Part shown: positions 1 to 64,000 of the stretch, in pieces | Layout: each line of letters opens with the position of its first letter | Position numbering within the stretch: position 1 is the first letter of the stretch | Assembly (NCBI RefSeq): GCF_022045235.1 | Contig: NW_027266267.1 | Coordinates: forward strand, 27,094,001 to 27,158,000 | Origin: Haliotis cracherodii | Lineage: Eukaryota | Reading direction: 5' to 3' | Length of the DNA: 64,000 nt | Notes under the pieces: generated by a model | Database searches by the model: none | Told to the model about the DNA's origin: nothing | The model's input: the letters and a program-made list of their open reading frames with translations, nothing else | Position numbers and translations under genes: made by a program

Positions 1-169
1 GAGGTGAACTCGTTGTCTATAGATCGCCACTCCCATGTCCACAGGTTCTGGAGATTGTTCACATAAAACTGGTTCCCGATCCTCCCAGTGCATCTGAATG
101 AGATCAGCTGACCACTGTCATAACTGACTCTGTCGGGAGTTGGGAACATCTCTATTTGCTCTGGGTAAG
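1..169 (-). CDS. Ig-receptor gene copy A, coding exon 3 (second Ig domain), truncated by window edge
   Basis: Acceptor ttacag| at 170-171. Reads TYPEQIEMFPTPDRVSYDSGQLISFRCTGRIGNQFYVNNLQNLWTWEWRSIDNEFT, nearly identical to the 360-nt exons at 33946-34305 and 44948-45307. Confidence 0.85.
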
Positions 170-276
170 CTGTAAGGAAAATACAATATATGTGTATATA
201 AAAACAAGAACTATCTTGTTGTCATTTTAGTCTTCCTGGATGGTGGGGATGGGGGTGGGTAGGGTGGATGGGTTAT

Positions 277-286
277 TGTGTGTTTG

Positions 287-343
<57 letters not shown>

Positions 344-358
344 GGGGGGGGGGGGGGA
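277..358. repeat. (GT)n microsatellite followed by poly-G
   Basis: Directly visible. Confidence 0.95.
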
Positions 359-360
359 GT

Positions 361-590
361 CATGGGTCATGGGTCGTCTAAGGCAGAGTTGCATCCCTTG
401 CACCTATAATTGAGGGTTCGAATCCCAGTTCGCCCTGATTATGTTTCTAGGTTTGTCAGTACCATATCTGTGTTCGTGTGTTTTACCAAAGTGGTATCAC
501 TTCGGGCTTTCCTCCCACATTAAGCTGACACGCCACGATATAACTAGAATACTTTGGAAAGCGGCGTTAAACCCAACTCAGTCGTTCTCT
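361..590 (+). mobile_element. tRNA-derived SINE (Leu-like head family), internally deleted copy
   Basis: GTCGTCTAAGG A-box-like and GGTTCGAATCCC B-box; body matches 29827-30102. Present at the same intronic position in copies B (34416) and C (45439), so it predates the duplication. Confidence 0.75.
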
Positions 591-593
591 CAT

Positions 594-845
594 TGCCTCC
601 CATTGTCTACATTCGAGACTGTATGAAGCAGTGCTGTTTGTTTGTTGACGCCCCTGTGTACTGACATGCCCCTGAGACAGACACGGGAGGAGGATGGTCG
701 AAGGTGATGTTTTGGTTGTTGGGATATCGTGTCCAGGAGGTGAACTCGTTGTATATGTCCGTCACTCCCATGTCCACAGGTTCTGGAGATTGTTTTTATC
801 GAACGGGTTTTGAAACCTGCCTGTACATCTGAATGAGATCATCTA
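594..845 (-). pseudogene. Degenerate intronic duplicate of Ig exon 3 (pseudo-exon), copy A
   Basis: Aligns to exon 3 (QNLWTWE, TSWTRYP, LLHTVSN) with indels; its acceptor end is replaced by the minisatellite. Confidence 0.8.
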
Positions 846-2204
846 TACACCTGAATGGACACCTGCCTCTATACCTGAATGAGATCATCTATACACCTGA
901 ATGTACACCTGCCTCTATACCTGAATGAGATCATCTGTACACCTGAATGAGATCATCTGTACACCTGAATGAGATCATCTGTACACCTGAATGTACACCT
1001 GCCTGTACACCTGAAAAAGATCATCTGTAACCTGAACGAGATCATCTGTACACCTGAATGTACACCTGAATGAGATCATCTGTACACCTGAATGTACACT
1101 TGAATGAGATCATCTAGATCTGTACACCTGACTGTACACCTGCCTGTACACCTGAATGACATCATATGTACACCTGAATCTACACCTGCCGGTACACCTG
1201 AATCTACACCTGAATGAGATCATCTGTACAACTAAATGTACACCTGCTTGTACACCTGAAAGAGATCATCTGTACACCTAAATGTACACCTGCCTGTACA
1301 CCTGAAAGAGATCATCTGTACACCTGAATGTACACCTGCCGGTACACCTGAATGAGATCGCCTGTACACCTGAATGGGATCATCTGAACACCTGAATGAT
1401 ATCATCTGTACACCTGAATGTACACCTGAATGAGATCATCTGTACACCTGAATGAGATCACCTGTACACCTGAATAAGATCATCTGTACACCTGAACGAG
1501 ATCATCTGTACACCTGAATGTACACTTGAATGAGATCATCAAGATCTGTACACCTGTATGTACACCTGCCTGTACACCTGAATGATATCATATGTACACC
1601 TGAATCTACACCTGCCAGTACACCTGAATCTACACCTGAATGAGATCATCTGTACACCTGAATGTACATCTGCCTGTACACCTGAAAGAGATCATCTGTA
1701 CACCTGAATGTACACCTGCCGGTACACCTGAATGAGATTGCCTGTACACCTGAATTGGATCATCTGAACACCTGAATGATATCATCTGTACACCTGAATC
1801 TACAGCTAAATGAGCTCATCTGTACACCTGAATGTACACCTGAATGAGATCATCTGTACACCTGAATGTACACCTGAATGAGATCATTTGTACACCTGAA
1901 TGTACACTTGAATGTACACCTGAATGAGATCATCTGTACACCCGAATGTACACTTGAATGAGATCATTTGTAGACCTGAATGTACACCTGAATGAGATCA
2001 GCTGTACACCTGAATATACACCTGAATGAGATCATATGTACACCTGAATGTACACCTGCCTGTACACCTGAATGAGATCATCTGTACACCTGAATGTACA
2101 CCTACCTGTACACCTGAAGGAGATCATCTGTACACCTGATATATCTACACCTGAATGTACACCTGCCTGTACACCTGAATGAGATCATCTGTACACCTGA
2201 ATGA
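816..2204. repeat. Complex minisatellite built from TACACCTGAATGAGATCATCTG / TACACCTGAATG / TACACCTGCCTG units
   Basis: Directly visible 22- and 12-bp units; shorter homologous arrays at about 34936-35310 and 45876-46158. Confidence 0.95.
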
Positions 2205-2350
2205 ACAAGTGAATCTGAACAACTGACCGTCATCCTAACTGATCCTGACGGGAGAAGGGAACATCTCTAAGATGGATAAGGTGAGATATATGATAGTAAC
2301 AATGCATGTGAGCATTCTGGACGATAAGCAGTTTATAAAAGAGGCTATAC

Positions 2351-2734
2351 TTCTAGCTGTGATGTTGGTGGTTGTCTCATCATTTCCAGGTGATCCCGCC
2401 AAGTATTGGGTGGAGCAATAGTATTTAGAAGCAGCATCAGTACATCTCAGATCTGTCAGGGTGAACTGTATACTGCCTGTTGCTCCAGTACTAGAACCTG
2501 AGGTTGTCATCCGCTGTTGTAGGCCTGTGTCCACTACTTGTACTGACGAATCTGTGTTGCCCATTCGTATTATAGGCTGATTAGAACCAGTAGAAGATCT
2601 CTTGCCAATCTCCATGTTAAACACTTGTGTTATTCCAGGTACATCTGGACTACAACTTACAGTCAGCTGAGATGTTGGGTTACTTCCCCCAATAGTTATT
2701 TGTGTTGGTAATGTAGTCAGTCTTGCCCCTGTGA
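2351..2734 (-). CDS. Ig-receptor gene copy A, coding exon 2 (V-like Ig domain)
   Basis: 384 nt, AG/GT flanked, phase 1-1. LTVSC ... QFTLTDLRCTDAASKYYC; includes ORF 2235-2624. Confidence 0.85.
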
Positions 2735-3243
2735 CTGGAACAGAAAGAAAAAACTTGTGTTCATGTCAGTGAGAGATGCACAAGTCGAAAATTCAAAAAA
2801 ATGTCAGGTTATTCTGTCATGTAAAACATCTGATGTGAAACATATATAGCATTGTATTATTAACGCACAGTCAAAGCCCATTCAGAAGCATATGGCTCTT
2901 CTTGTAGTAAATACAGGCTTGCCCCTGTGACTGAGAAAGAAAAAACTTGCATTAGTCGACAATTCAACAACATGTCTGATGTGAAAACAATATAACATTG
3001 TAACTACCACTGTACAGTGGAAGACACTTTAAAAATACATGACTTTTCCTATAGTCACTAATATGTCGCACATTCTAGGCAGCACATGTCACTATTTGAG
3101 GGCCTGCAGTTATAATGGCTGATTCTGCATACCTTGCAAGTACCTTGTTTCAGAACAAGTTGATGTGATGAGAATATGATTTACAGTGAACATTACTAAT
3201 AAGCTGATAACTGTTTATATGCCAGCACCAATTGTGTACTCAC

Positions 3244-3298
3244 TTCCAGGGAGAAAGGTAATGAAAATCAGACGACAAAAGGGATGACAAGGCTTCAT
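3244..3298 (-). CDS. Ig-receptor gene copy A, signal-peptide exon
   Basis: MKPCHPFCRLIFITFLPG then A|GTGAGT donor; 55 nt, same length in all three copies. Confidence 0.75.
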
Positions 3299-4637
3299 GC
3301 TTCTTTCTCCAAAAAGTGAATTCCCGTTCCTGAAACATGTTAAGGAATGTCGGAACAAAAGATTTAATTATACCTTTGGTTTATTTACAGAAATTATCTG
3401 TCGAGCTGATGATAGTTTTAGTTTTAAAAAAGTAACCCCTTCCCTTCCCCCAAAATGAAAACAATCAATCACATCTCGCAATTGACGTTAAACACACCAT
3501 GTCAAAGTGAACAACACTCCCCTGATTGGTGAGATGGAGATTACCCAGGAATGTTTATATGCTGTGGATGATAATTTTTTCAAAGGAGAAGTTTGGTTTT
3601 GGTGGAAACCGAGCTTTTGGCTGATATGAATAACCCAATCTGAACCAATTTTTGTAACACACAGGCGAATCAAAATGTTCTTCAAACGAACTCTGCTTAG
3701 CCTTCATGGAAACAAACCAACGTAAATGTCATCACGCAGCCTATCAACTGGATGTGTTAGTCACCAATCATTACAATTATGGACAGAATCGAGGTTTGCG
3801 TCGATACTGCCGTACGTGCTGTTTTTGATGTATCTGACTTTGTCCATATTAGCATAGATAGTCACCTTTCTTTTAGAACTGTGGATTCAAATGTCACACC
3901 TGTGTCTTGAAAGCTATAACACTTACACCTGTACATGCGAACCCGACCACGGACTTGAATCCCAGTCGAAACGATTTACTTCCTTGTTGATTGTGTTATC
4001 GTGTATATATTTGTCCCAATTCGTTGAAAATTCCTTACCTTATTTTTAATACAAATTATCAAAACTACAGCTTATATTATAATAAAATATTCCCAACTTA
4101 ATCTTATATACCTGTATATCCAAATTCCTGTACATTTAAAATTAGCTACCTTTATTATTCTACTTCTATTTCATTTTTTATTATTTTACTTTCCATATGT
4201 TTTATATGAACTTAATATTACTTGATACATGTTATCCAGGCTTTTTCATGTGACATCCTACTTACATAAACAATAAGCCGTCCAAATTCATACCCATAGG
4301 CACAAAATCAACATGCCCATTGTCCAAACGTAATCCCCTGCTATTTTAATTCTATACCCGTCAACGTCTGCTAGTGAGCGAAGCTCAATCACTGTCAGTG
4401 TCTACCTACCCGTCACCTCTAATTATCCCCCTTAGGCAAAGGATTACCGCAAAGCAAACATTATACCGAATGCATTTTTTTAGAAGTAATCCCCTTATTG
4501 TTAATGTCAACAGTAGATTAGTAAACTTGGGAAATCAGTCAGTCATTACAAGCCTTAGGTCAGAAATTCTTATCCAATCAAAATTGGCGTTACATACTTT
4601 GGACCAATAACAGTAAAGGCGCAGTTCCAGCTCCAAC

Positions 4638-4646
4638 TATATAAAA
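4638..4646 (+). promoter_or_regulatory. TATA box of the solo LTR
   Basis: TATATAAAA preceded by CCAAT motifs near 4574 and 4605. In the reconstructed LTR an Inr-like TCA follows about 31 nt later. Confidence 0.65.
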
Positions 4647-4667
4647 CCATGCAGATGCCCCTTTGTC

Positions 4668-4952
4668 AATCTAGACGAAAACGATTTCGAAACTGAAGAT
4701 GACGTAAACGAAATTACTCGATCAGCCCCTAAAAAACTCAAAAACCGCAAACGCAAAAATCAACCCCAACCACAACCCCCCATAACTTCCAAACTAAACA
4801 ACATCACAATCTTACTGGCCTATATGCTCAAACAAATCAAACCTGAGGCTAGCTCCAAAAATCTTCACAAAGTAGCCCTAAACCTAAAACTCACCACTCA
4901 AAGTTACAATGAGTTCCTAATAAACTACTCAACAGCAACCGCAGGACTATAG
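4668..4952 (+). pseudogene. ORF1 C-terminal remnant of LINE copy 1
   Basis: Open frame ...SAPKKLK...LNNITILLAYMLKQIKPEASSKNLHKVALNLKLT...*, matching the end of ORF1 at 20165-21790. Confidence 0.8.
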
Positions 4953-7900
4953 ACAATCCAAACAACCATTAAAACCATAATCTCCAAACACTAAAAACCC
5001 AAATAATGACAGGCCTAAATATCTTTCAGTGGAATGCGGACGGGCTTAACTCCCACAGCCACGAATTAAAAGCTAGATTTAAACTAAAACAAGGACCACA
5101 TATAGCGTGCATCCAGGAAACTAAATTCTCCAATAAATCCAAATTCTACCTACCAAACTATAACATAGTCAGACAAGATCGACCTAAATCCAAAACAACT
5201 AGAGCATCGGGTGGCCTCCTAATACTTATTAGAGAAGATATAAGCTACGAGCAAATCCAAGTAAATACCCCAAACCTAGAAGCCAATGGTATCCAAATCA
5301 CCCTAAAAAACCAAAAAATAAACATCATAAACATCTACCACTGGCAACAACAGAAAATCCAACCAGAGGATCTAAACATACTCCAAAAGTTAGGCAACAA
5401 ATCTACCATTTTCCTAGGAGATTTCAACGCCCACCACCCCTCCTGGGGCACGGGGGATAAACTAGATAACCACGGCAAACTAATATCAGAATGGATAGAA
5501 GCTAACGATCTAGTACTTCTAAATAACAACCGTCCCACCAGATACGATAAAAGCAATAGAGACATGTCGGCTATCGACCTAACCATATGTACAGCAGACC
5601 TAGCTCAAAGTACCCAATGGGAAGTTCACGACGCCCCCTTAGGAAGTGATCACTTCCCCATAAACATAACCGTAGGAAACACTAACGTCCCAAACCAAAC
5701 CGAAAGTTCAGAACCCAAATTTAACTATAACCAGGCTAACTGGGATAAATTCCAAAATATCTGCAACCAAGCTAACCTACTAGAACTAGAGAATAGTGAC
5801 CCAGAAATATACTGCCAAAACCTAACGGACTTCATAGTAAACGCAGCCAAAAGCGCAATCCCCTTCAATAAACCCAATAAATCGGGTAGGCCCTCTGTAC
5901 CCTGGTGGAACGAGGAAATAGAATTAACTAGACAAAAACGTAAAACAGCCTTCAACAAAGCCAAACGCGACCATAACCACATACCAGTAGCTCACCAACT
6001 AAACCACCAGGTACAAAAACTAGTTAAAATAGCTAAAACTAGAGACTGGAAAAAATTCTGTGAGGGACTAAACAACCGCACAGATGCCAGAACGGTCTGG
6101 CGTAAAATTCACGCCGTTAGAGGCCTAAAACGTCACAAAAAGACACCTAACATAAACAACTCAACAACCCCTAGCGAAAAAGCAGACAACCTAGCAAACC
6201 ACTTCTCGGCCACAAGCAGTAATAACAATTTCAGTGATAAGTTTCAACTAAAACTCAAAACAGAAACCAAACCTACCCAAGAACCAAATAATGATGCCCT
6301 AGAAATAAATCAACCGTACACAATAGAAGAACTCAACTATGTACTTCAAAACAGGAAAAAGGGAACAGCCCCAGGACTAGACCTAACCTCCTACCAAATA
6401 ATTAAAAAACTTCCTCTCAAACTACTTCAGACACTACTTAAACTATATAATCTAATCTATCAAAAAGGTCATGTACCAACCCCCTGGAAAGAGGCACTAA
6501 TCATACCCATCCCTAAACCCGGTAAACCAACCAACCAAGCTAACTCTTATAGACCAATCTCTCTTACCTCCAACCTATGCAAAGTAATGGAATCCATGGC
6601 CAAAAATAGACTTCAACACTATTTATCCCAAAATAACATAATAAACTCAGATCAAAGCGGTTTCACTCCTGGTCGCTCAACCTTAGATAACCTAGCCCGT
6701 CTCGAACAGGATATTAAAACCGGCCAACTAAATAAACAATACACTACAGGCATCTTTCTGGACTTCTCTAAAGCATTTGATATGGTATGGCACAACGGGC
6801 TAATCCAAAAACTTAAAAAAATAGGACTTAAAGGTCAAATCGTAAACTACATCCAAAGCTTCCTCCAAAACCGCAAAATTACAGTGGGTATAGACCAGGC
6901 CTTGTCGGAGCAGTGTCCCCTAGAAAACGGCACCCCACAAGGCAGCATTCTTAGCCCCACACTTTTTAACATTATGATAAACGATCTCTTTGATGGCTTA
7001 TCCCCTAAAATAAACACTTCCAAATTTGCTGACGACGGCGCCCTCTGGATCCGGTCCAAAAGCATCCTAACATCCCAGGACTTACTCCAAAAATCCCTAA
7101 ACAAAATTCAACAATGGGCAGATAAATGGGGCTTCTCCCTCAACTCAGAAAAAACCACAGGAATAGTATTTAAACATAAAAGTATGAGAAAGACCACCCC
7201 AAATCTCAAACTAAACAACAAACCAATCCAGTTCCAAAAACAAACCAAATTCCTAGGCCTAATCTTCGACGAACATCTCTCCTGGGATGCCCACGTCGCA
7301 AACCTAATTACCAAATGTAGCAAAGACCTAAACACACTAAGATGTTTAACCGGCTCCAACTGGGGTGCCTCCAAAGATACTCTCCTCAGCCTCTATACAT
7401 CCCTAATCAGATCCAAATTAGACTATGGCTGCGCCATATACGACACCTTAAACAAAAGCTTAGCCCAAAAACTAGACTCAATACAGTACCAAGCTCTAAA
7501 ACTAGTCACACGTACTCAACAAGGCACCTCCCTCACTTCACTTCAGGCCTTAACAGGAGAAATGCCACTAAATCTTCGTAGACAATATCTAACACTAAAT
7601 TTCTGGGCAGCGGCCCAATCAAATCCTCTCCTCCAAAACCTACTAGATCAAAATATCCGTCCCCAAAACCAGGCTCTAACCAGGAAACACCCCCTCCTCA
7701 CACCGATATCCCAACGAATACTAAACTACCGTAACGAACACCAAATAGGAAACCTAAAACAAAACTGCAAAAACTCCAATGTATTCACCCCTAAACTCAA
7801 AATTCCAAAAATAGACACATCACTAGCAAACAAAATCAACAAACAAACAGATCCAAATATAGCTAAATCCACCTCACTAGCTTACATACATCAAAACTGG

Positions 7901-9026
7901 CCAAATTGGTGTCACATATATACAGACGGATCCGCTGATCCGATCACAAATCATACAGGTTTCGGAGTCCACATAGCCCAACCAACCAGAAATACGCAAT
8001 CCTACCAACTCCCAAACAACCAATCCATATTCACTGCAGAGCTCATGGGTATGGTCACAGCCCTCCATAACCAGCACACTAAAAACCAAAAAAAAATCCT
8101 AATACTTACAGACTCGCTAAGTGGACTACAGGCCCTCCAAAGCAAAAACACCAAAAATCGACCCAAATTAATTAACCAAATCCTAAAAAGTATAAATAAC
8201 CTAAGAGAGGTAGGCAAGGAAATAGTACTTATATGGATCCCAGCCCACGTAGGAATATACGGGAACGAAAACGCTGACCTAGCCGGTAAAAAATCACTTA
8301 AAATCCCGGAAATTAGCCTAAAGCTACCAATATCCAAAGCAGAGATCAAAAGTATCAACAAACGCAAAATCTCCCAAAAATGGCATAACCTCTATCAAAA
8401 CACAAACACCCAAATCATTAAAATCCTCAATAAACCCCTTCCCAAACCAAAAATCCTCCACCCCTCCAAAAAAATCGACAGGATAATCACCAAACTCCAA
8501 ACAGGTCACACCAAACTAAATAGCCATCTCCAAAAACTTAAAAAACACGCAAACGGGAAGTGCCCACATTGCAAACATTCAGAAACAATAGAACACGCCC
8601 TCCTACACTGCACCCACTACAACACCCACAGAACAACACTTAAAACCAAACTGAAAATAAATACAGCTCTTACCTTAGAAGCATTACTAAACCCCCTAAA
8701 TAACCCAGAAATATTCAAAACCCTAGGCATATACCTAACTAAAACGGACCTCATCAACCGAATCTAAACATAACCAATTAATAAACACTAGCATGTAATA
8801 CACCAACCCACCCCTACACACTCCCTTAGTCCTAACCACACCCCCAAGGCATATATTCCAAATTTCAAAATTTTCAAAAATTTATTTAAGCAACCTCTAA
8901 AAACCCCACTCAGGTTGCACACCTCTCGTTCCGCCTAGAACCTCACTAAATGGCCCGACCGGGCCCGTGTGCGAAATACGCTTCAGTCGGAAAGCGCACG
9001 TAAAATCTCCTAATATAAGTAAGTAA
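4669..9026 (+). mobile_element. Non-LTR retrotransposon copy 1 (I/Nimb-type), 5'-truncated, intact ORF2
   Basis: ORF1 C-terminal remnant, full ORF2, structured 3' UTR and (TAAG)n tail. Flanked by the direct repeat CCCTTTGTCA at 4659-4668 and 9027-9036. Confidence 0.9.
5006..8767 (+). CDS. LINE ORF2: APE endonuclease, reverse transcriptase, RNase H, C-terminal CCHC (1253 aa)
   Basis: QWNADGL, CIQETK, GDFNAHH, SDHFPI (APE); YRPISLTS, LDFSKAFD, GTPQGSILSP, FADD (RT); IYTDGS, AEL, TDSLS, WIPAHVGIYGNENAD (RNase H); CPHC-x7-H-x4-C. Confidence 0.95.
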   Translation: MTGLNIFQWNADGLNSHSHELKARFKLKQGPHIACIQETKFSNKSKFYLPNYNIVRQDRPKSKTTRASGGLLILIREDISYEQIQVNTPNLEANGIQITLKNQKINIINIYHWQQQKIQPEDLNILQKLGNKSTIFLGDFNAHHPSWGTGDKLDNHGKLISEWIEANDLVLLNNNRPTRYDKSNRDMSAIDLTICTADLAQSTQWEVHDAPLGSDHFPINITVGNTNVPNQTESSEPKFNYNQANWDKFQNICNQANLLELENSDPEIYCQNLTDFIVNAAKSAIPFNKPNKSGRPSVPWWNEEIELTRQKRKTAFNKAKRDHNHIPVAHQLNHQVQKLVKIAKTRDWKKFCEGLNNRTDARTVWRKIHAVRGLKRHKKTPNINNSTTPSEKADNLANHFSATSSNNNFSDKFQLKLKTETKPTQEPNNDALEINQPYTIEELNYVLQNRKKGTAPGLDLTSYQIIKKLPLKLLQTLLKLYNLIYQKGHVPTPWKEALIIPIPKPGKPTNQANSYRPISLTSNLCKVMESMAKNRLQHYLSQNNIINSDQSGFTPGRSTLDNLARLEQDIKTGQLNKQYTTGIFLDFSKAFDMVWHNGLIQKLKKIGLKGQIVNYIQSFLQNRKITVGIDQALSEQCPLENGTPQGSILSPTLFNIMINDLFDGLSPKINTSKFADDGALWIRSKSILTSQDLLQKSLNKIQQWADKWGFSLNSEKTTGIVFKHKSMRKTTPNLKLNNKPIQFQKQTKFLGLIFDEHLSWDAHVANLITKCSKDLNTLRCLTGSNWGASKDTLLSLYTSLIRSKLDYGCAIYDTLNKSLAQKLDSIQYQALKLVTRTQQGTSLTSLQALTGEMPLNLRRQYLTLNFWAAAQSNPLLQNLLDQNIRPQNQALTRKHPLLTPISQRILNYRNEHQIGNLKQNCKNSNVFTPKLKIPKIDTSLANKINKQTDPNIAKSTSLAYIHQNWPNWCHIYTDGSADPITNHTGFGVHIAQPTRNTQSYQLPNNQSIFTAELMGMVTALHNQHTKNQKKILILTDSLSGLQALQSKNTKNRPKLINQILKSINNLREVGKEIVLIWIPAHVGIYGNENADLAGKKSLKIPEISLKLPISKAEIKSINKRKISQKWHNLYQNTNTQIIKILNKPLPKPKILHPSKKIDRIITKLQTGHTKLNSHLQKLKKHANGKCPHCKHSETIEHALLHCTHYNTHRTTLKTKLKINTALTLEALLNPLNNPEIFKTLGIYLTKTDLINRI

Positions 9027-9033
9027 CCCTTTG

Positions 9034-9246
9034 TCAGCCCCAAAAACCAAAAGCTATAGAAAAAAACTCACCCAAAACGTAGCAAGCAAAAATCTAAACA
9101 ACTTAGTCCTCCTACTAGCTTACGTGTTAAAGCAGTCTAATCCAGAAGCCAGCTCCAAAGCCTTCTTTGGTGTAGCACATAAACTAAAACTCGTCACCAC
9201 CTCTTTCGACCGTTTCAGCAGCAACCTTAATAACCTACTAAAGTAA
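9034..9246 (+). pseudogene. ORF1 C-terminal remnant of LINE copy 2
   Basis: SAPKTKSYRKK...NLNNLVLLLAYVLKQSNPEASSKAFFGVAHKLKLVT, homologous to the ORF1 ends of copies 1 and 3. Confidence 0.8.
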
Positions 9247-9293
9247 ATACCTAAACCAAGCCTAAACCAAACATAAATCCACCCAGTTTCCCA

Positions 9294-12200
9294 ATGGAAG
9301 GCCTAAACATTTTTCAATGGAATGCCAATGGCCTCGCCGGCCATGGTTCTGAACTCAAAGCTAAATTCAAAATAGATAAAGGTCCCCATGTAGCTTGTAT
9401 TCAAGAAACCAAATTCTCACATAAAACTAAATTCAACCTACCAAATTATAACGCAGTGAGAACCGACAGGTCCAAAACCATGCCAGGCAGAACAGGAGGA
9501 GGTCTAATCATCTACGTTAGAGAGGATATTAACTACGAGGAAGTTAAAGTAAACACTCCTAATCTAGAAGCCAATGGAATCCAAGTCACCATCAATAACC
9601 AAAAAATAAAAATTATTAACATCTATCACTCAACACTAAAACCAATTAAAGATACAGACCTAGATGTCCTTTACCAATTAGGAAATAAATCAACCATCTT
9701 CCTAGGAGACTTCAATGCCCATCATCCTACCTGGGGCATTGCGGATAAACTAGACAACCATGGACAACTAATATCAGAGTGGATCGAAAAAAATGACCTA
9801 ATACTATTAAACAATAACCAACCAACTAGATACGACAAAACCCACCACACCATGTCGGCTATCGACTTAACAATATGTACGCCAGACTTAGCACAAAGTC
9901 TGATGTGGGACGTCCACCCAGTACCTCTAGGCAGCGACCACTTTCCCATAAATATAACCCTAGGAAATATAAAAATACCAAATCAAACCCCTAAACAGGA
10001 ACCTAAATTTCAGTACAAAAACGCCAACTGGGACCAATTCCAAGAATTATGCAACGAAGCTAATCTAAACGATTTAGAAACAACAGACCCCGAAACATTC
10101 TGTCAAAACCTAACTAACTTCATAATCAACGCAACCAAATCCGCAATCCCCTTCAAATCATCCAACCCAGGAAAACCCACTGTCCCTTGGTGGAATAAGG
10201 AAATAGAGCTAACTAGACTAAAACGCAAATCAGCTTTCAACAGAGCTAAACGAGACCCCTCTCATCTCAAAACAGCTCATGAACTTAACCACCAAGTGCA
10301 ATACCTAGTTAAAACTGCTAAAACCAAAAACTGGAAAAAATTCTGTGAGGAGCTAAACCACCACACCGACGCTAGGAAGGTGTGGCGCAAAATTCACGCC
10401 ATCCGAGGCATCAAACGGCACAAAAAAAGCCCCAATATAAACAACTCAACTAACCCCACCCAAAAGGCCAACAACCTAGCCAAACACTTCTCTAAAGTTA
10501 GCAGCAACAGTAACTTCAGTAAGAAATTCCAAGATAAACTAAATAAAGAAACCAAATTCCCCAAAGAAAACAGACAAGACAACCTAGAAATAAATCAACC
10601 TTACACCATAGAAGAACTAAATCACGTACTAAACAACAGAAAAAAAGGAACAGCCCCTGGCCTAGACCTCACCTCTTACCAAATAATCAAACACTTACCT
10701 ACCAAACTACTCCAAACTTTACTTAAACTATACAACCTAGTCTACCTAAACGGACAGGTCCCTTCCTCATGGAAGGAAGCTCTAGTAATCCCAATACCTA
10801 AACCAAATAAACCAGCAGATCAGGCAAACTCCTATAGGCCCATCTCCCTAACCTCAAATCTCTGCAAAATAATGGAACTTATGACTAAAAATAGGCTACA
10901 GCACTACCTAGACCAAAACAACATCATAAATCCTGACCAGAGCGGCTTCACTCCTGGCCGATCAACTCTCGATAACCTTGCCCGACTAGAACAGGATATA
11001 AAAACAGGACAGCTAAACAAGCAATACACCATAGGCATATTCCTCGACTTCTCTAAAGCTTTCGATATGGTATGGCACCACGGGCTAATACAAAAACTTA
11101 AAAAAATAGGACTAAAAGGTCAAATAATAAACTTCATCCAAGATTTCCTAAACAATCGCAAAATTACCGTGGGTATAGACCATACACTATCGGACCAGTG
11201 TCCCCTAGAAAATGGCACTCCCCAGGGCAGCATCCTCAGCCCAACCCTCTTCAATATAATGATAAATGATCTATTCGAGGGCTTATCCCCTAAACTAAAC
11301 ACTTCAAAATTCGCGGATGACGGAGCCCTATGGATCCGCACTAAAAGCATTAAAATGGCAGAAAACTTAATCCAAAAATCTCTAAATAAAATACAACAAT
11401 GGGCAGACAAATGGGGCTTCTCCCTTAACTCAGATAAAACAACAGGAGTAGTATTCAAACATAAAAACACGAAACCTGCCTACCCAATCCTCCAGCTAAA
11501 CAACCAAACAATCAAATTCCAAAAACAAACAAAATTCTTAGGACTTATTTTCGATCAACACCTCACCTGGGAGGCTCACGTCCAAAACCTAAAAACTAGA
11601 TGCAGCAAAGACCTTAACACATTAAGATGTCTCACCGTCTCTAACTGGGGAGCCTCCAAAGATACCCTCCTCTCACTATATACAACACTAATTAGATCAA
11701 AACTAGACTACGGCTGTGCCATATACAATACCCTAAACAACTCTCTTTCTAAAAAACTTGACTCAATACAATATCAGGCTCTCAAACTAATTACACGCAC
11801 CCAACATGGCACCTCCTACACCTCACTTCAGGCCCTTACAGGAGAAATGCCACTAAATCTACGCAGGGAACATCTAAGCCTTAATTTCTGGGCCGCGTCC
11901 CAAACAAACCCTCTCATCCAAAACCTAATTAACCAAAACATTAGCCCAAGAAACCAAGCTCTAGCTCGCAAACACCCCTTACTCACCCCAATATCCCAAA
12001 GAATAACTAACTACCTCAATGAACACCAAACTCAAAATCTTAAACAGAACTGCGAAAAATCAAATATCTTCACCCCTAAACTCAAAATACCCCAAATAGA
12101 CACAACGCTAGCTAACCAAATAAATAAACAAACCGACCCAAACATAGCTAAAACCACCACACTTGCATACATACACGAAAATTGGCCAAATTGGTGTCAC

Positions 12201-13052
12201 ATATACACTGACGGATCTTCAGACCCGATCTCCAACCACACAGGCTTCGGAGTCCATACCACACAACCAGTTATATCCACACAATCTTACCGACTCCCTA
12301 ACAACCAATCTATATTCACGGCCGAACTTATGGGCATAGCCTCAGCCCTGCATAACCAACAATCTAAAAACAAAAAAAAAATCCTAATTCTCACTGACTC
12401 CCTTAGCGGACTACAAGCCCTCCAAAACAAAAATACCAAAAAACGACCTAAACTAATAAACCAAATACTTAAAAGCTCCAACGACCTAACAAAAGCAGGC
12501 AAACAAATAACCTTCTTGTGGATCCCCGCCCACGTAGGAATTTACGGCAACGAAAGCGCCGATAAAGCAGCTAAATTATCTCTCAAAATACCAGAAATAA
12601 GCCTAAACCTACCCATCTCAAAATCAGAAATTAAAAGTGTAAACAAACAAAAAATAACCAAAAAATGGCATAATCAATATCAAAACTCAAATAGCCAAAT
12701 CAAAAAAGTGCTCAGAAAACCACTAGCCAAACCTAAAATCCTACACCCCTCTAAAAAAATTGACAGATTAATTACAAAACTCCAAACAGGACACACTAAC
12801 CTAAATAACCACCTAAAACAACTTAAAAGACACACCACAGGCAACTGCCCCCACTGCAAACAACCCGAAACCACAGAACACGCACTCATTCACTGCACCC
12901 ACTATCAAACACACAGAACCACACTACAAACCACCCTCAATCTAAATAAGGTTCCTACTCTAGATGAAATACTAAACCCTCAAAATAAACTAGAAAACTT
13001 CAAGGCCCTAGGCGTATTCCTAATCAAAACAGACCTAATTAAGCGCATCTAA
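9294..13052 (+). CDS. LINE ORF2: APE-RT-RNase H-CCHC (1252 aa)
   Basis: Same catalytic motifs as 5006-8767; collinear but clearly diverged. Confidence 0.95.
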   Translation: MEGLNIFQWNANGLAGHGSELKAKFKIDKGPHVACIQETKFSHKTKFNLPNYNAVRTDRSKTMPGRTGGGLIIYVREDINYEEVKVNTPNLEANGIQVTINNQKIKIINIYHSTLKPIKDTDLDVLYQLGNKSTIFLGDFNAHHPTWGIADKLDNHGQLISEWIEKNDLILLNNNQPTRYDKTHHTMSAIDLTICTPDLAQSLMWDVHPVPLGSDHFPINITLGNIKIPNQTPKQEPKFQYKNANWDQFQELCNEANLNDLETTDPETFCQNLTNFIINATKSAIPFKSSNPGKPTVPWWNKEIELTRLKRKSAFNRAKRDPSHLKTAHELNHQVQYLVKTAKTKNWKKFCEELNHHTDARKVWRKIHAIRGIKRHKKSPNINNSTNPTQKANNLAKHFSKVSSNSNFSKKFQDKLNKETKFPKENRQDNLEINQPYTIEELNHVLNNRKKGTAPGLDLTSYQIIKHLPTKLLQTLLKLYNLVYLNGQVPSSWKEALVIPIPKPNKPADQANSYRPISLTSNLCKIMELMTKNRLQHYLDQNNIINPDQSGFTPGRSTLDNLARLEQDIKTGQLNKQYTIGIFLDFSKAFDMVWHHGLIQKLKKIGLKGQIINFIQDFLNNRKITVGIDHTLSDQCPLENGTPQGSILSPTLFNIMINDLFEGLSPKLNTSKFADDGALWIRTKSIKMAENLIQKSLNKIQQWADKWGFSLNSDKTTGVVFKHKNTKPAYPILQLNNQTIKFQKQTKFLGLIFDQHLTWEAHVQNLKTRCSKDLNTLRCLTVSNWGASKDTLLSLYTTLIRSKLDYGCAIYNTLNNSLSKKLDSIQYQALKLITRTQHGTSYTSLQALTGEMPLNLRREHLSLNFWAASQTNPLIQNLINQNISPRNQALARKHPLLTPISQRITNYLNEHQTQNLKQNCEKSNIFTPKLKIPQIDTTLANQINKQTDPNIAKTTTLAYIHENWPNWCHIYTDGSSDPISNHTGFGVHTTQPVISTQSYRLPNNQSIFTAELMGIASALHNQQSKNKKKILILTDSLSGLQALQNKNTKKRPKLINQILKSSNDLTKAGKQITFLWIPAHVGIYGNESADKAAKLSLKIPEISLNLPISKSEIKSVNKQKITKKWHNQYQNSNSQIKKVLRKPLAKPKILHPSKKIDRLITKLQTGHTNLNNHLKQLKRHTTGNCPHCKQPETTEHALIHCTHYQTHRTTLQTTLNLNKVPTLDEILNPQNKLENFKALGVFLIKTDLIKRI

Positions 13053-13106
13053 AAATTAATTAATCTACCAATCCAAAATCCAATAAACATACAAACACAC
13101 ACCTCA

Positions 13107-13590
13107 TAGTAGAGTCATATCCCTGGAATCCGTGACCACTTTATTCCTACCTTTTTTTTATGATGGATTCGTTTAACTGACATGTCTAACTAAAAAAATA
13201 GCCCCCATGACCCTCTGGAAAATGACGGCTAACTCTGCCAGAACGCAAAATTCAAAATGGCCGTCGACGCCATTTTGAATAGCATGAAATAGTATATCTA
13301 TGGAAGAATATCAGCCACAGACACATATAAGGTGTCTAATTCCACTAATTTGAACGTGATAAATCCATTGGAATTGTTATTTTTTACATTAGAAGCAATT
13401 ATGACCTTGAATTCCAAGATGGCTGCCGGCTGCCATCTTGAAAAACAGAAAATATCATATCTCGAATACTAGATGGGCTACAAGAACAAATGAGGTGTCT
13501 TATCTAACTAATTTTAACATGATAAAACTATTGGAATGGTTAATTATATCCTTGGGATCATATTTATCTCAATATTCAAAATGGACACCA
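13107..13590 (+). repeat. Left terminal inverted repeat of the Academ element
   Basis: Reverse complement of 18863-19346, about 3 mismatches by eye. Confidence 0.95.
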
Positions 13591-13699
13591 TATATGAAAT
13601 TATTTGGGTGTTTGAAATTCTTATAATTATATGAGGAGGTAATACTGTACTAAGAACTACAGAACGCAACTAAAAAGATGCTTTGGAAACTCTTTACAA

Positions 13700-15556
13700 T
13701 TATTCACTGCATGAGTCATTGCATGAGCTCTCATCACTGCCGTCATCAGAATCACTAGAAAGATCACTGTCATTATCGTCTGCTGGTGAGATTGCAGGTA
13801 AGGTAATTGTTGAAGGTAAAGCAGGCTGTGTGTAACGATCAGGCAGGTAAAGGCCGGCATCACAATGCCAACCATGACCTATTGGAGAGGGGTGACTCTG
13901 GAGATCAAAATGCTTTTGCAAATATGCCAAGTAGTTTGCCCGTTCCAAGTGATGACGGAGACTGTCCGAATCAGGTGCAAGTCTGATGGTGCTTTTTTTC
14001 TTTTGTGCTCTCCACTTGGATGCCCTGACTTCTCCCAAACTTGAACTTTTGGAATCACAATAGACATAACGAATTACAAATCGTTCCAAGTCCTCTATGA
14101 CTTCTTGTGTGACTGGAAGTTCTCTACCACAACTTGTTAACAGGTTCTGTGCTTCTTCAGAATGCTGGGTGCGATGTACAATACTCTTCTTGCCAATCCC
14201 ATAGAAACCAGAGTTATGGTCACATCCAGTAAGCACATGAATTGGTATAATGCATTCTGCCATTTCCTCGTCACACAAGCATCTAGCAGAGATCAGTTGG
14301 TGTTTCTTTTTGATACACATCAGGCCTGGTGTTTTTTTAGCAACATATGCAGCCTGTACATAGTTGTCAGTATCTTCAGTGTCAACGACAACAGCCTCTG
14401 TGTAGCCCTCAGACCGAAGCATACTATATGTGGTAAATATGGCTGTGTCTGCCTCTGCTTGGAAACATGTTAACTCTGGCATAAGCTTACCTGTGGTTAG
14501 ATTCTTTGGACTGCCACCTACTACACAGTAAATGATTTCCACATGAGTTGAAGCAGCAGCTTTCTGGAATGCAGTTTGCAAAAATACCTGCAAGCGAATC
14601 TTGTTGCTAGGATTATACAAGATAGAGTGGAAATGTTTCTTTGAAGGAAATTTTTCCTCAGACTTCATGAACACATTGCTGACTGGTTTGGCATTTTGGC
14701 GCAGGATACGCTCACTGTCTTTGATTGAATTCTGATCATATTTGTCATTGATGCAAATGATCCGCTCAGCATGCTTGTGCCTTGTAAAAACAGTGTGCAC
14801 AACCTTATCCGCATAGTCTCCCCATCTGTACTTTGTGCCATCACCCTTTTCTCTGTCTTCAGTGGTTGGAGTAGCCAGGTGCCAGATGAGACCCATATCA
14901 ACAATAGAGGTATACACATCAGGTTCGGGAACAGGGGTCATAGTAAGTTTCTCCTGGAGTTTACTTTTCTGGACCTTTCGCATGGTTCCATTAACATTGA
15001 AGATTGGAAGGCACTCAGATGTAACACGATGCTGCAACACATCTTCAAGTTTGAGGGCACCACTGTTTTCAACAAGCCCAAGGACAGAGGCCAATGCTTT
15101 AGATTCCATTTCTCCAGTTTTCTCTTTGAAGTTATCTCCATTTACTGTCTTCAGTTCTTGATTTGCAAAGTTTTGGTGCTTGTTGAGGGGGATACGGTCA
15201 TTCAGAGATTTCTTTTTAGAATACACTCTCTCTTTCATGAAGTCTTTCACCTTATGTTCACCATCTTCCTTTGCTGATTTCAAATCATCAGCCAACTTTT
15301 CTGAAGCCTGCATTCCTGACTGCAGAGAACGAAGGGTTTGGTTTGTGTGATCAAAGGGATCACAGTCAAACTCTGTGAAACATGCACTGATGTCCTGGAC
15401 GGCTTTTTCATCCTTCTTCATTCGACTTGATGAAGCATCTGCATGCTTCGGTCTCTGCTGTCTCTTCATATCAGCATGGCGATGGACACTTGCCCTGACT
15501 CGATTGATGTTATTCACATTCCGTGTATTTGACAGGAGCTGCTTTTCATTGTTCAT
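13700..15556 (-). CDS. Academ protein C-terminal part: XPG/FEN1-like (PIN + H3TH) nuclease
   Basis: IVDMG, D-x-Y...SIKDSER, EADT, DTD and the GCDHNSGFYGIGKK helix-hairpin motif; acidic tail. Out of frame with the upstream ORF. Confidence 0.75.
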   Translation of the reverse strand: MNNEKQLLSNTRNVNNINRVRASVHRHADMKRQQRPKHADASSSRMKKDEKAVQDISACFTEFDCDPFDHTNQTLRSLQSGMQASEKLADDLKSAKEDGEHKVKDFMKERVYSKKKSLNDRIPLNKHQNFANQELKTVNGDNFKEKTGEMESKALASVLGLVENSGALKLEDVLQHRVTSECLPIFNVNGTMRKVQKSKLQEKLTMTPVPEPDVYTSIVDMGLIWHLATPTTEDREKGDGTKYRWGDYADKVVHTVFTRHKHAERIICINDKYDQNSIKDSERILRQNAKPVSNVFMKSEEKFPSKKHFHSILYNPSNKIRLQVFLQTAFQKAAASTHVEIIYCVVGGSPKNLTTGKLMPELTCFQAEADTAIFTTYSMLRSEGYTEAVVVDTEDTDNYVQAAYVAKKTPGLMCIKKKHQLISARCLCDEEMAECIIPIHVLTGCDHNSGFYGIGKKSIVHRTQHSEEAQNLLTSCGRELPVTQEVIEDLERFVIRYVYCDSKSSSLGEVRASKWRAQKKKSTIRLAPDSDSLRHHLERANYLAYLQKHFDLQSHPSPIGHGWHCDAGLYLPDRYTQPALPSTITLPAISPADDNDSDLSSDSDDGSDESSCNDSCSE

Positions 15557-18207
15557 GGCTTGCCTGTCATTGACTGAGCGAAAAACCCAGTCTCCATGAA
15601 AGAAGCCTGTTCGTCAGGAAGGTTGTCAAGTACTGCACTAAAATCAGGGAGATGTCGACCATACTTGGTGTTGTCATAAGCCACCATCCATGGCAGCATG
15701 AGCTTCAGTGAAGATTTGAACTCAGTCCAGTTCCTTGTTCGTAGAGCATGGATGTTTTGGGTGAGAACTTCCACTATTTCCATAAAAGATATCCAGTACT
15801 GTGCTTGTGGTGCATCATGATATTCTTCGAAGAGAGTATCAACAAGGTGTTTCAGCTCTGCATTGCTTTCCAGTTTGCTATACGCTTCCGCAAGTTCCTC
15901 ATCTTTTGCATCAGTCTGCTGTCTAAGCTGGGAAATAGAAGCCTTGACTTCATCAGATAGAGCTGTACCTTCCAAACGCCTGTTTAGTGCATGATGGACC
16001 ATTGTTTCATAGAAGAGGTACAGACATCGTACACCACGCTTGAAATGTTTTCCTCGGAGTGCTTGATCTACCGACCCTTCTGCAATTACACCTGCTGCCA
16101 CTAACACATCAGAAATACCTGAACCCTTAAACCTCTTGTAAATGGCATAGATGAATGACATTTGGATGTGGAAGGGTCCCATGAACGGCAAAATTTTGCT
16201 GAACTGAACCGCCTTCTCGTTTTTTAACTTCAGCAAGAGCAAGTAGACCGGATAATCACCTACAATGATTGCGAAAGGCATCTTTTTTTCATTAATTGAC
16301 TTAGCAAGTTTGCACATTACATCATAGAGGATGGTCTTACTAGGCGGGTCAGAATATGTCATGTAGTATATTGCACGGCTCTTCTCTTGTGGTTGTGACA
16401 TGTTAGCATGAAACCCTTTATAACCAGGCACTTGCTGTTCTTCTGGCTTTGGTCTTGAGAGGTCATCTTGGGCCCTGGACAGTGCATGAATAACACCACG
16501 TGTCCTCTGAGTAGATGTGTCCAAAAGAATACTGTTGTTTTCTGTCTCTGTCCTGATGGGTGGCTCCCCACGCTTAACTGTCTTGTATGGATCAATCTTC
16601 TGCATTTCACTTCCAAGTTCCTTGAGAGAGGCAGAGAGAGATGAGGCAAGTTTTGCACTGGGAACTGGACGAGTTTCATGACTCTCCAACGGTTCCGAAT
16701 CAAAAGATTCTGGTTGAACAAACATCACGTTAGTGCGGTGTGGTTGATCAGCACCAGTGAGTGTGTCACTCTTGAAGTCATCATTGTCTACTATAGCCAC
16801 AGCAGGTTTGCCTTCAGCAAGCTCGAACGGACAATTCAATGAATGTTTTAGGTCAGTCGATACCCAGAAATCCCGCAGCATAAGAACATCATTGTAGCTG
16901 ATGCCCAAACCATCTTTGTGCATTACATCAATGATCTCCCTACTTTTTGTCAGTCCATATAGCATGACTGACATATTCGTCTCAAATGCAGTGTGTTTTC
17001 CGGTGATGTAATTTGTGATGACAGAAGCAATTGAACGGACAGTTGGACAATCATCAATGACAGCCATCGTTGGATGCTTCATCCAGGTGATCAGCTTCAA
17101 TAGAAGTTCACTCAGTTCTTCTTCTCTCTCCAATTCATGGATGTATGGAGGCCAGGGGACAGTGTTAATGCTCATGACTTGCTCCTTGAGTCGTGCTGCA
17201 ACATTCATAGCTAGCTGATCATTGCTGACACCAAGTGAATATATTGCAGCCTCAACATATGTTCCTCCTGCTGTGGTATCATAGACCAGTTCACTCTGAT
17301 TCTTCTTATTGCGTTCATGAAATCCGATGCTTTCACTAAATTCTTTGATCAGAAGTTCTTTTAAGTAGCTAGATTTAACTATTGAATTATGCCCAAAATT
17401 TGAGATGATGCGCTTGTAATCATTCAGGAGACTTTGTACGGTACGGAATTCATGATCTTTGAAAATTACTTGATGAACATGATTGACGAAAATACTCTGT
17501 GCTTCTCGGAGGTTCACCCGCTGAAGATGCTGAGCGCTTTCATCAGTGATACCCTTATGGTCACTGAGATACTTTCGCCAGCATCCACGATGATACCGTA
17601 TTTCAATTCCAAATGCTGTTTCAGCATCAAGGATAGAATCAATTAAAGTGTTGAGTCTCTCTCTCATGGTAACATCATCCAGATGGATGGTGTGAAGCTT
17701 AAACCTTCTCCAGGCATCTTTTGTTGAGAGCAGAATTAGCTGCTTGTCACGATCCTTCTGTTTTGGGTTGGCTTCTTTCATGCACCAAATGCAGCGTTCC
17801 TTGTTATGAAGGCAACTAATACTGGAACGTAGTTTTTTTGGTGCCTGTGGGACTAGATCATCTGAGTCTTCCACTCTGCACATGCTTTGCTTAGATTTTG
17901 ACAAGCGGTTCTGAGATTGCAAGAGCTTGCTGCCACTGGATAATGTCACATAACAAGAATTATGCATGTTGTGCCCTGTCGGCCCTTTCGCCCAGTCTAC
18001 TGTGCCACAAACATTTCCAAATTTGTCAAGTCCTTCACATTTTGTGGCCTTTTCTTTCATGGTATTCCATTTAGCAGGAGTCATATTGTCAATGTTGTCA
18101 CCTTCTGGACAGGCATTCTCACATAGCATACAGAAGAATGATTTTTGTTTCCGCTTTAATGGAGCACCATCATAACGTCTGCTAGGTCCATCCTCTGCCT
18201 CCGCCAT
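15553..18207 (-). CDS. Academ protein N-terminal part: Cys/His motifs and DDE-type transposase core
   Basis: CxxC...YHxxC motifs, IVDNDDF, IVGDYPVY, GPFHIQMSF. Ends abruptly at GKP*, overlapping the next ORF. Confidence 0.75.
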   Translation of the reverse strand: MAEAEDGPSRRYDGAPLKRKQKSFFCMLCENACPEGDNIDNMTPAKWNTMKEKATKCEGLDKFGNVCGTVDWAKGPTGHNMHNSCYVTLSSGSKLLQSQNRLSKSKQSMCRVEDSDDLVPQAPKKLRSSISCLHNKERCIWCMKEANPKQKDRDKQLILLSTKDAWRRFKLHTIHLDDVTMRERLNTLIDSILDAETAFGIEIRYHRGCWRKYLSDHKGITDESAQHLQRVNLREAQSIFVNHVHQVIFKDHEFRTVQSLLNDYKRIISNFGHNSIVKSSYLKELLIKEFSESIGFHERNKKNQSELVYDTTAGGTYVEAAIYSLGVSNDQLAMNVAARLKEQVMSINTVPWPPYIHELEREEELSELLLKLITWMKHPTMAVIDDCPTVRSIASVITNYITGKHTAFETNMSVMLYGLTKSREIIDVMHKDGLGISYNDVLMLRDFWVSTDLKHSLNCPFELAEGKPAVAIVDNDDFKSDTLTGADQPHRTNVMFVQPESFDSEPLESHETRPVPSAKLASSLSASLKELGSEMQKIDPYKTVKRGEPPIRTETENNSILLDTSTQRTRGVIHALSRAQDDLSRPKPEEQQVPGYKGFHANMSQPQEKSRAIYYMTYSDPPSKTILYDVMCKLAKSINEKKMPFAIIVGDYPVYLLLLKLKNEKAVQFSKILPFMGPFHIQMSFIYAIYKRFKGSGISDVLVAAGVIAEGSVDQALRGKHFKRGVRCLYLFYETMVHHALNRRLEGTALSDEVKASISQLRQQTDAKDEELAEAYSKLESNAELKHLVDTLFEEYHDAPQAQYWISFMEIVEVLTQNIHALRTRNWTEFKSSLKLMLPWMVAYDNTKYGRHLPDFSAVLDNLPDEQASFMETGFFAQSMTGKP

Positions 18208-18862
18208 TTTAAAGAATATGGAAGAGGAAGATCTTCGTGATCACTGTTACCACTACAGAAGCTTTATTTAGATCTATTACTACAATGCAGTGACTAATAG
18301 GCACCTGATACCGAATTAAATATAGCAAAATGATTTCCTTGGCATCTGAAAATAATATATCCTTTGCAGAATTTATAATAACTACCTTAGCATTAAGTTA
18401 TTTGCTTTAACATTCAAAATCAGTTTTAGGTTGTTGATGTTGTGCTTCAAACAAATTGTTGAGGTCAAACAGACAATTTCCCCCTCAATCCTTAGATATT
18501 GACCAATATCACATTACACTGGCATTGGATGAAGATGACAGTTAGATAGGGCACATACAACTATTTACATTAAAATTCATACCAAGATCATTACAATCGG
18601 TTTATCATTTCTTAATGTATGACAATACTACACCCAACTGGTAAAGAAACGCATAACTCAAAAACACGCAAATTTAATGTTAAATACTTTAGCATGATCA
18701 ATTTTGGTCGTTACTAATAGATTTGTTAAATTCAACATTTTAGCTGTAATCACCTACAAAAAATATCTTTCTAGCTCATATAGTTTCCAAGGTATAACCC
18801 TTCAAAATTATCCGGCATGTGCGTTTCTTTTGTAGATGAGTATACCTTATATGCTACATTGT

Positions 18863-19346
18863 TGGTGACCATTTTGAATATTGAGATAAATATGATCCCA
18901 AGGATATAATTAACCATTCCAATAGTTTTATCATGTTAAAATTAGTTAGATAAGACACCTCATTTGTTCTTGTAGCCCATCTAGTATTCGAGATATGATA
19001 TTTTCTGTTTTTCAAGATGGCAGCCGGCAGCCATCTTGGAATTCAAGGTCATAATTGCTTCTAATGTAAAAAATAACAATTCCAATGGATTTATCACGTT
19101 CAAATTAGTGGAATTAGACACCTTATATGTGTCTGTGGCTGATATTCTTCCATAGATATACTATTTCATGCTATTCAAAATGGCGTCGACGGCCATTTTG
19201 AATTTTACGTTCTGGCAGAGTTAGCCGTCATTTTCCAGAGGGTCATGGGGGCTATTTTTTTAGTTAAACATGTCAGTTAAACGAATCCATCATAAAAAAA
19301 AGGTAGGAATAAAGTGGTCACGGATTCCAGGGATATGACTCTACTA
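18863..19346 (-). repeat. Right terminal inverted repeat of the Academ element
   Basis: See left TIR. Confidence 0.95.
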
Positions 19347-20164
19347 TCACCCGGCTCCCTTAGTTCCCTCCTCCACCCACCTCGGCATTTATTCCAAATT
19401 TAAAAATTTCAAAAAATCGATATAAGCAACCCCTAAAAGCCCCCTCTTGGGTTGCACACACCACTTTCACCCTTCTCGGAATACACTAAATGGCCCGGCC
19501 AGGCCCGTGTGCGAAATACGCTGTAGTCGGAAAGCGCACGTTAAATCTTCTATATCAGTCAGTCAGCCCCTTTGGTATCGCATTGCCTGATAGCCAGCCA
19601 AGGAAACTCCATCATCGGTAATTATCACGTTATCCTTATTCACATACTCTTAAAATCACTCTCACCGAATTAATCATAAAACCCCTAAATCCTTAAAAAA
19701 CAACAACACTAAATAACCAACACCTTATCCTACCCAATCTCCCTAACACAGCTCGCACTCATTTCTACTCACACCAACGCCCACCACTCAAACACACCCT
19801 TTGACCCAACTCCTAAAAACAAAAAACACCTAATCCCCCCTTCTCCTAAACACAACGCTCGCTCTTTCCTACTCACCACCCACGCCCACCACTCACATAC
19901 CTCCACTCCTTCGACTAAATATCTCTTAATCCCCGCTTTCCACTTGTCTCACCTTATCCCAGCCTTCCAGAATCAAACTTAATCTTCAATAAATAATCCA
20001 TTTCCCAAACCCTCCTACTAAAACCAACAACAAATAACCACCGCAACCTCCTCCGCCTCCTAAACACAACTCACCAAGTAAAAACAACAAACCAACTCAC
20101 CTCCCCAAAACACTCCACCACCGCTCACCACAACACACGCTCTCCAACACAACACCCAAACAAT

Positions 20165-21790
20165 ATGACTGACACCCGCAACGCCACACTCGCAGACATT
20201 CCAGCTCCTTACTCACCCACGCCTGCGGAAGCGCACAACACTTCTGGGAGGTCACTCGAAAACATCGTCCCGACCGAGTATGGCGAAAACACGACATACA
20301 CCACCCCAACCAAACCAGCTAACTCGCCACCACAAAACACCAAAAAACGCAAACTCGACACATCCACTCCACCTCCATCGCCAACACCCTCCCCGGCCGC
20401 CTTCCTCACCACCTTCGCCCTCTACTTCTTCTCAGCAGGCTCAGGCACCACTCTCTCACTGGAACTTTCGGCAGACAAAATAGGACTTTGGTTCAAAAGA
20501 CAAAAAATAAATTACAACAATATTAAAAAAGCCAACAAAGGATACCAGATAATCTTCCCTAACCGAGAATCTTACAACGCAGCAAATAAAATAACTCAAA
20601 TATTCCACGTCACGGTAATCAAACAAACACCTAATTGGCAACAATATACACGAGGCGTAATTAGGGTTAACCCCAGGGAAACAACTGAGGACTTACAATT
20701 ATACTCTCTAGAAGCTAACATAAACCAAGACCAAAACCCTCAACCCCTCATCACCAGCACGCGCAGAATAACCTCAACTAGAAACGGAAAAACGGTCCCA
20801 ACCTCCATTGTCATAATCAACTTTAAAAAAACCGCTAAATTCCCTGAAGCCCCCAAACACATATCCTTCGGAGCCCACACCAACTTAGAAGTCAAACCCT
20901 ATATAAAGCAGGTCAAGCAATGTTCAAAGTGCCTCAAATACAACCACACTGCTTCCCAATGCACCTACCCTAAAACTAAATGTAAAAAATGCGCACAAAC
21001 AGACTGCCCAGGCACATGCACACCCTGGTGCATCCACTGCAAATCCACCCAACACACCTCACTTTCAAACCAATGCCCACACAGACACACACTCACCCAG
21101 CAGGCCAACAAACACGTAAACATAGAAACGGCTAAAATCCAAACACGAAAATTTGCTACACCTGCATCTAAACCACTCCTCCCTACACCACACCCAAACA
21201 CCATCCCACAAACAAACACCACACCCATAACCGACAGCTCTGTCTGGGACCCCTACCGAGAAACCGCACCCACCTCACACACACAAGCAGCCACTCAACC
21301 AACCACGAACCCTCCCAAAACATCAACCCCCGCATGCAAAACAAACCTCAAAATGACCACCACAACACGACCCTCATCCAAGCACCCTACAGCCCATATG
21401 GCAACAACGCTCTCCCACAAGCAAGCACAACAACAAAACACAAACACTAAGAAAACATCAGCTACACCCATCCCGCCAACACCTTCACAACCCTCCACAT
21501 CACATGCCTCCCCCATGGAAACTCAACCATCTAAACCTAATCCAACCCATGACGAAGATTTCTCCACTACTGAGGAAACAATAGACACTACTCCAACTAA
21601 AACAAATCAAACTTCCCAACCAGCCAACACCCCAAACCTAAATAACCTCACCTTACTCCTAGCATATATGCATAGTCAAAACTCACCAAAAGCTAGTATG
21701 GAATCCTTCCACAAAGTAGCTTTCAATCTAAAATTAACCGATCTTCCCTTCTTCCTCTTTAACCTCCATCTAAAAGAACTCACCGAATAA
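20165..21790 (+). CDS. LINE ORF1 gag-like nucleic-acid-binding protein (541 aa)
   Basis: Zinc knuckles CSKCLKYNHTASQC, CKKC..C and CIHCKSTQHTSLSNQC; T/P-rich linker; sits just upstream of ORF2. Confidence 0.9.
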   Translation: MTDTRNATLADIPAPYSPTPAEAHNTSGRSLENIVPTEYGENTTYTTPTKPANSPPQNTKKRKLDTSTPPPSPTPSPAAFLTTFALYFFSAGSGTTLSLELSADKIGLWFKRQKINYNNIKKANKGYQIIFPNRESYNAANKITQIFHVTVIKQTPNWQQYTRGVIRVNPRETTEDLQLYSLEANINQDQNPQPLITSTRRITSTRNGKTVPTSIVIINFKKTAKFPEAPKHISFGAHTNLEVKPYIKQVKQCSKCLKYNHTASQCTYPKTKCKKCAQTDCPGTCTPWCIHCKSTQHTSLSNQCPHRHTLTQQANKHVNIETAKIQTRKFATPASKPLLPTPHPNTIPQTNTTPITDSSVWDPYRETAPTSHTQAATQPTTNPPKTSTPACKTNLKMTTTTRPSSKHPTAHMATTLSHKQAQQQNTNTKKTSATPIPPTPSQPSTSHASPMETQPSKPNPTHDEDFSTTEETIDTTPTKTNQTSQPANTPNLNNLTLLLAYMHSQNSPKASMESFHKVAFNLKLTDLPFFLFNLHLKELTE

Positions 21791-21833
21791 AATAAAAACT
21801 AAAAACTAAATCACCAATCACCCGAAACCAATA

Positions 21834-24800
21834 ATGGAAGGACTAAATATTTTTCAGTGGAACGCCAACGGACTCACCTCCCACGGCCATGAACTAAAAA
21901 CTAAATTTAAACTAAATAAAGGCCCTCACATTGCTTGTATACAGGAAACCAAATTCTCAAAAAAATCGAAATTCACACTACCTAACTACAACTCAGTTAG
22001 AACTGACAGAGCTAAACCGAAAACAAGAAGAGCCGCAGGAGGACTAATCATATTTATCAGGGAAGATATAAATTACGAAGAAATAAAAATAGACACGCCA
22101 AACCTAGAAGCCAACGGCATTAAAATCACATTAAATAACCGAAACATAAACATCATAAATATTTACCACTGGGCGGAACAAAAAGTCCAACCTGAGGATC
22201 TAAACAAACTACTCAAAATAAGCGATAAATCTACTATATTCCTAGGAGACTTTAACGCTCACCATCCTACATGGAGCATAGATGATAAAATAGATAATCA
22301 TGGCAAATTAATCTCCGAATGGATAGAAACAAACGACCTAGTACTCCTTAATAGCAACCAACCCACGAGGTACGATAAGATAACCCAAAAAATGTCGGCT
22401 ATCGACCTAACCATATGCACCGCAGATCTAGCCCAAAGCACTCAATGGGAAGTGCACGACGTCCCGCTAGGTAGCGACCACTTCCCCATAAACATAACCA
22501 TAGGAAATACAAACGTACCAATCCAAACAGAAAACCAAGAACCAAAATTCCATTACAATAAAGCTAACTGGGACCAATTCCAAGATATCTGCAACGAAGC
22601 TAACTTAAACGAAATAGAAAATAATGATCCAGAAACCTATTGTAAAAACCTAACAGACTATATAATAAACGCAGCCAAAACCTCCATCCCCTTCAAAACA
22701 TCTAAGACAGGCAAACCGACGGTACCATGGTGGAATGAGGAAATAGAACAGACCAGACGAAAACATAAATCAGCCTTCAATAAAGCAAAACGCGACTACA
22801 AATATTTAAACATAGCCCACGAACTAAACCACCAGGTTCAAAAACTAGTCCAAATAGCCAAAAGTAGAGACTGGAAAAAATTCTGCGAAGGTATAAATAA
22901 CCGTACAGATGCCAGAACGGTCTGGCGCAAAATCCACGCCATTAGAGGCTTAAAACGACATAAAAAAAACCCCTAACATTAACAACTAAACCAACCCCGC
23001 CCAAAAAGCAAATAATCTCGCCAACCACTTTTCGGCCGTTAGCAGTAACAGCAACTTCAGCCAAAAATTCCAAGATAAACTTAAAACAGAAAACAAACCC
23101 ACAAAAGAACCAAACAATAACAATCTAGAAATAAATCAACCCTACACAATGGAGGAGCTCCTCTACGTAATCCAAAACAGGAAAAAGGGCACAGCCCCAG
23201 GATTAGACCTAACCTCTTACCAAATAATTAAAAAACTCCCCCTAAAACTACTCCAGGCACTACTCAAACTATACAATCTCATCTACCTAAACGGACAGGT
23301 TCCTACTTCCTGGAAACAGGCCCTAGTCATACCAATCCCTAAACCTAATAAACCAGCTAATCAAGCTAACTCATATAGACCAATATCCCTAACTTCAAAC
23401 TTATGTAAAGTAATGGAATCAATGGCTAAAAATAGATTACAACATTACTTAACCCAAAATAACACCATAAACCCAGATCAAAGCGGTTTCACTCCTGGCC
23501 GCTCAACCCTAGATAACCTCGCCCGACTAGAACAAGATATTAAGACAGGACAACTAAATAAACAATATACCACAGGCATCTTCTTAGACTTCTCTAAAGC
23601 TTTCGACATGGTATGGCACGATGGGCTAATACAAAAACTTAAAAAAATAGGACTCAAAGGTCAGATAATAAACTACATCCAGGACTTCTTAAACAATCGT
23701 AAAATAACCGTGGGTATAGACCAAACTCTATCGGACCAATGTCCCCTAGAAAATGGCACTCCACAGGGCAGTATCCTCAGCCCCACCCTCTTCAATATAA
23801 TGATAAACGATCTATTCGAGGGTCTATCCCCTAAAGTAAACACATCAAAATTCGCGGATGATGGAGCCATCTGGATCCGCACTAAAAGCATGAAAATGGC
23901 CAAAAATCTACTCCAAAAATCTCTTAATAAAATACAACAATGGGCTGACAAATGGGGCTTCTCCCTTAACACAGAAAAAACAACAGGAATAGTATTCAAA
24001 CATAAAAACATGAAACCCGCCTCCCCAATCCTCCAGCTAAACAATCAAACAATCAAATTTCAAAAACAAACCAAATTCTTAGGACTTATTTTCGATGAAC
24101 ATCTCACCTGGGATGCTCACATCCAAAACCTAACAACTAAATGCAGTAAAGACCTAAACACCCTAAGATGCCTAACTGGCTCTAACTGGGGAGCCTCCAA
24201 AGATACTCTCCTCTCTCTCTACATATCCCTAATTAGATCAAAACTAGACTACGGCTGCGCCATATACAACACCCTAAACAACTCTCTATCTAAAAAACTT
24301 GACTCAATACAATATCAGGCTCTCAAACTCATTACACGCACCCAACATGGCACCTCCTACACCTCACTTCAGGCCTTAACAGGAGAAATGCCACTAAGTC
24401 TACGCAGGGAACAGCTAAGCTTAAATTTCTGGGCCGCGTCCCAATCAAACCCTCTCATCCAAAACTTAAGCCCCAAACCAAAACATCAGCCCCAAAAACC
24501 AAGCTCTAGCTCGTAAACACCCCTTACTTACAACCAACTAAAACCACACAATCCTTCCGACTCCCAAATAACCAATCAATATTCACGGCCGAACTAATGG
24601 GCATGGCCTCAGCCCTCCACAATCAAGAATCCAAAAACAACCAAAAAATCCTAATACTTACTGACTCCCTAAGTGGACTACAAGCCCTCCAAAACAAAAA
24701 TACCAAAAACTGACCTAAATTAATAAATCAAATACTTAAAAGCTCCAACGACCTAACAAAAGCAGGCAAACAAATAACTTTCTTGTGGATACCCGCCCAC

Positions 24801-25318
24801 GTAGGAATATACGGTAATGAAAACGCCGATAAAGCAGCTAAACTATCACTCAAAATCCCAGAAATAAGCTTAAACTTACCCATCTCAAAATCAGAAATTA
24901 AAAGTGTAAACAAACAAAAAATCACAAAAAAATGGCATAACCTATATCTAAACTCAAATAGCCAAATCAAAAGAGTGCTCAGCAAACCACTAACCAAACC
25001 AAAAATTCTCCATCCATCAAAAAAATCGACAGAGTAATCACTAAACTCCAAACAGGACACACCAACCTAAATAACCACCTAAAAAAACTTAAAAAACACA
25101 CTACAGGTAACTGCCCCCACTGCAAACAACCAGAAACCCCAGAACACGCACTCATCCACTGCACACACTACCTAACACATCGAACCGCATTACAAACCAC
25201 CCTCAATCTAAACAAGGCTCTCACTCTAGAAGCAATACTAAACCCACAAAATAAACTAGAAAACTTCAAGGCCTTAGGCGTATTCTTAATAAAAACGGAA
25301 CTAATAAAACGCATCTAA
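21834..25318 (+). pseudogene. LINE copy 3 ORF2, inactivated
   Basis: Frameshift in an A-run near 22965, TAA at 22987, frameshift near 24470, ~280-bp deletion near 24530 removing IYTDGS of RNase H, TGA at 24711, frameshift near 25020. Confidence 0.9.
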
Positions 25319-25611
25319 AACCATAATAACCTACCAAATCAAAATCACATAAACAAACAAACATCCACCATACCCAGCTCCCTTAGTTCTCCTCCCCAAC
25401 CCCATCGGCATCTATTCCAAATCTCAAAATTCCCAAATTATATATAAGCAACCCCTAAAGCCCCCTCTTGGGTTGCACAGACCACCCTCGCCCCTCTCGG
25501 AAACACATTAAATGGCCTGGCCGGGCCCGTGTGCGAAATACGCATCAGTCGGAAAGCGCACGTTAAATCTCCAAAGTAAGTAAGTACCTTTTGGTATCAC
25601 ATCTGCTCAAG

Positions 25612-25617
25612 AATAAA
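25612..25617 (+). terminator. Polyadenylation signal of the solo LTR
   Basis: AATAAA about 100 nt before the terminal CA, downstream of the inferred TSS. Confidence 0.5.
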
Positions 25618-28600
25618 TACTGGAACTGTCGCCATCAACTCTGTGATTTATATTCTCAACTTTATGTTCTAAGGTCCCCTATATATCTGCGAGAGCGCAC
25701 AGCACACGCGCGTTCTCAATTGCACTAGCTGTGGCATCTGCGCTATTGTACACCACATCGATGTAAATAGTCTCTAGGGTCACGGTGTCATCAGGATGAA
25801 ATTATACTTGTGCTTGTATAGGGAAAGCCCCTCTGTGGGGCGACGGTAAGGGTTCGGGTAGTATTCAGGACACTGGTTGTATGGATACCATCATGAAACA
25901 AGAAGTAAAAGCCATTCTGAAATTGTCTTAACAACGATAACACAATGACTGTGCTCTGAACACAAAGACACACCATTCTCGCCCACCATTTGCAATCCCA
26001 GCCTGCACGATTACTTCCTTGTTGAGTGCACTAACTATGATATCTGCGTTATTGTACACCACACCTATGTAAATAATATCTCGGGTCATGGTAACATGGT
26101 CGTCAGTAGCGTGATGATATATTTGTGTTTATAAAGAGATCGCCTAATGTGGAGCGATGGTAAGAATTTGGGTAGTATTTGTGACTATGTCCATATCATA
26201 TGGATACCAACACAGTAACTGGCCTTCCCTTATTGTCTTTCCATCGACCACAACAATGACTGTGAACACTAAACACACCTACCTCTACTTGTTATTACGC
26301 CCACAATTAGAAGTCCCTGCCTGCACAGGATACGGCAGTCTCGTGAAAGCAGCAGTATAAATACATTTACAATTCACGTTTAGGGTCATGGGTCATTGCG
26401 TTGTTAGGAACCTGCAAAGTGAAGAGGAAAGGTGAAGGTTGGGGTAACATTGTAGCAGTCGGTATACAGATAATCGGGGATGGAGACTTGCACTTTCTGT
26501 TCTTGATTGTTCAACCAAATGGACAATTATTATTACTACATCGCAGTAGGATGTCGTAGAGATATCTATACACTGTATCATTTCAGATCCCGAACATAAG
26601 TGAAAGAGTATTGTTTTATGCGGCTTTTAGCAATATTTCAGCAATGTCAATGCGGGGGACACCAGAAATGGGCTTCACACATTGTACACATGTAGAGAAT
26701 CGAACACCACCAACCCCAAACATATCAGGTGTATCAATACAATGCCACATGGATGAATAAGAATTAGATTTGTCAGCAACATATCTGAGATCGTGTGTGT
26801 AACGAAAATGTTAAACATATAAGGCCTGCATCACTTCCTGGTTTCTTCCCAAATCAAGCTGACACAACTGATATTACACTGCTCACAGTGGCGTTACAAT
26901 AAGCTCACAGTCACGAATAGAGCAACAGGATTATCGCCCTTGGATTGTTGTCCAAGTGTGAACGAGCTCCGCTGAAAATGCTCTGTAAAAGAATGTCCAC
27001 AAGAAATTTGATAATATTATTGGTGTGAAGACGCCATGTGAAGTTCGAAAACACTTGTGATCAAGAGTAGCAGGTCAAAATTGAAATGTCAGCATGTGAA
27101 CTGTGAGATGTTCTCACCTGTGAGCGCTGACACCCCTATATTCGTTTCTGAGTTAGTTTTCGTTAGTTCAATAAGCAATCAGTTATCAGGGATTCAGAGT
27201 ACTTTAACTGAAATGCCAAGGAAATCGATACTTAAGGAAGTAGATAACATTTGTCAAATCTCTGTAGCATGATTAAACATGAAAAACATATTCTCTCTGA
27301 ACAAGAAGTTGATCTTATTATATGAAAAGTGATATTCTTGATATTCTTTATGAAAACATAAATTTGAGACTTGACTTGAGCATATAACTTAAGATTACAA
27401 CATCCAAAGCCTCAGGAAAGCTTCAAAAAGATTAATGGTAGACATTTCCAAATTAGACGTATCAGTCACAATAATTATATTCAATACAAGTGCCTATTTT
27501 GACTTGAATCATGATTATATTCACTTGACTTTTTAGATGAACAATTGACTTGCCTTTGCATGTGTTTGTGACGGGTGCCACTAATTAGGCAGGATGTGTT
27601 TACCTTTTTCACGAACACCTGGTGTCATCACTATTTGATAGTGATTCACAAACACATGCTCATGATGTAGTCGGAATCTAATGAATACGGAAAAGTTCTT
27701 TCGCTTTTATAAAAATATTATCAACTATCGCAAATCAGAACGATCGATTTTCTACAAGTATTAACATTAAAGTATTCGATAACTAAAGAGGAAAATCTCT
27801 TTCTAATGTTCTCTGATGCTATGTAAGACAGAAGGTGGTGTTGTCTTGGATGAGAAGGACAGAGTATTAGCCACATTTACATTTACCCCGTGTCAGTAAC
27901 ATCTATTATCTTTATGAAACCTGGTTACTAGTGAAACACGATGTGGATCATTGTATTGTCCTTTAACCGTAAAGTACAAACTGTGATAAAATTATGCAGT
28001 GCATGTGTGCTGCAAAATCAATTTAATTCAATGTAATATACATTTTCTTCTTATCGACAAGGCAAGGTAAGGATAAAACACTGATAGTCATACGATATGT
28101 ATTAATTTTCACTAGAGAAACGTTTGAAAAATCATTTTCAATTTTGTTGCTTATTGATGTTGAAACATCAAGGGAGCATATCAAAAGATTATTTGATGTA
28201 AAATACCCTTGCCATTCAAACACCACGTGAATTAGACAATTAAATTCTTGATATGTTGTATGGAGGATGTTACGGTATGTATTAACCCCGTATCATCTGA
28301 CCTTTGACCAGGCATTTCATCAAGAGATATGCCGAGAAAGGCATGCGCCTACTTTATTGTTTATGGTAACGCAACAAGAAAATAAACAGTGTGAAAACAT
28401 GAATAAATTAAAATGTCAGAGACAGATTATTGTGGCAACTGCTTCACTACTTAAGTTGTTTTACATACCTAATATATGTCTGTACCGATTAAATATTAAA
28501 TATGTATAGTAAATGGTTCAAGGGACGTTGAGCCCAGATCCATTTATGAAAACGCATATTTATCTGTACACATTTACACGGTTTCTATTTGTCAGGAAAC

Positions 28601-29826
28601 ATAAAGTTTTCCTCCATCTAAAAGTCGAATCTATTGTATAATGCCTACAACACCCTATCCAGCCCCTATCATTCTCTCTTCTAAACACTCGCTACAACAA
28701 ATGTCCGCTGTCTACCTTCTCATTAACACACTACGTCAACATTTTCATTTACCTCATTCACTATCAATCAATATTCCAACTCTTCGTCCTCTTTCTCAGT
28801 TTACATATTCCACAGGTCCACCAACTGGGCCTAAACACAATGTGTACATGCGGGGGTTGTTGACGCCATTTTGTCACCTTCGTGCACAATTGCTGCAATT
28901 TGTCCTTTCATTACTTTCTCTACTGATCTTATGAAACCTAAATGTCTATTGTTTCACTTCTTGTAACACCCTCATCACAGTACATGGGGGTGAACGGTTA
29001 GTGTGTGAATGTTGCTGTTTTGTGCAACATGTGTCACACTGAGGAACGTGTCAGTTTTAAAAGTCTTATAGTAAAGCTAGAATTGTACCTTTCAGGATTC
29101 AATCTAGGATTTTGTTGTCGTAGTAAGCAGCCAAGGTACGACATGCTCTGAAGGTTCGTTGTATGAACCTAACTTGTATATGTATGTATATATCTACTCT
29201 GCATAAACATAAACATGCAAGTGGTCCTGCGTTTGATTTGCCCTATAAAGAAAAGAATAAACATGTTAACAGTTGTGAAAGTTTATTTTACGATTCAATT
29301 CATTATACAACTGACAGCATTAATCCCTGTGACCCAGCTGGAATATTGCTAATAGTGGCTCATTGTATGATCCAAATTTGAATATGTAGGCATATATACA
29401 ATGTGTGTGGAGAAATAAACATGTAATCAGAACTAAAGTGACCAGTGACATTTGTAAACATGTTAACATCTGTGAAAGTGTATTCTATATCTGACTATCA
29501 GCATTATTCACTATTAACCCCTATCACTGGTGGGAAACATACCCTTTGCCAATGTATTAGGGGTTGGTCTTGTATGGAGTCAGGCATGAAGTATGTGGAC
29601 GTATATCACATGCAGAGTTCTACCACATTTCACATACGGACAAACCAGTCAAAACAGACTTACATATTACATGATTATTTATTTATTTACATGTGATCTG
29701 AATATAACAAAAAGCGAACGCCAGCTTTTATATGTTTAACTCTCCGAACTGACATCAGGCAGTCAGTCATAGATTTGAGTCGTGCTTCTGGCTTCTGTTT
29801 GTCGTTCCAATAGGTTTTTATAACGA

Positions 29827-30102
29827 GTGAGTGAGTTCGGTTTAACGCCGCTTTTAACAGTATTCCAGTTATACCACAGCGTGTGTGCTTAATGTTGGAG
29901 GAAAGCCCGAAGTGATGCAGGTCTCAGGTGTTTACCACTTCGGTGAAACCCACGAGCACAGGTATGGTGCTGACAAACCTAGAAACATAATCGGGGCGAA
30001 CCGGGATTCGAACCCACAATCATAGGTTTCTGGCGTGCCTAAGGGACGCAACTCTGCACAGCGAATCGCGGCGCCTTAGACGACTGGGCCACCCGTGCCC
30101 CC
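29827..30102 (-). mobile_element. tRNA-derived SINE (Leu-like head), full length
   Basis: Head GGTGGCCCAGTCGTCTAAGGCG...GGTTCGAATCCC, tail GCGGCGTTAAA+(ACTC)n, TSD TTTTATAACGA at 29816-29826 and 30103-30113. Confidence 0.85.
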
Positions 30103-30485
30103 TTTTATAACGAAGTAACATCTATGTCGTAACAACCATTGTGTAAAAGAATACACTTCCATGTCTTACATGACTCTTCTGCATCCCTACTGTAGGATGA
30201 ATAACTATATCTGCGTTTCTAATTGATTGTATCTTTGAGGAAGTATTGTGTTTTGGACAGATGAATTGTTGTCTACGTCTGAGGACATGTGCACTTAATT
30301 ACATTGAACATGAAGGTGTTGCTTTTGTACCTCAAATACAAGTAAGTTTCAAACTTCATTAGATCTTTTTTTTTTACTTTCATTTCTAAACGAATGTCCA
30401 ATCAGAACTTAGGTTGTCTTTCATGTCTTAGCAATCACCATTGTAATTGCATCTAAATGTGACTTTTCTTGGCTGCCTCCTCATT

Positions 30486-33400
30486 TCACATATTCTGGTA
30501 TGTTCGTATCTTCTCATACGTGTTGGGAATGTCCTCAGTTTCTCTCTGAAGGGCATCGTAGTGATTCCTGTCCACCGGAATTTCGTACTCATCGCCTGAA
30601 CATATACAGAAATATATAAAATAAGTACATTATCAATGTCCCTCTGACATATATAACTTTGAGAGAAAAGACAATTTTCATTGAAACACTTGTATCTGAA
30701 TGACATGAGTACGTGAACGTTTGTTTCACAGTCACAGTCAGCGTAATTTCAGGGTTTGACATCAGCCTGTTGATTTAGCCTAAACTAGAACATGCCACCG
30801 GGACAAATTGACAAGATGTCAGCTAATTTATTGAGTCTAGTCAGCAAACCATCTTTCGTCAGCTCTTACACGCAGCACGGACCGCTTGGTGCATGTACAC
30901 CTCTGGAGTCACTATTTAGATTTTCTGTGTTGCACACTTTTATACATTTGATATACGTCGACAAACTCTGACCTTGTGTTTGGAGTTGGACAGGAGATAT
31001 CACTGTGGCGGGAGTCTGTATGCTGTTGTGGTTGAGACAGAATAAATGTTACACGTGCGTGGAGATCAATATACTAGCCAACAAACCAACGACTGTTAAA
31101 AGCTCTTAAGCAAAAAACATTTTGAATTTGTAAAATTCTACTTGTCATTAATATGTTTGTTGAGAAGTTATGAAGTTTTCGAAGAATTATTGCTGGAAAG
31201 ATGAACCTACTTGGACATCACTGATATTTCTGTATTACTGGTTTTCTTGGCACCTGAAACAAGGACATATTTCAATAAATAATTTGAACAAGATAAATAT
31301 CATAATAGATATCAACACTAAATGTATAGTGGATAATGTCATTGATGTGATAATCGGATGAACTTGACAAATGAAATCACAAAGCAGAAACCCCTTTTAA
31401 TATGTCCCATACACCAATACGATGCTAAGTTGCAAAATACATTAATATATATTGTTAGTTTCATTCTATGCATTTGGTCAATTGCTGCATTCAGTGGGAT
31501 ATGATTTAGTGCATGCATTGCATATTTCTGTTGATTTGTTTACATTTTGTAAAAAAACGATCTAACAATCTGAAGTGTTGTTTCATTTTGATATAGATCC
31601 TCCAAAACAGAAGTATGGGTTTAAGGAAGATATTGTTCTGAGGTGAAGGGAATTGATCAGAATAGACATAAACTTTAGACTGATGATGTGATTTACTGAA
31701 TGAAAAGTGGTCTTTCTGCCCAGGTTTTTATACATTGAAAGAGCTTGAACGTGTGTTCATTCCATCCCTTTGTTACTTAATACACTCCAAATACAATAAA
31801 GCACGCAAGAGTGGTATTTGCTGGTACTCTCATGCGAACATTGGACATAAATGGTGAGGCCAAACTTGGCACAAGTGTCACTGTGAACCATGCCAACAAG
31901 ACGACCACACAAAGATCGCATGAAGGCAAAAGAATGACTCCAGGATGGTATATCCATCAGTAATGCAGCAGATGTCCCACTCCTCCATCCTCAGACTATG
32001 GAATAGATTTCGTACAACTGGCAGGTTCAAATGTAAACCATGTAAAAATCTTAGACCAGACAAGGGTATTACCGGCCCTGAAAGTTATTGGGCAAGGAGC
32101 CTTCTTGCATTATATTGTAAGACTTCACAGAGCAGGTGTTGTTACTGCCTTTCTGTAACAAACTGACCAGCTTGCTCGCCTAGTCATGCCTCTATCGAAC
32201 AAGCATAGGACGTCATTGGCGGACACGTGCGTCAGAACCATCGTCAGCCATCAAATCTGCAACAGCCCAACAGTCCAATTCCTCCAAGTAGACTGGCTAG
32301 CCATCCCGAAGACTCTGCGGACATCAGTGCGAGGTCGTTGCTGGGAGTGCATACAGCACATATGTGGTCACACACATTACGCTATCATGCCTTTTAATCA
32401 GTGTGTGTTCATTCCCCGATCCAGGCTCTTACAGCATTTATTCCCTCATTTGATTTCTGTGTAGAAATGATTACACTTGTTCTAAAGAGGACATATGTCA
32501 ACGTCTGTATGGTTTTCGTGGCATCAGCTCGTGAATACAAGATGTCCCTATAATTGTTTAAGAAGGATATGTAAGGAATGGATCCATGGCAGAACCCCAA
32601 TGCTAAGTGGAATGTCTTATAGATGCATGTGGTCAAGTGTTGTATGACGTCATACATCTAAGTTATATGTATATAACGTTAGAAGAACTGTTAAATTTCC
32701 ATCATCCTTTACTCACCCGATATGCAGTTTGCTATTTCGTCCCTGTAGAGGAAAGCCAAACCGAGACAGATGGCATCTACGGCCAGCATCACACAGACAC
32801 CTATAGCAACTCCAACACCAATAACGGATTCCTGGCTGTTTTGTATACATATCGCTGTCATTTGAAATAAAATATGCATTTTTTTAAATATGTAAAGGAT
32901 GTACACAATTTCCATTAAATCTGCACTTTACATTATCTTCAGAAACTATAGCATTGTTGCAGTACAAATTTAACAAAACTAATTTAACCATCAATGGTTC
33001 GTTAAAGCTGACAATACATCAAGGTTTCATTTGTTGTGTACATTCGTACCATGATGACTATGAAATATGTCACGTGGTTGTATAATATCAGAAAATGAGC
33101 AGAAATATATTACCTTGATAATGCCTAATAATTCTGTGGACATACGTGGAGATACGACAAAGAACGAAGAGTATTCTGTACACAGTGATGAAAAGAGAGT
33201 CTTTTCCCAATAAATCGGAAACACAAGCTCCAGGTTTGTTTAAAGTGTAACGTCAAATATGTATATTTGTGTGTAGCACTAATTTAAACATTTCGAGTAG
33301 GAAAGACGTGAGTGTCATGTGAGACCTTCACAGATGTGATCCGTAAGTGATCCGTAAGTGTTCAGATCCGTTTACCACTAATCGTTGCTTTGTTTCACTT

Positions 33401-36388
33401 CAGCAAACCCACCTGTTGTAGACGTTTCGGGACGTGATGTTGGCCCTGGCGGTTGTTGACCTGGAAATCAAGACAAAGTTGTAGTTGTTAGTAAAATAAG
33501 CCTGACCTAAGCCTGAATTGAACTGAACAGGTGAACCTTTTTTTTTTTTTGTTGTCCAGCTAACATGTGTTCAATTTCATAATGTATATGGCGTTACAAA
33601 AAATCACATAGGCCTAATCTAGATACCAGAATGAAATTTCCAACTGCATGATGTACATGGTATAACAGATTAAATATGAGCCTGACCCTGATCCCAAACG
33701 GAAATTACCAAGTGTAATTATGGCCTTGATGTTTAAATGGTTGCTGTCCTGATATTGAAACCTTACAGACATTTGAGTTCAGGTTCAAGATGTACGTGGG
33801 ATAGATGATATAACTGATGTATTTTCCCGACAATTTTAAGCAAAAAATCCGCTAAGCATGAACTTTAAATGCCAGTAGTTTGACTGCTTGATCTGCAAAC
33901 CAAATACGTATAAATGTTGAAGCACTCATGACTATGAAATCTTACCAACAACAAGAACTGTCTTGTTGTCACCGTAGTCTTCATTAATGACTGAACACCT
34001 GAACTGTCTCCCATCGTCTAGATTCGAGACTGTATGAAGCAGTGTTGACGCCCCGTTATACTGGCATGCTCCTGACCCAGGTACGGGAGAAGGAGGGTCG
34101 TAAGTGATGTTTTGGTCGTTTGGATATCGTGTCCAGGAAGTGAACTCGTTGTCTATAGATCGCCACTCCCATGTCCACAGGTTCTGGAGATTGTTCACAT
34201 CAAACTGGTTCCCGATCCTCCCAGTGCATCTGAATGAGATCAGCTGACCATTGTCATAACTGACCCTGTCGGGAGTGGGGAACATCTGTATCTGCTCTGG
34301 GTAAGCTGTAAGATAAATACAATATTATGTCGATGTTCTGGATAATAAGAAATTCATGAAGAAGAATGACAAATACTCGGATAAAGAGTAATATGTTTAT
34401 ATCAAATGTGCAAATGGGGCATGGGTGGCGCAGTCTAAGGCATCTCGATTCCGCTGTGCAGAGTTGCATCCCTTTGGCGCGCCAGAAACCTATGATTGTG
34501 GGTTCGAATCCTGGTTCGCCCCGATTATGTTTCTAGGTTTGTCAGTACCATACCCGTGCTCATGGGTTTTATCAAAGTGTTAAACGCCTAAGACCTGCAT
34601 CACTTCAGGGTTTCCTCAAACCTTAAGCTGACACGCCACGAAATAACTGGAATACTGTGGAAAATTTGCGTTAAACCCAACTCAGTCGTTCTCTCATGAA
34701 TGACAGAACACCTGAACTGTCTCCCATTGTCTAGATTCGAGACTGTATGAAGCAGTGCTGTTTGTTGACGCCCCGTTATACTGACATGCCTCTGAGACAG
34801 ACACGGGAGAAGGATGGTTGTAGGTGATGATTTGGTTGTTGGGATATCGTGTCCAGGAGGTGAACTCATTGTATATGTCCGCCACTCCCATGTCCACAGG
34901 TTCTGGAGAGTTTTTATCGAACTGGTTTAGAAACCTGCCTGTTAACCTCATTGAGATCATCTGTACACTTGAATGTACACCTGCATGTCCACATGAATGA
35001 GATCATCTGTACACCTGAATGAGATCATCTGTACACCTCAATGTAAACCTGCCTGTACACCTGAATGAGATCATCTGTACACCTCAATGTAAACCTGCCT
35101 GTACACATGAATGAGATTATCTGTACACCTGAATGTAATCCTGCCTGTACACCTGAATGAGATCATCTGTACACCTGAATGTACACCTGCCTGTACACCT
35201 GAATGAGATCATCTGTACATCTGAATGTAAACCTGCCTGTACACCTGAATGAGATCATCTGTACACCTGAATGTAAACCTGTCTGTACACCTGCCGGTAC
35301 ACCTAAATGAACAAGTGAACCTGAAGGAATCAACTGACCTTCATCATAACTGATCCTATATATATATCCATGTGATTTTAAATGTGTAGTTCAAATCACT
35401 TAAAAAGAAACAAGACATTTTAGTTTTGGTAAATATAAACATACGCACTTCTAGCTGTGATGTTGGTGGTTGTCTCATCACTTCCAGATGATCCCGCCGT
35501 GTATAGGGTGGAACAATAGTATGTAGAAGCAGCATCTGTACATCTCAGATCTGTCAGGATGAACTGTATGCTGCCTGTTGCTCCAGTAATAGAACCTGAG
35601 GCTGTCATCCGCTGTTGTAGGCTTGTGTCCACTACTTGTACTGACGAATCTCTGATGGTCATTCGTATTATAGCCTGATGAGAACCAGTAGACGATTTCT
35701 GGCCAATCTCCATGTTAAACAGTTGTGTTATCCCAGGTACATCTGGACTACAACTTACAGTCAACTGAGATGTTGGGTTACTTCCCCCAATAGTTATTTG
35801 TGTTGGTGATGTGGTCAGTCTTGCCCCTGTGACTGAGAAAGAAAAGCTTGTGTTTATGTCAGTGAGAGATGCACAAATCGAAAATTCAAAAAAAATGTCG
35901 GGTTATTCTTTCATGTAAAACATATGATGGGAATCATATATAGCATTGTAATTAACAGTCAGAGCCCATTCAGAAGCATATGACTCTTCTTGTAGTGACT
36001 ACAGGCTTGCCCCAGTGACTGAGAAAGAAAACTAGCATAAGTCGACGATTCAACAACATGTCTGATGTGAAAACTATATAACATTGTAACGCACCACTGT
36101 ACAGTAGAAGACCATTCAAAAGCACATGACTCTTCCTGTAGCTACAATATATGTCGCACATTCCAGGCAGCACAGGTCACCATTTGAGGGCCTGCAGTTA
36201 TAATGACTGATTCTGCACACCTTGCAAGTACCTTGTTTCAGAACACATTGATGTGATGAGAATTTGATTCACACTGAACAAAACTAATAAGCTGATATCT
36301 ATGTTTATATGCCAGCACTAATTGTGTACTCACTTCCAGGGAGAAAAATAATGAAAATCTGACAACAAAAAGGATGACAAGGCTTCAT
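30486..36388 (-). CDS. Ig-superfamily type I membrane receptor, copy B (intact, 364 aa)
   Basis: Exons 36334-36388 (signal), 35449-35832 (V-like Ig), 33946-34305 (Ig), 33413-33460 (P/T stalk), 32717-32854 (TM VIGVGVAIGVCVMLAVDAICLGLAFLY) and 30486-30595 (tail DEYEIPVDRNHYDALQRETEDIPNTYEKIRTYQNM*). All introns GT-AG, all phase 1, 1095 nt open. Confidence 0.8.
34416..34690 (+). mobile_element. tRNA-derived SINE (Leu-like head) in intron 2 of copy B
   Basis: Collinear with 29827-30102. Confidence 0.8.
34696..34962 (-). pseudogene. Degenerate intronic duplicate of Ig exon 3, copy B
   Basis: Fragments NEFTSWTRYPN and LLHTVSNLDNGRQFRCSVI lie in different frames (ORFs 34694-34960 and 34600-34869). 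Confidence 0.8.
34936..35310. repeat. TACACCTG-type minisatellite, copy B
   Basis: Same units as 816-2204. Confidence 0.9.
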
Positions 36389-38287
36389 GCTTCTTTCTCC
36401 CAAAAGTGAATTCCTTTTCCTGAAACATGTGAATGTATGTCGGAAAAAAGATTTAATTATACCTTTGGTTTATTTACAGAAATTATCTGTCGAGCTGATG
36501 TAACCCCTTCCCTTCCCCAAAAATGAAAAACATCAATCACATCTCGCAATTGACGTTAAACACAACATGTCGAAGTGAACAACACTCCCCTGATTGGTGA
36601 GATGTAGATTACCCTAGTATGTTTATATGCTGCAGATGATAAATATTTCAAAGGCGAAGTTTGGTTTTGGTGGTATGTGATATGAATAACCCAAAATGAA
36701 CCATTTTTTGTAACACACAGGCCAAGCAAAATGTTCTACAAACGAACTGTGCTCAGTCTCCATGGGAGGATCATTGTTTTGTTTTAAACATATTTTATTG
36801 ACATATACTGTCAACGGGATTGGGCAAAAGTTATCCAACTTGGGTGGCCCTTTCGCTACTCTATATGGATCAGTATATGCCTACATGAGATAGTGGTGTA
36901 CAGTAAGACATGCAGTGTCGAGTATTGGTTTGCCATCAGACATAGAAAAAAGGTAAATGTCACCACACAGTGGACACAAATATCACGTCTGAGTCTTCAA
37001 AGCTATAACACTTACACCTGTACATGTGAACCCGACCACCGATTGGAATACAAGCCTGAACGATTTACTTCCTTGTTGATTGCACCAGCTGTAGCGTCTG
37101 CGCTATTGTACACCACATCGATGTAAATAATCTCTAGGGTCACGGTGTCAGCAGGGTGAAAATATACTTGTGCTTAGATGGGAATATCCACACTGTTAAA
37201 CGACGGTAAGGGTTTGGGTAGTATTCAGGACACTGGTTGTATGGATACTATCATGAAACAAGAAGTAAAAGCCATTCTGAAATTGTCTTAACAACAATAA
37301 CACAATGACTGTGCTCTGAACACAAAGACACACCATTCTCGCCCACCATTTGCATTCCCTGCCTGCACGATTACTTCCTTGTTGAGTGCACTAACTATGA
37401 TATCTGCGTTATTGTTTACCACACCTACAATGTATGTAAATAATATCTCGGGGCATGGTGACATGGTCGTCAGTAGCGTGATATTATATATGTGCTTATA
37501 AAGAGATCTCCCAATGTGGAGCGATGGTAAGGGTTTGGGTAGTATTTGTGACTATGTCCATATGATATGGATACCAACATAAAACAACCAGTAAAAGGCC
37601 TTCCCTTATTGTCTTTACATCGATCACAACAATGACTGTGAACACTAAACACACCTACCTCTACATGTTATTACGCCCACAATAAGGAGTCCCTGTCTGC
37701 ACAGTATATGCCAGTCTCGTAAAAGCAGCAGTATAAATACATTTACAATTCACGTGTTGGGTCATGGGTCATTGTGTTGTTAGGAACCTGCACAGTGAAG
37801 AGGAAAGGTGAAGGTTGGGATAACATTGTAGTGGTCGGTATACAGATAATCGGGGACAGAGACTTGTACTTTCTTTCTGTTTTCGATTTTTCAACCCAAT
37901 GGACAATTGTTATTACTACATCGCGGTCAGAAATATCATTGATAGATCTATACACAGTACAGTTTCAATTTCCGAATATATTAGTGCCTTTGCATGTGTT
38001 TGTGACGGGTGCCACCAATGGGGCAGGATGTGTTCACCTTTTTCACGAACACCTGGTGTCATCACTATTTGATAGCGATTCATTAACACATGCTCATGAT
38101 ATAGTCTAAATCTAATGAATATGGAAAAGTGTTTTCGCTTTTATTTGAAGATGTAGAAAGATTTCGGATATGTCTAAAAGTTTTCTGGAAATAATAACAT
38201 CAAAGTATTCGATAACTAAACAGGAAAACCTCTTTCTAATGTTCTCTGATGCTATGTAAGACAGAAGGTGGTGTTGTCTTGGATGAG

Positions 38288-38391
38288 TGAGTGAGTGAGT
38301 GAGTATGGTTTTACGCCGCTTTTAGCAATATTCCAGCAATATCACGGCGGGGGGACACCAGAAATGGGCTTCACACATTGTACCCATGTCG
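38288..38391 (-). mobile_element. 5'-truncated short tRNA-SINE
   Basis: 3' part of the 51227-51389 family; TSD TGTCTTGGATGAG at 38275-38287 and 38392-38404; empty site in the paralog at 27842. Confidence 0.9.
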
Positions 38392-41185
38392 TGTCTTGGA
38401 TGAGGAGGATAGAGTATCCGTTCATTTTACCCTGATAAAACTCAAAACCAATCATGATCAAGCCTAATGAGATCTTCGGAGGCAAAACTCAAGATTGATA
38501 AGGCAATCCATGCAATGATGGATACACCTAAGCAGTGTTTTACTTCAGACGACTTTTAACAATTTGATGTTACATTAGAACGTTTTATAAGTACAGGAAT
38601 AAACATTGCCAGTTTTAAGTATTAACCCTACATCTGAGTTCAGTGTCTAGACGGAGAGTCACTCGTCGAAACATACATTCAGCTAAACCAACCCGACAAC
38701 TAAATTCCATCCTAGCGTATTTTCTATCCCTCATCCACAGTTTTAGCCAAAATTACATTTATCCGTGTCAGTAACATCTATTATCTTTAAGAAACCCGGT
38801 TAACTGATTATTTGATATAAACTACCCTTGCCATTCAAACACCACATGAGTTAGAAATTAAATTCATGATCTGTTGTATGGAGGATGTTACAGTATGTAT
38901 TAACTTGTATGCATTTCATCAAGACATATGCCGATAAAAGCATGAGCTTACTGTATGATTTATGGTAATGCAACAAGAAAATAAACAGTGTGAAAACATG
39001 AATAAATTAAAATGTCAAAGACAGATTATTGTTGCAACTGTTTCACTACTTCAGTTGTTTTAATACCTAATATCTGTCTGTACCGATTAAATATTAAATA
39101 TGAATGGTAAATGGTTCATGGTACGTTGAGCTCACATTGGTTCATGAAAACGCATATTTATCTGTACACATTTACACGGTTTCTATTTATTAGGAAAGAT
39201 AAAGTTTACCTCCATCTATAAAGTCGAGATAGCAATATAAATCAAATCTATTGCATAATGGCTACAACACCCTTTCCAGTCCCTATAACTCTCTCTTCTA
39301 AACACTCGCTACAACAAATGTCCGCTATCTACCTTCTTATTTACTTACTACACTACATCAACATTTCCATTTACCTCATTCACTTTCATTCAATATTCGA
39401 ATTGTTTGTCCTCTTTCTCATTTTACAAATTCCACAGGTCAACCAACTGGGCCTAAACACACTGTGTACATGCGGGAGGTAGTTGACGCCATTTTGTCGT
39501 CTTCGTGCACAATTGCTGCAATTTGTCCTATACACAAACGTACGTCATAAGAGAATACCTGAAGGCGTTTATAAATATCTTGACAACGAGAACCAAGTAT
39601 TGGTACTCCGTCACCTTCCGTCACTTTCTCTATTGATCTTAGTAAACCTAAATATCTATTGTTTCACTATATGTAATACCCTCATTACAGTATATGGAGG
39701 TGAACGGTTACAAGTGCGTGAATGTTGTTGTTTTATGCAATATTTGTCACACTGAAGAACGTGTCACTTTTGAAAATCTTATATTCTGGCCAGAATTGTA
39801 CCTTTCACGATTCAACCAAGGATTTTGTTGTCCTTGTAAGCAGCCTCTGAATGTCTTTGTACGAAGCTAACTTGTATATGTATGCATAAATACACTCTGC
39901 TTAAACATAAACACGCAAGTACCAATAATTTTGCTTATGCATTTTTGTTGTCCCATAAAGAAAAGAATAAACATATTAACGTTTGTGAAAGTTTATTTTA
40001 CAATTCAGTGTATTATACAACTGTCAGCATTAATCGCTGTGGTATAGCTGGAATATTGCTAAACGCGGCCTTACTCTTAAGGCACATTGTATGACCCCAA
40101 CTTGAATATGTAAGCACACATACAATGTGTGTGGAGATAAACATGTAAGAACTAAAGTGACCATTGACATTTGTAAACATCTGTGAAAGTGTATTCTGCA
40201 TCAGCATTAATCACAATCAATCACTATCACTGGTGGGAAACATACCCTTTGCCAATGTATTAAGGGTTGGTCTTGTATGGAGTCAGGCACGAAGTATGTG
40301 GACGTATATCACATGCAAAAATTAATAACATTGAACATGAAGGTGTTGCTTAGTCTTTTGTACCTCAACTGACAGCAGATAGTCATTCAAAGATTTGATT
40401 TATGCTTCTGTTATAATTCATGCAGCACTGATACGCCCGTCATATCAGACATTATGACATCAGTATGTTTGTCATTCAAAACAGTTCTGATAACAAAGTA
40501 ACATCTATATTGTTACACCTTACAACGACTCTTACGCTTCCGTAATGTAGGATTAGTAAGTAGATCTGTGTTTCTATTTGATTGCATCTTTGAGGAAGTA
40601 TTGTGTTTTGGTCATATGAATTTTTGTCTACGTCTGAGGAGATGTGCACTTAATTACATTGAACATGAAGGTGTTCCTTATACTATTGTACCTCAAATAC
40701 AAGTGAATGTCCAATCAGAACTAACGTTGACTTTCATGTCTTAGCAATCACCATTGAAATTGCATCCAAATGTGCATCCTTATTTCACATATTCTGGTAT
40801 GTTCGTATCTTCTCATACGTGTTGGGAATGTCAGCAGTCTCAGTCTGAAGGGCATCGTAGTGATTCCTGTTCACAGGAGTTTCGTACTCATCGCCTGCAC
40901 ATATACAGAAATATATATATTAAGCACATTATCAATGTCTCTCTGACATATATAACTTTGAGAGAAAAGACAGTTTTCATTGAAATATGTTCACATACAA
41001 TTATATTTGAATGAAGTGAGTACGTGAACGCTTAACAGTCTCAATCAACATATATTTCTGGGTTTTACATCAGCCTGTTTATTTACCCCTAAATTAGAAC
41101 ATGCCACCGGGACAAGTTGACAAGATGTCAGCTTATTTAGTGAGTCTAATCAGCCAATCATCTTTCGTCAGCTCTTATACCCAGC

Positions 41186-41536
41186 GACCGCCTCCGTGGT
41201 CTAATGGTAGAGCGTCAGCCCGGACAGCGGAAGCTCCGCAGTTCGATCCCCGACCGCGTCATACCAAAAGACGTTAAAAGATGGTACTTGTTGTTACCCT
41301 GTCTGGCGCTCGGCATTAAGGGGCTAAAACAAGAACTGGTCGGCTTGGAGTCAGTAAACTGGGTCTGAGTGGGGTATTCATGTTAAACTGCGACATGGTA
41401 TCTCAGTGAGCTAGCACTATAAATCGGCATCAGTCCCGACTAGTACGAGCATCCACACACACACACACACGTACATGCACGTCGCTATATAAGTGCAATA
41501 ATCTTGGACGCGACGTTAAACCCCATTTCACCTCAC
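41186..41536 (+). mobile_element. tRNA-derived SINE with Meta-like central domain
   Basis: A box TGGTCTAATGG, B box GTTCGATCC, central CATACCAAAAGACGTTAAAAGATGGTAC...GCATTAAGG (Meta assignment from memory), tail CGACGTTAAA+(CACCT)n. TSD CTCTTATACCCAGC at 41172-41185 and 41537-41550; empty site near 30863. Confidence 0.85.
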
Positions 41537-44500
41537 CTCTTATACCCAGCACGGACCGCTTGGTGCATGTACACCTCTGGAGTCACTATTTAGATTTTCT
41601 GCGTTGCACACTTTTATACTTTTGATATACGTTGACAAACTCTGACCTTGTGTTTGGATTTCGACAGGAGAGATCACTGTGGCGGGAGTCTGTATGCTGT
41701 TGTGGTTGAGACAGGATAAATGTTACACGCGCATTGAGATCAATATACTAGCCAACAAACCAACGACATTTTAAAAGCTTTTTTGCAAAAAGACATTTTC
41801 AAATGAAATTCTACATATCATTAATATGTTTATTGAGAAGTTATGAATCTTTCGAAGAATTATTGCTGGAATTATGAACCTACTTGGACATTACTGGCAT
41901 TTCTGTATTACTGGTTTTCTTGACACCTGAAACAAGGATATATTTTAATTAATACTTTGAATAAGATAGATATCACAATAAATGTCAATACTGAATGTAT
42001 AGTGGATAATGTCATTGATGTGATAATCGGATGGACTGAAGTCACAAAGCAGAAACCCTTTAAATATGTCCCACACACCGATACGATGCGAAGTTGCAAC
42101 ATACACTATTCCAATCCTAATGCTTACATGCATATTAAGCACAGTGAGAGCAATATATATTGCTAACTTCATTCTATGCAGTTGTTCAATTGCTGCATTA
42201 CGTGGGATATGATTTAGTGCAGGCATTGCATATTCATGTGGGTTTGTTTACATTTTGTAACCGACCTAACATTCTGAATTGTAGTTTCATTTTGATATAG
42301 ATGCTCCAAAACAGAAGTATGGGAGCTCCCTGTGACTAAGGAAGATATTGTTCCGAGGTGAAAGGAATTGATCAGAATAGACATAAACTTTAGACCGATG
42401 ATGTGATTTATTGAATGAAAAGTGGTCTTTCTGCCCAGGTTTTTATACATTGAAAGAGCGGGAACGTGTGTCCATTCCATCCCTTTGTTACTTAAGACTC
42501 TCGAAATACAAAATAGCACGAGAGAGTGGTCTTTGCTGATACTCTCATGCGAACTTTGGACATAAATGGTGAGGCCAAACTTGGCACAAGTGTCACTGTG
42601 AACCATGCCAACAAGACGACCACACAAAGATCGAGGTGAAGGCAATAGGATGACTCCAGGATGGCATATCCACCAGTAATGCAGCTGATGTCCCACTCCA
42701 TCGTCCTCAGACTATGGAATAGATTTCGTACCACTGGCAGGTTCAAATGTAAACCATGTTAAAATCTTAGACCAGACAATGGTTATCCTTCAGCCTTCAG
42801 GACTTGCAACAGCGCTCCACCACAGTCAGGGCTCTGAGGCTACAACTGGGGGCTGCCACACACACAAAACTCAGTACCGAGACCATAAGGAACAGCATCC
42901 GAGCTGCCAACATGTGGTCACTTGTGTCCTCCATTTCGACCAGTTTATCGAGTCGACCTGGTGCAGATCTCATCTCATGTGGAATGTGCAATAGTTGTCG
43001 CAAGTACTCTCTACTCTCTATCTGCAGTTTAAAATTCATGTTGGGCTCGTGTCCTGAGAGTCCCTCATAAAAAAGATGCCACTCTGTTAGAGAGACCGGT
43101 TATGATCACTTATGATCTAGGGTGGCTTTAGCCATTATAACAGTACTCTCCATACCATGTCAATCTTATCGTTGGATGATACACTCTCCACTCCAGGGTA
43201 TTACCAGCTCTGAAAGTTATTGGGCAAGGTACCTTCTTACAGGACAATGCAAGACTTCACAGAACCGGTGTTGTTACTACCTTTCTGAAACATATTGACC
43301 AGCTTGCTCGCCCGGTCATGCATCTATCGAACAACCATAGGACGTACTTGGCGGACGCGTGCGGCAGTACCATCGTCAGCCATCAAATCTGCAACAGCCC
43401 AACAGTCCAATTCCTCCAAGAAGACTGGCCAGCCATCCCCGAAGACTCTGTGGACATCAGTGCGACGTCGTTGCTGGGAGTGCATGCAGCACAGATGTGG
43501 CCACACACATTACGCTATCTGACCATGTAACTCTTTGCCTTATGACCAGTGTGTGTTCATTCCCTGCATCAAGGCTCTTATAGTATTTAATCCCTCATTT
43601 GACAGTTTGTATGCAGAAATGATTGTGCTTGTTCTAAAGAGGACACATGCCAACGTTTTTACGTCTGTATGGTTTTCGTGGCATCAGCTCGTGAATACAA
43701 GATGTCCACATACTTGTTTGAGAAGGATATGTAAGGAATGGATCCTTGGCAGAACCCCAATGCTAAGTTGATCGTCTTATGGATGCATGTGTAATGGTCA
43801 AGTGTTGTATGACGTCATACATCTAAGTTATATGTATATAACGTTAGAAGAACTGTTAAATTTCCACCATCTTTTACTCACCCGATATGCAGTTTGCTAT
43901 TTCGTCCCTGTATAGGAAAGCCAAACCCAGACAGATGGCATCCACGACCAGCATCACACAGACACCTATAGCAACTCCAACACCAATAGCGGATTCCTGG
44001 CTGTTTTGTATACATATCGCTGTCATTTGAAATAAAATATGCATTTTTTTTAAATATGTAAAGGATGTACACAATTTCCATTAAATCTACAATTTACAAT
44101 ATTTTTCACAAACCATAGCATTGTTGCAATACAAATTTAACTGAACAAATTTAATCATCAGGAGTTCGTTAAAGCTGACAATACCTCAAGATTTTCTTAT
44201 TTGGATGTTTCATTTGTTGTGTACATTGGTACCATGGCGACAATGAAATATGTTGTATAATATCAGAAAATGAGCAGAAATATATCACCTTGATAATGCC
44301 TGATAATTCTGTGGAGATACGACAAAGAACGAAGAGTATTCTGTACACAGTGATGAAAAGAGAGTCTTTCCCCAATAAATCGGAAGCAAAAGCTCCCTGT
44401 ATGTTTAAAATGTAACATCAAATACGTATATTTGTGTGTAGCACTAATTTAAACATTTCGAGTAGGAAAGACGTGAGTGTCATGTGAGAATTTCACAGAT

Positions 44501-56650: not shown

Positions 56651-57819
56651 TGCACTGTGGGTCGGGGAATGTTGGATGTTGGTGGGTAGGATGTCGGACA
56701 CCCCTTCACCCAGAACCACTCGGTTGACAGGGACCCGGTAACACCAATCCATTTACACACCGCCAGTGATAACAGCCCGTGCCGGAAGAAATGCTCACTC
56801 TCAACACACAATGAGGAAACATGCATCTCATTAACCAGCATTACCTCATTGTCATAATAGCCATATAATGTATCGTAATGTGAATACATCTAAAACCAAA
56901 TGGACAATAAATCATGTACAATTGGACACATCGTGACTTGGAATACTTCCTTCTTCAAACGCGACCCCACAATCCTCGGAGACCCGGATTAAAATTGGTC
57001 TACGGCAACCTGTGGGTGTCGTACGTGAGTGAGTATGGTTTTACTTCGCTTTTAGTAGTACTCCAACAATGACCTCTTGTGGGGAATCGAACTACGTGAT
57101 GAGCGAACGCTTTAACCACCAGGTTACCCCACCGCGACTATACTAGTCGTAAGATACGACTAACAGGGTTGGTTGGTCAGACTCGCTACCTTCGTTGCGC
57201 AGATCGATGCTCATGTCTGTTCGTAATGATCACCTGACCTTAGATTTAAAACAAATGCACGTGATACCTCGAAATTGGCTCCAATAGCCTCATTGACAAC
57301 AATTCAAATTGTAACCGTTTTTCATTACATGATTCAGTATTTGACGATATCAATACCCTTCCTATGTCATGTGTACCAATTTCGGCTGTATTTCTCTATC
57401 AAGCATCGGTGCTTTTTTTATTTTATGATGTGATGATGTTGTGGCTAACATAACGATCGTCGCACCTTTATATATTAAGTAAGCGTTGATGTATGTACAT
57501 TACGACGGGCATAGTGATAAACAAGATTCGAAACAGATCCTGCAGTAGAGGGACACGACTCTGTCCAAGGTGGACGCTCTGTCAGTGTAGACTAGCATGC
57601 CACCTATCTCTTTAATCACCTGTTTTATAACAATGGTGCTGATACTAATAGTGTCATTCCTGCATCCCAAGTATGAAGCTGTCCGAATCCCATACTCGGT
57701 GCCTCCTGATGTCATGGTGCAGATAAAAAATGCCTGGGTTTTCCGACACTGTCCTCGGGTGTCATGGCGCAGATCAGCAGCATGCACAGATTTTCAACCA
57801 CAAACTCGTGGTGCCATGG

Positions 57820-60800
57820 TGCAGGTAAGGAGAGTTCCTTGATTTTCCACTACAGCCGTCCTTGTGTCATAGCGCAGATAAGGAGAGTTCCTTGGTTTTC
57901 CACTACAGCCACCCTTGTGTCACAGCGCAGATAAGGAGAGTTCCTTGGTTTTCCACTACAGCCGCCCTTGTGTCACAGCGCAGATAAGGAGAGTTCCTGG
58001 GTTTTCCACTACAGCTGTCCTTGTGACATAGCGCAGATAAGGAGAGTTCCTTGGTTTTCCACTACAGCTGCCCTTGTGTCACAGCGCAGATAAGGAGAGC
58101 TCCTTGGTTTTCCACTACAGCTGCCCTTGTGTCACAGCGCAGATAAGGAGAGTTCCTTGGTTTTCCACTACAGCCGTCCTTGTGTCACAGCGCAGATAAG
58201 GAGATATTCTGGGTTTTCCACTACAGCCGCCCTTGTGTCATAGCGCAGATGAGGAGAGTTCCTGGGTTTTCCACCACAGCCGTCCTTGTGACATAGCGCA
58301 GATAAGGAGAGTTCCTGGGTTTTCCACTACAGCTGTCCTTGTGTCACAGCGCAGATAAGGAGAGATCTTGGGTTTTCCACTACAGCTGTCCTTGTGTCAC
58401 AGCGCAGATAAGGAGAGTTCCTGGGTTTTCCACTACAGCTGTCCTTGTGACATAGCGCAGATAAGGAGAGTTCCTGGGTTTTCCACTACAGCCGCCCTTG
58501 TGTCATAGCGCAGATAAGGAGAGTTCCTGGGTTTTCCACTACAGCCGTCCTTGTGTCTTAGCGCAGATAAGGAGAGATCTTGGGTTTTCCACTACAGCCG
58601 TTCTTGTGACATAGCGTAGATAAGGAGATATTCTCGGTTTTCCACTACAGCCGTCCGTGTTTCATAGCGCAGATAAGGAGAGCTGCTGGGTTTTCCGCTA
58701 CAGCCTTCCTTGTGTCACAGCGCAGATAAGGAGATATCTTGGGTTTTCCACTACAGCCTTCCTTGTGACATAGCGTAGATAAGGAGATATTCTGGGTTTT
58801 CCACTACAGCCGTCCTTGTGACATAGCGCAGATGAGGAGAGTTCCTTGGTTTTCCACCACAGCCGTCCTTGTGACATAGCGCAGATAAGGAGAGTTCCTG
58901 GGTTTTCCACTACAGCTGTCCTTGTGTCACAGCGCAGATAAGGAGAGATCTTGGGTTTTCCACTACAGCCGTCCTTGTGTCACAGCGCAGATAAGGAGAG
59001 TTCCTGGGTTTTCCACTAAAGCCGTCCTTGTGACATAGCGCAGATAAGGAGAGTTCCTGGGTTTTCCACTACAGCTGTCCTTGTGACATAGCGCAGATAA
59101 GGACAGTTCCTGGGTTTTCCACTACAGCCGTCCTTGTGTCACAGCGCAAATAAGGAGATATTCTGGGTTTTCCACTACAGCCGTCCTTGTGTCTTAGCAC
59201 AGATAAGGAGAGATCCTGGGTTTTCCACTACAGCCGTCCTTGTGACATAGCGTAGATAAGGAGAGTTCCTGGGTTTTCCACTACAGCCGCCCTTGTGTCA
59301 CAGCGCAGATAAGGAGAGTTCCTTGGTTTTCCACTACAGCCGTCCTTGTGTCACAGCGCAGATAAGGAGAGATCTTGGGTTTTCCACTACAGCCGTTCTT
59401 GTGACATAGCGTAGATAAGGAGATATTCTGGGTTTTCCACTACAGCCGTCCTTGTTTCATAGCGCAGATAAGGAGAGCTCCTGGGTTTTCCGCTACAGCC
59501 TTCCTTGTGTCACAGCGCAGATAAGGAGATATCTTGGGTTTTCCACTACAGCCGTCCTTGTGACATAGCGTAGATAAGGAGATATTCTTGGTTTTCCACT
59601 ACAGCCGTCCTTGTGACATAGCGCAGATGAGGAGAGTTCCTGGGTTTTCCACCACAGCCGTCCTTGTGACATAGCGCAGATAAGGAGAGTTCCTGGGTTT
59701 TCCACTACAGCTGTCCTTGTGTCACAGCGCAGATAAGGAGAGATCTTGGGTTTTCCACTACAGCCGTCCTTGTGTCACAGCGCAGATAAGGAGAGTTCCT
59801 GGGTTTTCCACTAAAGCTGTCCTTGTGACATAGCGCAGATAAGGAGAGTTCCTTGGTTTTCCACTACAGCTGTCCTTGTGTCATAGCACAGATAAGAAGA
59901 GTTCCTGGGTTTTCCACTACAGCCGTCCTTGTGTCATAGCGCAGATAAGGAGAGTTACCTGGGTTTTCCACTACAGCTGTCCTTGTGTCACAGCGCAAAT
60001 AAGGAGAGTTCCTGGGTTTTCCACTACAGCCGTCCTTGTGTCTTAGCGCAGATAAGGAGAGTTCCTGGGTTTTCCACTACAGCCGTCCTTGTGTCATAGC
60101 GCAAATAAGGAGAGTTCCTGGGTTTTCCACTAGAACCGTCCTTGTGACATAGCGCACATAAGGAGAGCTCCTTGGTTTTCCGCTACAGCCTTCCTTGTGT
60201 CTTAGCGCAGATAAGGAGAGATATTGGGTTTTCCACTACAGCCGTCCTTGTGACATAGCGCAGATAAGGAGAGTTCCTGGGTTTTCCACTACAGCCGTCC
60301 TTGTGACATAGCGCAGATAAGGAGAGTTCCTGGGTTTTCCACTACAGCCGTCCTTGTGTCATAGCGCAAATAAGGAGAGTTCCTGGGTTTTCCACTAGAA
60401 CTGTCCTTGTGACATAGCGCACATAAGGAGAGCTCCTTGGTTTTCCGCTACAACCTTCCTTGTGTCTTAGCGCAGAAAAGGAGAGATATTGGGTTTTCCA
60501 CTACAGCCGTCCTTGTGACATAGCGCAGATAAGGAGAGTTCCTGGGTTTTCCACTACAGCCGTCCTTGTTACATAGCGCAGATAAGGAGAGTTCCTGGGT
60601 TTTCCACTACAGCCGTCCTTGTGTCATAGCGCAAATAAGGAGAGTTCCTGGGTTTTCCACTAGAACCGTCCTTGTGACATAGCGCACATAAGGAGAGCTC
60701 CTTGGTTTTCCGCTACAGCCTTCCTTGTGTCTTAGCGCAGATAAGGAGATATATTGGGTTTTCCACTACAGCCGTCCTTGTGTCACAGCGCAGATAAGGA

Positions 60801-63800
60801 GAGTTCCTGGGTTTTCCACTACAGCCGTCCTTGTGTCATAGCGCAGATAAGGAGAGATCTTGGGTTTTCCACTACAGCTGTCCTTGTGACATAGCGCAGA
60901 TAAGGAGTGTTCCTGGGTTTTCCACTACAGCCGTCCTTGTGTCATAGCGCAGATAAGGAGAGTTCCTGGGTTTTCCACTTCAGCCGTCCTTGTGTCTTAG
61001 CGCAGATAAGGAGAGATATTGGGTTTTCCACTACAGCCGTCCTTGTGTCATAGCGCAGATAAGCAGAGATCTTGGGTTTTCCACTACAGCCGTCCTTGTG
61101 ACATAGCGCAGATAAGGAGATATTCTGGGTTTTCCACTACAGCCGCCCTTGTGTCATAGCGCAGATAAGGAGAGTTCCTGGGTTTTCCACTGCAGCCGTC
61201 CTTGTGACATAGCGCAGATAAGGAGAGTTCCTTGGTTTTCCACTTCAGCCGTCCTTGTGTCATAGCGCAGATAAGCAGAGATCTTGGGTTTTCCACTACA
61301 GCCGTCCTTGTGACATAGCGCAGATAAGGAGATATTCTGGGTTTTCCACTACAGCCGCCCTTGTGTCATAGCGCAGATAAGGAGAGTTCCTGGGTTTTCC
61401 ACTACAGCTGTCCTTGTGACATAGCGCAGATAAGGAGAGTTCCTTGGTTTTCCACTTCAGCCGTCCTTGTGTCTTAGCGCAGATAAGGAGAGTTCCTGGG
61501 TTTTCCACTACAGCCGTCCTTGTGTCATAGCGCAAAGAAGGAGAGTTCCTGGATTTTCCACTAGAACCGTCCTTGTGACATAGCGCACATAAGGAGAGCT
61601 CCTTGGTTTTCCGCTACAGCCTTCCTTGTGTCTTAGCGCAGATAAGGAGATATATTGGGTTTTCCACTACAGCTGTCCTTGTGTCATAGCGCAGATAAGG
61701 AGAGATCTTGGGTTTTCCACTACAGCCGTCCTTGTGACATAGCGCAGATAAGGAGAGTTCCTTGGTTTTCCACTTCAGCCGTCCTTGTGTCATAGCGCAG
61801 ATAAGCAGAGATCTTGGGTTTTCCACTACAGCCGTCCTTGTGACATAGCGCAGATAAGGAGATATTCTGGGTTTTCCACTACAGCCGCCCTTGTGTCATA
61901 GCGCAGATAAGGAGAGTTCCTGGGTTTTCCACTACAGCTGTCCTTGTGACATAGCGCAGATAAGGAGAGTTCCTTGGTTTTCCACTTCAGCCGTCCTTGT
62001 GTCTTAGCGCAGATAAGGAGAGTTCCTGGGTTTTCCACTACAGCTGTCCTTGTGTCATAGCGCAAAGAAGGAGAGTTCCTGGGTTTTCCACTAGAACCGT
62101 CCTTGTGACATAGCGCACATAAGGAGAGCTCCTTGGTTTTCCGCTACAGCCTTCCTTGTGTCTTAGCGCAGATAAGGAGATATATTGGGTTTTCCACTAC
62201 AGCTGTCCTTGTGTCATAGCGCAGATAAGGAGAGATCTTGGGTTTTCCACTACAGCCGTCCTTGTGACATAGCGCAGATAAGGAGATATTCTCGGTTTTC
62301 CACTACAGCCGTCCTTGTGTCATAGCGCAGATAAGGAGAGTTCCTGGGTTTTCCACTTCAGCCGTCCTTGTGTCATAGCGCAGATAAGGAGATATCTTGG
62401 GTTTTCCACTACAGCTGTCCTTGTGACATAGCGCAGATAAGGAGTGTTCCTGGGTTTTCCACTACAGACGTCCTTGTGTCATAGCGCAGATAAGGAGAGT
62501 TCCTTGGTTTTCCACTTCAGCCGTCCTTGTGTCTTAGCGCAGATAAGGAGAGTTCCTGGGTTTTCCACTACAGCTGTCCTTGTGTCACAGCGCAGATAAG
62601 GAGAGTTCCTGGGTTTTCCACTACAGCTGTCCTTGTGTCTGAGCGCAGATAAGGAGAGATCCTTGGTTTTCCACTACAGCTGTCCTTGTGACATAGCGCA
62701 GATAAGGAGAGCTCCTGGGTTTTCCACTTGAGCCGTCCTTGTGTCATAGCGCAAATAAGGAGAGTTCCTGGGTTTTCCACTACAGCCTTCCTTGTGACAT
62801 AGCGCAGATAAGGAGAGATCTTGGGTTTTCAACTACAGCCGTCCTTGTGACATAGCGCAGATAAGGAGAGATTCTGAGTTTTCCACCACAGCCGTCCTTG
62901 TGACATAGCGCAGATAAGGAGAGTTCCTGGGTTTTCCACTTCAGCCGTCCTTGTTTCATAGCGCAGATAAGGAGAGTTCCTGGGTTTTCCACTTCAGCCG
63001 TCCTTGTTTCATAGCGCAGATAAGGAGAGTTCCTGGGTTTTCCACTACAGCCGCCCTTGTGTCATAGCGCAAATAAGGAGAGTTCCTGGGTTTTCCACTA
63101 CAGCCTTCCTTGTGACATAGCGCAGATAAGGAGAGTTCCTGGGTTTTCCACTTCAGCTGTCCTTGTTTCATAGCGCAAATTAGGAGAGTTCCTGGGTTTT
63201 CCACTACAGCCGCCCTTGTGTCATAGTGCAGATAAGGAGAGTTCCTGGGTTTTCCACTACAGCCGTCCATGTAACATAACGCAAATAAGGAGAGTTCCTG
63301 GGTTTTCCACTACAGCCGCCCTTGTGACATAGCGCAGATAAGGAGAGTTCCTGGGTTTTCCACTACAGCTGTCCTTGTGTCATAGCGCAAAGAAGGAGAG
63401 TTCCTGGGTTTTCCACTAGAACTGTCCTTGTGACATAGCGCACATAAGGAGAGCTCCTTGGTTTTCCGCTACAGCCTTCCTTGTGTCTTAGCGCAGATAA
63501 GGAGATATATTGGGTTTTCCACTACAGCTGTCCTTGTGTCATAGCGCAGATAAGGAGAGATCTTGGGTTTTCCACTACAGCCGTCCTTGTGACATAGCGC
63601 AGATAAGGAGATATTCTCGGTTTTCCACTACAGCCGTCCTTGTGTCATAGCGCAGATAAGGAGAGTTCCTGGGTTTTCCACTTCAGCCGTCCTTGTGTCA
63701 TAGCGCAGATAAGGAGATATCTTGGGTTTTCCACTACAGCTGTCCTTGTGACATAGCGCAGATAAGGAGTGTTCCTGGGTTTTCCACTACAGACGTCCTT

Positions 63801-64000
63801 GTGTCATAGCGCAGATAAGGAGAGTTCCTTGGTTTTCCACTTCAGCCGTCCTTGTGTCTTAGCGCAGATAAGGAGAGTTCCTGGGTTTTCCACTACAGCT
63901 GTCCTTGTGTCACAGCGCAGATAAGGAGAGTTCCTGGGTTTTCCACTACAGCTGTCCTTGTGTCTGAGCGCAGATAAGGAGAGATCCTTGGTTTTCCACT
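57820..64000. repeat. 53-bp tandem satellite, about 116 copies, continues past the window end
   Basis: Unit GCAGATAAGGAGAGTTCCTGGGTTTTCCACTACAGCCGTCCTTGTGTCATAGC. Confidence 0.97.

What the first reader, a model, noticed from the sequence alone, without database searches (positions are those of the whole stretch)
4638..25606. Three distinct I/Nimb-type LINEs stacked head-to-tail at one site 20 bp downstream of an LTR TATA box: candidate promoter-targeting retrotransposon system
Seen: removing the LINEs rebuilds TATATAAAACCATGCAGATG^CC(C/T)(C)TTTGGTATCACATCTGC...AATAAA. Every LINE 3' tail joins this same point: CCCTTTGTCA at 9027, CCCCTTTGGTATC at 19567, CCTTTTGGTATC at 25587, with CCCCTTTGTCA at the left edge (4658). 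The elements differ in ORF2 sequence, tail repeat (TAAG vs TCAG) and 5' end, so they are independent insertions rather than a tandem duplication. The site also lies between inverted heptamers GCAGATG (4651) and CATCTGC (25600). Inferred order is 3, then 2, then 1: copy 3 is decayed, and the copy-1 TSD includes TCA that appears to be the 5' end of copy 2. Each newcomer therefore chose the target copy still adjacent to the TATA box, although CCCTTTG existed at the other junctions. This points to recognition of upstream sequence or of a bound preinitiation complex. Known: site-specific APE LINEs are mainly R1- and Tx1-clade, and Dictyostelium TRE elements are positioned by Pol III factors. I do not know of I/Nimb elements targeting the core promoter of an LTR.
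Basis: partly seen in the sequence, partly recalled or inferred. Interest (0 to 1): 0.92.

Follow-up and report, generated by a model that had tools for sequence, protein, structure and literature searches.

The report
LINEs that insert just behind TATA boxes
Three different jumping genes (LINEs) sit one behind another at a single spot 20 bases after the TATA box of a solo LTR, and across this genome their relatives land at that same distance after unrelated TATA boxes, a way of choosing targets I could not find described for LINEs.

Summary
Three LINEs (77-81% alike in ORF2) with different tails lie head to tail in a solo LTR (3994-4657 + 25587-25718). Every 3' tail abuts the same LTR bases, 20-21 nt after the first T of the TATA box (4638).

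The site is not LTR-specific. I read 35 insertions with target-site duplications (TSDs) from three retrieval routes. In 25, the best TATA-like 8-mer upstream of the nick starts at -20 or -21 (p~2e-24). A strong TATA sits there in 24/35, against 1.1% of random positions. Spacers and TSDs are unrelated in sequence. Targets include several repeat families and a 5S rDNA array.

In this LTR family, 7 of 15 copies that carry the site hold a LINE there, from several LINE families. One is a deletion variant with a different downstream sequence, still cut at TATA+20. Each insertion leaves the TATA and spacer intact, so the site can be reused, which explains the stack.

Full-length copies start 28-36 nt after the TATA, about where transcription would begin, which suggests promoter capture. 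Whether host TBP or an element protein reads the TATA is unresolved; I favour TBP.

Corrections:
- All three copies are 5'-truncated.
- Copy 2 carries a nested 6.2-kb DNA transposon.
- The 3-2-1 order is only partly provable.
- The I/Nimb clade is untested.

Other agents of this scan reported the same rule on other DNA of this genome.

The parts
3990..3993 (.). Left copy of the 4-bp target duplication (ATTG) of the solo LTR
   Evidence: A paralogous empty site at 37060-37090 reads ...GTTGATTGCACCAGC. Here ATTG flanks both ends of the insert.
3994..4657 (+). Solo LTR, left part (starts TGTTATC; U3 with the TATA box)
   Evidence: About 23 copies in the genome. It has TG...CA ends. In other copies the LTR end is followed by a PBS-like GT-TGGTGGAGAATCCGGG, and a shared internal sequence precedes the LTR start.
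4638..4646 (+). TATA box TATATAAAA. Its first T lies 20 nt before the nick site
4658..4668 (+). Leftmost copy of the duplicated target (CCCCTTTGTCA). The nick lies at 4657/4658 or 4658/4659
   Evidence: It matches CCCTTTGTCA at 9027-9036.
4669..9026 (+). LINE copy 1, 5'-truncated inside ORF1. ORF2 at 5006-8767 is intact (1253 aa: endonuclease, RT, RNase H). The tail TAATA(TAAG)n lies at 9011-9026
   Evidence: Family members continue upstream of this start and are 97-99% identical at the 3' end.
9027..9033 (+). Second copy of the target (CCCTTTG), joined to copy 2 through TTG microhomology
9034..13106 (+). LINE copy 2, first part, 5'-truncated inside ORF1. ORF2 at 9294-13052 is intact (1252 aa)
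   Evidence: Of 20 sampled family copies, 17 run on through this point into family sequence and three have their own nearby truncation points.
13107..19346 (-). Nested DNA transposon in copy 2's 3' UTR. It has 485-bp inverted ends (99.4% identical) and ends TAGTAGAG...CTCTACTA. It makes a 3-bp TCA duplication. Its minus-strand ORFs are 884 aa (weak DUF6589 match) and 618 aa
   Evidence: The empty site is seen in an intact family copy, L054.
19347..19566 (+). LINE copy 2, last part, with a conserved 3' stem-loop region. The tail (TCAG)3 lies at 19555-19566
19567..19579 (+). Third copy of the target (CCCCTTTGGTATC)
19580..25586 (+). LINE copy 3. It lacks about 285 nt of the family's 5' end and has an internal deletion of about 285 nt. 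ORF1 lies at 20165-21790 (541 aa, three CCHC-like knuckles). ORF2 is broken into 21834-22976 and 23149-24516. The tail (GTAA)n lies at 25573-25586
25587..25598 (+). Rightmost copy of the target (CCTTTTGGTATC, one base changed)
25587..25718 (+). Solo LTR, right part, with AATAAA at 25612-25617. It ends ...TTCTCA
25719..25722 (.). Right copy of the LTR's ATTG target duplication

Best explanation
Shown:
- A group of related LINE families in this genome starts target-primed reverse transcription at a position set by a TATA-like box, not by the sequence at the cut.
- The strand complementary to the LINE is nicked 20-21 bp downstream of the first T of the box.
- The other strand is cut about 6-13 bp further on, which gives the target duplication.
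- The element ends up reading away from the box, usually in the box's forward orientation.
- The box and the 20-bp spacer stay intact upstream of every new insert, so the site is regenerated and can be hit again. That is how three different LINEs came to be stacked in this solo LTR.

Inferred:
- The box is most likely read through host TBP (TFIID, or TFIIIB at the 5S genes) or a larger pre-initiation complex that positions the LINE ribonucleoprotein.
- The likely benefit is promoter capture. A full-length copy begins about 31 nt after the TATA, where transcription would start.
For: The rule:
- In 35 insertions with readable target duplications, the best TATA-like 8-mer within -45..-8 starts at -20 or -21 in 25 (binomial p~2e-24). 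After collapsing repeated target families it is 19 of 27.
- A/T content at -20..-16 is 91-100%, against about 55% elsewhere.
- A strong TATA at -20/-21 occurs in 24/35 sites, against 1.1% of 20,000 random positions.
- The rule holds in three independent samples: copies retrieved through 3' ends, full-length copies retrieved through the 5' UTR, and copies of this LTR.

Downstream sequence is irrelevant:
- Target duplications are unrelated in sequence.
- An LTR deletion variant with a different downstream sequence (GCCATCAAC) is still cut at TATA+20 (L006/L047).
- In L109/L179 and L041, the newcomer's duplication consists of the resident LINE's own first bases.

Pressure on this site:
- 7 of 15 site-bearing LTR copies hold a LINE there, from several families.

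Pointers to TBP:
- Degenerate A/T-rich boxes are accepted, such as TATTTAAA, ATTAAATA and TATGTAAC.
- A 5S rRNA gene's upstream TATATGTA box is used. The nick is about 10 nt before the 5S start, and a second LINE lies on the other side of the box in the opposite orientation.
- ORF2 is collinear with human L1 ORF2p from endonuclease through RT, and no extra DNA-binding domain was detected.
- Precedents exist: TRE5-A ORF1p binds TBP, Brf1 and Bdp1, and Ty3 needs TBP and Brf1 (PMC5911963).

Promoter capture:
- Full-length copies start with (CA)GTTGCAG 28-36 nt after the TATA.
Against: - The sample is about 35 of more than 1000 copies, and I read the duplications by eye.
- About 11 sampled insertions gave no readable duplication or were stacks.
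- Three or four sites have only a weak A/T-rich box (L028, L073, L131, L126).
- Orientation bias is incomplete: 15 forward, 4 reverse, 16 symmetric.
- A LINE also entered the LTR antisense, 21 nt after TTAAAATA. That is unlikely to be a working promoter and fits direct DNA reading as well as TBP.
- Nothing here shows TBP or any protein contact.
- No RNA data showed LTR-LINE transcripts.
- In the window, the order of copies 3 and 2 is not provable.
Confidence: 0.6

Rival explanations
1. The same TATA+20 rule holds, but an element-encoded protein reads the box directly. Candidates are ORF1p with its CCHC knuckles, or a part of ORF2p outside the endonuclease. This protein binds the A/T-rich octamer and places the endonuclease two helical turns downstream, with no host factor involved.
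For: - The rule applies to A/T-rich boxes that are unlikely promoters, such as the antisense TTAAAATA in the LTR and poor boxes at L028 and L073.
- It applies inside stacks, where the downstream DNA is LINE sequence.
- Quasi-symmetric boxes are used in both directions.
Against: - No DNA-binding domain beyond the usual LINE set was detected in ORF1 or ORF2.
- The accepted boxes are as degenerate as TBP's own range.
- The two cuts fall where a pre-initiation complex opens DNA and starts transcription. That would be a coincidence under this model.
Confidence: 0.3
2. Sequence-specific targeting of this LTR: the endonuclease recognises CCCTTTGG, or the GCAGATG...CATCTGC inverted repeat around it, as R1- or Tx1-type LINEs recognise their targets.
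For: All four junctions in the window carry CC(C)(C)TTTG. Several other copies of this LTR are hit at the same place.
Against: - Only about 23 LTR copies exist, against more than 1000 LINE 3' ends.
- Of the 60 retrieved 3' flanks, 57 lie outside this LTR. The other three are the window's own two junctions and L047.
- The LTR deletion variant lacks the downstream sequence and the second heptamer, yet is cut at the same distance from the TATA.
Confidence: 0.02
3. The array is an artefact or a secondary rearrangement: a tandem duplication, a mis-assembly, or one insertion event with template jumping between LINE RNAs.
For: LINE reverse transcriptases can jump between templates. Two sampled stacks (L055, L071) show no target copy between their elements.
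Against: - The three copies differ by about 20% and belong to separate young families.
- A copy of the target lies between each pair, which a single event cannot produce.
- Similar stacks with repeated target copies occur at many unrelated loci.
- I could not check long reads.
Confidence: 0.03
4. Insertion is random, and the pattern comes from later survival or amplification of copies that happen to sit behind a TATA box.
For: Copies behind a promoter could be better sources of new copies.
Against: - Dead fragments as short as 50-300 nt, with no coding capacity, show the same one-to-two-base precision.
- Selection cannot set the position of the target duplication to the nucleotide.
Confidence: 0.02

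Closest known systems
Dictyostelium TRE5-A (a tRNA-gene-targeted LINE with an AP-type (APE) endonuclease)
   Same: It is a LINE with an APE endonuclease that integrates at a set distance from a promoter landmark in otherwise unrelated DNA. Its ORF1 protein binds the TFIIIB subunits TBP, Brf1 and Bdp1. It also enters next to 5S genes (PMC5911963).
   Different: TRE5-A targets Pol III genes, about 44-54 bp upstream, in the opposite orientation and over a window of several bp. Here the landmark is a TATA-like box, mostly of Pol II type (LTRs and other repeats). The offset is 20-21 bp downstream, the orientation is sense, and the precision is 1-2 bp. No protein contact has been shown here.
Yeast Ty3 (LTR retrotransposon; integration at Pol III start sites through TFIIIB)
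   Same: It integrates with nucleotide precision at the transcription start. TBP and Brf1 are required, and the geometry is set by a TBP-containing complex (PMC5911963; bioRxiv 10.1101/2021.07.27.453949, listed).
   Different: Ty3 uses an integrase and double-stranded cDNA, not target-primed reverse transcription. It is restricted to Pol III genes.
Sequence-specific LINEs (R1, R2, Tx1, TRAS/SART, Utopia)
   Same: They hit one exact position repeatedly, form head-to-tail arrays at that target, and depend on the host's transcription of the target.
   Different: Those elements recognise one conserved target sequence at the cut. Here the sequence at the cut and the spacer are free, and only the A/T-rich box 12-20 nt upstream is shared.
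Drosophila telomeric HeT-A/TART/TAHRE arrays
   Same: They are head-to-tail LINE stacks in which an upstream neighbour's sequence can drive the next element. This rests on my own knowledge and was not tested here.
   Different: Those arrays grow at chromosome ends, not at an internal promoter landmark, and they have no target duplications.

Membership tests
   Pfam Exo_endo_phos(_2), RVT_1 and RNase_H in copies 1 and 2. ORF2 is collinear with L1 ORF2p over endonuclease and RT.
   Copy 3's ORF1 has three Cys/His knuckle-like motifs, as does a related element in L004. No Pfam family reached threshold.
   No reference LINE library was available. The 59 homologues found carry no clade names, and the best is 46% identical.
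Sequence-specific LINE (R1/Tx1 type) | Nearly all copies lie in one conserved target sequence | tested here: not met
   The 3' flanks of 60 copies are diverse. No base is conserved from -12 to +10.
Position-specific retrotransposon guided by the transcription machinery (TRE5-A/Ty3 type) | Fixed distance and orientation relative to a promoter element, in unrelated sequence contexts | tested here: met
   Offset of -20/-21 in 25/35 sites. Orientation is 15 forward, 4 reverse, 16 symmetric.
Position-specific retrotransposon guided by the transcription machinery (TRE5-A/Ty3 type) | Physical interaction of an element protein with TBP/TFIIIB or another factor | not testable with these tools
Position-specific retrotransposon guided by the transcription machinery (TRE5-A/Ty3 type) | Restriction to Pol III-transcribed genes | tested here: not met
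   Most targets are LTR-like or other TATA-bearing repeats. 5S rDNA is only one target among many.
LTR of an LTR retrotransposon (the host of the stack) | TG...CA ends, a short target duplication, a TATA box and poly(A) signal, and an adjacent primer-binding site in full copies | tested here: met
   No gag-pol partner was identified.

The most novel reading that the evidence does not exclude
The LINE ribonucleoprotein reads an assembled TBP-containing pre-initiation complex, at Pol II promoters and at the TATA-bearing Pol III 5S promoter. It nicks the template strand at the upstream edge of the region that melts at initiation (TATA+20/21) and cuts the other strand near +1. On this reading the target duplication corresponds to the initial transcription bubble. 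Every full-length copy is then delivered with its first base at the start site of a captured TATA promoter.
Probability: 0.3. Interest if true: 0.95.

Novelty: new variant of a known kind. Interest (0 to 1): 0.85.

Why it matters
LINEs are known to choose targets in two ways. The endonuclease can read the sequence at the cut. In one amoeba lineage, the element contacts Pol III factors instead.

A LINE group positioned to the nucleotide by a generic TATA box would be a third mode, aimed at core promoters. That would matter in several ways:
- It would explain how 5'-promoter-poor or truncated copies still get transcribed.
- It would explain why promoters of LTR elements, tandem gene arrays and 5S genes in this genome are hit again and again.
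- It would explain head-to-tail stacks.
- It would give an experimentally tractable link between a LINE ribonucleoprotein and the basal transcription machinery.
- It could be of interest for promoter-directed insertion tools.

Tried and rejected
- **LTR-sequence specificity:** rejected by the flank survey and by the LTR deletion variant.
- **Inverted heptamers as a signal:** absent at other targets, so rejected.
- **RNA 'ruler' idea:** the 3' ends of copies 1 and 2 read TAATATAAG / CTATATCAG just before the tail, 14-24 nt from the tail's end. The RNA might therefore pair with the TATA and measure the distance. I rejected this because the related CCAAACGTAAG-tailed family lacks the motif yet obeys the rule (L051), and tail lengths vary.
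- **5' ribozyme:** Rfam found no HDV-like or other RNA family, either in full-length 5' ends (L106, L108) or in window 3900-26000.
- **Clade assignment:** the homologue search returned 59 unnamed relatives, and the PDB search gave only L1, R2 and TRAS1. Neither placed the elements in a clade.
- **RNA evidence:** the runs found are held only as contigs and cover little of the stretch. They gave no start sites and no LTR-LINE junction. One DNA-like contig showed the uninterrupted LTR form.
- **Long upstream regions:** My first guess at the 3' ends of full-length copies missed by about 275 nt, because the window's copy 3 has an internal deletion. I refetched them.
- **Complex prediction:** no job was sent, because the host TBP would have had to be joined from exons.
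- **Local query only:** the two LTR halves were joined solely as a local BLAST query.
Full report
**1. What is in the window**

Host element. The host of the stack is a solo LTR.
- Self-comparison shows that 3878-3993 and 25719 onward are contiguous in a paralogous unit at about 37079.
- The empty paralogue carries a single ATTG where this copy has ATTG on both sides of an insert. The insert starts TGTTATC and ends TTCTCA.
- With the LINEs removed, the insert is 796 bp.
- The family has about 23 copies in the 1.18-Gb genome.
- In other copies the end is followed by GT plus a primer-binding-site-like TGGTGGAGAATCCGGG. A shared internal sequence precedes the start.
- Uninterrupted copies read TATATAAAACCATGCAGATG CCCCTTTGGTATCACATCTGCTCAAGAATAAA.

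The three LINEs. Three LINEs lie in this LTR, head to tail.
- Copy 1 is 4669-9026, with an intact ORF2 at 5006-8767.
- Copy 2 is 9034-19566, with an intact ORF2 at 9294-13052.
- Copy 3 is 19580-25586. It has ORF1 at 20165-21790 with three CCHC-like knuckles, and a broken ORF2.
- ORF2 regions are only 77.6-81.2% identical between copies.
- Each copy is 98-100% identical to members of its own family elsewhere.
- They are therefore three separate, young insertions, not a duplication.

5' truncation. All three copies are 5'-truncated.
- The families of copies 1 and 2 run on upstream into ORF1 sequence.
- Full-length relatives of copy 3 begin about 285 nt further upstream, with (CA)GTTGCAGTTTGTACC.
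- Copy 3 also lacks about 285 nt inside ORF2.

Nested element. Copy 2's 3' UTR holds a nested 6.2-kb element (13107-19346).
- It has 485-bp inverted ends and a TCA duplication.
- The empty site is visible in an intact family copy.

**2. Is the site special to this LTR?**

No. LINE 3' ends of these families have more than 1000 candidate copies (1195 and 1647 first-look candidates). Their 3' flanks are diverse. Of the 60 retrieved, 57 lie outside this LTR; the others are the window's own two junctions and L047.

The LTR site is nevertheless under heavy pressure. Fifteen LTR copies still carry the site.
- Seven hold a LINE there: the window copy, L003, L004, L006, L008, L015 and L020.
- These LINEs come from several families.
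- They include a 60-nt fragment with a (CT)n tail and an element known only from its ORF1.
- L006/L047 is a deletion variant of the LTR in which the downstream sequence is GCCATCAAC. It is still cut 20 nt after the TATA.

**3. The rule**

For 5'-truncated copies whose two flanks lay within the fetched loci, I read the target duplications. In almost every case a TATA-like box started 20-21 nt upstream of the duplication, on the LINE's sense strand. I reached this reading before consulting the scan's earlier notes.

I then built an independent sample from the other end. I located full-length copies through the 5' UTR, fetched about 95 nt at the 5' junction and about 115 nt at the 3' junction, and read the duplications.

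Pooled, the sample has 35 sites: 15 from 3'-end retrieval, 16 full-length, and 4 in this LTR family.
- The best TATA-like 8-mer within -45..-8 starts at -20 or -21 in 25 sites, and at -19..-24 in 33.
- Chance expectation for -20/-21 is 2 in 37, giving p~2e-24. After collapsing repeated target families it is 19 of 27, p~1e-18.
- A/T content is 91-100% at -20..-16 and 83% at -15/-14, against about 55% elsewhere. No base is conserved from -12 to +10.
- A strong box at -20/-21 occurs in 24/35 sites, against 1.1% of 20,000 random positions in the same loci.
- Target duplications are 6-13 bp, mostly 9-12, so the second cut falls about 30-33 nt after the first T of the box.
- Orientation is biased but not absolute: 15 forward, 4 reverse, 16 symmetric.
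- About eleven sampled insertions could not be used, because they had no readable duplication or were stacks.

**4. Targets**

Several flanks recur.
- At least three related repeat families are hit at one position behind TATATATA boxes.
- Another family is hit behind TATTTAAA, and another behind ATTAAATA.
- One insertion lies in a 5S rDNA array with 3012-bp units.
  - The empty unit reads TCTATATGTAGCTAAAGTTTGCC GATAAGCATT, followed by the 5S gene.
  - The LINE's nick is 21-22 nt after TATATGTA, about 10 nt before the 5S start.
  - A second LINE lies about 20 nt on the other side of the same box, in the opposite orientation.
- In this LTR, a LINE also entered antisense, 21 nt after TTAAAATA (L004/L023).

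**5. Why stacks form**

The box and spacer remain upstream of each new insert, so the site is regenerated whatever lies downstream.

Stacks are common in the samples: L041, L054 (three elements), L055, L067, L071, L105, L111, L114 and L138.

In two cases the order is certain.
- In L109/L179, the 11-bp duplication of a full-length newcomer consists of the first bases of a resident 150-nt LINE fragment.
- In L041, the newcomer's duplication (ACTGTGCGAA) includes the resident's first six bases.

In the window the picture is less complete.
- Copy 1's duplication (CCCTTTGTCA) contains a T that the LTR lacks and copy 2's junction has. The CA could equally be copy 1's own sequence. Copy 1 after copy 2 is therefore likely but not proven.
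- The order of copies 3 and 2 cannot be told from the structure. Only the rule itself favours 3 first.

**6. Mechanism**

Shown: the position of both cuts follows a TATA-like box, independent of local sequence.

Inferred: I favour host TBP, or a complex built on it, for these reasons.
- The accepted boxes are as degenerate as TBP's range.
- A Pol III 5S promoter and Pol II-type LTR promoters are both used.
- The cuts fall at TATA+20/21 and about TATA+31. From general knowledge of pre-initiation complexes, these are where promoter DNA first opens and where transcription starts.
- No extra DNA-binding domain was detected in ORF1 or ORF2.
- TRE5-A ORF1p binds TBP, Brf1 and Bdp1, and Ty3 needs TBP and Brf1 (PMC5911963).

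Direct reading by an element protein remains a serious rival. It is favoured by the use of boxes that are unlikely promoters.

The benefit is probably promoter capture. Full-length copies begin 28-36 nt after the box. In the window, the first base of copy 1 (4669) lies 31 nt after the first T of the box. No RNA evidence could be obtained.

**7. Known or new**

Six full-text searches found no LINE described as inserting at a set distance from TATA boxes. The closest systems are TRE5-A and Ty3. The library does not hold most subscription journals, so an older description cannot be excluded.

Other agents of this scan reported the same rule for other windows of this genome, which one of them calls an abalone. 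Their offsets of about 20, 21, 13-15 and 31 nt fit mine once the reference point is taken into account. These are unchecked AI notes, and I do not count them as support.

**8. Limits**

- The sample is small and hand-read.
- The clade is untested.
- No long-read check of the assembly was possible.

Noticed in passing
window 13107-19346 (minus strand): A 6.2-kb element with 485-bp inverted ends (99.4% identical) and a 3-bp TCA duplication is nested in LINE copy 2. Its two ORFs are 884 aa (weak DUF6589 match, below Pfam's threshold) and 618 aa (no family). It is probably a recently inserted DNA transposon of unclear superfamily.
   Followed up: partly
window 57678-64000: A 53-bp satellite with more than 110 tandem copies, about 90% alike, runs to the end of the window.
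   Followed up: no
window 815-2214, 34933-35293, 45875-46152: Tandem repeat blocks with a period of about 46 bp recur inside a larger unit of about 11 kb. That unit is present three times in the window (about 2349-34330 with the LTR/LINE insert, 34400-45000, and 45000-56000).
   Followed up: no
G000 C23:50.93-51.15 Mb (loci L025, L026, L199): A 5S rDNA array with 3012-bp units has irregular gaps. It holds several LINE insertions on either side of the TATATGTA box about 31 nt upstream of the 5S gene.
   Followed up: partly
window 8950-9010, 19490-19550, 25512-25572: The last 60 nt or so before the tail are nearly identical in LINE families that otherwise differ by about 20%. They can form two stem-loops (GGCCC...GGGCC and CGTGTGC...GCGCACG). 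This is a likely recognition element for the reverse transcriptase.
   Followed up: partly
loci L105-L108 (full-length relatives of copy 3): The 5' UTR holds two copies, about 87% alike and about 235 nt apart, of a segment starting AGTTTGTAC and ending CCAAGGA. This is a monomer-like repeat. The window's copy 3 starts inside the second copy.
   Followed up: no
window 9011-9026 and 19550-19566: The 3' ends of copies 1 and 2 read TAATATAAG and CTATATCAG just before the tail, so a TATA-like motif sits 14-24 nt before the end of many copies. This could make the position right after a LINE a secondary target. A related family lacks the motif.
   Followed up: partly
loci L002, L007, L010, L014-L016: Most other copies of the LTR carry about 770 extra bases between LTR positions 753 and 674, flanked by an 80-bp repeat. 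The window's solo LTR is the short form.
   Followed up: no

What the first reader, a model, noticed from the sequence alone, without database searches (positions are those of the whole stretch)
30486..36388. Tandem family of two-Ig receptors with an intramembrane Asp, an ITAM-like pair and a terminal YxNM motif
Seen after splicing (invisible in the ORF track): the TM is GVCVMLAVDAICLGLAFLY, and the last exon encodes YEIP, YDAL-x10-YEKI and YQNM-stop; copy C conserves all four tyrosines. Known: YxxL/I pairs recruit Syk-family tandem SH2 domains, YxNM (CD28 YMNM, DAP10 YINM) binds PI3K p85 and Grb2, and TM acidic residues mediate assembly of DAP10/DAP12/CD3-type complexes. Clustered Ig genes with ITAM-like tails include the Hydractinia Alr allorecognition genes. 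Inference: an activating immune or allorecognition receptor cluster in a probable mollusc, combining receptor and adaptor features in one chain.
Basis: partly seen in the sequence, partly recalled or inferred. Interest (0 to 1): 0.8.

Follow-up and report, generated by a model that had tools for sequence, protein, structure and literature searches.

The report
Abalone activating-type paired Ig receptor
This is a real, spliced black-abalone gene for a two-immunoglobulin-domain surface receptor with an aspartate in its membrane span and a conserved tyrosine signalling tail. It looks like the "activating" arm of a snail-wide family whose other arm carries classic inhibitory motifs, the design of vertebrate paired immune receptors.

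Summary
Window 30486-36388 (minus strand) is an intact gene of Haliotis cracherodii with 8 exons, not 6, encoding 395 aa. The parts are a signal peptide, a V-set Ig domain, a second Ig-like domain, a Pro/Thr stalk, a TM with Asp309, and a tail with YEIP, YDAL-x10-YEKI and YQNM-stop. Spliced RNA contigs show five of the seven junctions. A RefSeq model (P0116, "uncharacterized protein") is identical exon by exon.

The ITAM-like tyrosine pair is invariant in ten family tails from Haliotis, Babylonia and Littorina. In each genus it occurs together with a TM Asp, although two Haliotis subtypes lack the Asp. In YQNM only YxN is conserved; the Met is not.

The new point is that the same ectodomain (78-87% identical in abalone, 86% in Babylonia) also occurs on chains with an uncharged TM and an ITIM+ITSM tail (LHYADL...TEYASI). 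Each tail type is old and conserved across gastropods. That is the signature of paired activating and inhibitory receptors.

An immune role, Syk/Grb2 binding and the function of the Asp remain inferred. Allorecognition is unsupported. The scan has noted other abalone Ig-receptor clusters with tyrosine tails on this chromosome (s1-834033, s1-826198); they lie at different loci.

The parts
36334..36388 (-). Exon 1 of copy B: start codon and signal peptide MKPCHPFCCQIFIIFLPG, ending in phase 1, with a GTGAGT donor.
   Evidence: Identical to the N-terminus of RefSeq model P0116. Copies A and C have the same exon at 3298 and 47151.
35449..35832 (-). Exon 2, phase 1-1: membrane-distal V-set Ig domain (Ig1). 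It has the LTVSC...DAASTYYC cysteine pair.
   Evidence: The AlphaFold model has pLDDT 95, and all listed Foldseek PDB hits (50 rows) are antibody VH or nanobody domains. PDB phmmer gives a weak match to light-chain V domains. The junction to exon 3 (34305|35449) is seen in all 4 runs. dN/dS between copies is about 1-1.4, with changes clustered at residues 36-62.
34693..35340 (-). Inside intron 2: a 46-bp minisatellite derived from the 5' part of exon 3, and a degenerate, frame-broken copy of exon 3 (34963-34693). A tRNA-derived SINE lies just downstream at about 34420-34660.
   Evidence: tblastn of the Ig2 exon against the window and the sequence itself. The depth spike at 34426-34819 is typical of a high-copy repeat. 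The same arrangement is present in copies A (593-2270) and C (45641-46228).
33946..34305 (-). Exon 3, phase 1-1: second Ig-like domain (Ig2). It carries the FRCTG...WTWEWR...RQFRC motifs and a third invariant Cys.
   Evidence: Alignment of 12 paralogues. The AlphaFold model has pLDDT 81, and the Foldseek PDB hits are Ig domains (IL-18R beta, Roughest D1-D2, VL). The junction 33458/60|33944/46 is seen in 3 runs.
33413..33460 (-). Exon 4, phase 1-1: Pro/Thr/Ser-rich stalk GQQPPGPTSRPETSTT.
   Evidence: A junction to exon 3 was seen. The stalk is present in P0116.
32717..32854 (-). Exon 5, phase 1-1: transmembrane segment IGVGVAIGVCVMLAVDAICLGLAFLY followed by RDEIANCIS. The Asp is Asp309 of P0116, codon 32777-32775.
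   Evidence: The junction 31250/53|32714/17 to exon 6 is seen in 2 runs. The exon is 100% identical in copy A and 96% identical in copy C. The Asp is kept in H. asinina, Babylonia and Littorina relatives.
31211..31253 (-).
   Evidence: Junctions 31250|32714 and 31022|31211 in RNA contigs. Present in P0116 and P0002.
30973..31022 (-).
   Evidence: Junctions 31022|31211 and 30594|30972. Present in P0116.
30486..30595 (-). Exon 8: tail DEYEIPVDRNHYDALQRETEDIPNTYEKIRTYQNM plus the stop codon. Tyrosine codons in window coordinates, with P0116 numbering: Tyr363 at 30587-30585, Tyr372 at 30560-30558, Tyr386 at 30518-30516, Tyr392 at 30500-30498.
   Evidence: The junction to exon 7 was seen. Conservation of the tail is shown.
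40785..47151 (-). Copy C. Exon 1 is at 47151-47098. Ig1 is at 46587-46258 and is truncated at its 3' end, with no donor site. Ig2 is at 45314-44946. The TM exon with Asp is at 44023-43880. The tail (YETP, YDAL-x10-YEKI, YQNM) is at 40898-40788.
   Evidence: The partial RefSeq model P0002 (XP_071094760.1) starts in the pseudo-exon.
1..3298 (-). Copy A, 5' part. Exon 1 is at 3298-3245, Ig1 at 2732-2352, and the start of Ig2 at 176-3. The rest lies left of the window.
   Evidence: The continuation is in L024: a stalk, a TM exon identical to B's, and exons 6 and 7, but no tail exon was found.

Best explanation
Copy B (RefSeq P0116, 395 aa) is a type I membrane receptor of black abalone. It has a variable V-set Ig domain that most likely binds ligand, a second Ig-like domain, a short O-glycosylation-type stalk, a TM helix with a buried Asp, and a disordered tail of about 77 residues.

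I read it as the activating-type arm of a gastropod-wide paired-receptor family. On ligand-driven clustering, a Src-type kinase would phosphorylate the tail tyrosines. The doubly phosphorylated YDAL-x10-YEKI pair would then dock a tandem-SH2 kinase of the Syk type. pYQN would dock a Grb2-type adaptor, and pYEIP a Crk/Nck-type (pYxxP) adaptor.

Sister chains carry almost the same ectodomain but have an uncharged TM and an ITIM+ITSM tail. These would recruit the SHP-2-like phosphatase and oppose the signal. A third form has three Ig1-Ig2 units plus an FN3 domain and no signalling tail, and could act as a decoy or co-receptor.

Shown here: gene structure, splicing, the folds, motif conservation, the split between shared ectodomains and different tails, and an SHP-2-like gene in the genome. 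Inferred: phosphorylation, which SH2 proteins bind, opposite signalling, an immune role, and what the TM Asp does. My best guess for the Asp is assembly with another membrane protein or control of surface expression.
For: - Gene model: all eight exons have GT-AG borders, and the Ig, stalk and TM exons are all phase 1-1, as is typical of IgSF genes. Five of the seven junctions appear in spliced contigs. RefSeq P0116 is identical exon by exon.
- Folds: Ig1 is V-set (pLDDT 95). Ig2 is Ig-like. The Babylonia homologue passes the Pfam V-set threshold.
- Tail conservation: both tyrosines of the YxxL/YxxI pair are invariant in the ten family tails aligned (and in the 17.5 Mb cluster tail added to the alignment). 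The spacer is 9-13 residues. These include H. asinina P0006 and P0011, Babylonia P0077 and Littorina P0115.
- TM Asp: it is present in the same chains in all three genera. It is the only charged TM residue type in the family, apart from one His, one Glu and a boundary Arg in unrelated or edge segments. It never occurs in the ITIM/ITSM forms.
- Paired signature:
  - The Babylonia ITAM-like and ITIM/ITSM chains are 86% identical over 270 ectodomain residues, while their TM and tail regions show no significant similarity.
  - B's Ig2 is 87% and Ig1 78% identical to the H. cracherodii ITIM/ITSM form P0105.
  - Across lineages the ectodomains are only about 28% identical, yet each tail type is still recognisable. 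The inhibitory tails of Haliotis and Babylonia match at E 1e-9, and of Haliotis and Lottia at 7e-9. The activating TM plus tail of Haliotis and Babylonia match at 2e-4.
- Selection: Ig1 has dN/dS of about 1-1.4, against 0.3-0.4 for Ig2 and 0.2 for the TM exon. Ig1 changes cluster at residues 36-62.
- Readers of the motifs: the genome holds an SHP-2-like tandem-SH2 phosphatase. SYK is annotated in abalone transcriptomes (PMC8428104).
- Precedent: the ITAM of oyster CgIgR binds CgSyk (PMC6994640).
Against: - There is no functional or tissue-expression data. The runs are coded, and their contigs are 90-99% alike, so they may derive from paralogues or sister species.
- The spacer of 10 residues exceeds the strict ITAM range of x6-8.
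- The TM Asp is absent from the A' and H. rufescens P0117 subtype and from the 32.9 Mb paralogue, which keep the tail. The Asp and the tail are therefore separable.
- I did not locate a Syk gene in this genome. The tandem SH2 exons I checked belong to a Csk-like gene.
- YxxL/I motifs also serve as AP-2 sorting signals.
- The dN/dS values rest on few substitutions (Fisher p 0.08), and the variable region was defined after looking at the data.
Confidence: 0.6

Rival explanations
1. It is a signalling subunit rather than a stand-alone receptor. Like CD3 or CD79 chains, which combine an Ig ectodomain, an acidic TM residue and their own ITAM, it would use the TM Asp to assemble with a separate ligand-binding chain that carries a basic TM residue.
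For: The combination of Ig domains, a TM Asp and an ITAM-like tail in one chain recurs in three gastropod genera. In vertebrates, acidic TM residues sit on the signalling chains (established knowledge of CD3, DAP12 and FcR gamma assembly).
Against: No member among the 117 family proteins fetched has a Lys or Arg inside its TM. The membrane-distal V-set domain evolves fast, as a ligand binder would. Two Haliotis subtypes drop the Asp but keep the tail.
Confidence: 0.15
2. It is an adhesion or trafficking IgSF protein, in the nervous system or epithelia for example. Its YxxL/I and YxxP motifs would be endocytic or sorting signals, not immunoreceptor motifs.
For: YxxPhi is the AP-2 sorting consensus (established knowledge). 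No tissue data are available. Many invertebrate IgSF proteins are adhesion molecules (PMC11999971, listed).
Against: A sorting signal needs only one YxxPhi. It does not explain the conserved pair with a 9-13-residue spacer, the conserved acidic context, or the terminal YxN. It also does not explain sister chains with a textbook ITIM+ITSM pair on the same ectodomain.
Confidence: 0.12
3. It is an allorecognition or gamete-recognition locus, in which polymorphic Ig1 domains mediate self/non-self or sperm-egg discrimination, as in Hydractinia Alr.
For: The genes form a tandem cluster. Ig1 has dN/dS near or above 1 with clustered changes. Alr genes are clustered IgSF genes with ITAM/ITIM-like tails (bioRxiv 10.1101/2022.03.04.482883, listed).
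Against: Abalones are solitary, not colonial. No homology to Alr was found: all the profile hits whose source was looked up are molluscs. Allelic polymorphism was not measured. The family is conserved as activating and inhibitory pairs across distant gastropods, which fits immune-type regulation better.
Confidence: 0.08
4. Copy B is an unexpressed or decaying duplicate, and only other family members are functional.
For: Neighbouring copies are damaged. Copy C's Ig1 exon is truncated, and no tail exon was found for copy A. The laid contigs differ from B by 1-10%.
Against: B has an intact 395-codon frame, eight canonical splice-site pairs, and constraint on Ig2 and the TM exon (dN/dS 0.2-0.4). 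It also has a full-length RefSeq model.
Confidence: 0.05

Closest known systems
Vertebrate paired receptors with an ITAM-like motif in the activating chain itself: CEACAM1 (ITIM/ITSM) with CEACAM3 (ITAM-like), and Fc gamma RIIB with Fc gamma RIIA
   Same: Near-identical Ig ectodomains sit on two kinds of chain. One has an ITIM+ITSM tail. The other has a non-canonical ITAM-like pair in its own tail. The genes are clustered and the distal domain evolves fast (PMC5112662 abstract).
   Different: No sequence kinship was detected, so the family appears to be restricted to molluscs. The activating chain also carries a TM Asp and a terminal YxN motif. Opposite signalling is not shown.
Oyster CgIgR (Crassostrea gigas; PMC6994640)
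   Same: A mollusc IgSF type I receptor with an ITAM in its own tail (DYTEL-x8-YEKL), shown to bind CgSyk and activate ERK in hemocytes. The second half-motif, YEKL, resembles YEKI here.
   Different: CgIgR has five Ig domains. The word 'transmembrane' does not occur in the paper's main text, and no charged TM residue is mentioned in the passages read. No paired ITIM partner is described. I did not compare the sequences directly. The ITAM-like arm found here is known only from gastropods.
CD3 epsilon/gamma/delta and CD79a/b signalling chains
   Same: An Ig ectodomain, an acidic or polar TM residue and an ITAM in the same polypeptide.
   Different: Those are obligate subunits of multi-chain receptors with an invariant ectodomain. 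Here the distal domain is variable, no basic-TM partner is known, and there is no sequence homology (no Pfam hit).
DAP10 and CD28 YxNM motif
   Same: Copies B and C, and H. rufescens P0117, end in YQNM. That fits both the pYxN (Grb2) and pYxxM (p85) consensus. DAP10 also has a TM Asp.
   Different: The Met is not conserved: the motif is YQNV or YQNL in orthologues and paralogues. There is no homology to DAP10. The only Pfam DAP10 hit is a sub-threshold TM match in Lottia P0029.
Siglecs (V-set plus C2-set domains, ITIM/ITIM-like tails, paired members such as Siglec-5 and Siglec-14)
   Same: The language-model neighbours of P0116 are Siglec and CD22-like clusters (score 0.92). The architecture, a V-set domain followed by an Ig domain with tyrosine tails and paired forms, is similar.
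   Different: This is only a lead. There is no alignment or E-value, the sialic-acid-binding Arg was not examined, and there is no Pfam match.

Membership tests
Immunoglobulin superfamily, V-set domain (Ig1) | A beta-sandwich with the B-F strand disulfide and C'/C'' strands, with structural similarity to V domains. | tested here: met
   The AlphaFold model has pLDDT 95 and nine strands. All listed Foldseek PDB hits (50 rows) are VH or nanobody domains (E 8.5e-9 to 1.5e-7). C27 and C106 are invariant and the DxAxYYC motif is present. Pfam V-set does not reach threshold for this protein, but it does for the Babylonia homologue P0077.
Immunoglobulin superfamily (Ig2) | An Ig-like beta-sandwich with a B-F cysteine pair and the C-strand Trp. 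| tested here: met
   C26, W43/W45 and C103 are invariant in 12 paralogues. The model has pLDDT 81, and the Foldseek hits are Ig domains with TM about 0.6. There is no Pfam hit.
ITAM | Two YxxL/I motifs separated by 6-8 residues (strict definition) or 6-12 residues (extended definition, as used in PMC6994640). | tested here: inconclusive
   YDAL-x10-YEKI fails the strict spacing but meets the extended one. The spacer is 9 in Littorina, 10 in Haliotis and Babylonia, and 13 in one paralogue.
ITAM | The doubly phosphorylated motif binds the tandem SH2 domains of a Syk-family kinase. | not testable with these tools
   This needs biochemistry. I did not locate a Syk gene in this genome. SYK is annotated in abalone transcriptomes (PMC8428104).
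Paired activating/inhibitory receptors | Highly similar ectodomains combined with different TM and cytoplasmic regions. | tested here: met
   In Babylonia, P0077 and P0085 are 86% identical over 270 ectodomain residues, while their TM and tail regions show no significant similarity. In H. cracherodii, B's Ig2 is 87% and Ig1 78% identical to P0105.
Paired activating/inhibitory receptors | The inhibitory member carries an ITIM (and often an ITSM). The activating member carries a charged TM residue and/or an ITAM. | tested here: met
   LHYADL plus TEYASI/V, with an uncharged TM, occurs in P0105, P0029, P0019, P0085 and P0086. A TM Asp plus an ITAM-like pair occurs in P0116, P0002, P0006, P0011, P0077 and P0115.
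Paired activating/inhibitory receptors | Shared ligand and opposite signalling output. | not testable with these tools
   This needs ligand identification and signalling assays.
DAP10/DAP12/CD3-type TM assembly | An intramembrane acidic residue that pairs with a basic TM residue of a partner chain. | tested here: inconclusive
   The Asp is present and is conserved in three genera. No family member with a Lys or Arg in its TM was found. Partners outside the family were not searched. Two subtypes lack the Asp.
YxNM motif (CD28, DAP10) | A conserved Tyr-x-Asn-Met serving both the Grb2 and p85 SH2 domains. | tested here: not met
   YQNM occurs only in B, C and H. rufescens P0117. The motif is YQNV in H. 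asinina, A' and the 32.9 Mb paralogue, and YQNL in the 29.2 Mb paralogue. It is lost in the 27.5 Mb paralogue. Only YxN is conserved.
Hydractinia Alr allorecognition family | Sequence homology of the ectodomain to Alr genes, and a role in allorecognition. | tested here: not met
   A profile search of 1.84 billion representatives gave 99 hits. All those whose source was looked up are molluscs. The allorecognition role was not testable.

The most novel reading that the evidence does not exclude
Gastropods have a modular, multi-chain immunoreceptor system that arose independently of the vertebrate one. In this reading the TM-Asp/ITAM-like chains are CD3- or CD79-like signalling subunits. They would assemble through the intramembrane Asp with as yet unidentified ligand-binding chains, and their output would be balanced by ITIM/ITSM-tailed twins that share the same variable V-set head.
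Probability: 0.15. Interest if true: 0.85.

Novelty: new variant of a known kind. Interest (0 to 1): 0.62.

Why it matters
Paired activating and inhibitory Ig receptors are a hallmark of vertebrate innate and NK-type immunity. In the literature I could search, no such pair is described for gastropods. The mollusc precedent is a single oyster ITAM receptor (PMC6994640).

This family offers a clean, testable invertebrate case. The same fast-evolving V-set head sits on two ancient tails of opposite type. The design is conserved from abalone to whelks and periwinkles, and it adds an intramembrane Asp on the activating side.

It gives concrete reagents for asking whether ITAM/ITIM balancing predates vertebrates or arose by convergence: tail phosphopeptides, an Asp309 mutant, and Ig1-Ig2 Fc fusions. 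It also gives candidate immune genes for the black abalone.

Tried and rejected
- Pfam on each exon and on P0116 gave no family.
- PDB sequence search gave only weak V-domain hits for Ig1 (E 0.006) and nothing useful for Ig2.
- Looking for a Syk gene through SH2 hits in the genome was not conclusive. The best tandem pair, at C1:59.02 Mb, is Csk-like, and the pair on C15 is SHP-2-like. Syk was not located, which says nothing about whether it is absent.
- I looked for a family member with a basic TM residue as an assembly partner and found none.
- I compared the exons with the 17.5 Mb Ig cluster noted earlier (s1-834033). The Ig exons do not match, and the tail exon resembles ours only weakly (E 0.1).
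- Allorecognition and Alr kinship were rejected for lack of any homology.
The full-length protein used is the database entry P0116, returned.

Full report
**What is there**

The window is G000:C4:27094001-27158000 of a 1.18 Gb genome. Exact-sequence look-up of proteins encoded here names it Haliotis cracherodii, the black abalone.

On the minus strand between 36388 and 30486 lies an intact gene. I rebuilt it from open frames, splice-site contexts and laid sequencing runs. It has eight exons, all with GT-AG borders, and 1188 coding nt including the stop, giving 395 aa.

| Exon | Coordinates | Content |
|---|---|---|
| e1 | 36388-36334 | signal peptide |
| e2 | 35832-35449 | Ig1 |
| e3 | 34305-33946 | Ig2 |
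| e4 | 33460-33413 | stalk GQQPPGPTSRPETSTT |
| e5 | 32854-32717 | TM ...GVGVAIGVCVMLAVDAICLGLAFLY RDE... |
| e6 | 31253-31211 | cytoplasmic |
| e7 | 31022-30973 | cytoplasmic |
| e8 | 30595-30486 | DEYEIPVDRNHYDALQRETEDIPNTYEKIRTYQNM-stop |

Exons 2-5 are all phase 1-1, the usual IgSF exon design.

The four runs I laid are recorded only as "RNA?". Their contigs, however, skip exactly these introns with CT..AC ends, which is GT..AG on the minus strand:
- 34305|35449, seen in all four runs
- 33458|33944, seen in three runs
- 31250|32714, seen in two runs
- 31022|31211, seen in one run
- 30594|30972, seen in one run

So the contigs are spliced cDNA.

A word search with a Haliotis asinina homologue later returned the RefSeq protein P0116 (395 aa, H. 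cracherodii, "uncharacterized protein"). It is identical to my model exon by exon. I never joined my own exons for any search. P0116 was used by its id.

One limit applies. The contigs are 90-99% alike, so they may come from paralogues or sister species. Expression of copy B itself is not proven, and the e1|e2 junction was not among the joints listed.

**The domains**

Pfam recognises none of the exons. AlphaFold models built on alignments of family members are confident.
- Ig1 has pLDDT 95. All listed Foldseek PDB hits (50 rows) are VH or nanobody domains, so it is a V-set domain.
- Ig2 has pLDDT 81 and matches Ig domains such as IL-18R beta, Roughest D1-D2 and VL.
- Ig2 has an invariant Cys26/Trp43/Trp45/Cys103 core plus a third invariant Cys.

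**The local family**

The window holds three copies and a fourth lies just to the left.
- A' (left of the window) is complete. Its TM lacks the Asp (GVGVMLVVIIICLSLTFKY) and its tail ends in YQNV.
- A has a TM exon identical to B's, but I found no tail exon for it.
- B is intact.
- C keeps the TM Asp and all four tyrosines. Its Ig1 exon has lost its 3' end and its donor site. Its RefSeq model P0002 therefore starts in a pseudo-exon.

Every copy carries the same features in intron 2: a 46-bp minisatellite and a decayed duplicate of the Ig2 exon.

Elsewhere on the chromosome the tail exon recurs at 27.52, 29.20 and 32.89 Mb. Ig2-type exons recur at about ten further sites. These include a gene with three Ig1-Ig2 units plus an FN3 domain (P0001; the FN3 passes Pfam). 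That explains the contigs that join the end of Ig2 to the start of Ig1.

**Are the motifs conserved?**

Yes for the core, partly for the rest.

A profile of 12 Ig2 exons was searched against 1.84 billion representatives. It found only 99 proteins at E<=1e-3. Those I looked up are gastropods (Haliotis, Lottia, Patella, Gigantopelta, Babylonia, Crepidula, Littorina, Nucella) plus one pearl oyster.

In an alignment of ten family tails, plus the one tail from the 17.5 Mb cluster, both tyrosines of the YxxL...YxxI/L pair are invariant:
- Haliotis: YD[AVNY]L or YEAL, then x10 or x13, then YE[KEQ][ILM]
- Babylonia: YDSL-x10-YSEI
- Littorina: YDGL-x9-YQDL

The first motif is kept as Y-x-x-P in most Haliotis tails and in Babylonia (DDYMEP). 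It is lost in H. asinina P0011 and in the 29.2 Mb paralogue. The last tyrosine is kept as YQN in most Haliotis tails, but the fourth residue varies among M, V and L. The conserved feature is therefore YxN (Grb2-type), not YxNM.

The TM Asp is present in B, C, A, the 29.2 Mb paralogue, H. asinina P0006 and P0011, Babylonia P0077, and Littorina P0115, P0061 and P0064. It sits 8-11 residues from the cytoplasmic end of the helix. It is absent from A', from H. rufescens P0117 and from the 32.9 Mb paralogue, all of which keep the tail.

The Asp is common but not obligatory.

**The main new point: paired receptors**

Other family members carry an uncharged, Ile/Val-rich TM and a tail ending in LHYADL...TEYASI(R/K)LF, which is a textbook ITIM plus ITSM. 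They are:
- H. cracherodii P0105 (a gene at 36.36 Mb)
- Lottia P0029
- Gigantopelta P0019
- Babylonia P0085
- Crepidula P0086

Within a species the two kinds of chain share the ectodomain.
- Babylonia P0077 (Asp, ITAM-like) and P0085 (ITIM/ITSM) are 86% identical over 270 residues. Their TM and tail regions show no significant similarity.
- Copy B's Ig2 is 87% and its Ig1 78% identical to P0105.

Between Haliotis and Babylonia the ectodomains are only about 28% identical. Each tail type nevertheless remains recognisable:
- inhibitory tail, Haliotis against Babylonia: E 1e-9
- inhibitory tail, Haliotis against Lottia: E 7e-9
- activating TM plus tail, Haliotis against Babylonia: E 2e-4
- activating TM plus tail, Babylonia against Littorina: E 4e-4

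Old, distinct tails combined with ectodomains that stay alike within a lineage is the pattern of vertebrate paired receptors.

Between copies, Ig1 has dN/dS of about 1.0-1.4, against 0.3-0.4 for Ig2 and 0.2 for the TM exon. Ig1 changes concentrate at residues 36-62, with a further group near 107-115 in several comparisons. On the model's strand order I read these as the C-C' strands with the C'-C'' loop, and the F-G loop. The counts are small (Fisher p 0.08) and the region was chosen after looking, so this is only suggestive of a variable binding face.

**Mechanism**

I commit to the following, at about 0.6. Copy B is an activating-type receptor.
- Ligand-driven clustering leads to tyrosine phosphorylation of its tail.
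- The YDAL-x10-YEKI pair recruits a Syk-type tandem-SH2 kinase.
- pYQN recruits a Grb2-type adaptor.
- pYEIP recruits a pYxxP-class adaptor (Crk, Nck or Abl type, from the established SH2 specificity classes).
- The ITIM/ITSM twins recruit the SHP-2-like phosphatase and oppose the signal.

The genome supports part of this. It encodes an SHP-2-like tandem-SH2 phosphatase at C15:9.886-9.910 Mb. I did not locate Syk, because the tandem SH2 exons I tested are Csk-like. SYK is, however, annotated in abalone transcriptomes (PMC8428104). In the oyster, the ITAM of CgIgR binds CgSyk (PMC6994640).

The role of the Asp is the least certain step. No family member has a basic TM residue. A partner outside the family, homo-oligomerisation, or control of surface expression all remain open.

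**Comparison with known systems**

- The nearest functional analogues are paired receptors whose activating chain carries its own ITAM-like motif, such as CEACAM1 with CEACAM3 and Fc gamma RIIB with Fc gamma RIIA.
- The nearest taxonomic precedent is oyster CgIgR.
- The combination of Ig domains, an acidic TM residue and an ITAM resembles CD3 and CD79 chains.
- None of these shows sequence kinship with this family.
- Language-model neighbours are Siglec and CD22-like clusters. This is a lead only.
- Literature searches found no description of paired ITAM/ITIM Ig receptors in gastropods.
- Earlier notes from this scan describe other abalone Ig-receptor clusters with tyrosine tails on the same chromosome (s1-834033, s1-826198) and a lectin-headed "one head, two tails" pair (s1-844815). 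Black abalone therefore has many such systems.
- The tail exon of the 17.5 Mb cluster (GDEGETSTYEGM...TYEAIRASPYQN) resembles ours weakly (E 0.1). Its Ig exons do not.

**Verdict**

Novelty is a new variant of a known kind. Interest is about 0.6, mainly for the conserved paired architecture across gastropods and the unexplained intramembrane Asp.

Noticed in passing
window 53479-55130 (+), within 52559-55133: The head-to-head neighbour of copy C looks like a transmembrane adaptor. It has a TM with a Glu (IVASLECGVLVTIIVLLLY) and a last exon rich in tyrosine motifs (YTEI, YSSI, YIDM, YSDV, YENI, YINE). It is already noted as s1-844835. I only read the open frames.
   Followed up: partly
window 34693-35340, 593-2270 and 45641-46228: Intron 2 of every copy holds a 46-bp minisatellite derived from the start of the Ig2 exon (repeated QMISFRCTGR-like frames) and a frame-broken duplicate of that exon. 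RefSeq model P0002 of copy C starts inside the pseudo-exon.
   Followed up: partly
window 30000-30100 and 34420-34660: tRNA-derived SINE copies are present. The one in intron 2 draws enormous contig depth in all four runs.
   Followed up: no
window 46150-46260: Copy C's Ig1 exon loses its last 17 or so codons and its splice donor. It runs into sequence related to the start of the Ig2 pseudo-exon, so copy C probably cannot make a two-Ig protein.
   Followed up: yes
L024 (G000:C4:27086001-27094000) 1844-4236: Copy A has a TM exon identical to B's, and exons 6 and 7, but I found no tail exon before the next gene (A') begins. The interval contains repeat-like ORFs.
   Followed up: partly
   Followed up: no
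window 55900-56900 (-) and 57500-64000: A long proline-rich repetitive open frame lies on the minus strand (repeated ...RPSVPAYTPDPQYRPTPPTLSTGLHP...). It is followed by a GC-richer tandem-repeat block whose frames repeat (WKTQELSLSALCHKDGCSGKPRNSPYLRYDTRTAVVENPGTLLICA...).
   Followed up: no
G000:C15:9886001-9912000 (L030-L032) and G000:C1:59019001-59032000 (L027-L028): There is an SHP-2-like gene with two SH2 domains followed by a tyrosine-phosphatase domain. There is also a Csk-like kinase gene that seems to have two SH2 exons 3.8 kb apart. The second exon matches the CSK SH2 at E 3e-33.
   Followed up: partly
P0105, P0104, P0003 and P0103 (gene at G000:C4:36.36 Mb): The RefSeq isoforms of the inhibitory-type gene differ in their tails. 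Only isoform X3 (P0105) carries the ITIM+ITSM end, so alternative splicing may switch the inhibitory motifs on or off.
   Followed up: no
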